Assembly: GCA_028284465.1 (NCBI GenBank)
Contig: JANQRR010000023.1
Span: forward strand, 1,894 to 65,893
Direction of reading: 5' to 3'
Length of the DNA stretch: 64,000 bases
DNA from: Gammaproteobacteria bacterium
GTDB lineage: Bacteria; Pseudomonadota; Gammaproteobacteria; JAJFKO01
The translations under genes and the position numbers were made by a program. Positions 1-64,000 of the stretch are shown here, piece after piece. Position 1 is the stretch's first letter; each line of letters begins with the position of its first letter. The notes beneath the pieces are model-generated. The model was not told the origin of the DNA. It did not search any database and saw only the letters and a list, made by a program, of their open reading frames with translations.

Positions 1-20
1 AAGATTGGTCTGATACGCGT

Positions 21-740
21 GTGTTGACTAAAGACAATGATTACATTCAACTAGAAACATCGTCTCGATGTACCTTAGAATGCCCGTATTGCGCACGAGC
101 GACTTACAAAACTCGTAAAGATGCAGATCCGAATTGGTTAAACAAATTAGATGTGTCTCTTGATATCATAAAAGATGTACTTTCTTTCAAACATTGGAAA
201 GGTGTGGTTGATTGTGGTGTTCACAGTGATCCTATTTTCTATAAGTACTATCATGAAATGTTAGATATCATGCTTGGTATGATGATCCACAATTATCGAG
301 TTAGCATAGCTGCAACTGGTAGAACTAACGAATGGTGGAATGAAACACAACAGTTATGGAAACATTTGAACGATTCTGGTATTAACGTAGTTGTTGTATG
401 GGGCATTGATGGATTGGAAGATACTTCAAGCCTACATAGAATAGGGCAAGATTGGAATGAAATTACAACGCAAATGAAAATTGCTGCGAAAAATGGCGTT
501 AACTCGGTATGGCAATTCATACCTATGAGTTTCAATGAGCAGCAAATCGACGAAGCAAAACAATTAGCCAGAGATTGGAATGTAGGATTTCATTTAAAGC
601 CTTCTGATAGATTTGGCCCTAATGATCCTAATAAACCAAACGACAATTTGCACTATGAAATACACATAGAAAATGGTGTAACACACGAAAACAACAAACC
701 AAGAGAAGAATGGATAGATGCTGGAGTACATATACAGTGA
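21..740 (+). CDS. Radical SAM protein
   Basis: CxxxCxxC motif (CTLECPYC) after QLETSSR. Paralogue of the C-terminal domain of 5624..6643 (GIDGL, HRIGQ-W, WQFIPMSFNE). May extend left of the window. Confidence 0.85.
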   Translation: MLTKDNDYIQLETSSRCTLECPYCARATYKTRKDADPNWLNKLDVSLDIIKDVLSFKHWKGVVDCGVHSDPIFYKYYHEMLDIMLGMMIHNYRVSIAATGRTNEWWNETQQLWKHLNDSGINVVVVWGIDGLEDTSSLHRIGQDWNEITTQMKIAAKNGVNSVWQFIPMSFNEQQIDEAKQLARDWNVGFHLKPSDRFGPNDPNKPNDNLHYEIHIENGVTHENNKPREEWIDAGVHIQ

Positions 741-1914
741 TGAACAAAACCCAACAAAAATGGTCGTCTGGGATCTCGGCAGACGTTGTAACTACGATTG
801 CTCATACTGCACTGGTTGGATGCACTCCACAACTGCACCGTTCAATAAATTGGATCAATATAAACGGACAGCAGATTTCATTGATGGGTATTACGCAATC
901 TACGAGCAGTTTCATGCGACTAAATTCCGCCCGGTTCTCAGTTTCACGGGCGGTGAACCAGCAGTTAATCCAGACTTTTTTCCGCTCATAGAATATCTCA
1001 AAGAAGAATATCCTTACTTTGTTCTGAACCTCACAACCAATGGAACTTGGTCCAAAAGACGTGGCCAATTTTTGCTGGATAACATGGACAGTATCACTGT
1101 TTCCTATCACTGTGAAGGTAACGACAAACAACGACAGTTAGTACGTGATAACTTAGTTTGGATGCGCGAAAGAATCGCAAACAAGCACAAGCTTAAAGTC
1201 AATGTGATGATGCATGTCGATCATTGGGAAGACTGCATTGACTTGATCGAAAATGTACTCAAACCCAATGACATCAAATACATACCACGCACCATCGGAG
1301 ACGATGGACGAAACCGTTACGAATGGTTCGAAGATATGGATGGCGTCATGAGACGCACAAGTCATAAGTACACTGATGTTCAGATGGATTGGATCAAGGG
1401 ACACTGGCAACACGAAAACAAGAAAGTTGGTGACAAAACAGAACTTAAGAAATCTGACGATGGTGACGTACGTAAGATTGGTCGCATGTGCTGTGGTGGT
1501 AGATGCATGACAACTAAGGCAGTTGACAGCACCAAAGAAACTGATACCATGTTTATTCAACAATCCAACTTCAAAGGTTGGAACTGCATGGTTAACTGGT
1601 TTTTCTTACACATCGAAGAAGACAAGGATGTGGCATACCATCATCAAACATGTATGGCAAAGACGAGTGATACTCCTGAAGTTCATATTGGGCCTTTGTT
1701 GGAGCATGTTACTACTTTTAATGCTAATCGCGGCCCAATTTGCAATCTTAGTCGGAGTGACGAGTATCTTGCTTGGCTAGAAGACAAGGTGTTTCGAGAA
1801 GGCAGACCACCGACAATGATTTGTCCCAACACACATTGCGGATGTGGTATCTGTGTTGCTAAAGCCAGGACCAATGAAGATTTCGAGAGGTTAAAGGCTA
1901 AGTATGTTACCTAG
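718..1914 (+). CDS. Radical SAM protein with Cys-rich C-terminal (SPASM-like) domain
   Basis: CNYDCSYC, SFTGGEP and LTTNG motifs; C-terminal CPNTHCGCGIC. Confidence 0.88.
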   Translation: MLEYIYSDEQNPTKMVVWDLGRRCNYDCSYCTGWMHSTTAPFNKLDQYKRTADFIDGYYAIYEQFHATKFRPVLSFTGGEPAVNPDFFPLIEYLKEEYPYFVLNLTTNGTWSKRRGQFLLDNMDSITVSYHCEGNDKQRQLVRDNLVWMRERIANKHKLKVNVMMHVDHWEDCIDLIENVLKPNDIKYIPRTIGDDGRNRYEWFEDMDGVMRRTSHKYTDVQMDWIKGHWQHENKKVGDKTELKKSDDGDVRKIGRMCCGGRCMTTKAVDSTKETDTMFIQQSNFKGWNCMVNWFFLHIEEDKDVAYHHQTCMAKTSDTPEVHIGPLLEHVTTFNANRGPICNLSRSDEYLAWLEDKVFREGRPPTMICPNTHCGCGICVAKARTNEDFERLKAKYVT

Positions 1915-2401
1915 CATTGCTGAGCAAATAGCCGATTTTGTTGAACGTCGCAATTCAAGACTTCATACAACATTCCCTGATGAAGTTTATTTTGCAACCC
2001 AAAACGTGTACATGGGCGATTACAGATTTTTCGATCCCATCATAGATGCTTTACTGTTGGAGTTTGAAAATGCTGACTAGTTCCAGAAAACAAGATGTGC
2101 CTATCTTAAAAGATATACGCATCAAATATCCTGAATTCTTTGAAATAGAAGATCAAGTACATCCTGCTAAAGCAGGACATTTTGTTTGGCACGAGATTAT
2201 TATAGATCATTTGGAGAAAGAATTCAAATGAGCAAAATAAAAAAATCAATGAAAAAATTCATCGAAGGCTGTAATTCTATGACAATGCTAGAATACACCA
2301 GCACTGATATTTATTTCAAAATCAATCATCTCGTTATTGGCAATTACATCATGTATGATGCTGTTGTAACTGGTTTAGAATTGGATCTTGATAATGGGTA
2401 A
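1904..2401 (+). CDS. Array A: three coupled micro-ORFs (1904..2080, 2070..2231, 2228..2401) of the LxxEF family
   Basis: Manual translation gives C-termini IIDALLLEFENAD, IIDHLEKEFK and VVTGLELDLDNG; starts and stops overlap. Confidence 0.7.
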
Positions 2402-3449
2402 GAACCTATTGTTCGTGAACGTGAGCAAGAATACAAAAATCTTTCTTTTGCATAGCGCAGAAGCAGAACGATGTGGCCACACAGTCTACAATCTTACTGA
2501 TTTTCCAAGATCAGAACACAACACATTAAATTATGTTGAATATGTCAATAACAATTTCAAAGATTACGAGGATGCCATTAAACGCATCTTTCAAGAAAAA
2601 GACATAGACTACATTTCAACTCAGTGCGAAGTCTTGTACCCCTTGATAGATAAGCTATCGAGAGAAGGATACCCAACGATACCAATCATGGGTGGAGATG
2701 TTGACGAGCTAGTCAACAAAGAACGCTTTGCTAACTTCTGCCGTCGCATTGGTTTGCCGCAACCGGATACGTTTGCACCTACCAAGTTTGAAGAGATTGC
2801 CGACTACGATAGGCCAATCTTCATCAAACCAACAAACGGCACCGATGGCACAATCAAGCTGCATCTATCTGACGATAAGTACGCATTCTTTGATTACTGC
2901 CGCTTTCCTAGCGTTCAGACATTCATGGATACACTCGAAAAAGCAGATTACGTAGAAGAGTTTCTACGAACGCAAAACGAAATGAAAGACATGCCAAGTG
3001 GTAAAGGCATCCATGGCATTAGAGGACGACACTTAATACAAGAATGTGTGGTTACGCCAGATTACTTCTATTTCAACTTCATCGTTGATTCTGGTAAGAT
3101 TAAATTCTTAATGTCAAACAAATCCAGAATGAAAGGCAACGCAAATATCTACATGTATTTGCTGAACAATGTCGAATTGCTTGTGTTGCCTAAAGATGAA
3201 AACAATCACGCAAAGATGCGTGAGTTTGTCGGTGAGCACGTGTTCGAATCATTCATGGAACAAATCACCAAACTCATCGAACACGCCAAGGTAGAATTGT
3301 GTGGTTTTAACATGGCATTCATTCCTTGGCGAGACACATACCACATTCAAGACGTAACTTTACGCCATGGTGGCAACGCATCACTTAGATCAATGAACAC
3401 GCTTCTTAATCAGAACACTGATTATGATAGCATTTGGGAGTACGTATAA
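2394..3449 (+). CDS. ATP-grasp domain protein
   Basis: NKERFANFCRRIGLPQP, PIFIKP, LIQE and IQDVTLRHGG match the ATP-grasp motif order. Confidence 0.75.
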   Translation: MGKNLLFVNVSKNTKIFLLHSAEAERCGHTVYNLTDFPRSEHNTLNYVEYVNNNFKDYEDAIKRIFQEKDIDYISTQCEVLYPLIDKLSREGYPTIPIMGGDVDELVNKERFANFCRRIGLPQPDTFAPTKFEEIADYDRPIFIKPTNGTDGTIKLHLSDDKYAFFDYCRFPSVQTFMDTLEKADYVEEFLRTQNEMKDMPSGKGIHGIRGRHLIQECVVTPDYFYFNFIVDSGKIKFLMSNKSRMKGNANIYMYLLNNVELLVLPKDENNHAKMREFVGEHVFESFMEQITKLIEHAKVELCGFNMAFIPWRDTYHIQDVTLRHGGNASLRSMNTLLNQNTDYDSIWEYV

Positions 3450-4531
3450 TGATCATGACAGGCTGGGAAATCGAGTACTACAAAAACCAGAATGATTACA
3501 TCAAACTGTTCAATGAAGTATTGCAGCAGAAGCAAGAAACAGACATCAGTTTTTTAGAAGATCGTTTAGCCAAAATGCATGACAGAAAGTATGCAGTAGC
3601 ATGTTCTAGTGGTACAGATGCTCTGCATTTAATCATGCTCGCACTAAGAAATTATGGTGTTGTTCCTGGTGAAGAAGTTTTGGTTCCTGACTTTTCGTGG
3701 ATCTCTACAGCGTCTTGTGTCGCAATGACAGATGCTATGCCGATATTCTGTGACATTGATCTAGACAGCTACCACATGTCCCTGAACAGTATGAAACATA
3801 TGTGTGGTGGCCACACCATGGCTATCGTGTATCCCCATCTATTCGGCAACATGAGTGACACCACAGAGATTGAAGAGTGGTGTGAAAAGAAAGATCTTTT
3901 GTTTGTCGAAGATGCATGTCAATCTATTGGGGCAAGCTACAATGGACGCAAAGCAGGTAGTATTGGAATAGCCAGTGCACTGAGCTTTAACGCGAACAAA
4001 AACATCGCTGGTATCGCTGGCGGTGGTGCTATCCTGACAGATCAACAAGACATTGCTGATTACTGCCGTAAAGCTCGACAGCATGGTAATGGCGACTTCT
4101 TAGGATATAACTCTAAGATGCTGCTGTTAAACGCACGTGTGATCGACTATCGCCTGAATAAAATGCAAGAGTGGCAATTCCATAGGCAAAAGTCTGCTGA
4201 GCTTTATGATGATGCTTTGAGAGATTTGCCAGTAGTTATCCAAGGCGATAAGAACGTCAATCACAACTATCATAAGTATGTGGTGCGCTTTGAATCAAAA
4301 GAGATTCGAGACAAAGTGCAAAGGGCAATTGGTGCTGCTGTTCACTACGACAAACCACTTTCTGAAAATGCGATGTGGGAAGACATAAACCACGAAGCAG
4401 ACGAAACACCAAATGCCAAATTGGTTTGTGATACCATTCTCACGTTACCACTAAATCATTATACAGACTTTGGTGATATTATAAAAACGGCTGATACTAT
4501 AACAGATATTGTAAAGGGAAATGCCAACTAA
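3449..4531 (+). CDS. DegT/DnrJ/EryC1/StrS PLP-dependent aminotransferase
   Basis: SSGTDAL, VEDACQSIG and SFNANKN (PLP lysine) followed by GGGA. Confidence 0.93.
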   Translation: MIMTGWEIEYYKNQNDYIKLFNEVLQQKQETDISFLEDRLAKMHDRKYAVACSSGTDALHLIMLALRNYGVVPGEEVLVPDFSWISTASCVAMTDAMPIFCDIDLDSYHMSLNSMKHMCGGHTMAIVYPHLFGNMSDTTEIEEWCEKKDLLFVEDACQSIGASYNGRKAGSIGIASALSFNANKNIAGIAGGGAILTDQQDIADYCRKARQHGNGDFLGYNSKMLLLNARVIDYRLNKMQEWQFHRQKSAELYDDALRDLPVVIQGDKNVNHNYHKYVVRFESKEIRDKVQRAIGAAVHYDKPLSENAMWEDINHEADETPNAKLVCDTILTLPLNHYTDFGDIIKTADTITDIVKGNAN

Positions 4532-5624
4532 GAGTTATTGCGAAAAACCATTTACACACATACACTCCCACGCACGAGGACAGTATAAGCTGTGTTGTCA
4601 TGCTAGTGTTCATCCAAAATTGGAGAAGTACACTATCAGGACGGCACGGCCCTTTGAGTTTTTTCTGTCTGACGAGATGGAAGAAATTCGCAATGACATG
4701 CTAGAGGGCAAGGCAATCCCTGGCTGTGAATACTGCTACCAGATAGAAGAATCTGGTATGAAGTCGCCAAGACTAACTAATAGAAAATTTTCTGGTGTTG
4801 AGCCACACAGCGTTGGCGTGCAAGTAAGAATATTTGGATCTACTTGCAACCTCAGTTGCTACATGTGTTTTCCATTCAATTCATCCACAAAAAATAAAGA
4901 ATTAAAGAATATTGATACAGACATATTTGTAAAATATGATTCTGAATTCTACCAAATTGATGATGAATCCATGGCTGTATCCGTACAGGATGTTCTCGAT
5001 AACATAGAATTAATAGACTTTATTACCATTATTGGTGGCGAACCGTTTGTAATGTCTCCACATTGGGAGTTTTTGGATCGTATTCCCAAAGAGATGAGAA
5101 AGAAAATCTCTCTTAGGTATCAAACAAATCTCACTAAATTACATCACAAAAAATGGCATCTGCTTGATTATGTGAATGACTTCAAAAGTATTAAACTGTT
5201 CGTATCAGTTGATCATTTCAAAGAAAAGCTTGCTTGGATACGTTATCCAATAGATGTGAATCAATTTGAAAACAATCTCATGGAATATCATAAGTACATC
5301 GAATCAATGCACATGTGCATTGGATTGCTGAATGTGCATGACGTGCCTCAAATAGTAGATTACTACAAGAATAATTTTGGTCTGCCATTAGAATTAAAGA
5401 ACATAGTGCAACAACCACCAGAATTGTCTATTAAGAATCTGGCAGATAAACAACCAGTAATTGATATGTTCACTGAATTAAATGACGTACCAGACGTGAT
5501 CTTTCACGAATTAAATAAACCGAGAGATGAAGTAGAATATCAAAAGTTTGTAGATTACGTAAGATTACTAGATCAAAAACGAGGCACCAGCGCCAATAAA
5601 ACGTTTGGTTGGGAAATATATTAA
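4521..5624 (+). CDS. Radical SAM protein with N-terminal SPASM/twitch-like domain
   Basis: N-terminal C..PF...LCC and CEYC; CNLSCYMC; IIGGEPF. Confidence 0.88.
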   Translation: MPTKSYCEKPFTHIHSHARGQYKLCCHASVHPKLEKYTIRTARPFEFFLSDEMEEIRNDMLEGKAIPGCEYCYQIEESGMKSPRLTNRKFSGVEPHSVGVQVRIFGSTCNLSCYMCFPFNSSTKNKELKNIDTDIFVKYDSEFYQIDDESMAVSVQDVLDNIELIDFITIIGGEPFVMSPHWEFLDRIPKEMRKKISLRYQTNLTKLHHKKWHLLDYVNDFKSIKLFVSVDHFKEKLAWIRYPIDVNQFENNLMEYHKYIESMHMCIGLLNVHDVPQIVDYYKNNFGLPLELKNIVQQPPELSIKNLADKQPVIDMFTELNDVPDVIFHELNKPRDEVEYQKFVDYVRLLDQKRGTSANKTFGWEIY

Positions 5625-6643
5625 TGATTTATCCTAGATGTATGGTTGGCAGAAAGCCGTTTATAACATGCCATGGTTATGTCATGCCATGCTGCTGGCT
5701 AGAAATTCCGCGTTACGATTCTGGTGGCCAAATACGAAATGAAGATTGGGAGCTGATTGACAACATATTTTTGCGTGATGCTTTTCATCTTGAAAACAGA
5801 ACTTACAAAGAGATTGTTACTAGCGATGAATGGTTGATGGCACTGGAGCAATTGTTCCTGTTAAAATACCATCCATGCAAAATGAAATGTAATAATTTCT
5901 TCATTCATGACGGTAAAATTACTCATGATGAATTGATTATTGATCAAATGGTTTTAAATGACGAGCTGAACACTTCAGATAGTATGGACGTATTCAATAA
6001 AAGCATCGTGGACACATGGAATGTCAATGAAATACAAGTCGAATTGACCAATCGGTGTTCTTTGAAATGTTCTTATTGCCCTAGAACTATTGAAAGCTTA
6101 AAGAATGCAGATCTTCCTATTGATTGTCTGGAAGATGTTATGATGAGCAAAGCGTGGGATATCGTAGATGATGTTGGTTCATATGGTGACAGCATATTTT
6201 ATAGACACTATCACGAATTTCTTAGCATACTGGCAAAGGCCAAAGTAAAATCTTACTTTGCTCATTTTGCTGCCACTGGACGTAGCCAAGAATGGTGGGA
6301 TAAAACGATTGACTTATTTGACACAGTCATTCAAGGCGGTACGCGCGTAAGAATTTTATTTGGCATTGATGGCTTGTCAGATACGTCAAAATTGCATAGA
6401 ATAGGCCAGAATTGGGATGAGATCACGTATGCCATGAAACGCACTAGAGAGGTTGGGTGTAAGTCAATTTGGCAATTCATACCTATGAGTTTTAATGAGC
6501 ACCAAATCGAAGAAGCCGAGCAGTTAGCAAAAGAATGGGGTGTACATTTCAGGATACACACTAGCTGTCGATTCACCAAAAATGATCCAAACATGCCGAC
6601 CAATCCAAGATACCATAGGGATTTTTACGATGTCAGAAATTAG
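5624..6643 (+). CDS. Radical SAM protein with N-terminal SPASM-like domain
   Basis: GYVMPCCW and CKMKC; ELTNRCSLKCSYC. Confidence 0.85.
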   Translation: MIYPRCMVGRKPFITCHGYVMPCCWLEIPRYDSGGQIRNEDWELIDNIFLRDAFHLENRTYKEIVTSDEWLMALEQLFLLKYHPCKMKCNNFFIHDGKITHDELIIDQMVLNDELNTSDSMDVFNKSIVDTWNVNEIQVELTNRCSLKCSYCPRTIESLKNADLPIDCLEDVMMSKAWDIVDDVGSYGDSIFYRHYHEFLSILAKAKVKSYFAHFAATGRSQEWWDKTIDLFDTVIQGGTRVRILFGIDGLSDTSKLHRIGQNWDEITYAMKRTREVGCKSIWQFIPMSFNEHQIEEAEQLAKEWGVHFRIHTSCRFTKNDPNMPTNPRYHRDFYDVRN

Positions 6644-7121
6644 CTACACAACGTTCGAGGAAATTCTTCCGTTGTGGCAAACACCTGAAATGTGGGGTGA
6701 TGAAGAGCCGCGTCGTGTAAGCTCTATGAAATACTATGATGGCATTGATTTTCATGGTGGTAATGAGCTAAACGTGTATGAACTAAAATATTCAGTACCC
6801 AGATTTTTAGCACACAAGATCAAAGATGATATCACAGGATGTGTTTCTGTCTTTTGGATAGACAATACAATCCGTTTTCGTGGCTTGTACGTCAAACCAG
6901 AATATCGTGGCTTAGGCATCTCTGAACATCTGCTAAGAGCAGCTATAAATGCCACCAAGGAAGGCATGCCAGAATCCAATTTTGGCTGGGCACTAGCAGG
7001 ACCAAATTCAACGCACGTGCACAAGAAAGTTGGCTTTAGGCAAGTCACACCACAATACAACGAAATGCCTGATGGCAACGTTTCTAAGCACAAGAATAGT
7101 TACTTAAGATATGATTGGTGA
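6630..7121 (+). CDS. GNAT family acetyltransferase
   Basis: Acetyl-CoA motif A (RGLYVKPEYRGLGISEHLL) and KKVGF. Start taken at MSEIS. Confidence 0.85.
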   Translation: MSEISYTTFEEILPLWQTPEMWGDEEPRRVSSMKYYDGIDFHGGNELNVYELKYSVPRFLAHKIKDDITGCVSVFWIDNTIRFRGLYVKPEYRGLGISEHLLRAAINATKEGMPESNFGWALAGPNSTHVHKKVGFRQVTPQYNEMPDGNVSKHKNSYLRYDW

Positions 7122-8253
7122 CACTTGCGCCCATCAATGGGCTGGCGTGTACATCAATCCAGAAGGATTTATACATCTCTGTGGAATTTCTAAAGAAAAA
7201 ATTGTGGGCGACACGCCACCCCATATTGACGAGATTGATAGCCTGGGGGATTTCTATCGGGACGCTTATTTTACTAAGTTACGTAATACTCCGGTAAGAG
7301 ACAATCCGTACTGCATCGCATGCACACGTAGAGAAGACAATGGAGTCAAATCTCTACGTACAATGATTGGCGAGAAGTACCAGAAGTTCAACCTACCTCT
7401 CAACGAAACAATCCAGCATTTAGATATATGTTTCAGTAACTTATGCAATCAGCAATGCGTGATGTGCAAGAGCGAATCAAGCTCGCGTTGGTACATGGAC
7501 GACAAGAAACATGAGAATTCTATCTTCCAACGCAAACCTATCAAGTATCGCAAATGGACGGAAAACAATCTCCACAAGATCATTGCGATCCTACCAGACA
7601 TTAAGATCCTGACAATCAAAGGTGGCGAACCATTGATTCAAGCAGAAGTTCTTGAAATGCTCAGATATCTGAAGGATAACAAACTTTATCCCAGAATCGA
7701 AGTCTTAAGCAATTTTCAAGAAGTTTCTGATGAAATGATGGATGTGCTCTGGGAGATGCAGAATCTTGTTCTTAGAGTTTCCATGGATGGACATGGAGAA
7801 GTCTACAATTGGCAGCGTGGCGGCAATTATGACGCCGTAATGGACAATCTAACTCGATATGTAAAGGGATGTAATGGGATTTCTGATTTCGGTTATACTA
7901 ACACTCTGTCACGTTGGTCTTACCGTAGCTTGGTACGTGATATTATTGAAATTGAAGCTGCCACTAAGAAAATGGACGTTGGGAATTTGGTTAATTACAA
8001 TATTCAGCCCGTTATTGGTCCTGCATATGCTTCACCGTTCGTGGATGCTTTGGATAATCGAATGGACTTAATTTATGAATTCGAAAAACACTTTGGATTT
8101 ATCACAGAAGATTCCATGGAGTATGGTTGTTTAAGAATCAACCATCTCTCCAACGTTTTGTCTCTTGAAAATGATGTGTATGAAGTGGATGACGAATTGC
8201 TCGAAAAGTCTGCTCTATGGGAGCAAGAGGTTAATAATATCCGACGCGTTTGA
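7111..8253 (+). CDS. Radical SAM protein with N-terminal twitch/SPASM domain
   Basis: CIAC; SNLCNQQCVMC...SS.W; IKGGEPL; SMDG. Confidence 0.88.
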   Translation: MIGDTCAHQWAGVYINPEGFIHLCGISKEKIVGDTPPHIDEIDSLGDFYRDAYFTKLRNTPVRDNPYCIACTRREDNGVKSLRTMIGEKYQKFNLPLNETIQHLDICFSNLCNQQCVMCKSESSSRWYMDDKKHENSIFQRKPIKYRKWTENNLHKIIAILPDIKILTIKGGEPLIQAEVLEMLRYLKDNKLYPRIEVLSNFQEVSDEMMDVLWEMQNLVLRVSMDGHGEVYNWQRGGNYDAVMDNLTRYVKGCNGISDFGYTNTLSRWSYRSLVRDIIEIEAATKKMDVGNLVNYNIQPVIGPAYASPFVDALDNRMDLIYEFEKHFGFITEDSMEYGCLRINHLSNVLSLENDVYEVDDELLEKSALWEQEVNNIRRV

Positions 8254-8254
8254 T

Positions 8255-8482
8255 CTATTTTTGCTGTAATAAATCTATAACGTCGTCTTTAATGCCATGA
8301 AATAGATGTGAAGAATTAAACGGCAAATCTTCTTTTCCATAAAGATGTAAAGCCATTTTGGTTGCTGCCTGCTTTTTTAATTGTCCGCTTACTGTTGGCG
8401 GAAATTTATCTGGCCAACGACGAACTATGTAGATATCCCATGGGGATATTCGACACCACATTAACCACAACCACCATCGCAT
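8255..8482 (-). CDS. Hypothetical protein
   Basis: 75-aa ORF directly downstream of the S4-like gene on the same strand. Confidence 0.4.
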   Translation of the reverse strand: MRWWLWLMWCRISPWDIYIVRRWPDKFPPTVSGQLKKQAATKMALHLYGKEDLPFNSSHLFHGIKDDVIDLLQQK

Positions 8483-8493
8483 AATAATTGCCT

Positions 8494-8703
8494 TTACTCT
8501 AATTCGTTAATCTTACATAGTAGCTGTGGTGTTTCGCTACCATTGTTCACTAGGAATACAAATCCTTCATCTTGCTGAAGTTTGGCGTTATGATCAGTAA
8601 TCAGAATTTCTTGTACTCTGATCGCTCCATCTTTCACGAACTGACGAAATTCACGACTGGATTTCACAAGCCCGCCTCGCTTGAATGCTTCAAATACAGT
8701 CAT
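8494..8703 (-). CDS. Stand-alone S4-like RNA-binding domain protein
   Basis: GLVKSSREFRQFVKDGAIRV resembles the S4 motif (as in the TyrRS C-terminus); GGGAG SD upstream. Confidence 0.65.
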   Translation of the reverse strand: MTVFEAFKRGGLVKSSREFRQFVKDGAIRVQEILITDHNAKLQQDEGFVFLVNNGSETPQLLCKINELE

Positions 8704-8732
8704 GATAATTCTCCCAATTTGATTGTTCCTGC

Positions 8733-8761
8733 ATCCTACCACAGCCCCTGAAGCAAGTCAA
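8733..8761 (-). promoter_or_regulatory. Sigma70-type early promoter
   Basis: TTGACT-17 nt-TAGGAT on the minus strand. Confidence 0.7.
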
Positions 8762-8763
8762 AC

Positions 8764-8771
8764 CATAAATA
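8764..8771 (+). promoter_or_regulatory. T4-type late (gp55) promoter
   Basis: CATAAATA upstream of the holin-like gene. Confidence 0.6.
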
Positions 8772-8818
8772 ATATAGTTAATCATGTATCACGCGATAAC
8801 TTTTAAAGCGAGGATACC

Positions 8819-9112
8819 ATGGAACAAGAAAAAGAAATGAGTACGTATGAGCGTTTCTTCCACAATAAGTGGAGGCCAGCAATCGGCTGGATTTACGCCA
8901 TCGTAGTTGCATTTGACTTCATGCTGGCACCAGTTGGATACAACGTAGCACAATTCATTGCTGGCACTGAACTATCGCAATGGAAACCAATCACGCTAGA
9001 AGGCGGTGGATTGTTTCACGTTTCGATGCTGACGATTGTTGGTGCAACTGCTTGGGGTAGAACGCAAGAAAAACTAAAGCAAGCACAAAGTGATATCGGA
9101 AAAATTGGATGA
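8819..9112 (+). CDS. Holin-like membrane protein (3TM gene-transfer-release holin type)
   Basis: WRPAIGWIY motif, hydrophobic segments and C-terminal WGRTQEK. Confidence 0.7.
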   Translation: MEQEKEMSTYERFFHNKWRPAIGWIYAIVVAFDFMLAPVGYNVAQFIAGTELSQWKPITLEGGGLFHVSMLTIVGATAWGRTQEKLKQAQSDIGKIG

Positions 9113-9660
9113 GATCTTTTAGGCTAATATATGAGCAAGTCACAGCACAAAGAGCACTTAAACGACTCCAATGGATGCGCAAGCCAGTGGAAACCGGAGC
9201 TATATACGACAAGCCAGAACATCAGCCTAAAAGGATTAACCTACCTTATCAGCGTGGAAAGAAGCACGCACATGAAGCTATGGCGAGAGTTTACAGAAAC
9301 GATGATTGGCATGACGGGGCTGGTACGGAGCGCAAGTATAAGACAAAAAAATTGTCTCAACTGGTTAAATCCCCATCCAAGCTTAATTTCACGCAAGATG
9401 CCACTCATGCGCACGACGACGCAAAGCTTAAAGATAAATCAGATCCTAAAAAAATCAAAGGCCATATCGTCATAACCACACACAAAGATGTTAGTGGTAA
9501 AGATCAGCATACTGTATTAGATGGACACCACGCGTTGGTAGGAGCCATTGCGCGTGGTCATGATCCCGAAGTTAAGCATGTTCATCTAGATCATGAGGCG
9601 AATGAGCTTAGAAAAACCCATCCACAACATGAAATAGATCTAGACGAATATCGAACTTAA
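9109..9660 (+). CDS. ParB/Srx-like His/Lys-rich protein, putative capsid-internal protein
   Basis: VLDGHHAL motif; N-terminus MRSFRLIYE resembles the T4 capsid-targeting sequence. Confidence 0.55.
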   Translation: MRSFRLIYEQVTAQRALKRLQWMRKPVETGAIYDKPEHQPKRINLPYQRGKKHAHEAMARVYRNDDWHDGAGTERKYKTKKLSQLVKSPSKLNFTQDATHAHDDAKLKDKSDPKKIKGHIVITTHKDVSGKDQHTVLDGHHALVGAIARGHDPEVKHVHLDHEANELRKTHPQHEIDLDEYRT

Positions 9661-9998
9661 TCGAGGCGTGAACAGCCGTACGCGGTAAACCCATATTTAC
9701 GGAACACTTCGGCAGCTGCATTTGCGCCTGCTTCTAGCGTATCAACGTTCTGGACACCAAGACCAGCTGGATTCCAGATCTGGAAAATGCGATGATGGTT
9801 CTGCTGAACACCAGCAGACTTGAACTTCTTACCCAAAAGAGTATTGCCTTTCAAGCGCTTACTCTCATGTGAGTGAATTTCCACCCAAGCAAAACCACAT
9901 GCATACTGATCTTGTCCACCAAGCTTCTCTTGGAAGTACTTTGCTGCGGCTGATTTTGCTGCTTGCTTCGCTTCGTTTACGATTGATTCGACGTTCAT
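9657..9998 (-). CDS. Hypothetical phage protein (CGFAWV motif)
   Basis: AGGAG SD before MNVES; has its own promoter upstream. Confidence 0.65.
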   Translation of the reverse strand: MNVESIVNEAKQAAKSAAAKYFQEKLGGQDQYACGFAWVEIHSHESKRLKGNTLLGKKFKSAGVQQNHHRIFQIWNPAGLGVQNVDTLEAGANAAAEVFRKYGFTAYGCSRLD

Positions 9999-10029
9999 TC
10001 TGTATCTCCTGTGTTCATCCAATAATTGA

Positions 10030-10058
10030 ACAATACACTCTCTCAGACATCCCGTCAA
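10030..10058 (-). promoter_or_regulatory. Sigma70-type early promoter
   Basis: TTGACG-17 nt-TATTGT on the minus strand. Confidence 0.6.
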
Positions 10059-10077
10059 CTCCTAAAACGAATGTTAC

Positions 10078-10085
10078 CATAAATA
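10078..10085 (+). promoter_or_regulatory. T4-type late promoter
   Basis: CATAAATA 32 nt upstream of the ATG at 10118. Confidence 0.6.
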
Positions 10086-10117
10086 CTCTTAGTGCAACGC
10101 TAGAATAAGAGTTAACC

Positions 10118-10603
10118 ATGCTAACATTTTTAGGCATTCTAAGCGCGGCTATGCCGACGCTTCTGGGCATTGCGGGTTCTGCCATTCCACAACTAGTGAA
10201 GTGGCTCGAAAACGGACAAAGGTACAGACATGAGCTTGAGATTACCAAACTCAGGATGGAAGCAGCGGCTCAAGGATTGGATCAGCAGATTTTTCTTGAG
10301 TCTATTAAAGCCGCTGGCGAAGAGGCAAAAGCTTTACGCGAACATGATACTGCTATTCCTAGTCATAGGTACATTGACTACTTGCGTGCAAGTGTTCGGC
10401 CAGTAATTACGTACACGTTCTTTTTCGCATTTGTTGGTTTCAAAGCAGTACAAGCTTTTATCATGTTCGCTAATGGTGATCCTATGACGATCATCACAGA
10501 AACAGTTTGGGATACGTACTCACACGCCATCTTTGGTGCAGTGATCGGTTTCTGGTTTGGATCACGTGCATTCATGCATACGAACAGACAGGTACGAGTA
10601 TGA
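10118..10603 (+). CDS. Holin-like membrane protein
   Basis: LRASVRPVITY and IFGAVIGFWFGSR motifs; N-terminal hydrophobic segment followed by a coiled coil. Confidence 0.65.
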   Translation: MLTFLGILSAAMPTLLGIAGSAIPQLVKWLENGQRYRHELEITKLRMEAAAQGLDQQIFLESIKAAGEEAKALREHDTAIPSHRYIDYLRASVRPVITYTFFFAFVGFKAVQAFIMFANGDPMTIITETVWDTYSHAIFGAVIGFWFGSRAFMHTNRQVRV

Positions 10604-10934
10604 TCGAAACCTTCATTCTCATAATCATCATGATCTTGGTCTTTATGGCTTGGAGATCTGGTTTGTTTAAGAGTGATACGAAAATAGAAAAAGAACTTGA
10701 AGATATAGAACGAGAAGACGAGAAGCCACAAAGGCCGAAATACACAACACGTTTAGACGGAAGTCAACACGATTAGAAAGGATTAAAATGCTAACACATG
10801 CTATCGTTTTTTGCGCAGGACTCTATTGTGCTTGGTACGTTTGGCCATCCCCACCGCTTTGGGCTACTCGGCTAAAGAACCAAGTCATGCAATGGGTTAA
10901 TAGTAAATAATCATAAACAAGGGAGACGTTGTTT

Positions 10935-11918
10935 ATGGCTACGCCCACAACACGAGCAGAATTTATTGATACGTGTAAACGACACTTGGGACATCCAGTC
11001 GTTAAAATCAACGTAACAGAAGAGCAATTCGATGATCGCGTCGATGAAGCTCTCAAATACTTTTATGATTATCACTTTAATGGCAACGACAAAATTTATT
11101 ACAAGCACGTCGTAACAGCAAACAATTGGTCTGACAAAGTTCATAGCTGTAACGTCGTGACTAGTGGTACCGGCTACGCAAACTCAGACACAGTGGTATT
11201 CACCAATCAAGGTGGTTCTACTGGTTCTGGTGCGACTGCTACTATCACAACTGATGTCAATGGTGCAATTCAAACATGCATCCTAGATACCAATGGTGAA
11301 GGCTATGGTGTTGCGCCTACTGTATCTGTCACGACTGGTGGTGGATCTGGTGCAAGCATCACGTGCGAACTTGGTGGTTGGATACCTATTCCAGAAAACA
11401 TTCTTGGCGTCGTTCGCATCTTTCCAATCGGTTTTTCTCAATCATCCACGCAAAGCATTTTCAACATTCGATACCAGATCGCCTTGAACGATTTGTACAA
11501 CCTGATTTCGTCGAGTGTTGTTCCTTACTTCTCAGCATTCCAACACATCAGATTGCTTGAAGAAGTTTTGGTTGGCCAGATTCCAATTCGATTCAATCGA
11601 CACAAAAATCGTGCATACATCGACATGGATTGGAACATTACAACTGTAGACAATTTCATTGTCATTGAAGGATACGAATACATCGATCCTGACGTGTGGC
11701 CAGATGTATGGAAAGACAGATGGCTGATTGATTATGCCACTGCGTTGTTCAAGCTCCAATGGGGTAACAACATGAAGAAATTCCAAGGCACGATGTTGCC
11801 CGGTGGCGTATCAATGAATGGACAACAAATCTACGATGAAGCGCAACAAGAGTTGTCTGCTATGCGTGATGAAATGATTAATCGATTCTCTCTCCCATCA
11901 ACCATGTTCATAGGTTAA
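10935..11918 (+). CDS. gp13: Neck protein gp13
   Basis: LGHPVVKINV, and WGNNMKKFQGTMLPGGVSMNGQQIY; carries a Gly/Thr-rich insertion. Confidence 0.93.
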   Translation: MATPTTRAEFIDTCKRHLGHPVVKINVTEEQFDDRVDEALKYFYDYHFNGNDKIYYKHVVTANNWSDKVHSCNVVTSGTGYANSDTVVFTNQGGSTGSGATATITTDVNGAIQTCILDTNGEGYGVAPTVSVTTGGGSGASITCELGGWIPIPENILGVVRIFPIGFSQSSTQSIFNIRYQIALNDLYNLISSSVVPYFSAFQHIRLLEEVLVGQIPIRFNRHKNRAYIDMDWNITTVDNFIVIEGYEYIDPDVWPDVWKDRWLIDYATALFKLQWGNNMKKFQGTMLPGGVSMNGQQIYDEAQQELSAMRDEMINRFSLPSTMFIG

Positions 11919-11921
11919 GTA

Positions 11922-12308
11922 ATGCTAGCAAAGAGAGTACCAAATTTTGGTACATGGGGCAGAGACGAAATAAAACGCAATAGAAAGTTTGGTACAGCCA
12001 AAGTTTTCATTGAAGGAGCACGACGCATCGGCAGAGCAAGCATTGGTCGTCGCAAAGAACGTCGTCGTTTTGAGATCTGGCTTTATCAAAGAAACAAGCT
12101 TTACTGCCTCTATGTTTTTGAGCCAGCCAAAAAGCAAGTGCAAAACATCGTTGTGTTTAGACGCCAGAATGGAAGAAAATTAAAAATTATTTCAACTACA
12201 AGTTCACGTGAAGGCGTTTATGCATTGATGTTGCGCGCCGTCGAAAAGTTTAATTTCTCAGTTAAAAAAGAAACACGACGTGCACAAAAGAAAGCTAAGG
12301 GCGGTTAA
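11922..12308 (+). CDS. Basic hypothetical protein
   Basis: Fills the gp13-gp14 gap with TAATG coupling to gp14. Confidence 0.55.
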   Translation: MLAKRVPNFGTWGRDEIKRNRKFGTAKVFIEGARRIGRASIGRRKERRRFEIWLYQRNKLYCLYVFEPAKKQVQNIVVFRRQNGRKLKIISTTSSREGVYALMLRAVEKFNFSVKKETRRAQKKAKGG

Positions 12309-13084
12309 TGGTAAGAGCAACAACAAATCCACATTTCCAGCTTTATGAGCACGAAGAAACGCAACGTCTTTATGATGATTTGGTAGCGGAAACTGTCGAG
12401 GTTCATGGCTGGGATTGTTATTACATACCACGACGCTTAATCGACTTTGACGACATCTACTTTGAAGATGCGCAAAGCAAGTTTGATGCTGCTTATCAGA
12501 TTCCTCTGTACTTTAAGTCTTGGCAAGGCTTTGAAGGCAACGAAGCACTGATGACACAATTTGGTATTGAAGTGCAAGTGCAGCTTGTCATGACGATGGC
12601 ACGCATTCATTGGGAACACAACGTTGAACAAGTTGAATCCGCCAATGACATTTATCGTCCAAGAGAAGGCGATTTAATTTATATACCAAAACTAGATTAC
12701 AGAACTTACGAAATTAAGTTTGTTGATGAGCATCCATGGTTCTATCAACATGGCTATGAAAACCAGTTTGATTTGACTATCGAACTATTCCGTTATTCTG
12801 GTGAGATCCTAGAAACTGGCATTCCAGAAGTAGATTGCTTGCAAAAATCCAGTTCGTACAATGCCTATGATTGGGCAATTCTCGATGAGACTGGTGATGC
12901 TCTGTTGACTGAGGATAGCAATATTCTCACCATTGAAGATTTCCGCACTGGTCAAGAAGATCATGGCATCATCGATAGTAACGATGAATTCCTAGATGGT
13001 GCTGGTGATCCAGATGCAGCCAATACAGAAACAAACATCATCGACTGGACAGAAGACAACCCGTACGGCGAACAGGAGTGGTAA
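12308..13084 (+). CDS. gp14: Neck protein gp14
   Basis: YYIPR, RPREGDLIY, PWFYQ, ELFRYSGE and NPYGE; synteny. Confidence 0.93.
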   Translation: MVRATTNPHFQLYEHEETQRLYDDLVAETVEVHGWDCYYIPRRLIDFDDIYFEDAQSKFDAAYQIPLYFKSWQGFEGNEALMTQFGIEVQVQLVMTMARIHWEHNVEQVESANDIYRPREGDLIYIPKLDYRTYEIKFVDEHPWFYQHGYENQFDLTIELFRYSGEILETGIPEVDCLQKSSSYNAYDWAILDETGDALLTEDSNILTIEDFRTGQEDHGIIDSNDEFLDGAGDPDAANTETNIIDWTEDNPYGEQEW

Positions 13085-13942
13085 ATGAGTTTATACGGAC
13101 ATGCCCCATATGGGTTTGATCATCTAAGAAATTACGTCGTTTATTTTGGTCGCGTATTCTCTGAAATGCGCATCGAACGTATCGATCCTACTAGTGGTGA
13201 TCAGACATCTCTGGTTCGCGTGCCTTTGTCTTATTCAGGCAGAGATCGCAACTTGTTGCGCATGTCTATCAAACCAGGAACACCAGAAGCAGAAGCCTGT
13301 CCGCCTGGATTTCTTGTATTGCCTCACATGGGTTTCGAGCTGACTTCTGTTGTGTTTGATCCTGATCGCAACAAGCCAATCATGAGCAAGATTGTGCGCA
13401 AAGATGAAGACGATTTAGACAAGCTCAAACGCACATTCACACTTGCACCATACAACCTTGGATTTCGCCTTTACGTCATGTCTAAGAACATCACAGAAGG
13501 CAATCAGATCCTAGAACAGATCTTACCATTCTTTAAGCCAGAATTCACGTCCACATTGAATCTGGTACCAGCAATGAACATTGACGTTGATGTACCAATC
13601 ATTCTTAATTCTATTGACTACGAAGACATCTATCAAGGTGAGCTAACAGAAGGCAGACGTACAGTCATGTGGACTCTGGACTTCACTATGAAAGCATACT
13701 TTGTTGGTCCAGTTTTGAGCAAGCCAATCATCAAATTGGCCAACACGCAATTCTATGTTGGTAACACCAGCACCACAAACACGGTTGTTATGAAGTACAC
13801 CGTTACGCCTGGATTGCTAGCAAACGGAAGCCCAACAAGCAATGCCGACGCAACAATACCATCTGCCAATATCGCAGTAGATGACACGTTTGGATACATC
13901 GTTGTGTGGGAAGATGAAACCGATGCAAATACGAGTAGCTAA
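13085..13942 (+). CDS. gp15: Tail sheath stabiliser/terminator gp15
   Basis: VPLSY, LPHMGFE, QILEQILPFFKP and WTLDFTMK. Confidence 0.93.
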   Translation: MSLYGHAPYGFDHLRNYVVYFGRVFSEMRIERIDPTSGDQTSLVRVPLSYSGRDRNLLRMSIKPGTPEAEACPPGFLVLPHMGFELTSVVFDPDRNKPIMSKIVRKDEDDLDKLKRTFTLAPYNLGFRLYVMSKNITEGNQILEQILPFFKPEFTSTLNLVPAMNIDVDVPIILNSIDYEDIYQGELTEGRRTVMWTLDFTMKAYFVGPVLSKPIIKLANTQFYVGNTSTTNTVVMKYTVTPGLLANGSPTSNADATIPSANIAVDDTFGYIVVWEDETDANTSS

Positions 13943-14541
13943 TGAAAAGATTTAAACAATTTCTCAAAGAGATGCCGCGTGCATTAGTAACGCACACTGC
14001 TTCTGATATTGAAGATTCAAAATTGGATAGCAATCCTTTTCACAAAAATCCTGGCAAATATGGGCATGATGAATACCATTTTCAGCATCATGGTTACGAG
14101 TTTCATAGTCGAAGATTCAAATCTGATAACGTAAAACCATCAGAGACAAAGCCACATTCATATTTTGCTACGCATGATCACGATGATCACCACACACCAA
14201 CGCACATGATGGTATCTGGTGGTACTACAAAAGACAACCATTTCAAAGTTAGTTTTACTAGCAGACATTCAGATTGTGATATGGGCGCAGATCACATGTA
14301 CAAAGGCATTTTGCATCATGGCGAACATAAAGGCATCGAGTCTGACGAGGATCAAACAGATGGTGGTGCAAGCATCTGGCATCGCTTGGCACACCAACAC
14401 TCAGACGTAAAAGTTACACGACACGATCACACTGGCAAAGAAGTCAAGCTCCACAAGAAAGATGATTGGGATAAAAACTTTGAAGGTGGTGCAGATGATA
14501 AACCAACTGTGTTCAGAGCTAAACTCATAAATAAGAAATAA
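13942..14541 (+). CDS. His-rich putative capsid-internal protein, possibly with a degenerate GNAT fold
   Basis: N-terminal MKRFKQFLKE; SDEDQTDGGASIWHRL. Confidence 0.55.
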   Translation: MKRFKQFLKEMPRALVTHTASDIEDSKLDSNPFHKNPGKYGHDEYHFQHHGYEFHSRRFKSDNVKPSETKPHSYFATHDHDDHHTPTHMMVSGGTTKDNHFKVSFTSRHSDCDMGADHMYKGILHHGEHKGIESDEDQTDGGASIWHRLAHQHSDVKVTRHDHTGKEVKLHKKDDWDKNFEGGADDKPTVFRAKLINKK

Positions 14542-14563
14542 CGAATAACAACCGGAGAAACTG

Positions 14564-16087
14564 ATGAAACGCTTTAAGAAATTTATTGGAGAAAATGAAT
14601 TTGATTTGTTTTCAGAAGAACAGCTTCAGATCCGCCATGGTGGTTGGATTACTGAAGAAGTTGTTGCTATGCTTGAAGGACTATCTGCTCCCGGCGAACG
14701 TTCTGAGCGCGTTTCTAAAGCTGAAGAAGGCAAGTTTAACGACAAACTAAAGCCTATCCTAAAGCACTTCCATGATACGTATGGTCCTGCCGACGAAAAG
14801 CCTGCTTCCACAAGCAAGATGGCAGATGAAATGCATCATCACTTTAAGCATCTTGATCATTTGAAAGCTACTGATCCTAAAGCTTACAAAGCCAAGGTAT
14901 CTGATGCTCACAAAAAATTAAAAATGAAAAATGGATCTGTCCTTGGCCATCCGGTTGCAACAAACGCCAAGACTGATACCGTACACCAGATCCCAGGCAA
15001 AGGTGCACCAAACGGCCACGTACCTGTTTCCATGGCATTCACGCCAGACATTGCGCGCCATTACACAGATCACAAGAATCCAAAGAAGTTTGTCGAGCGC
15101 AACGTGTGTGCTGGCTCATCTCACGGTTGCCGTACAGCCTGCCTAGCCAAAACTGGTAACTATAACTTCACTGGCAACAAAGCACTCATGGACGCGCGTA
15201 CGCAACGTCTATCACACAATGCTAACTCACGCGAGCATCACGCAACTCTGGTGCACAGTGCTATGCACAAGGCGCAAGATGAAGCCAGAAAGCACGGCAA
15301 AGGCATGATTGTTCGTACTGCTATTTCTGACGACGTTGGACCAGAAATTCACGACAAAGCAATTGGGCATTCATTCCCAGAAGCCAAGCGCATGCGTTAC
15401 ACCAAGAAAGTGCCAAACTCAATTCACAGTCATCATGGCCAGCACCAACACACTTGGTCTGATTCTGGTCCAATGGTGAAGCACATCACCAACAAAGATG
15501 GATCTGTACATAAAGAAGTAAATCACGAAAACTTAGCTCGACGTTCACTAGATCCAAAAGTTTCAAGTCATCCACGCTACATGGTTTTCAATCGCCACCG
15601 AGGCAACGAAGGTGCTGGCAAAGATCATAACGTCGATCACTTGAAGCGTGTGCGCAAGTACGAACCACATCCATCAAAACCAGAAGCGCACGAAAAGGAT
15701 GAATACCATCATCCGGACGGACATGGACGCGTAACACATGATGGACACAGCTATCGCTATCAGGATCATTCAGTAGTGCACAATGCTAAAACGCATGATG
15801 GTGGTTCTTTGCGTCCTTATGAGCACGACGCACGAATTCCTGAAGTTGATCGACCAAAAGAGCATTTGAAAGATCGTCATGGTAATGCTGTTGGTCCAGT
15901 TGTTCCTTCTCTATCTGTGAAGAGCACACCAAAGAAAGAACTAGAGCATTCTGGATTCTTTCACCATCACGAAAATATCGATCACGAAGGCGTTTATCAC
16001 GATGGACACCCAAAGGAAATGCAGGCTGCTGGGCACGATCCACACGCAAAGCGCGGACAGCCTACAGTAACAGTAAAAGGCCGATAA
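14564..16087 (+). CDS. His-rich putative capsid-internal protein with Cx6Cx3C motif (GP88-like)
   Basis: N-terminal MKRFKKFIGE; CAGSSHGCRTACLA; CATAAATA late promoter near 14526. Confidence 0.55.
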   Translation: MKRFKKFIGENEFDLFSEEQLQIRHGGWITEEVVAMLEGLSAPGERSERVSKAEEGKFNDKLKPILKHFHDTYGPADEKPASTSKMADEMHHHFKHLDHLKATDPKAYKAKVSDAHKKLKMKNGSVLGHPVATNAKTDTVHQIPGKGAPNGHVPVSMAFTPDIARHYTDHKNPKKFVERNVCAGSSHGCRTACLAKTGNYNFTGNKALMDARTQRLSHNANSREHHATLVHSAMHKAQDEARKHGKGMIVRTAISDDVGPEIHDKAIGHSFPEAKRMRYTKKVPNSIHSHHGQHQHTWSDSGPMVKHITNKDGSVHKEVNHENLARRSLDPKVSSHPRYMVFNRHRGNEGAGKDHNVDHLKRVRKYEPHPSKPEAHEKDEYHHPDGHGRVTHDGHSYRYQDHSVVHNAKTHDGGSLRPYEHDARIPEVDRPKEHLKDRHGNAVGPVVPSLSVKSTPKKELEHSGFFHHHENIDHEGVYHDGHPKEMQAAGHDPHAKRGQPTVTVKGR

Positions 16088-16521
16088 TGGACGAATGGGA
16101 ACGAGGCAGAGCTAACGATCAAGCATTAGCTGAAGCGTTAGATATCACGCCTACAAACAAACAAATTACTATTAAACAAACTGATCTAGAAGATCAGGCA
16201 AAAACTTATGATGATAAGCACGATGAAGTACGTCAAAATCTCAGAAAACTAATTGAAACTGGTGATTACGCATTAACTGATCTTGCTGGTGTTTCTGCAT
16301 CTTCTCAGCACCCACGAGCATACGAAGTACTCAGCCAACTGATGAAAACGATGGTTGAAGCCAATTCAAAACTGCTGGAAATTGAGAAATTGAGTGAAGA
16401 AGTAAAAGAAAAACGAAATAAGAAAGAACCACCAAGCACAGTGCATAATAACTTGATTGTTGGTTCAACCGAAGAAGCACTAGAACTTCTGGCAAAACAA
16501 AAGAAACAAGCCAATGAGTGA
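16087..16521 (+). CDS. gp16: Terminase small subunit gp16
   Basis: HPRAYEVLSQLMK and NNLIVGSTEE. Confidence 0.9.
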   Translation: MDEWERGRANDQALAEALDITPTNKQITIKQTDLEDQAKTYDDKHDEVRQNLRKLIETGDYALTDLAGVSASSQHPRAYEVLSQLMKTMVEANSKLLEIEKLSEEVKEKRNKKEPPSTVHNNLIVGSTEEALELLAKQKKQANE

Positions 16522-17137
16522 TACAACAGATGCAGCATCAGCCTTTGTAGCTGGCCTAATGGGAATTGTTGGTACTGGTGGTGATTCCAAAGGCGTAAGG
16601 CCACCGCCGCCTACAGCCGCGCGTGGTGAAGCTGCCAAGAAAGCACGTAAAGGTGAGAAAGACGCCAAGATAAGCCTCAGAAAGCACAAAGAACGCCTAA
16701 AGGCTGCATGGCATCGTGAACGAGCTAGACGCAAATCAGAACGCGAAGATCCTGATAGTCGTAAAGGACACGAACATCGCATTAAGTCTCGACGTGCCAA
16801 AGAGATAATCACTAGACTGAATAAAAAGGCTGATAAGGATTATTACGACACGCATGGAACAGAACGTCCAAAGGGACACAAAGTAAAAGTTTCTTGGAAG
16901 AAATCAAAGTACGATAACGTTGATGTTTATCATCCTGTAGCAGATCCTAAAGGCAAGCACGTTATTCGCAAAGAAGATTTTGATGTATACAAAGAATGGT
17001 TGAGTGAAAACACACCAGCTGATCGAGAGATTGGTAAACCATCACTAACAGCAATCTATGCATCCATGACACCAGGAGAATCCAATGTCAAAAAAGTATC
17101 ACGATATCTTAGAAACAAAAAAAGCAAAAAAGGCTGA
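16514..17137 (+). CDS. Highly basic hypothetical protein
   Basis: K/R-rich 207-aa ORF coupled to gp16. Confidence 0.6.
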   Translation: MSDTTDAASAFVAGLMGIVGTGGDSKGVRPPPPTAARGEAAKKARKGEKDAKISLRKHKERLKAAWHRERARRKSEREDPDSRKGHEHRIKSRRAKEIITRLNKKADKDYYDTHGTERPKGHKVKVSWKKSKYDNVDVYHPVADPKGKHVIRKEDFDVYKEWLSENTPADREIGKPSLTAIYASMTPGESNVKKVSRYLRNKKSKKG

Positions 17138-17259
17138 ACAACTTAAAGCTGGACCAATAACACCAGCAAAAGAAGAAGATGAAAAGCCGTTGCAACAACC
17201 AAAGAAAAAGAAGGGCATGTTGGAAGCTCTGAAAGACTGGACTGGATAATAAAAATAAT

Positions 17260-18900
17260 ATGAATGAAGATTTTGGTTACAGAGGTTCTAGCAACCTAAA
17301 AAAAGCAGGAATACACTTACCTTGGTCACTTGATCGACTAGAAGAACTAGCAAAGTGTGAAGCAGATCCAATCTACTTTGCAGAAAACTACATGCAAGTT
17401 GTGCATGTTGATCGTGGCCTAGAAAAGATTTGTCTCTATCCTTATCAAAGAGACATCATTGAATCTGTACATAATGAAAACGCTGTTGTTGCTGAATGCG
17501 CCAGACAGTCTGGTAAAACAACTGCTATCACAGCAATCATCCTTCACTACATCCTTTTCAATAAACATAAGAACGTAGCTATCCTGGCTAACAAGGCTGA
17601 AGTGTCAAGAGAAATTCTTGCACGCATTAAGCTTGCGTACGAGCACTTACCACAGTGGATACAGCAAGGCGTTGTCGAGTGGAACAAGGGATCTATCATC
17701 CTTGAAAATGGTTCTCGCATCATGGCAACTGCCACCAGTTCTAACAACATTCGTGGTTTCTCTGTCAACATGCTGTTTATTGACGAAGCTGCATTTATCG
17801 AAAATTGGGATGAATTCTTTACGTCCGTTTATCCTACAATTTCTTCTGGTGAAAGCACCAAGCTCGTTCTCGTTTCCACTGTTAATGGACTGAATCACTT
17901 CCACAAGATCACCAGCCTTGCACGCAAGAAGCTCAATCGTTTCAAGCTCATTTCTGTTACCTGGAAAGACGTACCAGGACGAGATGAGAAGTGGAAAGAT
18001 CGTACTATTGCGGATATGAATTTTGATTACGAGAAGTTTTCTCAAGAATATGAAAATGAATATCTTGGTAGCTCTGGTACACTTATCTCTGGTGCTAGAC
18101 TTAAGATGTTGGTTGATGGTGTTCAAATTCCAGAACACGATGCCATTGGTCTTAAGGTGTACGAGCAATACAAGAAAGGCCACGAATACGTCATGGTGTG
18201 TGACGTTTCGAGAGGCAAAGGGCTGGATTACTCAGCTTTCCAGTTGATTGACATTTCCAGCATGCCTTACAAGCAAGTTGTGGTGTTCAGATCTAACATT
18301 ATCACACCAATAGAATTCACTGAAATTATTCACAGATTTGGCAAGCACTATGGCGAAGCAGCCGTGCTTGTCGAGATTAACGATATCGGTGCACAGGTAT
18401 CAGATCTACTATTTTATGACTATGAATATGAAAATGTTCTGTTTACTGCAAATCAGGGATCTAGAGGTAAAACTGTTACCACATCTCTAAAGAGAACAAC
18501 AGATAAGGGAATTAGAACTACATTACCAGTTAAAAACATTGGCTGTTCTATCCTAAAACTATTGGTTGAAAATGATAAACTAGAGATTATCGATCACGAT
18601 ACAGTACAGGAATTAGCTACATTCTCTCAAAAAGGAAAATCTTACGAAGCCGAAGAAGGACATTTTGACGATTTGACTATGTGTTTGGTTCTGTTTGCAT
18701 GGCTATCAGAACAGCCATATTTCAAAATGCTAACAGATATTAATACTCTTCAACACATTCGTGAGCTTTCTAAACAAGAATTAGAAGATGAGATATTACC
18801 ACTAGGTTTTGTGGATACTGGTGTTCCGGACGAAAAAACACCAGATTTGGAATTGGATCAACATAGAGATGAACATTGGATGGTAGCTGATAATTACTAA
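17260..18900 (+). CDS. gp17: Terminase large subunit gp17
   Basis: Walker A RQSGKT, Walker B LFIDEAAF, nuclease DVSRGKGLDYS and HFDD. Confidence 0.97.
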   Translation: MNEDFGYRGSSNLKKAGIHLPWSLDRLEELAKCEADPIYFAENYMQVVHVDRGLEKICLYPYQRDIIESVHNENAVVAECARQSGKTTAITAIILHYILFNKHKNVAILANKAEVSREILARIKLAYEHLPQWIQQGVVEWNKGSIILENGSRIMATATSSNNIRGFSVNMLFIDEAAFIENWDEFFTSVYPTISSGESTKLVLVSTVNGLNHFHKITSLARKKLNRFKLISVTWKDVPGRDEKWKDRTIADMNFDYEKFSQEYENEYLGSSGTLISGARLKMLVDGVQIPEHDAIGLKVYEQYKKGHEYVMVCDVSRGKGLDYSAFQLIDISSMPYKQVVVFRSNIITPIEFTEIIHRFGKHYGEAAVLVEINDIGAQVSDLLFYDYEYENVLFTANQGSRGKTVTTSLKRTTDKGIRTTLPVKNIGCSILKLLVENDKLEIIDHDTVQELATFSQKGKSYEAEEGHFDDLTMCLVLFAWLSEQPYFKMLTDINTLQHIRELSKQELEDEILPLGFVDTGVPDEKTPDLELDQHRDEHWMVADNY

Positions 18901-18972
18901 ATTCACGATTTTGATAAATACTCCCATGCACTGAATTATAAAAACATCCTAAACTAAAGGGAGAAAAGCATA

Positions 18973-21462
18973 ATGGCTACGTCACTAATTTCGCCGGGTG
19001 TAGAAGTTCGTGAGTTTAATCTTACGACTATCGTACCTAGTGTGTCTACTACAGAATGCGCTCTTGCTGGTGTATTCCGTTGGGGTCCAGTAGATCAACG
19101 CGTTTTGGTAGATTCAGAAGTTAACTTGGTTTCCCGCTTTGGAAAGCCAACTAATCTCAACTACGAAACATGGTTTACCGGATCTAGTTCACTCGCCTAT
19201 GGCAATAAGCTCTGGGCTGTTCGTGTAGGTAATACGGCTGGCGTATCGCCATCTGTCACTTGCGACGTAGATAATACGTCTACTACAGTTACGCTATCAT
19301 CTGGCAACACTGCCGAACTTGCTGTCGGCATGGTTTCAATTCGATCTACTTCTAATGGTTTGGCAAACGGTGCAACGATTAACTCTATCGTCAACTCGAC
19401 TGCCTTCACTGTTACGGCTGGTGCAGATACTCTAACAAACACAACCACTGAAGTTATTCAATTCCGCTCCAATACGCTATTCTCCGCTATTGGTAACTCT
19501 GGTTTGGTTGCTAACCTAGAATACTCAACAATCACTAACGCCAACAACTGGACGACCAAAGAAGGCACGATTGATACCGACATTCAATGGATCGCCAAGT
19601 ATCCTGGTGAAATGGGTAACTCGCTTCGCGTGTCTACTTGTGGTAACTCTGCTGGCTTTAGCTCAACAATCAACCTAGCATCGTTTGGTGTTCGTGCATC
19701 CTTGTATGCCAACACAAACTCTAACACTGCTAACATCTCGGTTGCTGCCTCTGGTGCAACTGGTAACGCAGATGCTTCTGCAAATGCCACTGCGCTTGCT
19801 GCTCTGTTGCAAGTCACTGATTTGGTTTTGGTTGGTAACTCGACGATTGGTGAGCAATACCTCAAGATTACAAATATTGATACGCAAGCCAACTTCGGTA
19901 CGGTTTCTAACACCTACGCAATTACAACTGTTGTAGGTAGTACAGCTGTTACATCCAACAACACGACTGGTCTTTCTGCTGGTATGCAAATTACTGCTGG
20001 TAACACTGCTCTGCTTGGTGCTCTGATTACGTCTATCACCAACTCGACTTCGTTTGTTATCGACAATGCTGCAACTGTAGCTGTTGCTACTGACGACCAT
20101 ACAATTTCGCCACGTACGTCTTTCCAAATTGATTTTGAAGATCGCTTTACGCTTTCTACAAACTACGCATTTGAATCGGGCAATACGACTACTCGCACGT
20201 TCAATCGTTATTGGGAATTCTACAACTTCATTGACATTGCACCTGGACAATCTACTTACCAACTTCAATTTGGTAACACGTCCGCCAATGACGAAATGCA
20301 CGTAGTTGTTGTTGACGACGGTGGTAAGTTTACTGGTGTTCCTGGTACGGTTCTGGAATCTTATGATTCACTTTCTTTCGCAACCGATGCACGAAATGTC
20401 GATGGATCTGTAAACTACTACAGAACTGTTATTAACGATCAATCTGAATATGTTTGGGCCGTCAATGATATTTCTGGTTTCACTTCTAATACCGCAGATA
20501 ACATTGCAAGCTCAACACTAGACGTTTCCAATATTCAATTTGCTCATGGTGCCGATGGTGCTGATGAAAGCAACATTGAAATTGGTGAATTGACTGGTGG
20601 TTACGATCTATTCCGATCTTCTGAAGATATTGCCGATGTTTCTCTGGTTCTGCAAGGCAAGGCACGAAGTTCTACACTTGCTAACTACATCATCGATAAT
20701 ATTTGTGAAGTTCGTAAAGATTGCATTGCTCTTATTTCGCCACAACGTGGTGACGTTGTTAACAATCCAAACAACGAACAAGACGCAATCATCACATTCC
20801 GCAACCTGCTTCGCTCAACGTCTTATGGCGTTCTCGATAGTGGCTACAAATACATGTATGACAGATACAATGACTTGTATCGATATGTACCACTAAACGG
20901 CGATACGGCTGGCTTGTGCGTCCGTACAGATCGCACGAACGATCCTTGGTGGTCGCCTGCCGGATTCAACCGAGGCCAAGTTAAGAACCTTGTTCGACTG
21001 GCATGGAACCCGCGCCAAGCGCAGCGAGATGAACTTTACAAGAATGGTATCAACCCGGTTGTAACGTTCCCAGGCCAAGGCACGGTACTCTTTGGTGACA
21101 AGACGTTGCTATCCAAACCATCTGCGTTTGATCGCATCAACGTGCGACGACTGTTCATTGTTCTGGAAAAAGCAATCAGCCGAGCATCGAAGTACACGCT
21201 CTTTGAATTCAACGACGAATTTACTCGTCTACAATTCAAGAACTTGGTTGTTCCATATCTACGAGATATTCAAGGACGACGTGGTATCACTGACTTCTTG
21301 GTTGTTTGTGATGAAACTAATAACACTCCTACGGTTATTGATCGTAACGAATTTATTGGTGACATCTACATTAAACCAGCACGTTCAATCAACTTTATCC
21401 AGCTTAACTTCGTCGCTGTTCCAACGGGCGTTGCATTCAGCGAAGTTGTTGGCAATTTCTAA
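18973..21462 (+). CDS. gp18: Tail sheath protein gp18 (with insertion domains)
   Basis: SPGVEVRE, PWWSPAGFNRG, FDRINVRRLF and IYIKPARSINFI. Confidence 0.97.
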   Translation: MATSLISPGVEVREFNLTTIVPSVSTTECALAGVFRWGPVDQRVLVDSEVNLVSRFGKPTNLNYETWFTGSSSLAYGNKLWAVRVGNTAGVSPSVTCDVDNTSTTVTLSSGNTAELAVGMVSIRSTSNGLANGATINSIVNSTAFTVTAGADTLTNTTTEVIQFRSNTLFSAIGNSGLVANLEYSTITNANNWTTKEGTIDTDIQWIAKYPGEMGNSLRVSTCGNSAGFSSTINLASFGVRASLYANTNSNTANISVAASGATGNADASANATALAALLQVTDLVLVGNSTIGEQYLKITNIDTQANFGTVSNTYAITTVVGSTAVTSNNTTGLSAGMQITAGNTALLGALITSITNSTSFVIDNAATVAVATDDHTISPRTSFQIDFEDRFTLSTNYAFESGNTTTRTFNRYWEFYNFIDIAPGQSTYQLQFGNTSANDEMHVVVVDDGGKFTGVPGTVLESYDSLSFATDARNVDGSVNYYRTVINDQSEYVWAVNDISGFTSNTADNIASSTLDVSNIQFAHGADGADESNIEIGELTGGYDLFRSSEDIADVSLVLQGKARSSTLANYIIDNICEVRKDCIALISPQRGDVVNNPNNEQDAIITFRNLLRSTSYGVLDSGYKYMYDRYNDLYRYVPLNGDTAGLCVRTDRTNDPWWSPAGFNRGQVKNLVRLAWNPRQAQRDELYKNGINPVVTFPGQGTVLFGDKTLLSKPSAFDRINVRRLFIVLEKAISRASKYTLFEFNDEFTRLQFKNLVVPYLRDIQGRRGITDFLVVCDETNNTPTVIDRNEFIGDIYIKPARSINFIQLNFVAVPTGVAFSEVVGNF

Positions 21463-21468
21463 TAAAAT

Positions 21469-21503
21469 GGGGGGAGAAATCCCCCCTGCTTGGAATATAA
21501 ATA
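21469..21503 (+). promoter_or_regulatory. GNRA hairpin followed by a consensus late promoter
   Basis: GGGGGGA-GAAA-TCCCCCC (21469-21486), then TATAAATA (21496-21503). Confidence 0.8.
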
Positions 21504-21533
21504 CTTAAAAACAAATAACTTGGGAGAGAAAAA

Positions 21534-22130
21534 TTGGCCCACAATATCGAAGAATTCAAAGCCTCTGGTTTGGTGCGTGGCGGTGCTCGTCCCTCACTAT
21601 TCCAAGTTGTGATTCCTGAATGGCCTGGATCAACGGTTGATTCTGAACAGTCGCTTCGTTTTCTTTGCCGATCAACTAGCATTCCGCCATCTCAGGTAGG
21701 TGCTATTGATGTTCCTTACTTTGGTCGTCAGATCAAAGTTGCTGGTGATCGCGTATACGCCGATTGGAACGTCACGATCATGCATGACGAAACATATAAT
21801 ATTCGTACACCGATTGAATCTTGGTCCACTAACATGAACCAACACATTCAAAACCTAATGGCTGGTGGCGTTGAACCATCTCCAAACACGTATAAGCGCG
21901 ATGCTGTTATCCGTCACTATTCCAAAGGCGGTGATGTCATTGCTACGTACACTATCAAAGGAATGTTCCCGATCAACATTTCTCAGATGGGTTTGGATTG
22001 GGATGCTGTTAACCAAGTCATGACTTTTGATGTTGATTTTGCTTTTGATTACTTCTTGCCGGGTGATGACATTGGCCTGGACGAATCAGTATTTGATCTA
22101 GAAATTTCTAGAAACATCGCTATTGGCTAA
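21534..22130 (+). CDS. gp19: Tail tube protein gp19
   Basis: GGARPSLF, FGRQIKVAGDR and LDWD; TTG start with GGGAG SD. Confidence 0.95.
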   Translation: MAHNIEEFKASGLVRGGARPSLFQVVIPEWPGSTVDSEQSLRFLCRSTSIPPSQVGAIDVPYFGRQIKVAGDRVYADWNVTIMHDETYNIRTPIESWSTNMNQHIQNLMAGGVEPSPNTYKRDAVIRHYSKGGDVIATYTIKGMFPINISQMGLDWDAVNQVMTFDVDFAFDYFLPGDDIGLDESVFDLEISRNIAIG

Positions 22131-22166
22131 TAGCTAAATATTATAATGTTATAACGGGAGAATTAA

Positions 22167-23879
22167 TTGGCCGAAAGCTATAAGTTGTTTGGTTGGGAAA
22201 TCAAACGAGCAGAAAAAGACAAGCGTGAAGAGCTTAACAAACCAAGTATGGTTGAGCCAACGCGCGATGACGGTGCTGTAAACGTTGAAGCAGGCGGTTT
22301 GCAAGGATCATTCGTTGATTTGGATGGTGCTATTCGAACTGAGGCAGAACTTGTAACTAAGTACCGTCAAATGCTCATGCAGCCGGAAGTTGAGAAAGCC
22401 GTTAACGAAGTCATCAACGAAGCCATTGTTGAAGAAGATGGTAAAGAAATTGTTAAGCTAGATCTTAACGAAGTTGAAGGGCTTGGTAGAGAATCAAAAA
22501 AGCAAATTGAAGAAGAATTTCAAGTTATTCTTGAACTACTGAACTTCAAAAAGAATGCTTATGACATCTTTAGACGTTGGTACATTGATGGACGCATGTA
22601 TTTCCATCCTGTTATCAATGAAGATAAGCCAGAAGAAGGTATTAAAGAATTACGATACATTGATCCACGAAAAATTCGTAAAATTCGTGAGATCGTAAAA
22701 CGTAAGCATAAGCAGACTGGTTTGCTAAGTATACTGACTAAGTCTGAATATTACATTTATAACGAAAAGGGCTTTCAGAATAAGACTGCACCAACTGGTG
22801 TAACTCAAAACTCTACTGAAGGCATTAAGATTGCCAAGGATGCAATCGTACACGCATCATCTGGTTTGATGGACGAGAATAACAAAGTAGTTCTCTCCTA
22901 TGTACACCAAGCCATCAAACCACTGAACCAATTGCGAGCATTGGAAGATGCTACATTGATTTATCACTTATCACGTGCACCAGAACGACGTGTTTTTTAT
23001 GTGGATGTGGGCAACCTGCCAAAGAACAAGGCAGAACAGCACATTAAAGATATGATGACACGATATAAGAATAAGATTTCTTATAATACGTCAACTGGTA
23101 AAGTTTCGGATAACCGTCACTTCATGCACATGAATGAAGACTTTTGGTTGCCACGTCGTGGTGGTGAACAGGGCACAGAGATTGATGTTCTATCTGGTGG
23201 TGCAGCACTGCCTGACTTGCTGCAATCAGTAGAATACTTCCAAGATAGGCTCTATCGTGCGTTACAGGTGCCTCTTACTCGAATGAAACCTGACGCCATT
23301 TATAATATCGGTAGGGCTACAGAAATTACGCGGGATGAAGTTAACTTTGCTAAATTCATTGATCGCGTTCGAAACAAGTTTATGGAACTAATTTTTAGTG
23401 CATTGCATAAACAGCTGATCCTAAAAAACATTATTACTCAGGAAGATTGGGATCAAACAATCTATAAAAACCTGAAGTACCGTTTCGCACAAGACAGCTA
23501 TTGGGATGAATTGAAGAATCTGGAAATCATGAATGATCGCATGTTGCGACTTCGTGATGCTGATGATTTTGCTGGTAAATATTACAGTCACGAATGGATT
23601 CAGAGAAATGTTCTACATCAAAACTCTGATGAAATTAAAGACGAACGAAAGCGAATGGAAAGTGAAATGGATGATCAGCATTGGGCACCAGCTGAACCAA
23701 TGATGCCAGATGAAGAAGATCCGAATATGCAAGCGCCGGGAGGGCCACCGCCACAAGCAGCAGGGCCACCGCCAACACAGTTACAACCACAACAACCAAA
23801 ACCTAAAACATCGGGAGACAAACCTAATGTCCAAAACAAGAAAACTGATCGAGGCAGCAGTACAAAAAAAGCCTCTTGA
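22167..23879 (+). CDS. gp20: Portal protein gp20
   Basis: FRRWYIDGR, RAPERRVFYVDVGNLPK and EDFWLPRR. Confidence 0.97.
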   Translation: MAESYKLFGWEIKRAEKDKREELNKPSMVEPTRDDGAVNVEAGGLQGSFVDLDGAIRTEAELVTKYRQMLMQPEVEKAVNEVINEAIVEEDGKEIVKLDLNEVEGLGRESKKQIEEEFQVILELLNFKKNAYDIFRRWYIDGRMYFHPVINEDKPEEGIKELRYIDPRKIRKIREIVKRKHKQTGLLSILTKSEYYIYNEKGFQNKTAPTGVTQNSTEGIKIAKDAIVHASSGLMDENNKVVLSYVHQAIKPLNQLRALEDATLIYHLSRAPERRVFYVDVGNLPKNKAEQHIKDMMTRYKNKISYNTSTGKVSDNRHFMHMNEDFWLPRRGGEQGTEIDVLSGGAALPDLLQSVEYFQDRLYRALQVPLTRMKPDAIYNIGRATEITRDEVNFAKFIDRVRNKFMELIFSALHKQLILKNIITQEDWDQTIYKNLKYRFAQDSYWDELKNLEIMNDRMLRLRDADDFAGKYYSHEWIQRNVLHQNSDEIKDERKRMESEMDDQHWAPAEPMMPDEEDPNMQAPGGPPPQAAGPPPTQLQPQQPKPKTSGDKPNVQNKKTDRGSSTKKAS

Positions 23880-24384
23880 CGTTAAAGAAGTCGTTGAAGA
23901 GTTGATGCAGGAAAAAGTTCGTGGCGTACTTGCTGGCGAAGTTGATTCCTTTGATCCACTTGAAGAAGAACTAACAGAAGAGCAAGAAATGGAAGAATTC
24001 TTCGCTGCTTTCCATGAAGAGTACGGCCATCTCCCAGAAGATGAGCAAGAAAAAATCATGGAAGAATTGATGGCAGAAATTGAAGATGAAGAAGCTCTTT
24101 CTGAAGATGAAGAAAAGTTCATGGAAATGTTCGAAGAAGCTTTTGGCGAATTGCCAATTGAAGAGCAAGAGCAACTGATGGACGAAATTCTTCATGAACT
24201 CGACGAAGAAATGCAAGAGCTTGAAGAAGGTGAGTATGAAGCAGACCAAAACGTTTCTGCATTCATTTCTAAAGCATCTGCAAAGATTCAAACCAAAGCT
24301 GCTTCTGGCACTAAAGGCAAAGGCGATCCTATGAAAACTGCGCCTAAGAAGCAACCAAGCAACAAACTTCCGGATGTCAAGTAA
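23827..24384 (+). CDS. Acidic prohead core protein (gp67-like)
   Basis: Directly after the portal gene and extremely Glu-rich; GGGAG SD before MSKTRK. Confidence 0.65.
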   Translation: MSKTRKLIEAAVQKKPLDVKEVVEELMQEKVRGVLAGEVDSFDPLEEELTEEQEMEEFFAAFHEEYGHLPEDEQEKIMEELMAEIEDEEALSEDEEKFMEMFEEAFGELPIEEQEQLMDEILHELDEEMQELEEGEYEADQNVSAFISKASAKIQTKAASGTKGKGDPMKTAPKKQPSNKLPDVK

Positions 24385-25082
24385 TGGCAAAGTATTTAAA
24401 AGATATTCTTGGCGATAACATCTACGAGGAATTGCGTGAAAACTACACGCCGTTTCCGGAAGATGAACGTCGCTTTTATGAGAAACATGGATTGGAGCTA
24501 GGAAAAGAAGGCGAACCGCCAATTAAGTTTCCACGCTTTGATAACATGTATTCTGATGGTGGCAAATATAATGCTGACAAGCTTTTTAAAGGCGCTACCA
24601 AAACTTATGATCGTCCTAAGAATCGTCATGGTTATGCCCCTGGTAAAGATCAGGAACACTATGAAGAATATGTTGAAGAAGCAAGCCGAACAGAACGTTG
24701 GATGGAAAAGTTTGCAGCAGCATTACCAAATCAAAAGAACATCAATTGGGATCATGCTGTTTATCATATGAATAAGGGAACTTTACCAAACGAAGCTGCC
24801 AAAACTCATGAACCATTGAAACCAAAACCATTTGGTTCTGGAATGAAAATAAAAGAAGGTTATTTTGGTGATAAAGCAAAATCTGAAGTAGGCAGACGTA
24901 AAATTAACCGCACGCTGAAAAAGAAAGTTCCAAAATATATGGCAAAGAAATCAGTTATTCCAACTACTACACCAACAGATGGATATAACAAAGATTCCGT
25001 TGATAAGCAAATGAATCGTGATGGTGTTAAAGGAAAAGCACGCAAGCTAACTCATGCGCTTCTTAAAGGACGCGGGAGGTAA
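24384..25082 (+). CDS. Hypothetical head-region protein
   Basis: TAATG-coupled ORF in the prohead cluster. Confidence 0.6.
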   Translation: MAKYLKDILGDNIYEELRENYTPFPEDERRFYEKHGLELGKEGEPPIKFPRFDNMYSDGGKYNADKLFKGATKTYDRPKNRHGYAPGKDQEHYEEYVEEASRTERWMEKFAAALPNQKNINWDHAVYHMNKGTLPNEAAKTHEPLKPKPFGSGMKIKEGYFGDKAKSEVGRRKINRTLKKKVPKYMAKKSVIPTTTPTDGYNKDSVDKQMNRDGVKGKARKLTHALLKGRGR

Positions 25083-25084
25083 TA

Positions 25085-25477
25085 ATGGCATATCGTATTC
25101 TTAAAAATACATCACAAAAAACATTGATGCTTTTTACTGCCGATAACACTGCTATCGTTGTTGTTGGTAATAACTCAGTATCAGAAATTGGTTTGGCTAG
25201 CGTTACTGCCAACATTGAGGGCGTTTCTATCAATCAAGTTTGGTCTTCTGCTGATTCTGGTGCTGGTGCCAATGGATGGGATATTACCCGTGGTTCCAAC
25301 ACTGTGTGGCAGACAGATAGCACATCCTGGCTAGATTTCTCTGGTTTGGGAGCTGCTTTAGATGTTGATAGCGCTGCTACACTAGGCTGTGAACGACAAG
25401 GCTCGCGAGGCACACTATTGCTTGAATTGCAAAAGCAATATGCTGGTGGCCATCGTCCAAGTGATAGTACTTACTAA
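25085..25477 (+). CDS. Hypothetical virion protein
   Basis: GGAGG SD; beta-rich composition; precedes gp21. Confidence 0.6.
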   Translation: MAYRILKNTSQKTLMLFTADNTAIVVVGNNSVSEIGLASVTANIEGVSINQVWSSADSGAGANGWDITRGSNTVWQTDSTSWLDFSGLGAALDVDSAATLGCERQGSRGTLLLELQKQYAGGHRPSDSTY

Positions 25478-25604
25478 TGAAGAAGATTAGTAATAAACTG
25501 AGGGTGCATTTACTCAAAAAAGCAAGAAAAGGTAATGCACCCAAAGATAAATCGCGATAAATACTAAATACAGATAACAGAGAAGTGTTTATAAAGGCAC
25601 CGAA

Positions 25605-26249
25605 ATGAAACTAATTTCAGAGATGTCACAGGACATTGAAGTCCTGTCAGAAGCAACAGAAGACGGTAAAAGTACAAAGTATATCCATGGTGTTTTTATG
25701 GAATACAATACTAAAAACCGCAATGGGCGCATGTACAAAGAAGATGTTATGCGTTCTGCCGTTAATAAATACTTAACGGAAAAAGTTTCTCGCAATTGTG
25801 CGTACGGCGAACTTAACCATCCATCTGGCCCTCAAATTGATTTGGAGCGTGCCTGCATTCTGATTAACAGTCTAGATATGCAACCGAATGGTAAGGTTAT
25901 TGGTAAAGCCCGCATAACAGAGACGCCTACCGGACACATCGTTCGTGGGCTGTTAGAATCAGGAGCCAACCTTGGTGTTTCATCCCGTGGTTTGGGTTCT
26001 CTTAAAGAAGTCGATGGAATCAACGAAGTTCAAAATGACTTCAGACTAGTTACTGCTGCCGATGTTGTTGCCGATCCATCTGCACATAATGCTTATGTTC
26101 AAGGCGTTATGGAGAATGTTGATTGGCTTTATAACGAAACAACCGGCGAGTATGTAGAAACAGTTAAGCAAGAGCTTAAGAAAAAATCTGTTCAAGAAAT
26201 TGAAGAGGCCAAACTGTTTCTATTCAGCAAGTTTCTAAAAACACTTTAA
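25605..26249 (+). CDS. gp21: Prohead protease gp21
   Basis: NRNGRMY, GELNHP, GVSSRGLGS and DVVADPSA. Confidence 0.96.
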   Translation: MKLISEMSQDIEVLSEATEDGKSTKYIHGVFMEYNTKNRNGRMYKEDVMRSAVNKYLTEKVSRNCAYGELNHPSGPQIDLERACILINSLDMQPNGKVIGKARITETPTGHIVRGLLESGANLGVSSRGLGSLKEVDGINEVQNDFRLVTAADVVADPSAHNAYVQGVMENVDWLYNETTGEYVETVKQELKKKSVQEIEEAKLFLFSKFLKTL

Positions 26250-26259
26250 AGGTTTAACA

Positions 26260-27438
26260 ATGTCTACAACAAAAAACGACAATAAGGAGAATCCGAACAT
26301 GGATGAACTGAAGACAGGTGATGTTGTCGTCTATGAGGAAAAAAAGCGCCTTGTAGTCGATATCAACGAGAACATTGTTACTCTCCAAGATCAAGAAAGC
26401 AATGAGCAAATTGAAATTGATCTTGAGGAAATGACAAAGGCAGCTGCCACCGTTAACATCACAAACCCTCATGGCAATCTAAGCCAGATGACTAATAGCA
26501 TTATCAGTCATATCTCTGGTCTTTCTAGCTCTGATCAAACCGCATTCTTTTCTAAAGTACAATCTCTGTATGGCAAAGGAAAAGATCACGGCACTGGTGA
26601 TCAAGCTGGCAAAAATAAAAAGTCTGTTGAAACGCATGGTGGCAAGGATAAGCAAACTCCTGGCCAAATGGCACACACCGTTAAATCATTCCAAAAAGAA
26701 GATCTCGACGCCATCCTTGGTGACGAAGAAGGACTCACCGAAGAATTCAAAAATAAAATTGCTGCTCTGTTCGAAGCTGCTGTTGCGCTACGCGTAAATG
26801 CGGTTGAAGCAGAATTGCAAGAAAAACACGAAGCTGAAGTTGCTCGCCTTGAAGAAGAAAAAGAAGAGCAATTTGAAGAGCTTACCGTGACTCTTGAAGA
26901 TGCAATTGATATGTACCTTTCACAAGCTGCTAACGAATGGCTTGCTGAAAACGAAGTTGCTGTTGAATCGACACTTCGCAATTCTTTGGCTGAATCACTT
27001 ATGCATGATCTTCACGAAGTACTTGCTAAGCATCACTTGGATATTCCGGAAGCCGATGTACCAGCTATAGAAGTTATGGCTGAAAAAATCGAAAGATTGG
27101 AAGAGCAGCTTAATACTGAAATTAATGAAAAACTGGAACTTCTCGATGCAGTTATGGAAAGTGCTGCTGCTGAAATTCTTGCCGAAGTTTCAGAAGGTTT
27201 GGCTACTACACAAGCTGAAAAATTCGTAACTCTTGTCGAAGGCATTGAGTTTGACGGCGATGCTGATGCTTATAAAGCAAAGCTAGAAGTAGTTAAAGAA
27301 AAGCACTTTGCAAAAGGCGCTGTTCCGGCTTCTACCATTAATGAAGAAGTTGAACTTGAAGAAGGCGAAAAAGAAACGATTTTCCATCATCCGCCGATGA
27401 AAGGTTACGTTGACGCCCTCTCAAGAACCGCAAAATAA
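26260..27438 (+). CDS. gp22: Prohead core scaffold gp22
   Basis: LTEEFKNKIAALFEAAV and EWLAENEVAVE; acidic coiled coil. Confidence 0.92.
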   Translation: MSTTKNDNKENPNMDELKTGDVVVYEEKKRLVVDINENIVTLQDQESNEQIEIDLEEMTKAAATVNITNPHGNLSQMTNSIISHISGLSSSDQTAFFSKVQSLYGKGKDHGTGDQAGKNKKSVETHGGKDKQTPGQMAHTVKSFQKEDLDAILGDEEGLTEEFKNKIAALFEAAVALRVNAVEAELQEKHEAEVARLEEEKEEQFEELTVTLEDAIDMYLSQAANEWLAENEVAVESTLRNSLAESLMHDLHEVLAKHHLDIPEADVPAIEVMAEKIERLEEQLNTEINEKLELLDAVMESAAAEILAEVSEGLATTQAEKFVTLVEGIEFDGDADAYKAKLEVVKEKHFAKGAVPASTINEEVELEEGEKETIFHHPPMKGYVDALSRTAK

Positions 27439-27488
27439 TAAATAATGATATAAAAACACCATAAGCACATAACGGGAGAAAATAACCA

Positions 27489-28844
27489 ATGCTTAACGAA
27501 GAAACTATTCAGAAGTGGAAGCCAGTCCTTGAGCATCCGGATTTGGAAGGCATCAAAGATGTTCACCGTCGAAACGTGACAGCGGCTATCCTCGAAAATA
27601 CCGAGAAAGCACTAGCAGAAGCTAGTTCTCACATTCCACAAAATTTGCTGGCGGAATCTCCAATTCCACCGAACGCCATGCGAGCCTCTAGCTCTACTCC
27701 TGGTGACGGCAGCATCGACATCTTCGATCCGGTTCTGATTTCGCTCGTTCGTCGTGCGATGCCTAACCTGATCGCATATGACATTTGTGGTGTTCAGCCT
27801 ATGTCTGGTCCTACTGGCCTGATCTTCGCAATGCGTTCACGCTACACCAACCAGACTCATACTGAAACGTTCTACAACGAAGTTAATACTTCTTTCTCAT
27901 CTGTTGTTGGTAACGCTAACACGCTTGGTGACAAGCACGTTGGTACGCTACCGGGCAACACAACTCAAACCTCTAACCTAGCCGAAACTGGCCTGTATAA
28001 CTTCGGTGATGCAATGGCTACGGCACAGCTGGAAGCCTTGGGTACGGATTCTAACGCTGCTTTCCCAGATATGGCATTCAGCATTGAGCAAGTCTCTGTT
28101 ACTGCTAAAGGCCGCGCTCTGAAAGCATCGTACACCATGGAACTTGCACAAGACTTGAAAGCAGTTCATGGCTTGGATGCCGAAACCGAACTGGCAAACA
28201 TTCTGTCTGCTGAAATTCTTGCTGAAATTAACCGTGAAGTTATTCGTACGATCTACGTAACTGCTCAACAAGGCGCTACGGATTCTACGACTACGACTGC
28301 TGGTATCTTTGACTTAAACACTGATTCCAATGGTCGTTGGATGGTTGAAAAGTTCAAGGGTCTTCTGTACCACATTGAACGTGAAGCGAACAAGATTGCG
28401 AAAGATACTCGTCGGGGCAAGGGCAACGTCCTAATCTGTTCTTCTGACGTTGCATCCGCTCTCCAAATGGCTGGCATTCTCGACTACGCACCAGCTATGA
28501 ATACTTCTGGCCTAAATGTTGACGACACTGGTAATACCTTTGCTGGTACTATCCAGGGCCGCATGAAAGTATACATCGATCCATATGCGACTGGTGGTGA
28601 CTTTATGGTCGTTGGCTATAAGGGATCTAACGCATACGACGCTGGCTTGTTCTATTGTCCGTATGTTCCGCTCCAGATGGTACGTGCAGTCGGACAAGAC
28701 GACTTCCACCCACGGATCGGCTTTAAGACTCGATATGGTATGGTTGCAAACCCATTTGCTGAAGGTGCTACTGCCGGTGCAGGTGCGTTCACAAAGGACA
28801 GCAACGTTTACTACCGTCGTGTTCTTGTTACTAACCTGATGTAA
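27489..28844 (+). CDS. gp23: Major capsid protein gp23
   Basis: LVRRAMPNLIAYDICGVQPMSGPTGLIFA, ELAQDLKAVHGLDAE and GFKTRYG. Confidence 0.98.
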   Translation: MLNEETIQKWKPVLEHPDLEGIKDVHRRNVTAAILENTEKALAEASSHIPQNLLAESPIPPNAMRASSSTPGDGSIDIFDPVLISLVRRAMPNLIAYDICGVQPMSGPTGLIFAMRSRYTNQTHTETFYNEVNTSFSSVVGNANTLGDKHVGTLPGNTTQTSNLAETGLYNFGDAMATAQLEALGTDSNAAFPDMAFSIEQVSVTAKGRALKASYTMELAQDLKAVHGLDAETELANILSAEILAEINREVIRTIYVTAQQGATDSTTTTAGIFDLNTDSNGRWMVEKFKGLLYHIEREANKIAKDTRRGKGNVLICSSDVASALQMAGILDYAPAMNTSGLNVDDTGNTFAGTIQGRMKVYIDPYATGGDFMVVGYKGSNAYDAGLFYCPYVPLQMVRAVGQDDFHPRIGFKTRYGMVANPFAEGATAGAGAFTKDSNVYYRRVLVTNLM

Positions 28845-28879
28845 GCTCAGGCAATAACAATACTGCTTACAATGAACTT

Positions 28880-28902
28880 GGGAGCCTTCGGGCTCCCTTT
28901 TT
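28880..28902 (+). terminator. Rho-independent terminator with cUUCGg loop
   Basis: GGGAGCC-TTCG-GGCTCCC-TTTTT after gp23. Confidence 0.9.
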
Positions 28903-30420
28903 CTATGCAAACTCTTGTTTCAAAAACAATACAATGCTTTCGTCTTGATTAACTTGAATGTGTTTATCTATTATATCCCACATCCAGCTAGAATCTCTAT
29001 AATTATAAGCAGCATAAGCTTTATTATAAGGCTTGCCACGAATTGCAGCTTCAATTTTATAGATCATTCGAATTCTCTTCTCAACGCATTATTGATTCTT
29101 GCATATGGTACAATACTGGTTTCTATCATCGGCCAAAAAACACGATCTTCAAGATCCCAACGAAGATCCATTTTAGCACATATTCTCATTTCCGCATCGC
29201 TATATTCATACAACAAATCTTTAATTGTTTCTCTTATCTTAGGAAAATTTATCATTCTCCAAACTCTTTTTCCAACACGTCGTGAATTCTTATGTTAAAT
29301 CTGGCCGAAAGAGCATTAGCATGTAAAATACCATCCTCCACATCCCATCTTTCGTATACACTGATATTTTCTTCTTCGCGCAGCTTTGATTCAACAAGTT
29401 CAAACAACTCACCATATAATCTCATTTTCACAAAATTATAAATCATGACCAAACTCTTTTATCAAAGTATCACGAATTGGATGGTTGCTGTTTAGTTCTT
29501 TTACCCAAGATACAAAAATTTCATGACACCTATCACGAAATTCCCAAGGAATATCTTCATGAGTTGTAGCATCAGGCTTTCGTAATAAAGTTATTACTAT
29601 CGCTCGTTTAACGTTATTCATTTCTATAATCCCACAACAATTGAGATCGTATAACGTGTTCTATTTCTTCGTCTATTCTAGGCTCGATGTGATCCCAAAG
29701 CCAAAGAGTTTCATTTTGAGATGAAACTGCTACATTTAAACGATTAGATGCAGTATAAGAGTTCCGCATAGCAGCAGATTCAATCAGTTTACTGCACATA
29801 TCTGAATTTTTCATTCCGCATCGCATCCCGAACAGCATCAAGAATTTGTTCATCAGCATTGACATCAAATTTGTCATACAAAACATAACAAAATTCTTTA
29901 TCAACATCAGTGTTGCTATGAAAGGGCGAAATTTCATCGAGTCTTCTCATTACAATTTTAGTAAGTGTATCATCCTTCATACAAAAATTCACTTTCTAAA
30001 GCTAACGGAATCTGTAGCCACTGGCTTTCATTCCGAGTAAATTTTGTTAGTAAATCTTCAGAAGTACCAACACCATACTCATTCCACATTTCGCTGTTGA
30101 TGTCTAAGGTTGATGATATGTGATCACTAACGTCTGTCTCGTTGTACAAAGGCATATTTCAATCCTTCTTCAATTGTGTAGTAGCCTATCCCAAATGGTG
30201 GCCTTTCATCAGCAAACAGAGTATCATTCATGTGAGAAACAAATCGTCTAGGAGCCGCTTTATCTGAACGATAAGAAGGATCGTACAAAAGCGTGTCAAG
30301 AATTGCGCTAGTCAAGGATTTCTTCACTGAATTCGTGCTCCAATACTGTGTTGATTTGACGGAACGTTTCAGCATTAGGTATAAGTTCGCGGAGCATTTT
30401 TCCAACAAACTCATATCCAC
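28903..30420 (-). CDS. Array B: about eight coupled micro-ORFs of the LxxEF family
   Basis: C-termini IPLALESEF, VRDAMRNEKF, IRSQLLWDY, IRDTLIKEF, IHDVLEKEF, INNALRREF and IVLFLKQEF (last one is 28903..29067, translated manually). Confidence 0.75.
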
Positions 30421-30557
30421 ACGATTGATTGAACGGACGGCAGCTGTCCAACAAATCTTCTATTTCCATCATTGAATGCATCACATTACCTCAAATTCAT
30501 CAGACACATAAATACATCTGTAGCACGATCAACACAAAGATGTCAAGGGAGAGGCAC

Positions 30558-31007
30558 ATGTCCAAAGATCCACAAGGTGATGCATACAAAGCGTGGCGAC
30601 GCAAGAACTTCAATGACAAAAAGACCACAGAAGATGCTATCAAGAGATCTTCAGCACCCAAAACAAATTACGAATATAAAGTAGGGAGAGACGGAAAATT
30701 GAAAGAAGACAACGTCAATCGTTATGTTGATTTTATCAGCAAGCAGAAAGAGAAGGAAGACTATGGTTATCCAACTCGAATCAAAGAACCAACAAAAGTA
30801 GAAGAGCCAGAAAAAGTAGAAGTTGAAGAAGGTTCTGTATCCGATCTTTCACCACGCTACAAAGCAGCTGGACATAAAACACTAACTCAACAAGCCAAAG
30901 AATTAAAAGATAAATATGGCTATGTTTCTAAGCAAAGTAAAAATAAAGAAAAAATTCCAGCTTGGAAAAAAATGCAAATGAAAGACGGCACAGCCGACAA
31001 CGTATAA
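30558..31007 (+). CDS. Lys/Glu-rich hypothetical late protein
   Basis: CATAAATA near 30507; GAGG SD before MSKDP. Confidence 0.6.
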   Translation: MSKDPQGDAYKAWRRKNFNDKKTTEDAIKRSSAPKTNYEYKVGRDGKLKEDNVNRYVDFISKQKEKEDYGYPTRIKEPTKVEEPEKVEVEEGSVSDLSPRYKAAGHKTLTQQAKELKDKYGYVSKQSKNKEKIPAWKKMQMKDGTADNV

Positions 31008-31021
31008 GGGAGAAACTTTAA

Positions 31022-31417
31022 ATGGCAGTACAATACTCTGTCGCTGTTCGAAACGCTCAATTGGATGCAATTGAAACTACCATTTCTACTGCACCAACTT
31101 TGAATATCTTTACTGGTTCTGCACCAGCTGATTGCGCTACTGCAAACTCTGGTACGCTTTTGGCCAGCATGACATTGCCATCAGATTGGATGGCAGCTGC
31201 ATCATCTGGTTCTAAAGCAAAGAATGGTACTTGGGAAGATACTTCTGCTGACGATACAGGAACAGCCGCACATTTCCGCATTCACCAAGGCACTACATGC
31301 CACATGCAAGGCACCGTTGGTCAAGGATCTGGTGACTTGTCTTTGGACAACACGTCGATTGCTTCTGGCCAGCAAGTTACGATTACCACGTTCACTATCT
31401 CGGCTGGTAACGCCTAA
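31022..31417 (+). CDS. Small virion structural protein heading the fibre module
   Basis: RNAQLDAI...IFTGSAP...GTAAHFRI, a pattern common in small phage structural proteins; strong SD. Confidence 0.65.
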   Translation: MAVQYSVAVRNAQLDAIETTISTAPTLNIFTGSAPADCATANSGTLLASMTLPSDWMAAASSGSKAKNGTWEDTSADDTGTAAHFRIHQGTTCHMQGTVGQGSGDLSLDNTSIASGQQVTITTFTISAGNA

Positions 31418-31426
31418 TAAACTAAA

Positions 31427-34400
31427 ATGGCTACGTTAGGAAAATGGACAGGGGGAGTTATTGCTCCCCTTACTCCTGGCACGACATATGCCGCTCCAAA
31501 CGGCATGTTTCCTACCGAAGCTCGTAATGATTCTTCGGCGTACACATTTACGTCTTCTACGTCTACTTTAACACTTCCATCGTCCGGACTTGCAGATGGC
31601 TACCTTATGGTAGCTGCCGTTGAAACTGAAGATGCTTCTAACGGACGATACAATCCCACAGGACAATTTGTTCAAGCTTCTGGCACTGGTAACTTCGTTA
31701 CTGGTGAAACTTCTGGTTATTCTCGCGATAACTCAGAAGATCGCGCGTACGTGCGCGTGTGGGCATTTGTAGATAATCCATCTGCATCTTCTACATATCA
31801 ATTTCAATGGCGTCGTGATAGCGATAGCCCTGGTGCTGCCGATGGTATTGTTCGATCTGAATTTGTTGTCATACCATTCTACTATTCCAATCATGGTATC
31901 TATAGCTCTAGCACAGCTGCTTTGTACGGTGGCACAACACCAAACCAAGTAACTGGCTTTGCAGCTGTTGATGAATCCGACACAGCTGCAATTGAATTAT
32001 CTTCGAACCAATTCACTGTTAAAGGCGATAATAAAAAATACTTTATTATTGGTTCTCACTTTGGTGATCATGGATCTAGCCGTACGCAACGTTGGGGCGG
32101 TTTGTACACTGGCAGTGCCATGGTTCGTGATGCCATGTCTGTTGCCTACATGCGTAACAGTTCGAACGAATATGGTGGTGGTATGTTCCACACACTTGTG
32201 GAAACAAGCACCACTGATGTTACGTATGAAATGCGCAAGTGGCGTGGTGATGGCGTTTTGGATGGTGAAGGTGGTGCTAACAGTGACGGCACAACTGGTA
32301 CAGATCACCATTACGCACTAGTTATTCTCGAATTAAATGATAGCGCAGAAGGCTTCCATTCTATAGACGCAACTGGTGGTACTGAATTTGCTACTGGTGG
32401 TCCTATTGATGTTCCCATTGCACGAACAACAGACATTACATTTAATGATTCTGCTTCTTTCACCAGATCTACAGATAATGCTTTCAACACCGAACAAGAC
32501 ATGGATGCTTTGTTTGGTGGTAACATTTCTGTTGCTTCTTACATTGTTGGTACTGGTTCTCGATGGACAGCGTATGCAGAATTTACTGTCAATGGCACAG
32601 AACAAACAGACACATTTCACGGCAACTATTCTAGAAACAACCAAGGCTCTCAAGACACTTTTGGTTTCTCTGCAAATCCATTATCATTTCTTGCTCTAAC
32701 AAATGGTGATGATGTTGGTGTATCTGTCACTGAACTTACTGGTACAGAAGGCGGCGGTGGTGCGCAAAGATCGCCTGCCAACTGGACTGGTTTTTGGGGC
32801 TTAAACCTTGACACACTAGAAGATGCTGGCGGTGGCGGAATTACTGGTACGTCATCTACAACAGTTGATGACAACACACTATCTGCCACTGGCGAAGCTG
32901 ACATCGATGGTACTGCCTCAATTACGTCTGCTGATGATACTATCACAACTGCCGGTGAAGTAGATATAACTGGTACGTCAGCTACGACTGACGATGATAA
33001 TACACTATCTGCTACTGGTGCTGTTGGTAATATTATTACTGGTACTGCTACTATTACACAAGACGATAATACGTTAAGTGCAGTTGGTGATGTTATTATT
33101 GAAAGCATTAGTGCAATCACAAATGACGATGATACACTATCTAGTGTTGGTGAAGTAGATATAACAGGCACCAGCACAACCACAGATGACGATAACACAC
33201 TATCATCTACTGGTACCGTTGGTGACAACATCACTGGCACTGCATCCATTACGCAAGACGACAACACATTAAGTGGTGTTGGTGAAGTTGATATAACTGG
33301 TACTAGTGCTATAACCAACGACAGCGATAGCACAGCCACCAATGGCGATGTCATTGTTGAAGGCGAAACACCAGCTGGTGATACTGTTTATGATTTTGAA
33401 TCTTCATTAACAATTGATACTGGTGAAACTTCTTATTTCACTAGAACAGCAAACTCTGCAAAAAATGGCTCATTTGGTCTTTTAGGACGTGGTTCTAATA
33501 GCTATCGTGAAGCCGTCATTTCAGGCACAGATGAAGCTCTTGATGGCTTGCATATTGGTGCATGGTTGCGTGCAGATGACGATGGTGGTCACTCATTTAA
33601 AGCTCCTGGTATTATATATTGTTGGACTGACGCATCAAACCACTACGTTGCTGGTATTGATATGCGTGATCCAAACATTTACATTCGAGAACCATTTTCT
33701 AGTTTCGGTAGTGAAAGCTCGTCACTAAGCAACTCGTCCATTGTCCATGACACTTGGTTTTGGATGGAAGTTACTGGTAACAGCACCAGTTCTACAGCCA
33801 CTCTATACGACGATATTGGCGGCACTGTAATTGCTACAGTAACACGTGTAGATAATACACAAACATCTGGTCCTATCGGTGTTGCTGTTTACTCTGATGG
33901 TGCTTTTGATGATCTTACCATTATTAGTGGTGGTCCTGCTGGAATTGTTGGTGACGACAATACTCTTTCTGCTGCTGGTACTGCCGACGAAAATGCTGTA
34001 CTTAACGTTACTCAGGATGACAACACACTAAGTTCTGTTGGTGATGTTGATGTTGCTGGTACGTCAATCACCACAACTGATGATAATACATTATCTTCTG
34101 ACGTTGATGTTATTGTAGATGGTACAAGCAATAATACTGATGACGATAACACCACAAGCACCGATGGCGATGTTATCGTTGATGCTACTGCTTCTATTAC
34201 ACAAGATGATCAAACGTTAAGTGCAACTGGTTTGGTTGTTGCTGGACTTGTTGGTTCTGCTGCAATTACGCAAGATGATAATACTTTATCATCCACTGGT
34301 GAAGTTGATGTAGCAGGCACAAGTGCAACCACGGACGATGATAATACCACTACAACCGATGGTGACGTACTTATTTCTGGTACATCATCAACTACAAATG

Positions 34401-35194
34401 ATGATAATACTACATCTACGGCTGGTGAAATTGACATTGATGGTACTAGTAGCACAACCAATGATGATGGCAACACAAGTACTGATGGCGACGTTCTAGT
34501 CTCTGGTATATCGTCAACAACAAAAGATAACGACACGCTTTCTGCTGCCGGTGTTATTGGTGATATCAACACTGGTACACTCAACACCACGCAAGATGAC
34601 AATACAGTCATAAGCACTGGTGAAGTTGACATTACAGGCACGACTGGTGCTACGCAAGATGGTGACACATCAACTGGCGATAGTGATGTCATTGTTGATG
34701 GTACAGGCGCAATCACAGCTGAAGGCGACAGTATTGCCACAGATGGCGATGTGATTGTTTTTGGCTCACTATCAGCTACACAAGACGATGATACACTTTC
34801 TGCTACTGGTGGCCTAACAGCTGAAGGCACTAACACCACAACACAAGATGATCAAACGTTAAGTGCAACTGGTACAATTGTTGTTGATGGTACGTTAAAC
34901 GTAACGCAAGATGCGCAAACACTTTCTGCAACTGGTTCTGAAACTGGTGATGGATTAGACGAAACTCAAGACGACAACACATTAACTGCCAATGGTAATG
35001 TAATTCTAATTGATTTCTATCGTGATCCATTGCGTGGTGTTGGCTGTTTAAATGATACTGTTAATTCTAGAAATAACATTTCAACAATAATAGGAAAAGG
35101 ATCAACACAAGGAATTACAAGTAAAGGAAACATTTCAACAAAGTCAGGCGTTGGTTCTCTGAAACATAAGACTGGTTCAGGGAGCATTTTCTAA
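31427..35194 (+). CDS. Large acidic fibre-like protein with 21-aa repeats and globular inserts
   Basis: Repeats like ITGTASITQDDNTLSAVGEVD; N-terminal and central non-repeat domains. Confidence 0.75.
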   Translation: MATLGKWTGGVIAPLTPGTTYAAPNGMFPTEARNDSSAYTFTSSTSTLTLPSSGLADGYLMVAAVETEDASNGRYNPTGQFVQASGTGNFVTGETSGYSRDNSEDRAYVRVWAFVDNPSASSTYQFQWRRDSDSPGAADGIVRSEFVVIPFYYSNHGIYSSSTAALYGGTTPNQVTGFAAVDESDTAAIELSSNQFTVKGDNKKYFIIGSHFGDHGSSRTQRWGGLYTGSAMVRDAMSVAYMRNSSNEYGGGMFHTLVETSTTDVTYEMRKWRGDGVLDGEGGANSDGTTGTDHHYALVILELNDSAEGFHSIDATGGTEFATGGPIDVPIARTTDITFNDSASFTRSTDNAFNTEQDMDALFGGNISVASYIVGTGSRWTAYAEFTVNGTEQTDTFHGNYSRNNQGSQDTFGFSANPLSFLALTNGDDVGVSVTELTGTEGGGGAQRSPANWTGFWGLNLDTLEDAGGGGITGTSSTTVDDNTLSATGEADIDGTASITSADDTITTAGEVDITGTSATTDDDNTLSATGAVGNIITGTATITQDDNTLSAVGDVIIESISAITNDDDTLSSVGEVDITGTSTTTDDDNTLSSTGTVGDNITGTASITQDDNTLSGVGEVDITGTSAITNDSDSTATNGDVIVEGETPAGDTVYDFESSLTIDTGETSYFTRTANSAKNGSFGLLGRGSNSYREAVISGTDEALDGLHIGAWLRADDDGGHSFKAPGIIYCWTDASNHYVAGIDMRDPNIYIREPFSSFGSESSSLSNSSIVHDTWFWMEVTGNSTSSTATLYDDIGGTVIATVTRVDNTQTSGPIGVAVYSDGAFDDLTIISGGPAGIVGDDNTLSAAGTADENAVLNVTQDDNTLSSVGDVDVAGTSITTTDDNTLSSDVDVIVDGTSNNTDDDNTTSTDGDVIVDATASITQDDQTLSATGLVVAGLVGSAAITQDDNTLSSTGEVDVAGTSATTDDDNTTTTDGDVLISGTSSTTNDDNTTSTAGEIDIDGTSSTTNDDGNTSTDGDVLVSGISSTTKDNDTLSAAGVIGDINTGTLNTTQDDNTVISTGEVDITGTTGATQDGDTSTGDSDVIVDGTGAITAEGDSIATDGDVIVFGSLSATQDDDTLSATGGLTAEGTNTTTQDDQTLSATGTIVVDGTLNVTQDAQTLSATGSETGDGLDETQDDNTLTANGNVILIDFYRDPLRGVGCLNDTVNSRNNISTIIGKGSTQGITSKGNISTKSGVGSLKHKTGSGSIF

Positions 35195-38100
35195 TGGCAA
35201 TTGAAGACGATCTCACTTTATCAGAAACCATACCACAAGGTTCACAAGACGTTGATAGTTATGACGGCGAATCTGTTGTATTTGCTGCTAACGTAACTTT
35301 CTCTTCTACTCCTGCCGATGCTGCTCTGTTTGAAAAGGGCGGTTCTGGTCGCGGTGGTTGGGTAGGCATGCGTGATAGTGCAACTACACCAACATTTCGT
35401 GTTCGTGGTGGTACTGGTACAACTACTTCTAGTTCTACTACTGCTATTGCTGTTCTTGATATTACAGACTTTCCACAAGACGATGCAGAACACGTAGTTG
35501 TTTGGGAATTTCGTGTTTTCCCTGGACGCGTACGTCTATGGATTGATGGTGAATTTAAAGGATCTGGTTCTACTACTGCTAACGGTGCATTAGGCGGCGG
35601 TTCTAATGAATGGGAAGGTGGCGGTGGTGGTATGTTTGGTGACGGAAGCGGATCAAACGTTTCCGGAGAACCAAGCTCGTCTTGGGTAAGTGTTTATGGT
35701 GCAAGTTCTGTTAATGGTGGTTGTCGTACATACGGCTTTCAAGAAGTAGATCAACAAGACTATACACCAGCAAATACGTTAAACCGTGTTGAAGGATTAA
35801 CTCTTACCAATACATTTTCTACCACAACTACAGATTTTGATGACACATGGATGAATTTGGCAGCCAACTGTGTTTTTGAAATTGACATGGATTTACCACC
35901 AGCTTTTGATGCTGCTAACGAAGGTCTTATTTTTGAACTTGGTGGTTCTGGTACTGCTGCATGGGTAGGTATTCGTGATAGTGGTGCTACTTTACGTATT
36001 CGTCATGGATCTGGTGCTGTTGATGGTGCTACCGTAAACACAACATCATCCAACGTTTTGTTTATGGATATTCCAACGTCTAGTCTTACAGAAAGTGCTA
36101 ACGTTACATTAACATGGGAAGCACAGATTCATAACGTTGGTTCTGCACGTGCATATATTGATGGTGTACATGTTGCCAATACTAAAGATCCAAATACTAC
36201 TCCAACTGCATTTACGCAAAACTGGTCTGGTACTGACCACGGTGGTCTTGGTGCTATTCCTACTGCAACAAACGTAGCTAATGGTGAAACTAGAGCAGTA
36301 GCAGCTAATATCGTATTTCACGAAATGCGTGTATACGAAAACCAAACTATTATAAATTGGGAAACTGCTGATACTGGAATAACTGGTACTGCTGCAATTA
36401 CCAACGACAGTGATACATTATCTGGTGTTGGTGAAGTTGACATTGATGGTGACGCTACTCTTACTGACGACGATAATACTACTACAACAGCTGGTGAGGT
36501 AGATGTTATTGCTACTGCTGCTATTACGCAAGCAGGCGATACGACAAGCACAAATGTTGATGTTATTGTAGATGGCACAAGCACCACAACTAGTGATAAT
36601 AATACTTTAAGTTCAACTGGCACAGTTGATGATCCTGCTATCACTGGCACCGCTTCAATTACGCAAGATAATAATACATTATCGAGTGCTGGTGAAGTTG
36701 ACATTGATGGTAGTAGTACCATCAATTCTGGCGATGATACTATTGCAGGTGATGCTTTTGGTGAAGTGGGTATTGAAGTCACAAGCACCACTTCACAAGA
36801 CGATAACACTTTAAGTGCAGTTGGTGACACAATTGCTGGCGGCACCAGCACCACAACAACAGATGATAATACTACATCTACTGCTGGTGAAGTTGACATT
36901 GATGGTACTGCCTCAATTACAGCTAGTGATGATACAACCACTACAAATGGCGAAGTAGATATTAATGCCACATCATCTACGACTGTAGACGACAACACAC
37001 TTTCTGCAACTGGCACAGATGCGTCTACACTACCAGTTGTTTTTGAAGGATCTAAACTTGTTTTAGAAACAGGCACAAATAGCACTACTTATGAATCCAA
37101 TACGTTCACCACAACTGGTGGATCTGATCATATTCTTATTGCTACCATTGTTATGCAATCTGCTGGTTCCACACTAACTCAAATGGTAACAGATCCCGCT
37201 ACTGTTACTTTTGGCGGCGAAACAATGACTTTCATCAATGGTGTTGAATATGGTAGTGATTCTGGTCCTGAAATTGCAATGTATTATTTGCTTGATCCAC
37301 CAGCATCCGGCAATGTTTCTATAACATTAAGCAGTGCTAGTAGATCTGCTTCTATTACAGTTTCAGAATATTCTTCTGTATCTGCAAGCGATCCTATTGG
37401 TAATGTTCAATCAACAAACACTTCTACAATTGTTTCTATTACTCCTGAAAGTAGCACTAGTTATATTGTTTCTGGTTCTGCTCAACGGGATGGTGATTCT
37501 GGTCCTTATTCACCATTATCAGGCTGGACAGAATTAGCAGATATTAATACTGGTTCAGCAACAATTAACGATCAAGCTGCTTTTGTTGGTGATTTAGAAA
37601 ACGATGGCACTAGCGAAATAGATGCTGGTGGTTCATCAACTTCAGGAAACACAATCAACACTCCAGTTTCTTTAGCAGTTGAATTGTTGCCTGTTCCTTC
37701 TAGTATTGCTGGTACTGCTGCAATTACACAAGATAATAACACCGTTGCAAGTACTGGTGAAGTTGATGTTGAAGGAACTTCTTCAACATCACAAGATCCT
37801 GATACATTATCTGGTGTTGGTGAAGTCATACCATTTATCACTGGTACAGCATCAGTAACTCAAGACGATAACACAACATCTACTGCTGGCGAAGTTGACG
37901 TATCTGCAACATCTTCAACAACTTTAGATTTCCAAACCCTATCTGGTGTTGCTTCTGTTGAGATTGAAGGCACAACTTCAACAACTCAAGAAACTCAAAT
38001 ACTTACAGGTGTTAGTTCAACTGAAGTAGAAGCCAATTCGACTACCACACAAGATGATCAAACCATCACATCTTCTGGCCTAGTATTAATTCAAGGTGGA

Positions 38101-38200
38101 TTATCAGAAACCCAAGATAATAATACTCTTTCTGCTACAGGAATTGAAGGTGGTAATGGATTAGAAGAAACTCAGGATGATAATACATTATCTGGTGTTG
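32839..38200 (+). repeat. Degenerate ~63-bp coding tandem repeats in four blocks
   Basis: Recurrent CAAGAYGAYAAYAC and GGTGAAGTTGAC; exact 33-nt copy at 34199-34231 and 34841-34873. Confidence 0.85.
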
Positions 38201-38355
38201 GTTTAATTCTTAATCGAGATTCAAATCAAATTGGTTATAGAAATGGCTCTTCTCTTGGTCCAATTATCCGTAGTGCTGGCATTACAGGAACTAAAACACA
38301 CAAAGGATCTGCCATCAGAATCATCAATTCTGCTTCAAATATAAAAATCAACTAA
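35194..38355 (+). CDS. Second fibre-like protein with the same 21-aa repeats and lectin/LamG-like domains
   Basis: Two similar N-terminal domains (LFEKGGSG..WVGMRDS / IFELGGSG..WVGIRDS; RLWIDG / RAYIDG) followed by repeats. Confidence 0.75.
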   Translation: MAIEDDLTLSETIPQGSQDVDSYDGESVVFAANVTFSSTPADAALFEKGGSGRGGWVGMRDSATTPTFRVRGGTGTTTSSSTTAIAVLDITDFPQDDAEHVVVWEFRVFPGRVRLWIDGEFKGSGSTTANGALGGGSNEWEGGGGGMFGDGSGSNVSGEPSSSWVSVYGASSVNGGCRTYGFQEVDQQDYTPANTLNRVEGLTLTNTFSTTTTDFDDTWMNLAANCVFEIDMDLPPAFDAANEGLIFELGGSGTAAWVGIRDSGATLRIRHGSGAVDGATVNTTSSNVLFMDIPTSSLTESANVTLTWEAQIHNVGSARAYIDGVHVANTKDPNTTPTAFTQNWSGTDHGGLGAIPTATNVANGETRAVAANIVFHEMRVYENQTIINWETADTGITGTAAITNDSDTLSGVGEVDIDGDATLTDDDNTTTTAGEVDVIATAAITQAGDTTSTNVDVIVDGTSTTTSDNNTLSSTGTVDDPAITGTASITQDNNTLSSAGEVDIDGSSTINSGDDTIAGDAFGEVGIEVTSTTSQDDNTLSAVGDTIAGGTSTTTTDDNTTSTAGEVDIDGTASITASDDTTTTNGEVDINATSSTTVDDNTLSATGTDASTLPVVFEGSKLVLETGTNSTTYESNTFTTTGGSDHILIATIVMQSAGSTLTQMVTDPATVTFGGETMTFINGVEYGSDSGPEIAMYYLLDPPASGNVSITLSSASRSASITVSEYSSVSASDPIGNVQSTNTSTIVSITPESSTSYIVSGSAQRDGDSGPYSPLSGWTELADINTGSATINDQAAFVGDLENDGTSEIDAGGSSTSGNTINTPVSLAVELLPVPSSIAGTAAITQDNNTVASTGEVDVEGTSSTSQDPDTLSGVGEVIPFITGTASVTQDDNTTSTAGEVDVSATSSTTLDFQTLSGVASVEIEGTTSTTQETQILTGVSSTEVEANSTTTQDDQTITSSGLVLIQGGLSETQDNNTLSATGIEGGNGLEETQDDNTLSGVGLILNRDSNQIGYRNGSSLGPIIRSAGITGTKTHKGSAIRIINSASNIKIN

Positions 38356-38382
38356 ATACATTAATCAACAAAAAGGTGTGTA

Positions 38383-38706
38383 ATGACGGTTAAAAACTAT
38401 ACAGTAGACAGATCAGCTAATCTACAGATCGATATTGCCGTATCAAACAGTTCTGGTGCTGCACTCGATTTGGGCGATTACACCAGCAATGCATACTACA
38501 AAACGCATGTAGAAGCTGCAAACTCTGTCACTATTACCAGTGCTGGCTATTCTAATGGTACGCTTAGATTGACGCTCACGGGCGTGCAAACAGCCAATGT
38601 GACAGTCGGTAGGTACATGTACGAAGCTTACATAACACACACATCATCCAACACGTCTTATCGTGTTCAGGAAGGGATTTTAACATTCACCGGAGGATTA
38701 TCATAA
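38383..38706 (+). CDS. BppU-N/Ig-like fibre adaptor protein
   Basis: LDLGDYT...GTLRLTLTGVQTANV..GRYMYE...RVQEGIL pattern. Confidence 0.65.
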   Translation: MTVKNYTVDRSANLQIDIAVSNSSGAALDLGDYTSNAYYKTHVEAANSVTITSAGYSNGTLRLTLTGVQTANVTVGRYMYEAYITHTSSNTSYRVQEGILTFTGGLS

Positions 38707-38707
38707 A

Positions 38708-39040
38708 ATGTCGGAAATTCTAGAACACTACAAAACTTGGCTAGAAGGCGAGCATTGGGATAAAGTTAAGCGCAACAATGATGTTGAGATCCAAAATGCT
38801 CAACAATATGCTGAACAAATGCTCGATCAACATGGCGACGATGAGCAAGTGCAAAAGCTTTGCGCTGCTATCATGAAATTAAATCCAACTGACAAAGCGC
38901 ACCAAGAACAAATTTTAGATGCTGCACAACAGTTGAATGATTACGTTTCTAAAAACGTTGGCCACGAAACTTTGAAAGATAAGTCAAAGAAATCTAAAGC
39001 CAAACCAGAAAAGAAAGATAAAAAAGATGAGGCAAAATGA
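38708..39040 (+). CDS. Putative capsid-internal protein
   Basis: N-terminal HYKTWLEGE; late region. Confidence 0.5.
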   Translation: MSEILEHYKTWLEGEHWDKVKRNNDVEIQNAQQYAEQMLDQHGDDEQVQKLCAAIMKLNPTDKAHQEQILDAAQQLNDYVSKNVGHETLKDKSKKSKAKPEKKDKKDEAK

Positions 39041-39178
39041 CGAGGCTTTTGATGCCATAAAGAATGCTTACAAAAAACGCATACTCCAAAAGCAAAAAGA
39101 AAAAGAACAAAAAACAAAAGATAACGTTAAGCGCGATAAATTATACGACTATTTGAAAAAGCGCAATTCGGGAGCAGC

Positions 39179-39514
39179 ATGTTAAAATTCCGTCAGTGGC
39201 TACAAGAACGCAAAAAAGCTCACTACTCTGGTGATGAGCACGACAGCGAAAACTTTCCACAAGTAGCTGGACGATATAAAGATTTGCGTAACTCGTCACG
39301 TGAGACATTACAGAAGCTTGCTGTTAAGCGTGGCGTAGATTCAACTGAATCCGACACACAATTAACCAGCGACATTCTCCGCAAAGAATTGGGCGATGCA
39401 CGAGTTGATGGATATTACAATCGATCAAACGAAAATAACGTTTATCGTGCACGCATGAGACAAAAAGCAAAAAACTCAGCTAAGGCCAGTTACCAGAAAG
39501 AAAAAGAAAAATGA
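39179..39514 (+). CDS. Putative capsid-internal protein
   Basis: N-terminal MLKFRQWLQE. Confidence 0.55.
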   Translation: MLKFRQWLQERKKAHYSGDEHDSENFPQVAGRYKDLRNSSRETLQKLAVKRGVDSTESDTQLTSDILRKELGDARVDGYYNRSNENNVYRARMRQKAKNSAKASYQKEKEK

Positions 39515-39873
39515 ACATAACAGAAAAATATAAAACTTGGCTAAAAGAATCAGATGAAATTGATTTTAAAAAAATTGTTGAAGAGATGAATGGAATTATT
39601 AAACAAATCAATTCTATCAATGAAGATTCTGATGAACTAAATGAAGGTGTAGTAAAAGCAATTAAAAACGCCGCTTCTATTACTAAATTTGCTGCCAAGG
39701 GAACAGTGCCTATTGCTGCTGCTATGCATGCTGGCATTCTTTTGCACGCACATGCAACTGGTGGATACACACCAGAACATGCCAATACACACCATTGGGT
39801 TAATACAGTATTTGCTGGTTCTCACATTGGTGCTGCTGCACTTGCTGCGCGTGATGGCTTGAAAGAGAAATAA
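39511..39873 (+). CDS. Putative capsid-internal protein with hydrophobic C-terminus
   Basis: N-terminal KYKTWLKE; LNE cleavage-like site; Ala/His-rich hydrophobic helices. Confidence 0.5.
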   Translation: MNITEKYKTWLKESDEIDFKKIVEEMNGIIKQINSINEDSDELNEGVVKAIKNAASITKFAAKGTVPIAAAMHAGILLHAHATGGYTPEHANTHHWVNTVFAGSHIGAAALAARDGLKEK

Positions 39874-40418
39874 TGAGTACATTTGGAACAGCTTTAGATG
39901 AAACACCAGAAAATATTAATTTTCTTTCACCACTTGTCTTTAAGCTGGAAATCAAGAAAACACCAAACCTGACGTTCTTTGTGCAGAACGTAAACCTGCC
40001 AGGAATTCATTTAGAGCCCACAGAAGGCCAAGCAACGCCATTCGTCAATATCCCTTACTATGGAGATCATTTGACGTATGACGAGCTGACAGTGAATTTC
40101 AAGGTACAGGAAAGCATGCATGACTGGCTAGAGATCCACGACTGGATTCGAGGCTTAGGCTTTCCTAAGAACCACACAGAATTTGCTACGTTGGAAGACG
40201 CTCTGCCGATTACAGGTGAAGGAATGACATCTGATATGTCGTTGGTTGTAATGAACTCGAATCGCATTCCTAAGTTCAATATCATCTTCAGAGACGCGTT
40301 TCCTATCACGCTTAGCTCAATCATCTTCGATCAAGCGCAAAGCGATCTGCAGTACGCTACAGCAGCAGCAACATTCAAATACACACTATATGACATTGAA
40401 AGGATAGCCGGTGTCTAA
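39873..40418 (+). CDS. gp3: Tail completion/tube terminator gp3
   Basis: NFLSP..FK, VNLPGI, GDHLTYDEL, WIRGLGFP and F.DAFP..LS. Confidence 0.9.
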   Translation: MSTFGTALDETPENINFLSPLVFKLEIKKTPNLTFFVQNVNLPGIHLEPTEGQATPFVNIPYYGDHLTYDELTVNFKVQESMHDWLEIHDWIRGLGFPKNHTEFATLEDALPITGEGMTSDMSLVVMNSNRIPKFNIIFRDAFPITLSSIIFDQAQSDLQYATAAATFKYTLYDIERIAGV

Positions 40419-40851
40419 ATTTAAAAAAATACTAGCAGAAGTGCGTAGATCAAGAGCCCGCGCATTAAAGCTTGTGAACAATTTAGCAAAACGCTATCCT
40501 GAAGACGATAATATGGATGCTTTCGATCCTAAACATAAGCGACAAATGTCAACTCCAATAAAACAAATAGATCCTGATTATGACATCGATCACGACAGAT
40601 TAGGACGTAAATTTCATACTCGCAGAGTAGCTACACACAAAATAATGTCACCACAATATTCTGTATCTCCTGCTGAAATCAAAGATAAAATAAAGAAAAA
40701 ACAACCAAAAGATTATTTGCCATTAGCTACTAAACATGGAAGAAATTATGTTGTTGATAATGGCAATCATCGAGTAGCAGCTGCTAAAGCACAAGGAAAA
40801 AAATGGATTCGAATGAGGGTTATGAATCCAACTTTCAATAAGGAAAAGTAA
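40411..40851 (+). CDS. ParB/Srx-like basic protein, putative capsid-internal protein
   Basis: N-terminal MSKFKKILAE; VVDNGNHRVAAA. Confidence 0.6.
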   Translation: MSKFKKILAEVRRSRARALKLVNNLAKRYPEDDNMDAFDPKHKRQMSTPIKQIDPDYDIDHDRLGRKFHTRRVATHKIMSPQYSVSPAEIKDKIKKKQPKDYLPLATKHGRNYVVDNGNHRVAAAKAQGKKWIRMRVMNPTFNKEK

Positions 40852-41138
40852 TGTCTGATTATCATCAACAAGCTGAATTTCTACTTACTCGTGGCTACGT
40901 GACTGGTATGACCAAAGATCAGTTAGCTGAGAAGTTATTGCAGAATGCCGAGAAAACACCCCCTGAAAACTCTCATACACGCGAAACTGTATACGACGAC
41001 CAAAGCCAGAGTTTTGTTGCCAAAGTGCGTGATGCAGCTTCCGAGACTCAGAAGCGATTGATTCAACCGGGGGAACGGACTTCAGCCGCTCTTCAAGTGT
41101 GGACAAGCGACGAATGGCCATTAAATCAGAATGACTAA
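40851..41138 (+). CDS. Hypothetical protein
   Basis: TAATG-coupled last gene of the late operon. Confidence 0.55.
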   Translation: MSDYHQQAEFLLTRGYVTGMTKDQLAEKLLQNAEKTPPENSHTRETVYDDQSQSFVAKVRDAASETQKRLIQPGERTSAALQVWTSDEWPLNQND

Positions 41139-41591
41139 TCATTTTGAATCAGGAACTTCTACTACATCTGTAACAAATTCGCGTGCAACTATTTTATTAG
41201 CATTCTCAACAGCAACGTTATTTGCTTCGTTTAGTTCTCTCGTTAATCTGACGTTTTCTGCTGCAAGCTCGTTATAATCAATTTCTTTTTGAGCAAGTTG
41301 ATTGACCAAATGCTGTTTTTCATAATTTAAAGAAGCTGCTCTTGCTTGTAAATTAGTATTTGCTCTTCTCCAGCCTTCAATACTATTTTCTAAAGCAGCA
41401 ACTTTGTCTTTAGTTTTTTGGCGTGTTTCGTACATAGCAATTGAATAACACAAAGTAATTCCCATCCACAGGACAGCAGCTATTCCCATTGGAGTTTCTT
41501 CATATCGTTGATGATAACCAATGAAAAGCATGGTAGCACCAATGCCCCACCATAGCACAAAGCGCCATGCACTGCTGAACAATTCAATCAT
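41139..41591 (-). CDS. Membrane protein with two TM segments and a coiled coil
   Basis: Two hydrophobic segments followed by heptad repeats. Confidence 0.6.
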   Translation of the reverse strand: MIELFSSAWRFVLWWGIGATMLFIGYHQRYEETPMGIAAVLWMGITLCYSIAMYETRQKTKDKVAALENSIEGWRRANTNLQARAASLNYEKQHLVNQLAQKEIDYNELAAENVRLTRELNEANNVAVENANKIVAREFVTDVVEVPDSK

Positions 41592-41599
41592 AATTTTTC

Positions 41600-41920
41600 C
41601 TAGCTGTAATGGGATAGAACGTAAGATCTGGGATCGTGATGATAGGCAGCATTGCCTATGGTCTTGAATAGTAAGTTGAATGCTCGCGTTTCTAGTTCTG
41701 CTGTGATGTTGGCAGTGAGCATCTGAGGGCCATCACCAAACCCATCGTAAATGTCAGAACTCTGCAAGATAATACCAACAGCGCTATACTTACCGCACAT
41801 ACCATCTCGCAAAATCAACTCATCTTCCTTTAGTGTATCAGGATCGTAGTCTTCCATATCGAACGCATCATACGGCAAATTGTAACCATAATACACATAA
41901 TCGGTTCTAGTCGTGCTCAT
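41600..41920 (-). CDS. Hypothetical protein
   Basis: Start at MSTTRT, overlapping the HNH stop. Confidence 0.55.
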   Translation of the reverse strand: MSTTRTDYVYYGYNLPYDAFDMEDYDPDTLKEDELILRDGMCGKYSAVGIILQSSDIYDGFGDGPQMLTANITAELETRAFNLLFKTIGNAAYHHDPRSYVLSHYS

Positions 41921-42353
41921 AATTCCACATGTCCTGCTTCGTATAAGTGGTGATAGCCCATTCAAATTGAATGGCCGTCTTTCTACGATGGCAGTTTGCA
42001 CATAGAACCTGACACTTGTCAATCTCTTCTTTTATCTTTTCAAGGGAAGATCCGTCACGAATCATTTTAGAAATATTTTTGTGTTTCTTGCCACGACAAT
42101 GATCAAATTCGAGAACTACAGGATCGCTCTCGCCACAACATTCACAAGGATGTTCTTCTAAATATTCAAAAACAAAACGACGATTTCGTTCAATAATTGC
42201 TCTTTTCTGTTCTCGCTGTCTTGGTCTTTCGCGTTGCTGATCATAAAAACTAACGCAAGATTTGCAAATATAATTTAATCCATCAGGATTTTTAGAACAT
42301 TTAGAAAAGGCTTCAAGTGGTTTATTAATTTTACATTTAGAACATTGCTTCAT
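41907..42353 (-). CDS. HNH endonuclease (homing-type) with N-terminal Zn finger
   Basis: CSKC..CKSC; CECCGE, LEFDH and LCANCHRRKT; adjacent to tRNAs. Confidence 0.88.
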   Translation of the reverse strand: MKQCSKCKINKPLEAFSKCSKNPDGLNYICKSCVSFYDQQRERPRQREQKRAIIERNRRFVFEYLEEHPCECCGESDPVVLEFDHCRGKKHKNISKMIRDGSSLEKIKEEIDKCQVLCANCHRRKTAIQFEWAITTYTKQDMWNYEHD

Positions 42354-42412
42354 AAAGCATCTCCATATTAACTTTGGACATGCTTTATTTAGTGCCGCAG
42401 AAAAGCATCTAT

Positions 42413-42486
42413 TCCCGACCCATGGATTCGAACCACGCCTTCCAGATCCACACTCTGGCGTGCTTAACCGCTAACACTAAATCGGG
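42413..42486 (-). tRNA. tRNA-His(GUG)
   Basis: Cloverleaf CCCGATT/GGTCGGG; anticodon arm CCAGA-GTGTGGA-TCTGG; T loop TTCGAAT; A73; no encoded CCA. Confidence 0.85.
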
Positions 42487-42678
42487 AATTAGAAATATCG
42501 GAAAGTTTTTTGCTTTATGTCACCACATTTTTCGCACTGTAAAATGTGTATTGCGCCTATAACACGATCATCTTCCGCAATTGATATTTCGCCTTCTTTA
42601 TAAATGGTCCACTTGTGTTCACAAGTCTTGCCCCATATCAACCATTTTAATAATTTGATCATGTTCTGCTTTCAAAAG

Positions 42679-42752
42679 CTGGAATAGTAGGAATCGAACC
42701 TACCATAAACTGGTTAACAGCCAGTCGCGTCCACCTTGTTCGCCTTATTCCA
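42679..42752 (-). tRNA. tRNA-Asn(GUU)
   Basis: TGGAATA/TATTCCA acceptor; ACTGG-CTGTTAA-CCAGT; GTAGG-TTCGATT-CCTAC; G73. Confidence 0.9.
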
Positions 42753-42761
42753 TTGCTTATG

Positions 42762-42836
42762 TCTGAGTGATTGGATTTGAACCAATGGCCTCCTGCGTCC
42801 AAGGCAGGCGCTCTACGCAAGCTGAGCTACACTCAG
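42762..42836 (-). tRNA. tRNA-Pro(UGG)
   Basis: CTGAGTG/CACTCAG; CCTGC-CTTGGAC-GCAGG; ATTGG-TTCAAAT-CCAAT; A73. Confidence 0.92.
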
Positions 42837-42838
42837 TA

Positions 42839-43207
42839 TCACTTAACACATTGTCGAAGTTTACGACAGCGTTCAGGATGCATCAAACGGCAAGCTTTGT
42901 CAATTAAATGTGGGACTTTTTTTGCAGCGAAACAGTCGGCTTTATATTCATTTTTAATGCCTTTCGCATGCGCACATTCGTGCCAGAACACGAACTCAAA
43001 ACCATGTCTTTCAGCCAAGAAAGGATTGATTACGATAAATCCTTTGCGGCCACCAGCGATCTTTTTGTACTGAAAATCAACAAGAATAATGGCATCATCA
43101 CAGTGATACCATTTGCCTTTATGCTTTATTCCTGATTTTCCTTCAGCAGTAAACAGTATACTGAACACCAATAAGAAAGAACCAGCCAATAAAAACTTAT
43201 TAAGCAT
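42839..43207 (-). CDS. Secreted HExxH-motif protein (putative metallopeptidase)
   Basis: Signal-peptide-like N-terminus; FWHECAH...EYKADC. Confidence 0.55.
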   Translation of the reverse strand: MLNKFLLAGSFLLVFSILFTAEGKSGIKHKGKWYHCDDAIILVDFQYKKIAGGRKGFIVINPFLAERHGFEFVFWHECAHAKGIKNEYKADCFAAKKVPHLIDKACRLMHPERCRKLRQCVK

Positions 43208-43398
43208 TATCCGCCTTTAAACCAATTAGTAGCAACCTTAGTTCGCTTTAGTTTGGTATACTTTCGTCTATTATGTCTATTCGTAGCCATATAATCTACT
43301 TCATCAATAAGAATTTCTTTTGAAATAGAATTTCTATAATCCTGTTGTTCTTCTAAAGTTTTAGGACTATTACGAAAGCATCTAGCTTTTTGCTTCAT
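43207..43398 (-). CDS. Small basic hypothetical protein
   Basis: GGAG SD; TAATG-coupled to the next gene. Confidence 0.5.
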   Translation of the reverse strand: MKQKARCFRNSPKTLEEQQDYRNSISKEILIDEVDYMATNRHNRRKYTKLKRTKVATNWFKGG

Positions 43399-43414
43399 TA
43401 TATCTCCAAAGTTT

Positions 43415-43980
43415 TAGGCAGCACCTACTTAATGAAGCGGGTTGCGATCCCTGACAGTATCAATCCAGGTATGAAAATCAACTTGCCGGTGCTCCTAACT
43501 GGTTAGTATCAGGGGGTTATTTTGCTGGCCCCCTGATACTTGGCGCACTTGAGAAACCACGAGTGCCCCGGACAAATTCGACGCCAACTACTAAGCAAGT
43601 GCCGTCGTTTACGTTTCTAGCCACATGCAGCAACACCTGTACTGCTTTTTAGGCATCAAACCGAACTGCTCCATCTGTTACTAACATCTTGTGTACCCAA
43701 ATGTTAGCCAAACTTCTCCCTTGCCGCGAGCGTATAGTAATTCGCGTTTGCGCACATAGAGCTATGAATTCACTTACCATGCAAGGGTTTCTAATGCTCT
43801 TTCAGGGACAGGCGACTTCACTTATGGCCATTCTGACGATAAGATCCATTTTCCACTCAGACAACTTGGATTGCCTATTGAGCAACTTTCCTCCAGGGTC
43901 TTATTGGCTACTTCCAAGTTCACCAACCGAGTTCCCGGTATGCGTTGTATTACACCATCTGCCCCTGAAAGGGCACTATT
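43415..43980 (-). ncRNA. Unidentified structured non-coding RNA(s), about 560 nt
   Basis: No credible ORF. Stems at 43505-16/43529-40 (12 bp), 43863-70/43913-20, 43681-87/43701-07 and 43415-25/43488-97. Confidence 0.5.
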
Positions 43981-43984
43981 AGAA

Positions 43985-44847
43985 TAAGCTGAGATTACAC
44001 CTATTCATGGAAGCCTTTGAACCGTACGGCATAGCCTTGCGAGCTGCCTTAATCCTTTATCCACTAGGCGGTTTTTACACCTATCCTAGTATCTTCCAGT
44101 GCTGCGTTTTTTAAGTGGTCGCGTAACCACTGTCATACGTAACTAATCGTCCATCATTATTACACTTGCCTTGCGAGCAATTAGGCTTTGCGGGCCATGT
44201 CGTCATTCCGAACAAACTTCTCCACCTTGCGAGTTTTGAAGCACTACATTCCGTTGCCGGTGTAGTATTAAGCACCTTTCGTTACGTACCGAGGCAGTCT
44301 TTGCTTTTAAACATGCAGTTCAAATGCACGCTGGACAGGGATCGAACCTGCTACCCACAGATTATAAGTCTGTTGCTCTACCAATTGAGCTACCAAGCAA
44401 ACCTACTAAGATGTGCTGCCTCGGTTGCTTCATATCCTTTTGGGATACAAAATACAACACACCTTCTGTCTTTCGCCTTGCGAGCTACTAAACCATCTTT
44501 CGAGATAACGTGAACGTGCCCCGTTACCTTTGAGATTACGAGCCTACCCTTGTGCGCTAACACTCGGATCATCTCGACACACGTTGATTTTCAGTTCTCA
44601 CAATATTTGCGCGTACTAGTGCAACTGCCATTGCTTAACTACTCACCGATTCGGCTCTGTAGCTTATCCTTTCGGACTAAAACTATTGCTTTAAACTTAG
44701 CACCACCTGATTTGATGATGCCCCTTTCGGGAAATCCATGCTTTTATAGCTGGGCCATTGCTGGTGGAGATATGTAGGCTTTTCTCCGTTGGGCATGTCG
44801 CCATGCTTATCCTAATGACGCTATACCGCCAATTTCTTCCATTCGAC
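43985..44847 (-). ncRNA. GOLLD-like giant structured RNA (about 860 nt) with an embedded tRNA-like domain
   Basis: Has its own promoter, four CTCGCAAGG motifs, GAAA tetraloops and a duplicated GTAATCTCA; lies in a tRNA cluster. Family call is from size, context and recalled motif style, not a covariance search. Confidence 0.65.
44327..44399 (-). tRNA. tRNA-Ile(UAU)-like element with an imperfect acceptor stem
   Basis: GCTC-AATTGGTA-GAGC; ACAGA-CTTATAA-TCTGT; GCAGG-TTCGATC-CCTGT; acceptor TGCTTGG/CCAGCGT is mismatched. Confidence 0.7.
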
Positions 44848-44853
44848 TCTTGT

Positions 44854-44882
44854 ACCTTACTTCAGTCGTTAACCTTTGTCAA
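44854..44882 (-). promoter_or_regulatory. Sigma70 promoter driving the giant ncRNA
   Basis: TTGACA-17 nt-TAAGGT. Confidence 0.8.
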
Positions 44883-44885
44883 CAA

Positions 44886-45188
44886 CTAAATTCGATTTTC
44901 TGCTTTTTTTCTTCCTGGCGTCCAGTGAAATCCCTTTTCCCAACCAGCCGGAATTTTAGCATACTTACTAATGCGCTTAGTTTCCGTACCATTGGTGATC
45001 GACTTGGTATTCTTGCCGTGATGAGGAATGCCTTTTGCTCTGTTATCAGCATGGTGTTTTAGATGAGCAAGAGACATTTTCTTCTTTGTCTCTTCACTCA
45101 AATTCCACTTAGGCATAGCAGCCACACGCTTCTTTTGCGTGTTCGAAATTTTCTTTTTCGTTGCTGCGCTATGTACTTTAACAGGCAT
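44886..45188 (-). CDS. NUMOD3-repeat DNA-binding protein (no nuclease domain)
   Basis: HSAATKKKIS and LSEETKKKMS motifs; C-terminal IPAGWEKG. Confidence 0.7.
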   Translation of the reverse strand: MPVKVHSAATKKKISNTQKKRVAAMPKWNLSEETKKKMSLAHLKHHADNRAKGIPHHGKNTKSITNGTETKRISKYAKIPAGWEKGFHWTPGRKKAENRI

Positions 45189-45217
45189 GACTATCCTCTT
45201 TCATTTTGCCTAGTTTT

Positions 45218-45293
45218 TGGTTGCGGGTGTCGGATTTGCACCGACGATCTCCAGTTTATGAGACTGGCGAGTTAACTACTTCTCCAACCCGCA
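45218..45293 (-). tRNA. tRNA-Met(CAU), initiator-like
   Basis: TGCGGGT/ACCCGCA-A-CCA; A11-U24; anticodon loop CTCATAA; T loop TGCAAAT. Confidence 0.85.
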
Positions 45294-45409
45294 TTAAAGA
45301 TAAATCTTGGCTGCGATCACTACCAAACCAGATATTATGATCGCTCTCAACAGTGGAAACAAGTGATTTCTTGCTGCACTACGATACGGACAGTTCTTCT
45401 CTGCTTCAC

Positions 45410-45625
45410 TCATTTTTCTCTACATCTAATTGTCGAACCAGTTGCGTACACATTGAGATCTTGCTTTTGGCAATACTCAACCATAATTTTCATTCTTTTT
45501 GTTTTTTCTTGCTCGTCAAACTTATGCATATCACCAGTGAACTTTAACAAGAAAGCCATTGATACCATCACAGCACCAGCCATACCAATCGCAACAAAAA
45601 CTGTTTCAAGTTTGTCAAATTTCAT
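45410..45625 (-). CDS. Small single-TM protein
   Basis: MKFDKLETVFVAIGMAGAVMVSMAFLL. Confidence 0.5.
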   Translation of the reverse strand: MKFDKLETVFVAIGMAGAVMVSMAFLLKFTGDMHKFDEQEKTKRMKIMVEYCQKQDLNVYATGSTIRCREK

Positions 45626-45801
45626 GACTTCACCATTGCAGGTATATTTAATACCAAAGCTACAACTGTCAAGACAATTAATGTACCAATCATTGTTTTT
45701 TTCCACAGTGAGGACAGAATTGTTCTTTTGGTTCCCAACCATCTGTAGCTACAGACCACCATAGCTTACAGAACTTGCATGTAAAGTAATAGATCGTTTC
45801 T

Positions 45802-46790
45802 TTATACAACAGACATTGCCAAGAAGCAAATCAATGCTAGGACTATTGCTGCTATACTTAAATTCTGATACACGACTTTTTTATAATGGTCAACATGAAA
45901 ATTCTCGACTTCCAACTTTTCCATGCGATCCTGACCAAACACGTCTTGCGTTAGATGTTCGCCATAGCGATCCCTAAAATGGTTACGATGAACCAACTTT
46001 TCGTCCTGAGATTTCATTTCTTATTTGTTGCCTTATTATTTCTTCTGTGAGATTTGACATCTTTACTTGTATTTCAAACCAAACTGTAGCTTCTACGTCC
46101 AAACTAATATCAGGATGATAGTAAGGATCAACCTCAACTACACAATCGATCTTATTCTTGCACGTATAAGATGTCATTATTCATCTCGTCTTTTAACGCA
46201 TGACTTATTGTATCAGGATGAACGTCGCTTATTTTTCCATACACATGACGCCAAACTTTAGATTCTACAAAAATAGATACAAAATCTGTATTCCACGGGC
46301 GGGGAGATATTACTCGCTTTATTGTATATCGCAATCTAGCCACCAAATACTGCCACACAAACAATGATAGTAAGAATAATACCGGCCATTACAAAACCCA
46401 TTATAAAATCATGATGCATATCTTTGTAGAAATCCTCACCTAACTGTTCAAGAATTGTAAGATCGTACGGATTATCGTGCTCAAAGATAATCGGTGCATT
46501 ATTTGATTGTTGTAATTCAGCTAACGCTTCAGCATATGATTCATGCCTTACTTTGCCATGAATAGGGCTTACTATTGGATAGTTCATCATCTCACCACTA
46601 AGCTAGCAAAAAATGCCACAATAGCAATAGTAAACGCAATAACCAATATCTCGACTAAGACATCAGTTCTTTTTTCTGTTGACATGTTTTTGGGGAATAT
46701 TCTCACGCCAGAACATGTGCGAACTATGATTAAAGCCACAGACAAAAATACACTCAAAAGAGTGTACCATATGATTTTAATCAGTGTCAT
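45802..46790 (-). CDS. Coupled small ORFs: membrane proteins (45802..46017, 46336..46590, 46587..46790) and LxxEF-family variants (array C: 45983..46177, 46152..46364)
   Basis: Overlapping starts and stops; C-terminal IRQQIRNEI and ISHALKDEM. Confidence 0.55.
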
Positions 46791-46798
46791 GACTAATC

Positions 46799-46980
46799 CT
46801 TAAAACTTTGATCGAGATGTTCAGCTAACACTCAGAATCCTACTTTTCCCGTTTGGTGTGGTACTTGTTCAGGTTCCCTGTCGAGTTAAACAGACTTCTT
46901 TGCTTCATGTACGCGCGACTATGGCCACTATAACAAAGCGTGCAGACTCTATAACTCAACATCTCGATCAAAGTTTTAAG
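46799..46980 (-). ncRNA. 6S-RNA-like 182-nt rod with a central bubble
   Basis: Perfect 23-bp closing inverted repeat, continued by G-U-containing stems only on the minus strand; central unpaired bubble; abuts the tmRNA 3' end. Confidence 0.55.
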
Positions 46981-46981
46981 T

Positions 46982-47300
46982 GGTGGGTTTCTGTTTCCAG
47001 GTACCCACCGAACCCAGACTAGGCCGCTTGTGCCAAGTCAAGTGGTGCATTATCGTTTGCATCTAGTTACGGGCCGCGATGCGGTGCTTGCCATGCCGGT
47101 TGCCTAAACTTCCCCTACGTCACCAGTCGATCCTATTTCACGCCCATCAGAAACAATCTCATCCCACTTGCTTTCACAGCGTGATCTCTGTGGTCAGTCT
47201 CAACATCACTTCAAGGGCATTTCTGCCGAGATTGTTTGTGGTGGACGTGACGGCTTTGCAGCCGTGTCCTGTCTGATTTCGAAGTCGCCTCAAGCAGCAA
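46982..47300 (-). ncRNA. ssrA: Circularly permuted (two-piece) tmRNA, alphaproteobacterial type
   Basis: Acceptor piece ends CACGTCC-A-CCA at 47239. Coding piece starts GGGCGTGAAATAGGATCGAC at 47145, giving a G3-U70 pair. Tag 47060..47019 reads ANDNAPLDLAQAA-stop. Confidence 0.93.
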
Positions 47301-47306
47301 CGATGG

Positions 47307-47337
47307 TATTTATAACAAATCAAGTTTCAGTTGTCAA
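47307..47337 (-). promoter_or_regulatory. Composite sigma70/late promoter for the tmRNA
   Basis: TTGACA-17 nt-TATAAATA; the -10 box is also an exact T4 late consensus. Confidence 0.8.
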
Positions 47338-47630
47338 TAGTGTATTTTCTTTGGTTGTACAATTTCCAGCGCTTCACCAGTAGAAACAACACATGCCATC
47401 ATGTTAGGCGCTGTCATGAATAACGTATATGATCCTTTTTTACGATTGCCCCACAACTCCATCATGGGACCACTCTTTGTCAAGGCTATAGACAGTTGTT
47501 CTTCTTTAACTTTCTCTAGAACTTTAACTAGTCCATCACGAGGACCACACTTACCTACTTTAACGGGTGCTGACAATGCTGACGTTGCCGTGGACGTCAG
47601 AATGATTGCGGCAACTAGAAGATTTTTCAT
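47334..47630 (-). CDS. Small secreted protein with two Cys
   Basis: Signal peptide; C..RD...MELW.N...GSYT...C pattern. Confidence 0.65.
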   Translation of the reverse strand: MKNLLVAAIILTSTATSALSAPVKVGKCGPRDGLVKVLEKVKEEQLSIALTKSGPMMELWGNRKKGSYTLFMTAPNMMACVVSTGEALEIVQPKKIHY

Positions 47631-47667
47631 TAGATTTCTCTCTGTTATTTCTTCTATTTACCATGCC

Positions 47668-47696
47668 ACTATGACGCATCTAGACAGGCTTGTCAA
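47668..47696 (-). promoter_or_regulatory. Sigma70-type promoter
   Basis: TTGACA-17 nt-CATAGT. Confidence 0.6.
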
Positions 47697-48676
47697 CAAA
47701 ATTATTTCTTAATTCCTCTATGATCTTAGATAGCAACAGAACATCATGATATATCATGGGCATTAGTTCATGCTTAGACAATCTACCAATTTGTGCCTCA
47801 ACACTATTTTCATATTTGCTTGCAAATGCAGTATAAACTTCAGTGTCTAACACATTATGTATTTGATTCTTTAAAAGAGATCTAGATGGTGATTCATTCA
47901 TCAAAATCTATCTCCAATGCATTTATGATACCGTCTATTCTACCAAACAAACGCAAATCATCGCTGATTATAGCATCCCATGCGGCACAAATCTTACTAT
48001 AAGCATCAGGATTTTTAGCAATTATTTGATTAAAAATGCTATCATCGAAACGCTTTTTCGCGTTGAATTTAATATCACTCATCAAATTCTTCTTTCAAGA
48101 ATTCAAGCACATCAGGCAAACGACCAAACAATGTCATGTCATCATTCCAGCCACAATTTAAGAATCCGTCATCGACATTTGTATCTGTATATGCTTCAGT
48201 ACCAGCAACAGCATGAAACACCATTCCATCAACCAAACCATGAACAGCGTCCGAGATAATTTTTTTATGCACAAAATTGTTCATTTTGTAATTGTTCCCT
48301 AATTTGCTTCAGTGCTGTTCCATCAACAACTGCTGGTTCCAATTTTCCATCAGATAGCACATCATTTTCTATACCAAGCGAAATGCCGTTGTGTGTTTCT
48401 GCTTGATCATACATATTCTCATCCAAAATTTCAAACATTTCGTCTGAAATATGATCATTTATTATGATACGCACTCAAAATCTCCAATCTTAATTGTTGC
48501 CTGATTATTGATGCTTTGCTGCCTTCATTGTTGAGAATTATTCCGTAGTTCCATCCAGTCAATCTAAATTTATGAAGAATACGCATACGCAAACCATCAT
48601 CCACAAATTCGTGTTTAACGGACGCATGAAACACTTCATTATCTGTTAACCGTTCTATCTTATTACACGCCATCAT
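47680..48676 (-). CDS. Array D: five coupled micro-ORFs of the LxxEF family
   Basis: C-termini IRQQLRLEI, IREQLQNEQF, VLEFLKEEF, IINALEIDF and IIEELRNNF. Confidence 0.75.
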
Positions 48677-49108
48677 TTAATCACCATGCAGAAAGTTTCT
48701 GTCGTCAAGTGCGTTTTTGATGAGCCAATTACGACTATGGATCATCTTCATAATATCCTGCAACAGATCAACCTTTATCTCAGCTTCTTGAGCTTTCAAG
48801 TCGATCTTAAGCAATTCAGAATCGCCGTCAAGAATGTCTTTAATATCTGATTTTAGGATGGTGCGATCCGGCATTTCCCAGCCAAACTGATCAGCAACCT
48901 CTTGCGTTGGATTGATCAGAAATTCGTTCTTCTCTGATCGCATACGCTTGTACAAAAATTTGGCCTTAGCTATCTCTTTACGTGCGTCTATTAGCATCTT
49001 GTAGTACTTGGCGTGTAATTTTGGGATATCTCTCGACTGATCCCCTAAACCAATCTCATTGATTGGTGCATCATTATTCCATTCATTAATTATATCTTCA
49101 GAGTTCAT
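48677..49108 (-). CDS. uvsY: Recombination mediator UvsY
   Basis: IPKLHAKYY, ILKSDI...DGD and IHSRNWLIKNA; next to uvsW. Confidence 0.88.
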   Translation of the reverse strand: MNSEDIINEWNNDAPINEIGLGDQSRDIPKLHAKYYKMLIDARKEIAKAKFLYKRMRSEKNEFLINPTQEVADQFGWEMPDRTILKSDIKDILDGDSELLKIDLKAQEAEIKVDLLQDIMKMIHSRNWLIKNALDDRNFLHGD

Positions 49109-49788
49109 GAAATTCCTTCTTTAATTCTTGTTGTATATTGTTTTCAATAATGTAATCAATAGCATACTCTACTTGATTACGCACAATTACCATTGTTCGC
49201 GTTTCATATTCTTCGTATATAGGAGCCATCATTAGAGCATGGTTTCTACGGACAATATTTTCTGATAATTTGTTATTCAATTCTATCATCGAAACTCTGC
49301 CCTTAAATATTCCAAAATTTCATTCTTTTGATTATAAGCTCTTCTTGGTTGTTTTCCACGAAACCACAAAGGCGGCAAAGCTCTTAATGGTCCTTTCTCA
49401 ACAGGAACATTATACCACAACAATTTTTGTATTTTAATATCCACACGCCTAGACAGATTTTCGATTGAAATCATTTTGTAATTTCTCTGTTACTGGAGCC
49501 CACACCCTTTGATCTGCAATTTCTCTATGTCGAGTAGCATCACTTACTGAATTGCGTACATTATATCTCACAATCTCTTCTAATATACAATTGGGATTCC
49601 ACCAACAAACATCTGTCAGTGTTTCTCTTAGTCTTCTATTATGAATAGAACTCATCTTCCAAAGCTCCCTTAATACCAAACAGAATACCATCCACAAGTT
49701 CCATGTACCAATAAAATTCCTGAGTTGGAGGAACTTCGTCTGTCGGTATATCCCGACTTACTTTACGGACAATTTTGTTTTTCAGCAT
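49098..49788 (-). CDS. Array E: four coupled micro-ORFs of the LxxEF family
   Basis: C-termini IKGALEDEF (49639..49788, manual), VTEKLQNDF, ILEYLRAEF and IQQELKKEF. Confidence 0.75.
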
Positions 49789-49839
49789 ATCAATCTCTCT
49801 AAATACCTAACGGCCCATAACGCACCAGGAAGGATCATA

Positions 49840-51273
49840 GTGGCTTATAAGGTATTGGTTGGATATTACAATGATGTGCACATGTTCGTAACTTCGAACA
49901 ACGAAGGCGTTGAACGAGAATTACGAGACAGATTTTCCTTTTTCGTTCCTGGCTATCGATTCATGCCAGCGTACAAAAGAGGACAGTGGGACGGCAAGAT
50001 CAAGCTGTACAATGCACAAACAAAACTGATGTACGTTGGCTTGCTTCAGGAGGCCAAGAAGTTTGCCAAAGATCGGAACTATCAAATCGAGATAGATCCT
50101 AAGATTGCATCAGTTAACCACTACACGATGAAGGATATAGAGGCGTTTGCTGACAGCCTGAACTTACCGTTCGCACCATACGAATATCAGAAGCTATCCG
50201 TTCTGAAAGCCGTGAACGAAAAACGACTAACACTCGTATCCCCAACTGGTTCAGGCAAATCGCTGATTATTTACATGGTAGCACGTCTCCTAAACGTCAA
50301 AACGTTAATTGTGGTTCCAACTACAAACCTTGTACACCAGATGGCTCAAGACTTCAAGGAGTACGGATACAAAGAAGATTGCCACCTGATCTACTCAGGT
50401 AAGGACAAGGATTTTGATGAAACTATAGGCATCACAACATGGCAGTCAATATACAAGATGCCTAGAAGCTGGTTTGAGCAATTCGATTGTGTGATTGTTG
50501 ATGAGGTTCATGGTGCCAAGGCAAAGTCATTGACTGGCATTCTAGAGAAGATGTCACGCACACCACACCGATTCGGTACAACTGGTACGCTCGACGGAAC
50601 AGAGACAAATCGATTGGTGATTGAAGGCTTGTTTGGTCCAGTGTTCCAAGTCACCACAACTGACAAGCTCATAAAGACTGAGGTACTAGCAGATTTCACT
50701 GTTGAGTGTTTGTTGCTGAAATGGGATAAACATTTCCCTGATTATACGTATCAAGAAGAAATTGACTGGATTGTTACCAACGACAAGCGCAACAAATTCA
50801 TCACTCAACTGGTGACTAAGAAGGAAGGCAACAATCTCGTACTGGTGAATTTCGTAGAGAAGCATGCTAAGGTGTTACTCGACATGATCAAGAAAAACAC
50901 CAATCGGCCAGTCTACTACATACATGGTGGTGTTGATGCAGAAGTAAGAAACGACTATCGAGCTATGATTGAAGAAGAAACTGATGCTATCATTCTTGCT
51001 ACAACTAAAGCATTTGCAACTGGAACTAATATCAAGAAACTGAACAATATATTTTTCTGTCATCCAAGTAAAGCTAGAATAACTACATTACAAGCTATTG
51101 GACGAGTACTTAGGAGATCTGAAGTAAAGACTAATGCTAAACTGTACGACATTGTTGATGACTTGAGTATTGAAAAAAGTCTGAACTTCAGTATGAGACA
51201 TTTCTTGGAAAGACTGAAGATCTACAAGTCTGAAAAATTTCCTTATAAGATAACAAAGGTAGGATACAAATGA
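49840..51273 (+). CDS. uvsW: SF2 DNA helicase UvsW
   Basis: WDGKIKL, SPTGSGKS, DEVH, GTTGT and QAIGRVLR. Confidence 0.96.
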   Translation: MAYKVLVGYYNDVHMFVTSNNEGVERELRDRFSFFVPGYRFMPAYKRGQWDGKIKLYNAQTKLMYVGLLQEAKKFAKDRNYQIEIDPKIASVNHYTMKDIEAFADSLNLPFAPYEYQKLSVLKAVNEKRLTLVSPTGSGKSLIIYMVARLLNVKTLIVVPTTNLVHQMAQDFKEYGYKEDCHLIYSGKDKDFDETIGITTWQSIYKMPRSWFEQFDCVIVDEVHGAKAKSLTGILEKMSRTPHRFGTTGTLDGTETNRLVIEGLFGPVFQVTTTDKLIKTEVLADFTVECLLLKWDKHFPDYTYQEEIDWIVTNDKRNKFITQLVTKKEGNNLVLVNFVEKHAKVLLDMIKKNTNRPVYYIHGGVDAEVRNDYRAMIEEETDAIILATTKAFATGTNIKKLNNIFFCHPSKARITTLQAIGRVLRRSEVKTNAKLYDIVDDLSIEKSLNFSMRHFLERLKIYKSEKFPYKITKVGYK

Positions 51274-51662
51274 GCGAAATTAAGCATATCCGACTGATCA
51301 ATGGTGATGAAATCTTTGGTTCTATAGTGTTGGAAGAAGATAATCAAATAACTGTAGGACTACCACTAGTAGCAACTGATGTATTAACACCTGATGGAAG
51401 AGAAGCTACTTCACTTGTACCATACTTACCATTTGTTGATACTGACAAGAATCATTGTGTACTGAAGAATAACATGATCATTACTTGCACAGACGTACAT
51501 GATGCAGTAGAAGATCATTACAACCTATCGTTGCATTACGTAGAAAAATCAACTGATAGGAGAATTCAAGAAATTGAAGAGATCAACCAATACATGAGAG
51601 AATCCATTGTTCTCAATGAGATAGAAGAGGATGAAGATCTAATTTCTGTAGCATTACACTAA
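51270..51662 (+). CDS. Conserved T4-like protein downstream of uvsW (Sm-like N-terminus)
   Basis: IRLINGDEIFG motif; C-terminal LH. Confidence 0.65.
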   Translation: MSEIKHIRLINGDEIFGSIVLEEDNQITVGLPLVATDVLTPDGREATSLVPYLPFVDTDKNHCVLKNNMIITCTDVHDAVEDHYNLSLHYVEKSTDRRIQEIEEINQYMRESIVLNEIEEDEDLISVALH

Positions 51663-51719
51663 AAAAGTTCAAAAAATGTCAAAAAAGTGGTTGACAGCGA
51701 AATTTGAAATTTGTATAAT
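51661..51719 (+). promoter_or_regulatory. Perfect consensus sigma70 promoter with phased A-tract UP element
   Basis: Three A6 tracts at a 10-bp period, then TTGACA-17 nt-TATAAT (51691-51719). Confidence 0.9.
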
Positions 51720-51758
51720 GAACTTAGGAACACAATTAGTGCGTCACTTGTGAACAGA

Positions 51759-52825
51759 TCACGATAGATCAGTGAACCAATAGTCACTGCTGATATCCAT
51801 TAGCAACTGGTCATATGCCAGATTACTTACTTGAAATATTTCTGGTAGTGTTTCAGATAATGTTACATCACTAGTATTTCTAATGTTTCTAGCTAGTTCA
51901 CGTTCTAGTTTTTCAACTATATGTTCGTTTTTTAATTCATAAGTTAGTTCATCCATTAGTTTGTTCCTTTAGTTCATTTCTTAAAGTTGCATATATTTGA
52001 TCATAAGATAAATTACTAATTCGTATCTTATTAGATAATCTAGTTCTATAATCTGAATTACCTATAATACCTAATATATCACCTTCTAGAATTTCATATA
52101 TATTATTACCTAGTTTTTCCATTAGTTCAATCCTCTAGTTCTTCTTTTAGTGCATCAACTAGTGAATCAAATAACATTACATTAACTTTAATATATAAAC
52201 CTAATATTGCTCTAACGTGTCCACTAGGTGTTAGATCATTCACTAGTTTTCTTTCTAGTTCATGTAATATTATACGTTGCATTAGTTCACTCCAAAGTTA
52301 ATTGCACGATGGTTGCTTGCTGCTAAAACCATTCATGAAATCATCACGAATAGCAGAAGTAATGTTGAATTGGACATCACTTGGCAAATTACGTAAACCC
52401 CTAAGAGGCAAATCATCAATGTTAGTGGCAAACAATGCTTTACCTACATAGAATTGTACCGTTGCACTTATTCGAAGTTTGAAATCAAGACTCGACATAG
52501 AATTCTTCCCTCAGTGCAATTTGAATTCGATCACTGTCATAAGTAGTGAAGTGTTGATATAATCCATTTACCTTTAACCGTGGATGTACAATATTGTACA
52601 ATTCTCTTATAATATTACTGTTGCAATAAGTAATAACTTTTTGTTTAAGTATGTATCTCATCGTTCGAACTCTTGCAGTAATTGATTTACTATGGTATGG
52701 TGTTTTGTTCTATTTTGAAGTGCTCCAGGTATCCCTGTATCTGGCAAATTACACTCAAAACACATGTCTATGCAGTCTTGTTCTGTTTTGTAGTAAATAG
52801 CACGAGCGAAAGCATTCAAAATCAT
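51759..52825 (-). CDS. Array F: six micro-ORFs of the LxxEF family
   Basis: 52658..52825 IVNQLLQEF; 52485..52661 IQIALREEF; 52298..52498 ITSAIRDDF; 52127..52282 LVDALKEEL; 51949..52122 IYATLRNEL; 51759..51956. Confidence 0.7.
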
Positions 52826-52851
52826 ATCAATTCTTTCTTGTTAGGAGATCC

Positions 52852-53424
52852 ATGAAGAAAAAGACCAAGTACTATATCAACAACGATCAGTTCTATGAAG
52901 CATTGGTGGATTTTCTTCAGAAATGTGATGAAGCAGATGCCAATGGAGTGGAGATCCCCAGAGTACCAGAATTCATTGGTGAATGCTTCTTACTCTTGGC
53001 TAAGAACATTGCAAAGGCCCCGAATTGGTCACGCTATCCCTTCATTGAAGACATGCAGATGGACGCTGCACTCAACTGTCTTAAGTACATACGCAATTTC
53101 AAACCTACCCGCATAGATGCAGAAACCGGCAAGATTGTCAAGTCTAGACCCTTCAGCTATTTCACTCAGTACGTCCACAACACCTACAAACAGACCATCA
53201 AAGAAGAAAAGAAGAACTTGTACAAGCGATACAAGACGTATCAGTCGTTCCAGATCGAGGTTCAGCTTTCTGGTGAAGTAGGGGCTTGTCCACCAGAGCA
53301 AAATGAGATAAGCAACAAGTACATAGAACACTACGAGGAATCGATTGAGCGTGAGAAGCAGCGGAAACGTGAGAACCGCAGTAAGAACACGAACTCAATC
53401 AGCAACTTCTTTGAGGATGACTAA
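52852..53424 (+). CDS. gp55: Late-transcription sigma factor gp55
   Basis: YINN..FY, PEFIGECF..A, NCLKYIRNF and PFSYFTQ. Confidence 0.93.
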   Translation: MKKKTKYYINNDQFYEALVDFLQKCDEADANGVEIPRVPEFIGECFLLLAKNIAKAPNWSRYPFIEDMQMDAALNCLKYIRNFKPTRIDAETGKIVKSRPFSYFTQYVHNTYKQTIKEEKKNLYKRYKTYQSFQIEVQLSGEVGACPPEQNEISNKYIEHYEESIEREKQRKRENRSKNTNSISNFFEDD

Positions 53425-54811
53425 TGCGAACATTAAGTAGAACTGTAGATAAAGTTAGATATCGATTAGAAGATGTTCCAGTGGAAAGATGCTTTAATAT
53501 GGCCTTTGAACAGAATAAAGATACTATGTTCAATGGAGAACACAAAAAATTAAATAATATGTTTTCTTCCATGTATAGATATCTAATAAATGTGGAATTC
53601 AATGATGTTTAGAAATTCATTTGCTCAAGCAATAGAAGATAAGGGTGATCTTGGTGCAATTGATCGAGTTTGGAAATTGGTTTCAATACTAAGAAGCCAA
53701 GAGCCTTTTAGTCAGGGTAATGATGATGAAGGTAACACACCGCATCAAATAGGTGTATACTCACAATTAGAGGAAGAGTTTGATGCTGCGATCTTCCGTG
53801 AAAGCTAGAATAGAATATCGTGCATATCCTGGTAGTGTACATGGCGATGGTTACTGTCATTATAAAGTAATGGTAACTGTAAGTGCTGTGTTTTCTGAGT
53901 TGCCATATACTAGTTATGCAATTGAAGAGGCTTTGCAATATGAGTTTAGTATATAGAAGTTTTAGATTCAAAATGGAATGTGTGATTGATGATAATGCTA
54001 TTAATAAATTAGCGAAATCAAATCTGTCAAATCTTTGTGATGAATTCATTGATGATGGTTTGACATCTTGGTATGCTATTAGGGATTTGTTGGAAGATGA
54101 ATTCGAAGCTGAGCAAAAGAGTGAAGATCTTAATCGACGACAAAATCGTCGGTGATCCTATTCATGAATGTGCATTTGAATCTGATGAAATAGTTGAACC
54201 TAACGTTTATAGAATGTTAGTGTTGCCAGATATGTTGAAAGTTGATAATATTCGAGACGCGTTAAGGGAAGAGTTTGAAGATGGAGATTAAGCGTGAAGA
54301 ATTGCTGGCAGACATAGAAGGTGCTATAGATTCAGATTCAATGACTGAGTTGATCATTATGTACAAAATGGATCTTTATGATCGCCTTCAGAGAGAAACA
54401 CTCACTGGTCTTTGGGCTGCTATAGAAAGACACTTGAAAAGAGAATTCGATGAGAACGAATAGACTTAGACTGGTAAAGGGACCAGAAGGTGCATGGATA
54501 GAGCAGTTGTGGAAATTGCCAAATAATAAAGAAGAATGGCGTACACTTGAAATTGTTCAGGCACACGAAGTCTATCCTGATAAGTATGAAGATCCAAAGA
54601 AGAAGGCGCGATTCAAATGGTAAGTAGTGATTTCAGACAATTGATAGAACAAAAAGCAGATGATCATGCTATTATTGCTTCTCGACGAATTCATTATTTT
54701 ACACATTGTAATATTAAAGATAAATTTGATGCTATGAATATAATGCATGTATACGAGGCAGTTCGTCAAACACTTCGAAAGGAATTGAATGAAGATAGCA
54801 TTTCTCTGTGA
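53424..54811 (+). CDS. Array G: seven LxxEF-family micro-ORFs plus one unrelated micro-ORF
   Basis: C-termini YLINVEF, VYSQLEEEF, IEEALQYEF (53783..53956, manual), IRDLLEDEF, IRDALREEF, IERHLKREF and VRQTLRKEL. Confidence 0.75.
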
Positions 54812-55832
54812 CACACATTGGGGCGCAAGAGGCGACCACAAAGAATTACGCCAGTCAATGGCGGATTTTCACGATGACATTTTCTTTCCAGAAATTGAAG
54901 ATCGCGGTGTTGAGTACATAATCCACCTTGGCGATCTAGTTGATCGTAGAAAATACATCAATTTCCAAACACTCAGCATGATGAATCATCACTTCATCAA
55001 TCGAATCAAGATTCCGATGGACATCATTGCTGGCAATCACGACACATATTATAAGAACCATAGCCACGTCAATGCATTGAACACGTTGCTAGACGACAAA
55101 AATTATCAAATCGTTAAGTACATCAATCCAGCTGAAACCGAAATTGATGGTATTAAGTTTCTGTATCTGCCATGGATCAATGAGCTGAATGCAGATCAGA
55201 CAGCCGATTTGATGGCGAATAGTGATGCGTCAATTGTTATGGGTCACCTTGAAATTGCTGGATTTCAGATGATTCGAGGCATGTTGTGCCCACATGGCCT
55301 AGACTTTAAATCTTTCCGAAGATTCGCAAAAGTTTATACTGGTCATTTCCACATAAAATCTAGCCGTGATAACATCACTTATTTGGGTTCTCCGTATGCC
55401 ATGAATTGGTCGGAGGCTGAAGATCCACATGGATTTCATATCTTTGATACCAAAACTCTTGAACTAGAGTATATCGAGAATCCGCATAGTATGTTCGTCA
55501 AGCTTTTCTACGATAAAGACACAAGCCATACAGATATTCCAGATGTTTCAAAAAAATGGGTGAAGTTAATCGTGAAGGAAAAGCCTGACGCATACGTGTT
55601 TGATAATTACGTTAAGGCTTTGCACGATCAAGATCCTTATGAGATGCGTGTTGTGGAACCCATTACGCAAGTTAGTGAAGACATTGTTGTGTCAGAAGCG
55701 GACGACACAAACGTGATCATAGATAAGACAATAGAAGCTCGTCTTGATTTGGATAAGGATCAGCGAGAAGAATTGAAACGTATTATGGCTGGTCTGTACC
55801 GAGAAGCCTCAGATTTGATTGTGGAGCGATGA
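54789..55832 (+). CDS. gp47: Recombination endonuclease subunit gp47 (Mre11/SbcD-like)
   Basis: DTHWG, GDLVDRR, GNHD and GHFH metallophosphoesterase motifs. Confidence 0.95.
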   Translation: MKIAFLCDTHWGARGDHKELRQSMADFHDDIFFPEIEDRGVEYIIHLGDLVDRRKYINFQTLSMMNHHFINRIKIPMDIIAGNHDTYYKNHSHVNALNTLLDDKNYQIVKYINPAETEIDGIKFLYLPWINELNADQTADLMANSDASIVMGHLEIAGFQMIRGMLCPHGLDFKSFRRFAKVYTGHFHIKSSRDNITYLGSPYAMNWSEAEDPHGFHIFDTKTLELEYIENPHSMFVKLFYDKDTSHTDIPDVSKKWVKLIVKEKPDAYVFDNYVKALHDQDPYEMRVVEPITQVSEDIVVSEADDTNVIIDKTIEARLDLDKDQREELKRIMAGLYREASDLIVER

Positions 55833-56832
55833 CGACAAAAAAATTACATGAGTTTAGAACGTATTACGTGATGGATGATTTTCAAGTTGCTGCTTATGAT
55901 TCAACTCAAATGGCAGAAGTAACAAAAGCAATATATGATAATCTAGCACGTAAAATGTCAGAAATGTTGGTTCAAGAAAGTATGATTGCGTTTGAGCAGG
56001 ATTATGACATGGTGAATGCGCAACGAAGATTTATTGGAAAGCTCGACATCAAGAAAATCAGAGAAGCTTTGCCACCAGCTATGACAAGTTCTGGTGTGGG
56101 AATTGGGACAATGACGCCATCTTACACTAGCACTACATTACCGTTTTATAAGCAACCTGATGAGGAATGGGTTGACGATGAACCATATGAAGATGATAAT
56201 TTTGAAAGTGAAGAAATGACTGCATTGCAGAGAAATCTTAACGAAATATTAGAAAGGAAAAAGAATGAAGCTAAATGAATTTCGGGCATGGCTCGATGGA
56301 TTTACTCACTCAATCAAAGAAGCACCAACGCCGCAACAGTGGCTTCAAATCAAAGAAAAGCTTGACAACATCAATCCCGATCAGGTAGTAGAGTATCTAC
56401 CTTATTATACACATCCAGTTAATACTTGGCCAAAATGGTACGTGTCACATTACTCTACAGGAACATCTGATGCAGCAAGCCAATACAAATCAGCAATCAC
56501 TTCCGATATCACTGACGGAACAACGACCACTAGTAGCGTTAGACTTTCTGGGGGGCAATTGTCCGGTACAAGCTGAAGGAACAATTCTCGGTAAGCGATT
56601 CTATTTTAGGGCCAGGGGTGAGCACTGGTCCATAGAAATTCATCCAACTGCCAAAGGTGAGTATACAGATTGGCCATCGACACAGATTGTGAATGGTCTG
56701 GCTTCTGGTACGTGGTACTATGATGAGCCTTACGGAACTTGGCCAGATGCAGGTTGGATGCCACAAAAAGATGCTGTAGAATGCATTAATCGTGCAGCCA
56801 AAATGTATCAGGATGAAATGAACAGCTTATGA
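55829..56832 (+). CDS. Three hypothetical proteins (55829..56278, 56265..56576, 56470..56832)
   Basis: Overlapping ORFs between gp47 and gp46. Confidence 0.55.
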
Positions 56833-56996
56833 TGATGAACTTTGAAGTTACTCAAAAAGTGTATATTGGTCCATTGCATGCAACGTATGAAAATTTACAA
56901 GAACATGGAGCTTGGTATAACTACTTTGTACCGATAAGTATTTGGTCAATAACAAATCAAATTGAAGCTGAAGTGAAAAAAGAGTTTGAATGTTAA
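56829..56996 (+). CDS. LxxEF-family micro-ORF (55 aa) coupled to gp46
   Basis: Manual translation ends IEAEVKKEFEC. Confidence 0.65.
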   Translation: MMMNFEVTQKVYIGPLHATYENLQEHGAWYNYFVPISIWSITNQIEAEVKKEFEC

Positions 56997-58690
56997 TACT
57001 GAAAAATGTAACAATAAAAAACTTTCTATCTACTGGTCAAAATCCACTCAAGTTTGATCTTCACAAGCATAAGACTACGCTCATGTCAGGCGACAATGGA
57101 GCTGGCAAATCTACACTTGTAGATGCTATCTGCTTTGCATTATTCGGTAAAGCGTTCAGAAATATCAATAAACCACAGCTAATTAATATCGTCAATAAAA
57201 AGCAATGTGTGGTTACAATCGACTTCTCAGTCGGCAACAATGAATTCCACATTGTTCGTGGTATGAAGCCCACAATTTTCCAAATATTCAAGAATGGCGA
57301 TCTGATCGATCAGGATGCAGCCGCACGTGACTATCAGGAGATGCTAGAGCGTGATATCCTGAACATGTCCTACAATGCGTTTTGTCAGGTTATTGTGCTC
57401 GGTAACGCCAACTGGACAGCCTTTATGTCTCTGTCTGCTGGTGATCGCCGTAAGGTGCTAGAAGACATGCTAGGCATTGAAATCTTCACTGTCATGAGCA
57501 CGTTGCTTAAGGAACAGCAAAATAATCTTAGAAATGATATCAAGGATATTGACGCCAACATCAAAGTGTTGGAAAACACCATTGAGCTGAACGAGAAGCA
57601 CAAGGCAAGTTTACTTCAGCACACAGAAGAAGCTATACAAGAGAAGAAAAACAAGATAGCGGATTTTGAAAAGCAGTTAGTGCCAGCACGCGAAAAGCGT
57701 GATGAACTAGCTTCTAAGATGAGCGACATAGAAAAGGTATTATCAAAAGAAGAATCCACTAAAGATGAAATGTCTGGGCTAGTAGATGAGGTAAACAAAA
57801 TTGAGCATGCAGAAAAACAAGCCACAAAGGACATCAAGTTTTACGTCAATAATTCTTCGTGCCCGACTTGCAAGCGGGAAATTGATCCCAAGTTCAGAAC
57901 CGTTGCGAAGCAAGAGAGAGAAGCACACCTTGCCAAAATCGGCGAACGTAAGAATCTACACACAACACAAATAGATGTTCTGACTGGTCGCCTAAACAAG
58001 TTTAAGAAGCTTGGCAAAGGACTGGCACAACTATCAAGCCAACATCAGGACGTGGTGCTCGACATTCACACGTGGACCAGTGCAATTACTCAGTTGCATG
58101 AAGATATTGAGTCCTTACGTGAAGAGAAGCCACCGTTAGATCCACATGACTACCGAGCAGACTTAGATGTAGAATTGAAGAAAAAGTCTGACTTGATAGA
58201 TAAGAAAGATGTGCAATCTGTTGCTTTAGATATGCTTAAAGATGATGGCATCAAAGCACAGATCATCAAACAATACATTCCGGTTATCAATACACTCGTT
58301 AATCGCTACCTTGAACGCTTGAACTTCTTTGTCAAGTTTCATTTGAATGAGAAATTTGAGATGGAAATCAAGGCGTTACACAAGGATGACATGAGTTATG
58401 ATAACTTCAGTCAGGGCGAAAAGATGCGCATTGACTTGTCTATCTTGTTCACTTGGCGCGACATTATCCGACAGAAAAAAATGAATTCATGCAATCTTCT
58501 GATTCTTGATGAGATCATGGATTCGTCACTAGATCCACAAGGCACTGAGGATTTCTTGGAAGTTATTAGGGCATTGACGCCAGACAACAACATCTTTATT
58601 ATCAGCCATAAAAGAGATCAGATCAGTGACAAATTCGACAACGTGTTGGAGATTGTCAAGAAGAAAAACTTTTCGAGGATCAAGCGATGA
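56990..58690 (+). CDS. gp46: Recombination ATPase gp46 (Rad50/SbcC-like)
   Basis: GDNGAGKST, CPTC zinc hook, FSQGEK, LILDE and IISH. Confidence 0.96.
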   Translation: MLILKNVTIKNFLSTGQNPLKFDLHKHKTTLMSGDNGAGKSTLVDAICFALFGKAFRNINKPQLINIVNKKQCVVTIDFSVGNNEFHIVRGMKPTIFQIFKNGDLIDQDAAARDYQEMLERDILNMSYNAFCQVIVLGNANWTAFMSLSAGDRRKVLEDMLGIEIFTVMSTLLKEQQNNLRNDIKDIDANIKVLENTIELNEKHKASLLQHTEEAIQEKKNKIADFEKQLVPAREKRDELASKMSDIEKVLSKEESTKDEMSGLVDEVNKIEHAEKQATKDIKFYVNNSSCPTCKREIDPKFRTVAKQEREAHLAKIGERKNLHTTQIDVLTGRLNKFKKLGKGLAQLSSQHQDVVLDIHTWTSAITQLHEDIESLREEKPPLDPHDYRADLDVELKKKSDLIDKKDVQSVALDMLKDDGIKAQIIKQYIPVINTLVNRYLERLNFFVKFHLNEKFEMEIKALHKDDMSYDNFSQGEKMRIDLSILFTWRDIIRQKKMNSCNLLILDEIMDSSLDPQGTEDFLEVIRALTPDNNIFIISHKRDQISDKFDNVLEIVKKKNFSRIKR

Positions 58691-59364
58691 ATTTGCATGT
58701 TTGGCCAGCAACAGCAAGATCTTTTGGTAGAGTTACGCATTTGGTGCGTCCAATAACTTTAAATAGACTTGAAGTAAAAAGTAAAGATATGGTTCTTGAA
58801 CGTAAAATTGTTTATCCAATGCAACAATTGAATGATTTTTGGTCATATGAAATTCTGAATTTAATTCGTGATAAATTGAAGAAGGAATTTTTGTGATGGC
58901 AGACATTTCAGATGTGAGGCGTAGGTTGCTTGAAAAAGCAAGGTTGAGTGTTCAAAAAAACGCTCATTATAATATGTGCTGGTTAGGAGTTTATCCAGTT
59001 AAAAGAAGTCTTTCAAGAAATTATGACGTTGTTATACAGGAATTATATAATAAAGAAACATGGAAAAAGATAGTGCGCTATGAATAAAGTTTGGAGTGTA
59101 TATAATTCTGTTGCTGGTTTTGCTGTGGAAAACAGATTAGATTTTGTTAGATCGCCAGGAAAATACGAATACCAATCTAATAATGATGGTGTGTTGGGGC
59201 TTATACGTAAAACGCTACTAGAGAAAACCGCTAATCCAAATAATTTTTCATTTAACCATATGCCGGTTCCCATGAGATGGAATGTAATTGAATTGGCCAT
59301 GCTTACTGAATGGGGCGATAGACACGCACACACAGAAATTTGGTTAAATGAGATACAAATATGA
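58687..59364 (+). CDS. Three coupled micro-ORFs; the first is an LxxEF member
   Basis: 58687..58896 ends IRDKLKKEFL; also 58893..59087 and 59080..59364. Confidence 0.6.
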
Positions 59365-59870
59365 GTGAAGAATTAGTACGTGAATTGGTTCCTGGTAATG
59401 ATCCAATTCTCAAAGAAGAAACACCAAAGTTCGATTTTCTCGATCCGCCTATGGACCCAATTGAATTAGCTCACACGCTCGCACAAAGCTGCTTGAAGTA
59501 TGAAGGGTTAGGATTGTCAGCACCACAGATTGGTTTGCCATATCGCGCCTGCATCATCAAAGCAGATCCTATGATTTGCATGTTCAATCCTAAGATTGTT
59601 GGTGAATCAATGGGAGCTGAATATGGCGAAGAAGGTTGCTTGTCGTTTCCAAATCTGATAATCAAAGTTAAGCGTGCACAAGTCATACGTGTGCGCTTCA
59701 CTCAACCAAACTTTGAAGTGAAAACAGAGCGCTTTGAAGGAATGACGGCTAGAATCATTCAGCATGAAATGGATCATTTAGATGGTATTACGTTTCATAC
59801 AAGGGCTACTTCCTACCACCTCGAACAAGCGAAAAAATCTAAAAGAAAGCTTGAAAAAAATAGTGTATGA
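59361..59870 (+). CDS. def: Peptide deformylase
   Basis: GLGLSAPQIG, EGCLS and QHEMDHL motifs. Confidence 0.95.
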   Translation: MSEELVRELVPGNDPILKEETPKFDFLDPPMDPIELAHTLAQSCLKYEGLGLSAPQIGLPYRACIIKADPMICMFNPKIVGESMGAEYGEEGCLSFPNLIIKVKRAQVIRVRFTQPNFEVKTERFEGMTARIIQHEMDHLDGITFHTRATSYHLEQAKKSKRKLEKNSV

Positions 59871-60235
59871 GAAATTTGAAAAAAATCCAATGTCGCGTGT
59901 TAGAGATGATTGTTTGTACATTAAAAATGATGTGATGAAAAACACTTTGGATAAAGTGCCCAGAGATATGTATTTTCAAATAACTGAAGAATTAATGGAA
60001 GAATTTTGGCATGGATTACACATTAGGATCTAAAATGCATAAATGGCTTCATCTTGATCAGGTGAATGCATTTAAAGACGCGTTTCGTAGTCCAGAAGAA
60101 AGGCTAAAGTGGCGAGAATGCTTTTCAGAGGGAAGCACTAATATTTACGCACGTGTGCATTCAGAGCTGAAAAAAGATGAAAAATTTGTTAACAAGGGGG
60201 TTGCGGTCTTCAGGAAACCTGCTATACATAAGTAG
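59863..60235 (+). CDS. Two LxxEF-family micro-ORFs (59863..60033, 60011..60235)
   Basis: ITEELMEEF; VHSELKKDEKF. Confidence 0.6.
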
Positions 60236-60250
60236 TATCAGTAACTTAAC

Positions 60251-60625
60251 ATGAAAGGATCATATATGATCGAACGTTCTGAAAATTTTGTAATGACTAT
60301 TAATCCTAAATCTAAAGCAGATAATGAAAAGCTCGAAGCGGTACGATCCGCCATTAAAACTTCTAATCGAGCACTAGGCACTAAGCTTTCTATTAAGTGC
60401 CATGGCCGTCTTGGCAAATCCAATCCAAAAGCTGGTGAATATAAAGCACGCCGCACTTCAACTGTGAAATTGGCAGATGCCGCACGTTGGGATGTTTACA
60501 TCTTCAACAAAGGTGGTTCATCAACTCAGAAAGCTAAAGCTGCTTCTAAGAAGTCCAGCATGGCTAATAAGATGACCAAGAAGCCAGCAACCAAGCGCAC
60601 GACACGTACGCGTACTAAGCGCTAA
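60251..60625 (+). CDS. Basic protein with a K/A/T-rich tail
   Basis: GRLG...DVY core; histone-like C-terminus; has its own terminator. Confidence 0.65.
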   Translation: MKGSYMIERSENFVMTINPKSKADNEKLEAVRSAIKTSNRALGTKLSIKCHGRLGKSNPKAGEYKARRTSTVKLADAARWDVYIFNKGGSSTQKAKAASKKSSMANKMTKKPATKRTTRTRTKR

Positions 60626-60650
60626 ACTCATATCCACTTTAATAATTGTT

Positions 60651-60682
60651 AGCCATGGGTAGCCTCGGTTGCCCGTGGTTTT
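60651..60682 (+). terminator. Rho-independent terminator
   Basis: AGCCATGGGTAGC-CTCG-GTTGCCCGTGGTT-TT. Confidence 0.7.
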
Positions 60683-60706
60683 CGCACGTCAACTAATGGG
60701 ATAATC

Positions 60707-61141
60707 ATGAATGAAACCACAAAAGTTCTACAAGACTTAATCGAACAGTGGGAAAATGATCCACCACTATCTACACATCAAATTCCGCGTGGTCCTGTCA
60801 CTCTAGAAGAGATGGCAGAGTTTGCTTTTAATGGCGCGTTACATACCAACGACACCAAATTTAAAGTTTCATTTTATCAAGATGTTATTCGGAATCTTGC
60901 GCGAGCTATAGCCGTATATGAAAACGCTCTTGAACCAGAGCAGTACAGCACTGATCCTGAGATTAATGAATTTTTGAATAATACTGATGCTGATGAAGCT
61001 AAAGTTGCTGTTCGTCAAAGTCAAATGAAATATGCTGAAAAAGTTCCAGAACGCAATGAACATACAGAAGCAACTGATAAGCTCATGAAAGAATTGGATA
61101 AGCAAAGTATGCCACCATCAAAAAATTTAAGGAGGAAATAA
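60707..61141 (+). CDS. Hypothetical protein
   Basis: 144-aa ORF with an SD-like sequence. Confidence 0.55.
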   Translation: MNETTKVLQDLIEQWENDPPLSTHQIPRGPVTLEEMAEFAFNGALHTNDTKFKVSFYQDVIRNLARAIAVYENALEPEQYSTDPEINEFLNNTDADEAKVAVRQSQMKYAEKVPERNEHTEATDKLMKELDKQSMPPSKNLRRK

Positions 61142-61651
61142 TTGAATAGCAATTCTAATGTTGAAAAAAGATATTACGACAAAGAAAATAATGTTTACGT
61201 ATCGCTAGCTGAAATTCAATCTAATGCAGCAGCAGAAGAAACTGAAGTCGAAGATCTTGGTAAGCAAATTCTAAGTAATGTGCCTAAGTCTGATTTGATG
61301 GATAATGCTACAATCAATCCAGCACCAGGACGACCAACACCAGTTAATAACGCACCAAAAATTGTTTCTACGTCAAAACTTCCAGATTGGAAGTATGCAG
61401 AAAACGAAATGTTAAGGGATTTGCAGAATTACTTGGCAAGCACTTATGACGAGCATTACAACAAAAATGATGATGATATTCAATGTTTTGATGCTTGGAT
61501 TGCGTTGGGTGATTCTGGTCCAACCTTCAGAAACACAGCCCTTAAATACCTTTGGAGATATGGAAACAAGAATGGAAACAATAAAGACGACATCATGAAA
61601 GCACTCCACTACATGATGTTGATGCTCTATGTTGAGCATTATAAAAAATGA
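61142..61651 (+). CDS. DUF3310/nucleotide-kinase-like conserved phage protein
   Basis: YLASTYDEHY, IQCFD, ALKYLWRYGNKNG and DIMKALHY. Confidence 0.8.
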   Translation: MNSNSNVEKRYYDKENNVYVSLAEIQSNAAAEETEVEDLGKQILSNVPKSDLMDNATINPAPGRPTPVNNAPKIVSTSKLPDWKYAENEMLRDLQNYLASTYDEHYNKNDDDIQCFDAWIALGDSGPTFRNTALKYLWRYGNKNGNNKDDIMKALHYMMLMLYVEHYKK

Positions 61652-61660
61652 GGATAATAT

Positions 61661-62548
61661 ATGGGTTTTAAGCTTGAAGTTAATGTTGAGGAATTAGCAA
61701 AAAAACGAAAATTATTTATAGCAACGCCCATGTATGGTGGGCAATGTGCTGGTATGTATACGCGATCAATGATGGAACTATGTGTGCTATTAACGCGCAT
61801 GGGGATTGACCACCAGCCATATTTCCTATTCAATGAATCACTAATCACTCGTGCACGCAACTACTGTGTGGACGAATTTGTGCGTTCTGACTGTACACAC
61901 ATGTTGTTTATTGATAGTGATATTGGCTTTGCTGCTAACGATATTGTCGCAATCTTGGCTATGATGGAAGATGATAGTGACTATGATATCATGGGCGGAC
62001 CATACCCAAAGAAGTGCATTTCTTGGGAAAAAGTCAAGGCAGCAGTTGACAAAGGCTTTGCGGATGAAGATCCTAACGAGTTAGAGAAATTTGTTGGCGA
62101 TTTCGTGTTCAATCCAAAGGCTGGTGGTGAGCGCATTCCTATTGGTGAACCCGTAGAAGTTCTGGAAATTGGTACAGGTTTCATGATGATTCAGCGAAAA
62201 GTTTTCGAAACCATGAGTGACAAGTATCCAGAATTGCTATATAAGCCTGATCATGTTCGCACAGAACACTTTGATGGTTCTCGTGAGATCATGATGTACT
62301 TCCAAGCCGACATCGATCCTAAGTCAAAACGCTATCTGTCTGAAGATTATTGGTTTTGTCAGAAGGTTCAGGAAGCTGGACTTCGTACATGGCTTTGTCC
62401 ATGGATGAAAACCCACCATGTAGGTTCTTATATCTTTGGTGGTTCGTTGCCAGATTTGGCTGCTGTCGGTGTTGCCGCAACAGCTGATGCTGGTATTATT
62501 CAGGAAAACCGCGAGAAGAAACGTCGCAAAGAAAAGAGGACTAAGTAA
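61661..62548 (+). CDS. GT-A-fold glycosyltransferase-like conserved phage protein
   Basis: ATPMYGG, NESLITRARN, FIDSD (DxD), GTGFMMI and YLSEDYWFC. Confidence 0.8.
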   Translation: MGFKLEVNVEELAKKRKLFIATPMYGGQCAGMYTRSMMELCVLLTRMGIDHQPYFLFNESLITRARNYCVDEFVRSDCTHMLFIDSDIGFAANDIVAILAMMEDDSDYDIMGGPYPKKCISWEKVKAAVDKGFADEDPNELEKFVGDFVFNPKAGGERIPIGEPVEVLEIGTGFMMIQRKVFETMSDKYPELLYKPDHVRTEHFDGSREIMMYFQADIDPKSKRYLSEDYWFCQKVQEAGLRTWLCPWMKTHHVGSYIFGGSLPDLAAVGVAATADAGIIQENREKKRRKEKRTK

Positions 62549-62832
62549 TGGAAAATCAAGGTTTGTCTCTTGAAATGTCTGCTGCGGACAAAGAAGCTCA
62601 AATGGCTCAATTGATGGCCAAGCAAGTCAAGGATCTGCAACGGCAAGAATCCGAAGCAATGAAGAGTGATAGTGAGTTCATCATTGACAAAGTCACTGAT
62701 GCATTCATGGATAAATTCTCTTCTATGTATTCGCAAGCTGAAGGACACGAAGGGGTCGTTGAAGGGGAAGAAATGCGTGAAGTGGTGCGTAGCTGGTTTG
62801 ACTATGCACGCAATGCATACGTAGCCGACTAA
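62548..62832 (+). CDS. Hypothetical protein
   Basis: TAATG-coupled; followed by a terminator. Confidence 0.55.
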   Translation: MENQGLSLEMSAADKEAQMAQLMAKQVKDLQRQESEAMKSDSEFIIDKVTDAFMDKFSSMYSQAEGHEGVVEGEEMREVVRSWFDYARNAYVAD

Positions 62833-62849
62833 AGCGCCTGATAAGTGTT

Positions 62850-62875
62850 GGGAGCCTACGGGCTCCCTTTACTTT
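62850..62875 (+). terminator. Rho-independent terminator with cUACGg loop
   Basis: GGGAGCC-TACG-GGCTCCC-TTTACTTT. Confidence 0.85.
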
Positions 62876-63041
62876 GGAGATAAAATGATGCTAGATTTAG
62901 CAGTTTCTTATGAATGTGAAATTCGTAGTATCCCTGCCATTTACATTGAAAAACAAGGCGATAGGGAAATAAGCAGACGTGGTCATTTCAAGATCAAAGT
63001 TTGTCAGCGTACTAAGAATGTAACCATTGAAGCGAGATTGA

Positions 63042-63710
63042 ATGAAACTATCAAAAAACACAGTTGACATATTAAAGAATTTTCAGACAATCAATCCGTC
63101 CATCGTTCTTCGTGAAGGCGATGTTATCATGACGCAACGTAAAGACGTGATTGTCGCGAAAGCCAAGATTACTGAAAAAATCCCACGCACTGTGCCAATG
63201 GTTGATTTGAAAAAGTTTTTGGCTTTGTATTCTCTCGGTGGTGAAGATACCGAAGTTAAATTTAACGAAAAGTCTATGACTATTTCGCAGGGTGATTATA
63301 GCTCTTTGCTTGCGTATTCACCAGAAGCACTCATTGACAGCCCACCAGCCGGTAAGAGTCCTAGACTGAAGTCTAAGGATGTTCAGTTCACGCTCAAACA
63401 AGAAGTTTGGGATCGCGTGTCTGCTGCCATGAATATCATGAGCTTTAGCGAGTTTGCGTTCGTCGGTGACGGCAAATCTCTGTCTATCCAGGGATTGTCT
63501 ACACGCATCGAGAATGGCGGTTCTGACACGTATTCAGCGTCCATTGGCAAGACTGATCGTAATTTCCAGTGCATCATGAATTCAGCCAACATGCGCCTGA
63601 TACCAGCTGATTATGACGTAACAATTGATCATAACGGACTGGTACACTTCAAAGGTGAAGTTGCTGAGTATTGGATTATCATGTCAACCAAATCAAATTT
63701 CGATGCATGA
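63042..63710 (+). CDS. gp45: Sliding clamp gp45
   Basis: MKLSKNTVDILKNFQTINPSI, DLKKFL, and LIPADYDV..EYWI. Confidence 0.92.
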   Translation: MKLSKNTVDILKNFQTINPSIVLREGDVIMTQRKDVIVAKAKITEKIPRTVPMVDLKKFLALYSLGGEDTEVKFNEKSMTISQGDYSSLLAYSPEALIDSPPAGKSPRLKSKDVQFTLKQEVWDRVSAAMNIMSFSEFAFVGDGKSLSIQGLSTRIENGGSDTYSASIGKTDRNFQCIMNSANMRLIPADYDVTIDHNGLVHFKGEVAEYWIIMSTKSNFDA

Positions 63711-64000
63711 ACTAGCAAAGATCATTCAAGAAAAAGCACTCTATAAATCCAAGCAACCAATGTTTGGTAAAGATCCTGGTACTCGTTACACGTGGCAATT
63801 CTACATGGCCAACGTAACACAGGATGGATCTTTTATGCGACGTGTTTGTATTGAATGGGAAAATCTTTTATCCTTGAATAATATTGATCCCTATAAAGTT
63901 CAGTTTGCTGGAAAACATTGGGGATCATTACCAATTCTAGGTGCATTGGCATATCACTTCAATACCAACGTTTTTTCAGTGCGTGAGAAGCGTAAGACTT
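63703..64000 (+). CDS. Partial ORF, possibly orotate-PRTase-like (type I PRTase)
   Basis: Manual translation ...QFAGKHWGSLPILGAL...FSVREKRKT resembles the PyrE N-terminal half; runs off the window. Confidence 0.45.
   Translation, partial: MHELAKIIQEKALYKSKQPMFGKDPGTRYTWQFYMANVTQDGSFMRRVCIEWENLLSLNNIDPYKVQFAGKHWGSLPILGALAYHFNTNVFSVREKRKT

What the first reader, a model, noticed from the sequence alone, without database searches (positions are those of the whole stretch)
1904..60235. About 40 hypervariable microproteins sharing only a C-terminal (I/V)xxxLxxEF motif, in about nine arrays
Seen: 49-75 aa ORFs at 1904-2401(+), 28903-30420(-), 45983-46364(-), 47680-48676(-), 49098-49788(-), 51759-52825(-), 53424-54811(+), 56829-56996(+) and 58687-60235(+). 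I count 22 with a literal EF, 20 of them exact LxxEF (e.g. IIDALLLEF, INNALRREF, IRDTLIKEF, IQIALREEF, IRDALREEF, IRDKLKKEF). About 18 more are variants ending LxxEL, DF or EI. At least eight are under 60 aa and absent from the ORF track. The rest of each protein shows no identity I can see. Inference: an expanded, diversifying family with a constant amphipathic docking helix and a variable body. It could be an adaptor, decoy or anti-defence library binding one shared partner, or a set of precursor-like substrates with a constant follower sequence. I recognise no named family.
Basis: partly seen in the sequence, partly recalled or inferred. Interest (0 to 1): 0.85.

Follow-up and report, generated by a model that had tools for sequence, protein, structure and literature searches.

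The report
Phage microprotein family, shared C-terminal helix
An uncultured T4-like phage gives about a fifth of its genes to one fast-diverging family of roughly 60-residue helical proteins that share only a short C-terminal helix, which suggests many different small proteins that plug into one common partner.

Summary
The window is part of a T4-like myovirus contig (C45) binned in a 2.6 Mb assembly. Two more contigs (C18, C4) belong to the same phage, about 174 kb in all.

Small ORFs (median 62 aa) end in (I/V)xxxLxx(E/D)(F/L), usually 1-4 residues before the stop. At 9 bits or more, a motif matrix finds 40, 32 and 9 ORFs on C45, C18 and C4. It finds 14 of 11,938 ORFs on the other 44 contigs.

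- The signal is at protein level: codons for I, L, E and F vary.
- It is not a gene-coupling artefact: 0 of 86 coupled large genes carry it.
- It is specific to the C-terminus.
- Neighbouring members show full-length similarity, so these are tandem paralogs diverged to about 10-30% identity.
- AlphaFold gives two or three helices.
- No Pfam, PDB or named-phage relative was found.
- Only one related IMG/VR contig has the family, with different bodies built from 12-nt repeats. A complete relative with 86% identical capsid protein has none.

Best reading: a lineage-specific accessory family that gains and loses copies, whose constant helix is a shared interaction module. The partner is unknown. 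Readings as RiPP substrates, a DNA signal or a capsid-targeting signal are disfavoured.

The parts
1904..2401 (+). Array of 3 members (1904-2080, 2046/2070-2231, 2186/2228-2401), between a radical SAM gene and a 351-aa gene
   Evidence: Tails LLLEF, LEKEF, LELDL. Matrix scores 16.3, 17.3, 10.5. First and third are 23% identical over 56 aa, E 3e-5.
28903..30484 (-). Array of 9 members, antisense to the flanking late genes and just downstream of the major capsid protein gene. Members: 28903-29067, 29064-29255, 29252-29452, 29436-29621, 29614-29814, 29789-29992, 29970-30155, 30127-30327, 30308-30484.
   Evidence: Matrix scores 12.2-21.5. Genes overlap by a few bases. AlphaFold model of 29067-29255: three helices, pLDDT 76.7.
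45983..46364 (-). 2 weaker members (tails IRNEI, LKDEM)
   Evidence: Matrix scores 14.5 and 15.7; the motif lies 8-9 residues from the end.
47680..48676 (-). Array of 5 members downstream of UvsY
   Evidence: Matrix scores 10.9-16.8. 47894-48085 and 48075-48284 share 43% over 23 aa.
49098..49788 (-). Array of 4 members between UvsY (48677-49108, minus strand) and UvsW (49840-51273, plus strand)
   Evidence: Matrix scores 11.2-17.5. The related contig L001 has 6 motif ORFs at the same place. UvsY and UvsW by Pfam.
51759..52825 (-). Array of 5 members (51949-52825) plus one sub-threshold variant (51759-51956)
   Evidence: Matrix scores 14.7-20.6. ORFs fill the minus strand without gaps.
53424..54811 (+). 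Array upstream of the gp47-like nuclease gene. Members: 53590-53808, 53780-53956, 53883/53973-54155 (motif 16 aa from the end), 54073/54097-54291, 54275/54281-54463, 54617-54811. 53424-53612 is a weak variant; 54450-54623 is not a member.
   Evidence: Matrix scores 14.9-24.0; translations. L001 has 2 motif ORFs at the same place.
56829..56996 (+). Single member between the gp47-like and gp46-like genes
   Evidence: Tail VKKEFEC, score 13.8.
58687..58896 (+). Single member just after the gp46-like gene
   Evidence: Tail LKKEFL, score 18.1.
59782..60033 (+). Single member after the peptide deformylase gene (start uncertain: 59782 or 59890)
   Evidence: Tail LMEEFWHGLHIRI, score 18.5.

Best explanation
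Shown. These are real genes of one lineage-specific paralog family in a T4-like phage.
- There are about 66-73 copies in about 174 kb, roughly a fifth of the called genes.
- Each encodes an all-helical protein of about 40-80 aa.
- The family grows by tandem duplication in the variable regions between conserved core genes, and its members then diverge almost to saturation.
- Selection keeps one element: a C-terminal amphipathic helix, (I/V)xx(A/Q)L(R/K)x(E/D)(F/L), ending 1-4 residues before the stop.

Inferred. The constant helix is a shared interaction module. It plugs every member into the same partner, either a host or phage hub or the helices of other members. The variable remainder gives each copy a different second specificity.

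The genes sit among replication, recombination and late-transcription genes, and their content differs entirely between two related phages. I therefore read them as accessory host-takeover or counter-defence proteins that are continually gained and lost. The partner and the biochemical effect are unknown.
For: Enrichment and cross-validation:
- Strict LxxEF occurs in 44 of 1,172 phage-contig ORFs against 14 of 10,657 on the other contigs.
- The matrix trained on C45 alone recovers 24 of 652 (C18) and 7 of 121 (C4) ORFs, against 8 of 11,938 background ORFs.

Protein-level constraint:
- Motif Leu is encoded by TTA 27, TTG 19, CTT 7, CTA 3, CTG 2, CTC 1. Glu is GAA 25, GAG 20. Phe is TTT 31, TTC 16.
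- No DNA repeat longer than 39 nt and no tandem DNA repeat in the arrays.

Coding:
- The annotated frame has the best codon usage in 60 of 66 members with stop codons ignored, using a model trained on genes of 200 aa or more.

Not a coupling artefact:
- Motif in 0 of 86 coupled and 0 of 58 uncoupled large genes.
- Motif in 53 of 110 coupled and 13 of 60 uncoupled small genes.

Specific to the C-terminus:
- 6 hits in 37,574 internal windows of large proteins and 4 in 5,261 of small ones.

Conservation is of residue identity, not only of hydrophobicity:
- 2.2-2.9 bits at positions -8, -4, -1 and 0, against at most 0.5 bits from position -11 upstream and at every N-anchored position (the motif columns are inflated because members were selected by the motif).

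Paralogy:
- 10 pairs at E<=0.01, most of them neighbours and several full-length.

Fold:
- Helices 4-26, 29-46, 50-62 (pLDDT 76.7).
- Helices 2-26, 33-58 (pLDDT 85.8).

Turnover:
- The related contig L001 (UvsW 69%, capsid protein 91% identical) has 8 motif ORFs at two shared positions.
- None of them matches a window member by blastp at E<=1e-3, although 23 larger ORFs do.

Restriction to the lineage:
- 5 of about 6,957 ORFs in 79 other UvsW loci.
- 11 of 5,574 ORFs in 79 other capsid-protein loci.
- 0 of 1,102 ORFs, and 0 of 109 called small genes, in a complete 176-kb relative.
Against: - No partner was identified, and no binding was shown by any tool.
- The tertiary arrangement of the helices is uncertain (pTM 0.39-0.40).
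- The conserved I, L and F could simply be core residues of a small helical fold.
- Matrix-selected members inflate the apparent conservation of the motif columns.
- Expression is untested. The only sequencing run that holds the DNA is a DNA run kept as contigs.
- Gene starts are uncertain for several members.
- Only 31 of 66 members have a 4-base Shine-Dalgarno-like word upstream, against 91 of 144 large genes.
- That the three contigs form one phage is inferred from complementary hits to a complete relative.
Confidence: 0.5

Rival explanations
1. Fold determinant only. The family is real, but the conserved I, L, E and F are just the best-aligned core and capping residues of a tiny helical fold. 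There is no shared partner, and each paralog has its own, or no, function.
For: - Both models are all-helical and the motif helix has the highest confidence.
- The small residue at -5 (A 23, Q 14 of 82) fits tight helix packing.
- Alignment at a fixed terminus is trivially easier than across variable-length middles, which exaggerates the contrast.
Against: - Other helices must also hold core positions, yet none keeps residue identity (at most 0.5 bits).
- Ile is preferred over Val or Leu at -8 (69, 9, 4).
- An acidic residue is kept at -1 in 85% of 73 members. That is more than burial requires.
- The L001 members have quite different repeat-built bodies but the same ending.
Confidence: 0.25
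2. Sorting or turnover signal. The C-terminal helix is a tag that sends many unrelated cargoes to one machine, for example into the capsid for injection or to a protease for timed degradation. This would resemble the capsid targeting sequence of T-even internal proteins.
For: - The precedent is a diverse set of T-even internal proteins that share only a capsid targeting sequence (PMC3012670, passages read).
- The motif is terminal, and bodies are very diverse.
Against: - The motif is C-terminal, not N-terminal.
- The distance from Phe to the stop varies from 0 to 13 residues, which argues against recognition of a free C-terminus.
- Most arrays lie among replication and recombination genes rather than head genes.
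- About 70 different cargoes would be without precedent, as far as I recall.
Confidence: 0.12
3. Substrate library. The ORFs are precursor peptides with a constant follower sequence that is recognised by a modifying enzyme, for example the radical SAM proteins at 21-8253.
For: - Three members (1904-2401) lie inside a cluster of radical SAM genes.
- The layout of a constant recognition element plus a variable remainder recalls precursor libraries (recalled, not tested).
Against: - Only 3 of about 37 window members adjoin such genes.
- No radical SAM protein here reaches the cut-off of a peptide-maturase model. One reaches the twitch-domain model (242 bits against a cut-off of 170), next to a sugar aminotransferase. 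This looks like a sugar-modification cluster.
- 67 of 73 members have 0 or 1 Cys.
- Members are predicted to be folded helices.
Confidence: 0.04
4. Nucleotide-level signal. The recurring codons reflect a ribosome-binding site for the next gene, a promoter, or a recombination sequence, not a protein motif.
For: - The polar positions -3 to -1 use purine-rich codons.
- GAG makes up 44% of motif Glu codons, against 21% genome-wide. This could partly serve the next gene's ribosome-binding site.
- 53 of 66 motif genes are coupled to a downstream gene.
Against: - 0 of 86 coupled large genes have the motif, and 13 motif genes have no coupled downstream gene.
- The strongest positions are hydrophobic residues with varying codons.
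- DNA repeats are at most 39 nt long at 62-82% identity.
- Promoter-like and terminator-like sites are at shuffle level: 46 found against a mean of 52.8, and 9 against 10.2.
Confidence: 0.04

Closest known systems
T-even internal proteins that share only a capsid targeting sequence
   Same: A set of very diverse small phage proteins united by one short terminal element. They are described as defence-countering and as co-evolving with hosts (PMC3012670, passages read).
   Different: That element is N-terminal and there are only a few such genes per phage. Here the element is a C-terminal helix, there are about 70 genes, they lie mostly among replication and recombination genes, and no link to the capsid is shown.
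Hyperplastic-region ORFs of T4-type phages and their promoter/stem-loop cassettes (PeSLs)
   Same: Variable small genes of unknown function are grouped between blocks of conserved core genes and differ between related phages (PMC4122927 and PMC2839356; search listing and start of abstracts only).
   Different: Those cassettes are intergenic DNA motifs that flank unrelated ORFs. Here genes abut or overlap, no DNA motif is found, and the shared element is in the protein.
C-terminal sliding-clamp-binding tails of T4-type polymerase and late-transcription proteins
   Same: A hydrophobic-acidic element close to the C-terminus. This phage's polymerase ends SMDGFWE and its gp55-like protein ends SISNFFEDD. 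That such tails bind gp45 is recalled from the T4 literature.
   Different: The microprotein motif has Glu or Asp where those tails have the first of two aromatic residues. It is predicted helical and extends 9 residues. Binding is not shown.
Lineage-specific multigene families of large DNA viruses, and precursor-peptide libraries with one constant recognition part (recalled, no call)
   Same: Many tandem paralogs per genome with fast divergence; or one constant element joined to hypervariable remainders.
   Different: I know of no tailed phage reported with about 70 copies of one microprotein family. The full-text searches found none. No modifying enzyme is linked here.

Membership tests
Any Pfam-A or PHROGs family | Significant match to a family profile | tested here: not met
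   Pfam: no family at E<=0.01 among 39 members; two single weak rows at E 0.024 and 0.054. PHROGs: 1 of 39, unannotated phrog_24803, E 3.1e-4.
T-even internal proteins with capsid targeting sequence | Short conserved targeting sequence at the N-terminus | tested here: not met
   N-anchored columns carry at most 0.39 bits. The conserved element is C-terminal.
T-even internal proteins with capsid targeting sequence | Diverse bodies that share only the signal | tested here: met
   Mean column identity is 10% over 73 members, with conservation confined to positions -8 to 0.
T-even internal proteins with capsid targeting sequence | Presence in the virion and removal of the signal by the prohead protease | not testable with these tools
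   Needs virion proteomics.
gp45 clamp-binding C-terminal tails | Two adjacent aromatic or hydrophobic residues near the extreme C-terminus (pattern recalled; seen here in the polymerase and gp55-like tails) | tested here: not met
   Position -1 is Asp or Glu in 85% of 73 members. The phage's own tails have FW and FF.
gp45 clamp-binding C-terminal tails | Physical binding to the clamp | tested here: inconclusive
   One co-folding job returned no verdict. See Tried and rejected.
RiPP precursor peptides | Genetic linkage to a peptide-modifying enzyme | tested here: not met
   Only the 3 members at 1904-2401 adjoin radical SAM genes. None of the radical SAM proteins reaches the cut-off of a peptide-maturase model in NCBIfam.
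RiPP precursor peptides | Core rich in modifiable residues such as Cys | tested here: not met
   39 of 73 members have no Cys and 28 have one.
PeSL cassettes of T4-type hyperplastic regions | Recurrent intergenic promoter plus stem-loop DNA motif that flanks the ORFs | tested here: not met
   Genes overlap or abut. No recurrent DNA element. Promoter and terminator scans are at shuffle level.

The most novel reading that the evidence does not exclude
The phage encodes a combinatorial library of about 70 helical microproteins. Each uses the same C-terminal helix to plug into a single hub, such as a host machine (protease, chaperone, polymerase or nucleoid protein) or a phage scaffold. Each uses its own hypervariable body to recruit, block or mimic a different target. 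This would be a modular adaptor or decoy system that is renewed by tandem duplication and, in the relative L001, by expansion of 12-nt repeats.
Probability: 0.25. Interest if true: 0.9.

Novelty: new variant of a known kind. Interest (0 to 1): 0.7.

Why it matters
The small genes in the variable regions of T4-type phages are usually treated as unrelated orphans.

- Here about a fifth of a phage's genes turn out to be one family with a single conserved helix.
- That turns some seventy unknowns into one tractable question: what does that helix bind?
- The helix is a ready-made bait, because one 10-15-residue peptide stands for the whole family.
- The contrast with a close relative that lacks the family gives a natural comparison.
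- If the helix docks to a hub, this would be a compact natural system for building many binders on one handle. It would also be a clear case of gain-and-loss evolution in a phage accessory genome.

Tried and rejected
Sliding-clamp hypothesis. The motif loosely resembles the tails of this phage's polymerase and gp55-like protein. I therefore co-folded gp45 (63042-63707, Pfam gp45-slide_C) with member 54097-54288, each as an alignment. The result was score 0.01 against a mark of 0.32, 'no answer'. This is no evidence either way.

Expression. The look-up of sequencing runs listed no RNA holder. One coral-metagenome DNA run holds the stretch, is kept as contigs, and may be the source of the DNA. 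Read laying was therefore not used, since contigs cannot give polymorphism or expression.

Homology searches that gave nothing useful:
- megablast of 47000-60500 against phages: no match.
- tblastn of two members against 50,697 phage records at E<=1: no match.
- Word-indexed search of 5.8 billion clusters with member 54097-54288: only itself, twice.
- ESM Atlas: no usable hit.
- Profile of 73 members against 1.84 billion representatives: 5 hits at E<=0.001. Two are this phage's own members. Three are proteins of about 1,000 aa made of tandem repeats, which I take as summed chance matches. This search has little power, because most true members would not reach the threshold.

A full-length HMM iterated on the genome's ORFs recovered its 39 training sequences plus only 3 others. 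I switched to a motif matrix.

Fold searches:
- Foldseek against PDB: 0 matches.
- Foldseek against viral predicted structures: best E 5.3 and 6.0.
- VIA-align against 48,161 chains: best Z 5.3, and all top rows are generic long coiled-coil helices. This also means I cannot claim a folded-back hairpin.

Closer relatives for a dN/dS test:
- UvsW against metagenome contigs: none.
- A conserved 32-mer of the capsid gene: 14 loci, none close, 0 motif hits in 677 ORFs.
- No dN/dS could be computed.

Other dead ends:
- The promoter and terminator scan was uninformative.
- Net charge along the arrays shows no alternation.
- Supplementary files of papers were not consulted.

Rows dropped. Of 82 ORFs at 8 bits or more, I left out 9 before building alignments A2, A6 and A7. 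They overlap larger genes, lie on the wrong strand or are much longer. They are C18 20582, 53515, 64490, 65404; C45 2603, 26012, 46743, 67164; C4 7841.

Full report
WHAT THE WINDOW IS

Pfam identifies T4-type genes:
- large terminase at 17260-18900
- tail sheath at 18973-21462
- portal at 22167-23879 (E 2e-157)
- UvsW at 49840-51273
- a gp47-like phosphoesterase at 54789-55832
- a gp46-like SMC/ABC ATPase at 56990-58690

Further Pfam searches add UvsY at 48677-49108, a peptide deformylase at 59361-59870 and the gp45 clamp at 63042-63707.

The nearest named phages share under 50% portal identity: a Stenotrophomonas phage and Synechococcus phages. No DNA-level match exists in 50,697 phage records.

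The window is bases 1894-65893 of contig C45 (69.8 kb) of a 47-contig, 2.6 Mb assembly.

THE OBSERVATION

The nine stated ranges hold tightly packed same-strand small ORFs with the quoted tails.
- In the window, LxxEF lies in the last 20 residues of 21 of 530 ORFs.
- 20 of these are in the arrays. One is an antisense ORF inside a large gene.
- Anchored on the Phe, the codons differ from gene to gene.
- Across 66 called members, Leu uses six codons, and Glu and Phe use both of theirs.
- DNA repeats in the arrays are at most 39 nt at 62-82% identity. Tandem Repeats Finder reports no repeat of gene-unit length there; its only rows inside the stated ranges are two short low-score ones, at 51927-51966 (period 16) and 51661-51688 just outside.

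The recurrence is therefore in the protein, not the DNA.

SCALE

The motif is not confined to the window.
- Strict LxxEF near the C-terminus occurs in 21 of 471, 19 of 589 and 4 of 112 ORFs on contigs C45, C18 and C4. On the other 44 contigs it occurs in 14 of 10,657.
- An 11-column matrix trained only on C45 finds 24 of 652 (C18) and 7 of 121 (C4) ORFs at 9 bits or more, against 8 of 11,938 background ORFs.
- After retraining, the counts are 40, 32 and 9, against 14 background.
- C18 carries the polymerase, a DnaB-type helicase, gp32 and a baseplate protein.
- 14 of 33, 59 of 156 and 39 of 125 called genes of C4, C18 and C45 hit a complete 176-kb relative, with one cross-contig duplicate.

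I therefore take the three contigs as one phage genome of about 174 kb. This is inference.

With my crude gene caller, 66 of 314 called genes, and 66 of 170 of those with 110 aa or fewer, carry the motif.

CONTROLS

- None of 86 large genes coupled to a downstream gene, and none of 58 uncoupled ones, has the motif.
- 13 motif genes have no coupled downstream gene.
- The motif is specific to the C-terminus: 6 hits in 37,574 internal windows of large proteins and 4 in 5,261 of small ones.
- The Phe lies 1-4 residues from the stop in 55 of 83 hits (range 0-13).
- Codon usage, from a model trained on long genes with stops ignored, is best in the annotated frame for 60 of 66 members.
- The same pipeline on a complete relative gives 0 of 1,102 ORFs, and 0 of 109 called small genes show any common tail.

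WHAT THE PROTEINS ARE

- Median length is 62 aa.
- There is no membrane-like stretch.
- Gly and Pro are low, and Cys is rare.
- Net charge runs from -12 to +9, with a median of -1.
- Information is concentrated at -8 (Ile), -5 (Ala or Gln), -4 (Leu), -3 (Arg or Lys), -1 (Glu or Asp) and 0 (Phe or Leu). All other positions, anchored from either end, carry 0.5 bits or less (the motif columns are inflated by selection).
- They are nevertheless paralogs. Ten pairs reach E<=0.01 in an all-against-all blastp, most of them neighbours. Four cover nearly the full length, for example 40% over 50 aa at E 3e-10.
- AlphaFold, fed the family alignment, gives helices 4-26, 29-46 and 50-62 for one member (pLDDT 76.7, pTM 0.39).
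- For another it gives helices 2-26 and 33-58 (pLDDT 85.8, pTM 0.40).
- Structure searches return nothing specific. The best rows are long coiled-coil helices at Z about 5. How the helices pack is not established.

RELATIVES

One IMG/VR contig (L001/L091) is a relative, with UvsW 69% and capsid protein 91% identical.
- It has six motif ORFs between UvsY and UvsW, and two upstream of the gp47-like gene. These are the same two positions as in the window.
- Their bodies are quite different. They are runs of a four-residue unit (xQVx) encoded by 12-nt tandem repeats, nested in a 173-nt repeat of gene length. They end in QLMDDFE, QIMDDFK and the like.
- By blastp, 23 larger L001 ORFs match this phage, but no motif ORF does.

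Elsewhere the motif is at background:
- 5 of about 6,957 ORFs in 79 other UvsW loci
- 11 of 5,574 in 79 other capsid-protein loci
- 0 of 677 in 14 metagenome loci
- no match in four further records, including two complete genomes with 81-86% identical capsid protein

In the four relatives inspected, the stretch from UvsY to gp46 holds no such arrays: three have no small gene or one between these genes, and L014 has four small genes after its gp46-like gene, none with the motif.

The family is thus confined, as far as sampled, to a narrow lineage. There it turns over completely while keeping its ending.

INTERPRETATION

Shown:
- a real, protein-level, lineage-specific family
- tandemly amplified and strongly diverged
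- all-helical
- one conserved C-terminal amphipathic helix

Inferred:
- Residue identity, including an acidic residue, is kept only in this helix, across bodies as different as those of the window and L001.
- I therefore think the helix is an interaction module common to all members, binding a shared partner or each other.
- I think the bodies diversify under conflict with the host, as is argued for the T-even internal proteins, which share only a capsid targeting sequence (PMC3012670, passages read).
- I put this at about 0.5.

Rivals:
- The main rival (0.25) is that the helix is only the best-conserved part of the fold.
- A sorting or degradation tag is 0.12.
- A substrate library for the neighbouring radical SAM enzymes is 0.04.
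- A nucleotide signal is 0.04.
- The reasons are given under each rival.

The clamp-binding idea could not be decided (see Tried and rejected).

COMPARISON WITH WHAT IS KNOWN

- No Pfam or PHROGs family fits.
- The arrays sit where T4-type phages keep their variable small genes. The DNA cassettes described for those regions (PMC4122927, PMC2839356; listing and start of abstracts only) are not present here.
- Full-text searches found no description of such a family: 'LxxEF' (0 papers), and combinations of T4-like, paralogous, small proteins, C-terminal motif, tandem, hypervariable and bacteriophage. That library lacks most subscription journals.
- I rate it a new variant of a known kind, namely lineage-specific accessory multigene families and variable-region ORFs of T4-type phages. 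It is unusual in copy number and in having one constant helix.

LIMITS

- Gene calls come from my own simple scorer.
- The host is unknown, and expression is untested.
- No population data were available.
- Only regions around two marker genes, plus one complete genome, were scanned in relatives.
- The label 'gp55-like' for 52852-53424 rests on gene order and my recall, because Pfam gave no hit.

Noticed in passing
window 21-8253 (+): Cluster of five radical SAM proteins (21-740, 718-1914, 4521-5624, 5609-6643, 7111-8253). One (4521-5624) reaches the NCBIfam twitch-domain model. With them are a PseC/LegC-like sugar aminotransferase (3449-4531) and a weak acetyltransferase-like ORF (6630-7121). 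It looks like a sugar or nucleotide-sugar modification module carried by the phage.
   Followed up: partly
window 51691-51719 (+): A perfect sigma-70 consensus (TTGACA, 17 nt, TATAAT) points rightwards, antisense through the whole minus-strand array at 51759-52825 and towards the gp55-like gene at 52852. It may drive that gene or an antisense transcript.
   Followed up: no
L001 9037-10030 (-): The six motif genes of the related contig are built from 12-nt tandem repeats (about 8-12 copies each), nested in a 173-nt repeat of gene length. This gives proteins made of xQVx tetrapeptide repeats. It may be a route by which new members arise.
   Followed up: partly
window 52852-53424 (+); G000 C18 810-3266 and 36654-37847: The gp55-like protein ends SISNFFEDD and the DNA polymerase ends SMDGFWE, which are PIP-box-like tails. 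A CbbQ/CobS-like AAA protein ends DTIPF, which recalls SSB tails. The motif names are recalled.
   Followed up: no
window 59361-59870 (+): Phage-encoded peptide deformylase (Pfam E 4e-34), set among the microprotein genes.
   Followed up: no
window 31427-38355 (+): Two very large proteins (1,255 and 1,053 aa) without any Pfam match. By position they are probably tail fibre or baseplate-distal proteins.
   Followed up: no
G000 contigs C4, C18, C45: About 174 kb of T4-like phage DNA sits in three contigs of a bacterial bin with similar G+C (0.385-0.408, against about 0.38 for the bin). This may be mis-binning or a host link. The only run that holds the DNA is labelled coral metagenome.
   Followed up: partly
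window 49788-49840 and 52825-52852: The minus-strand arrays start only 51 and 26 nt from divergently oriented core genes (UvsW and the gp55-like gene). Their promoters must therefore lie inside the neighbouring coding regions. The same divergent layout is kept in L001.
   Followed up: no
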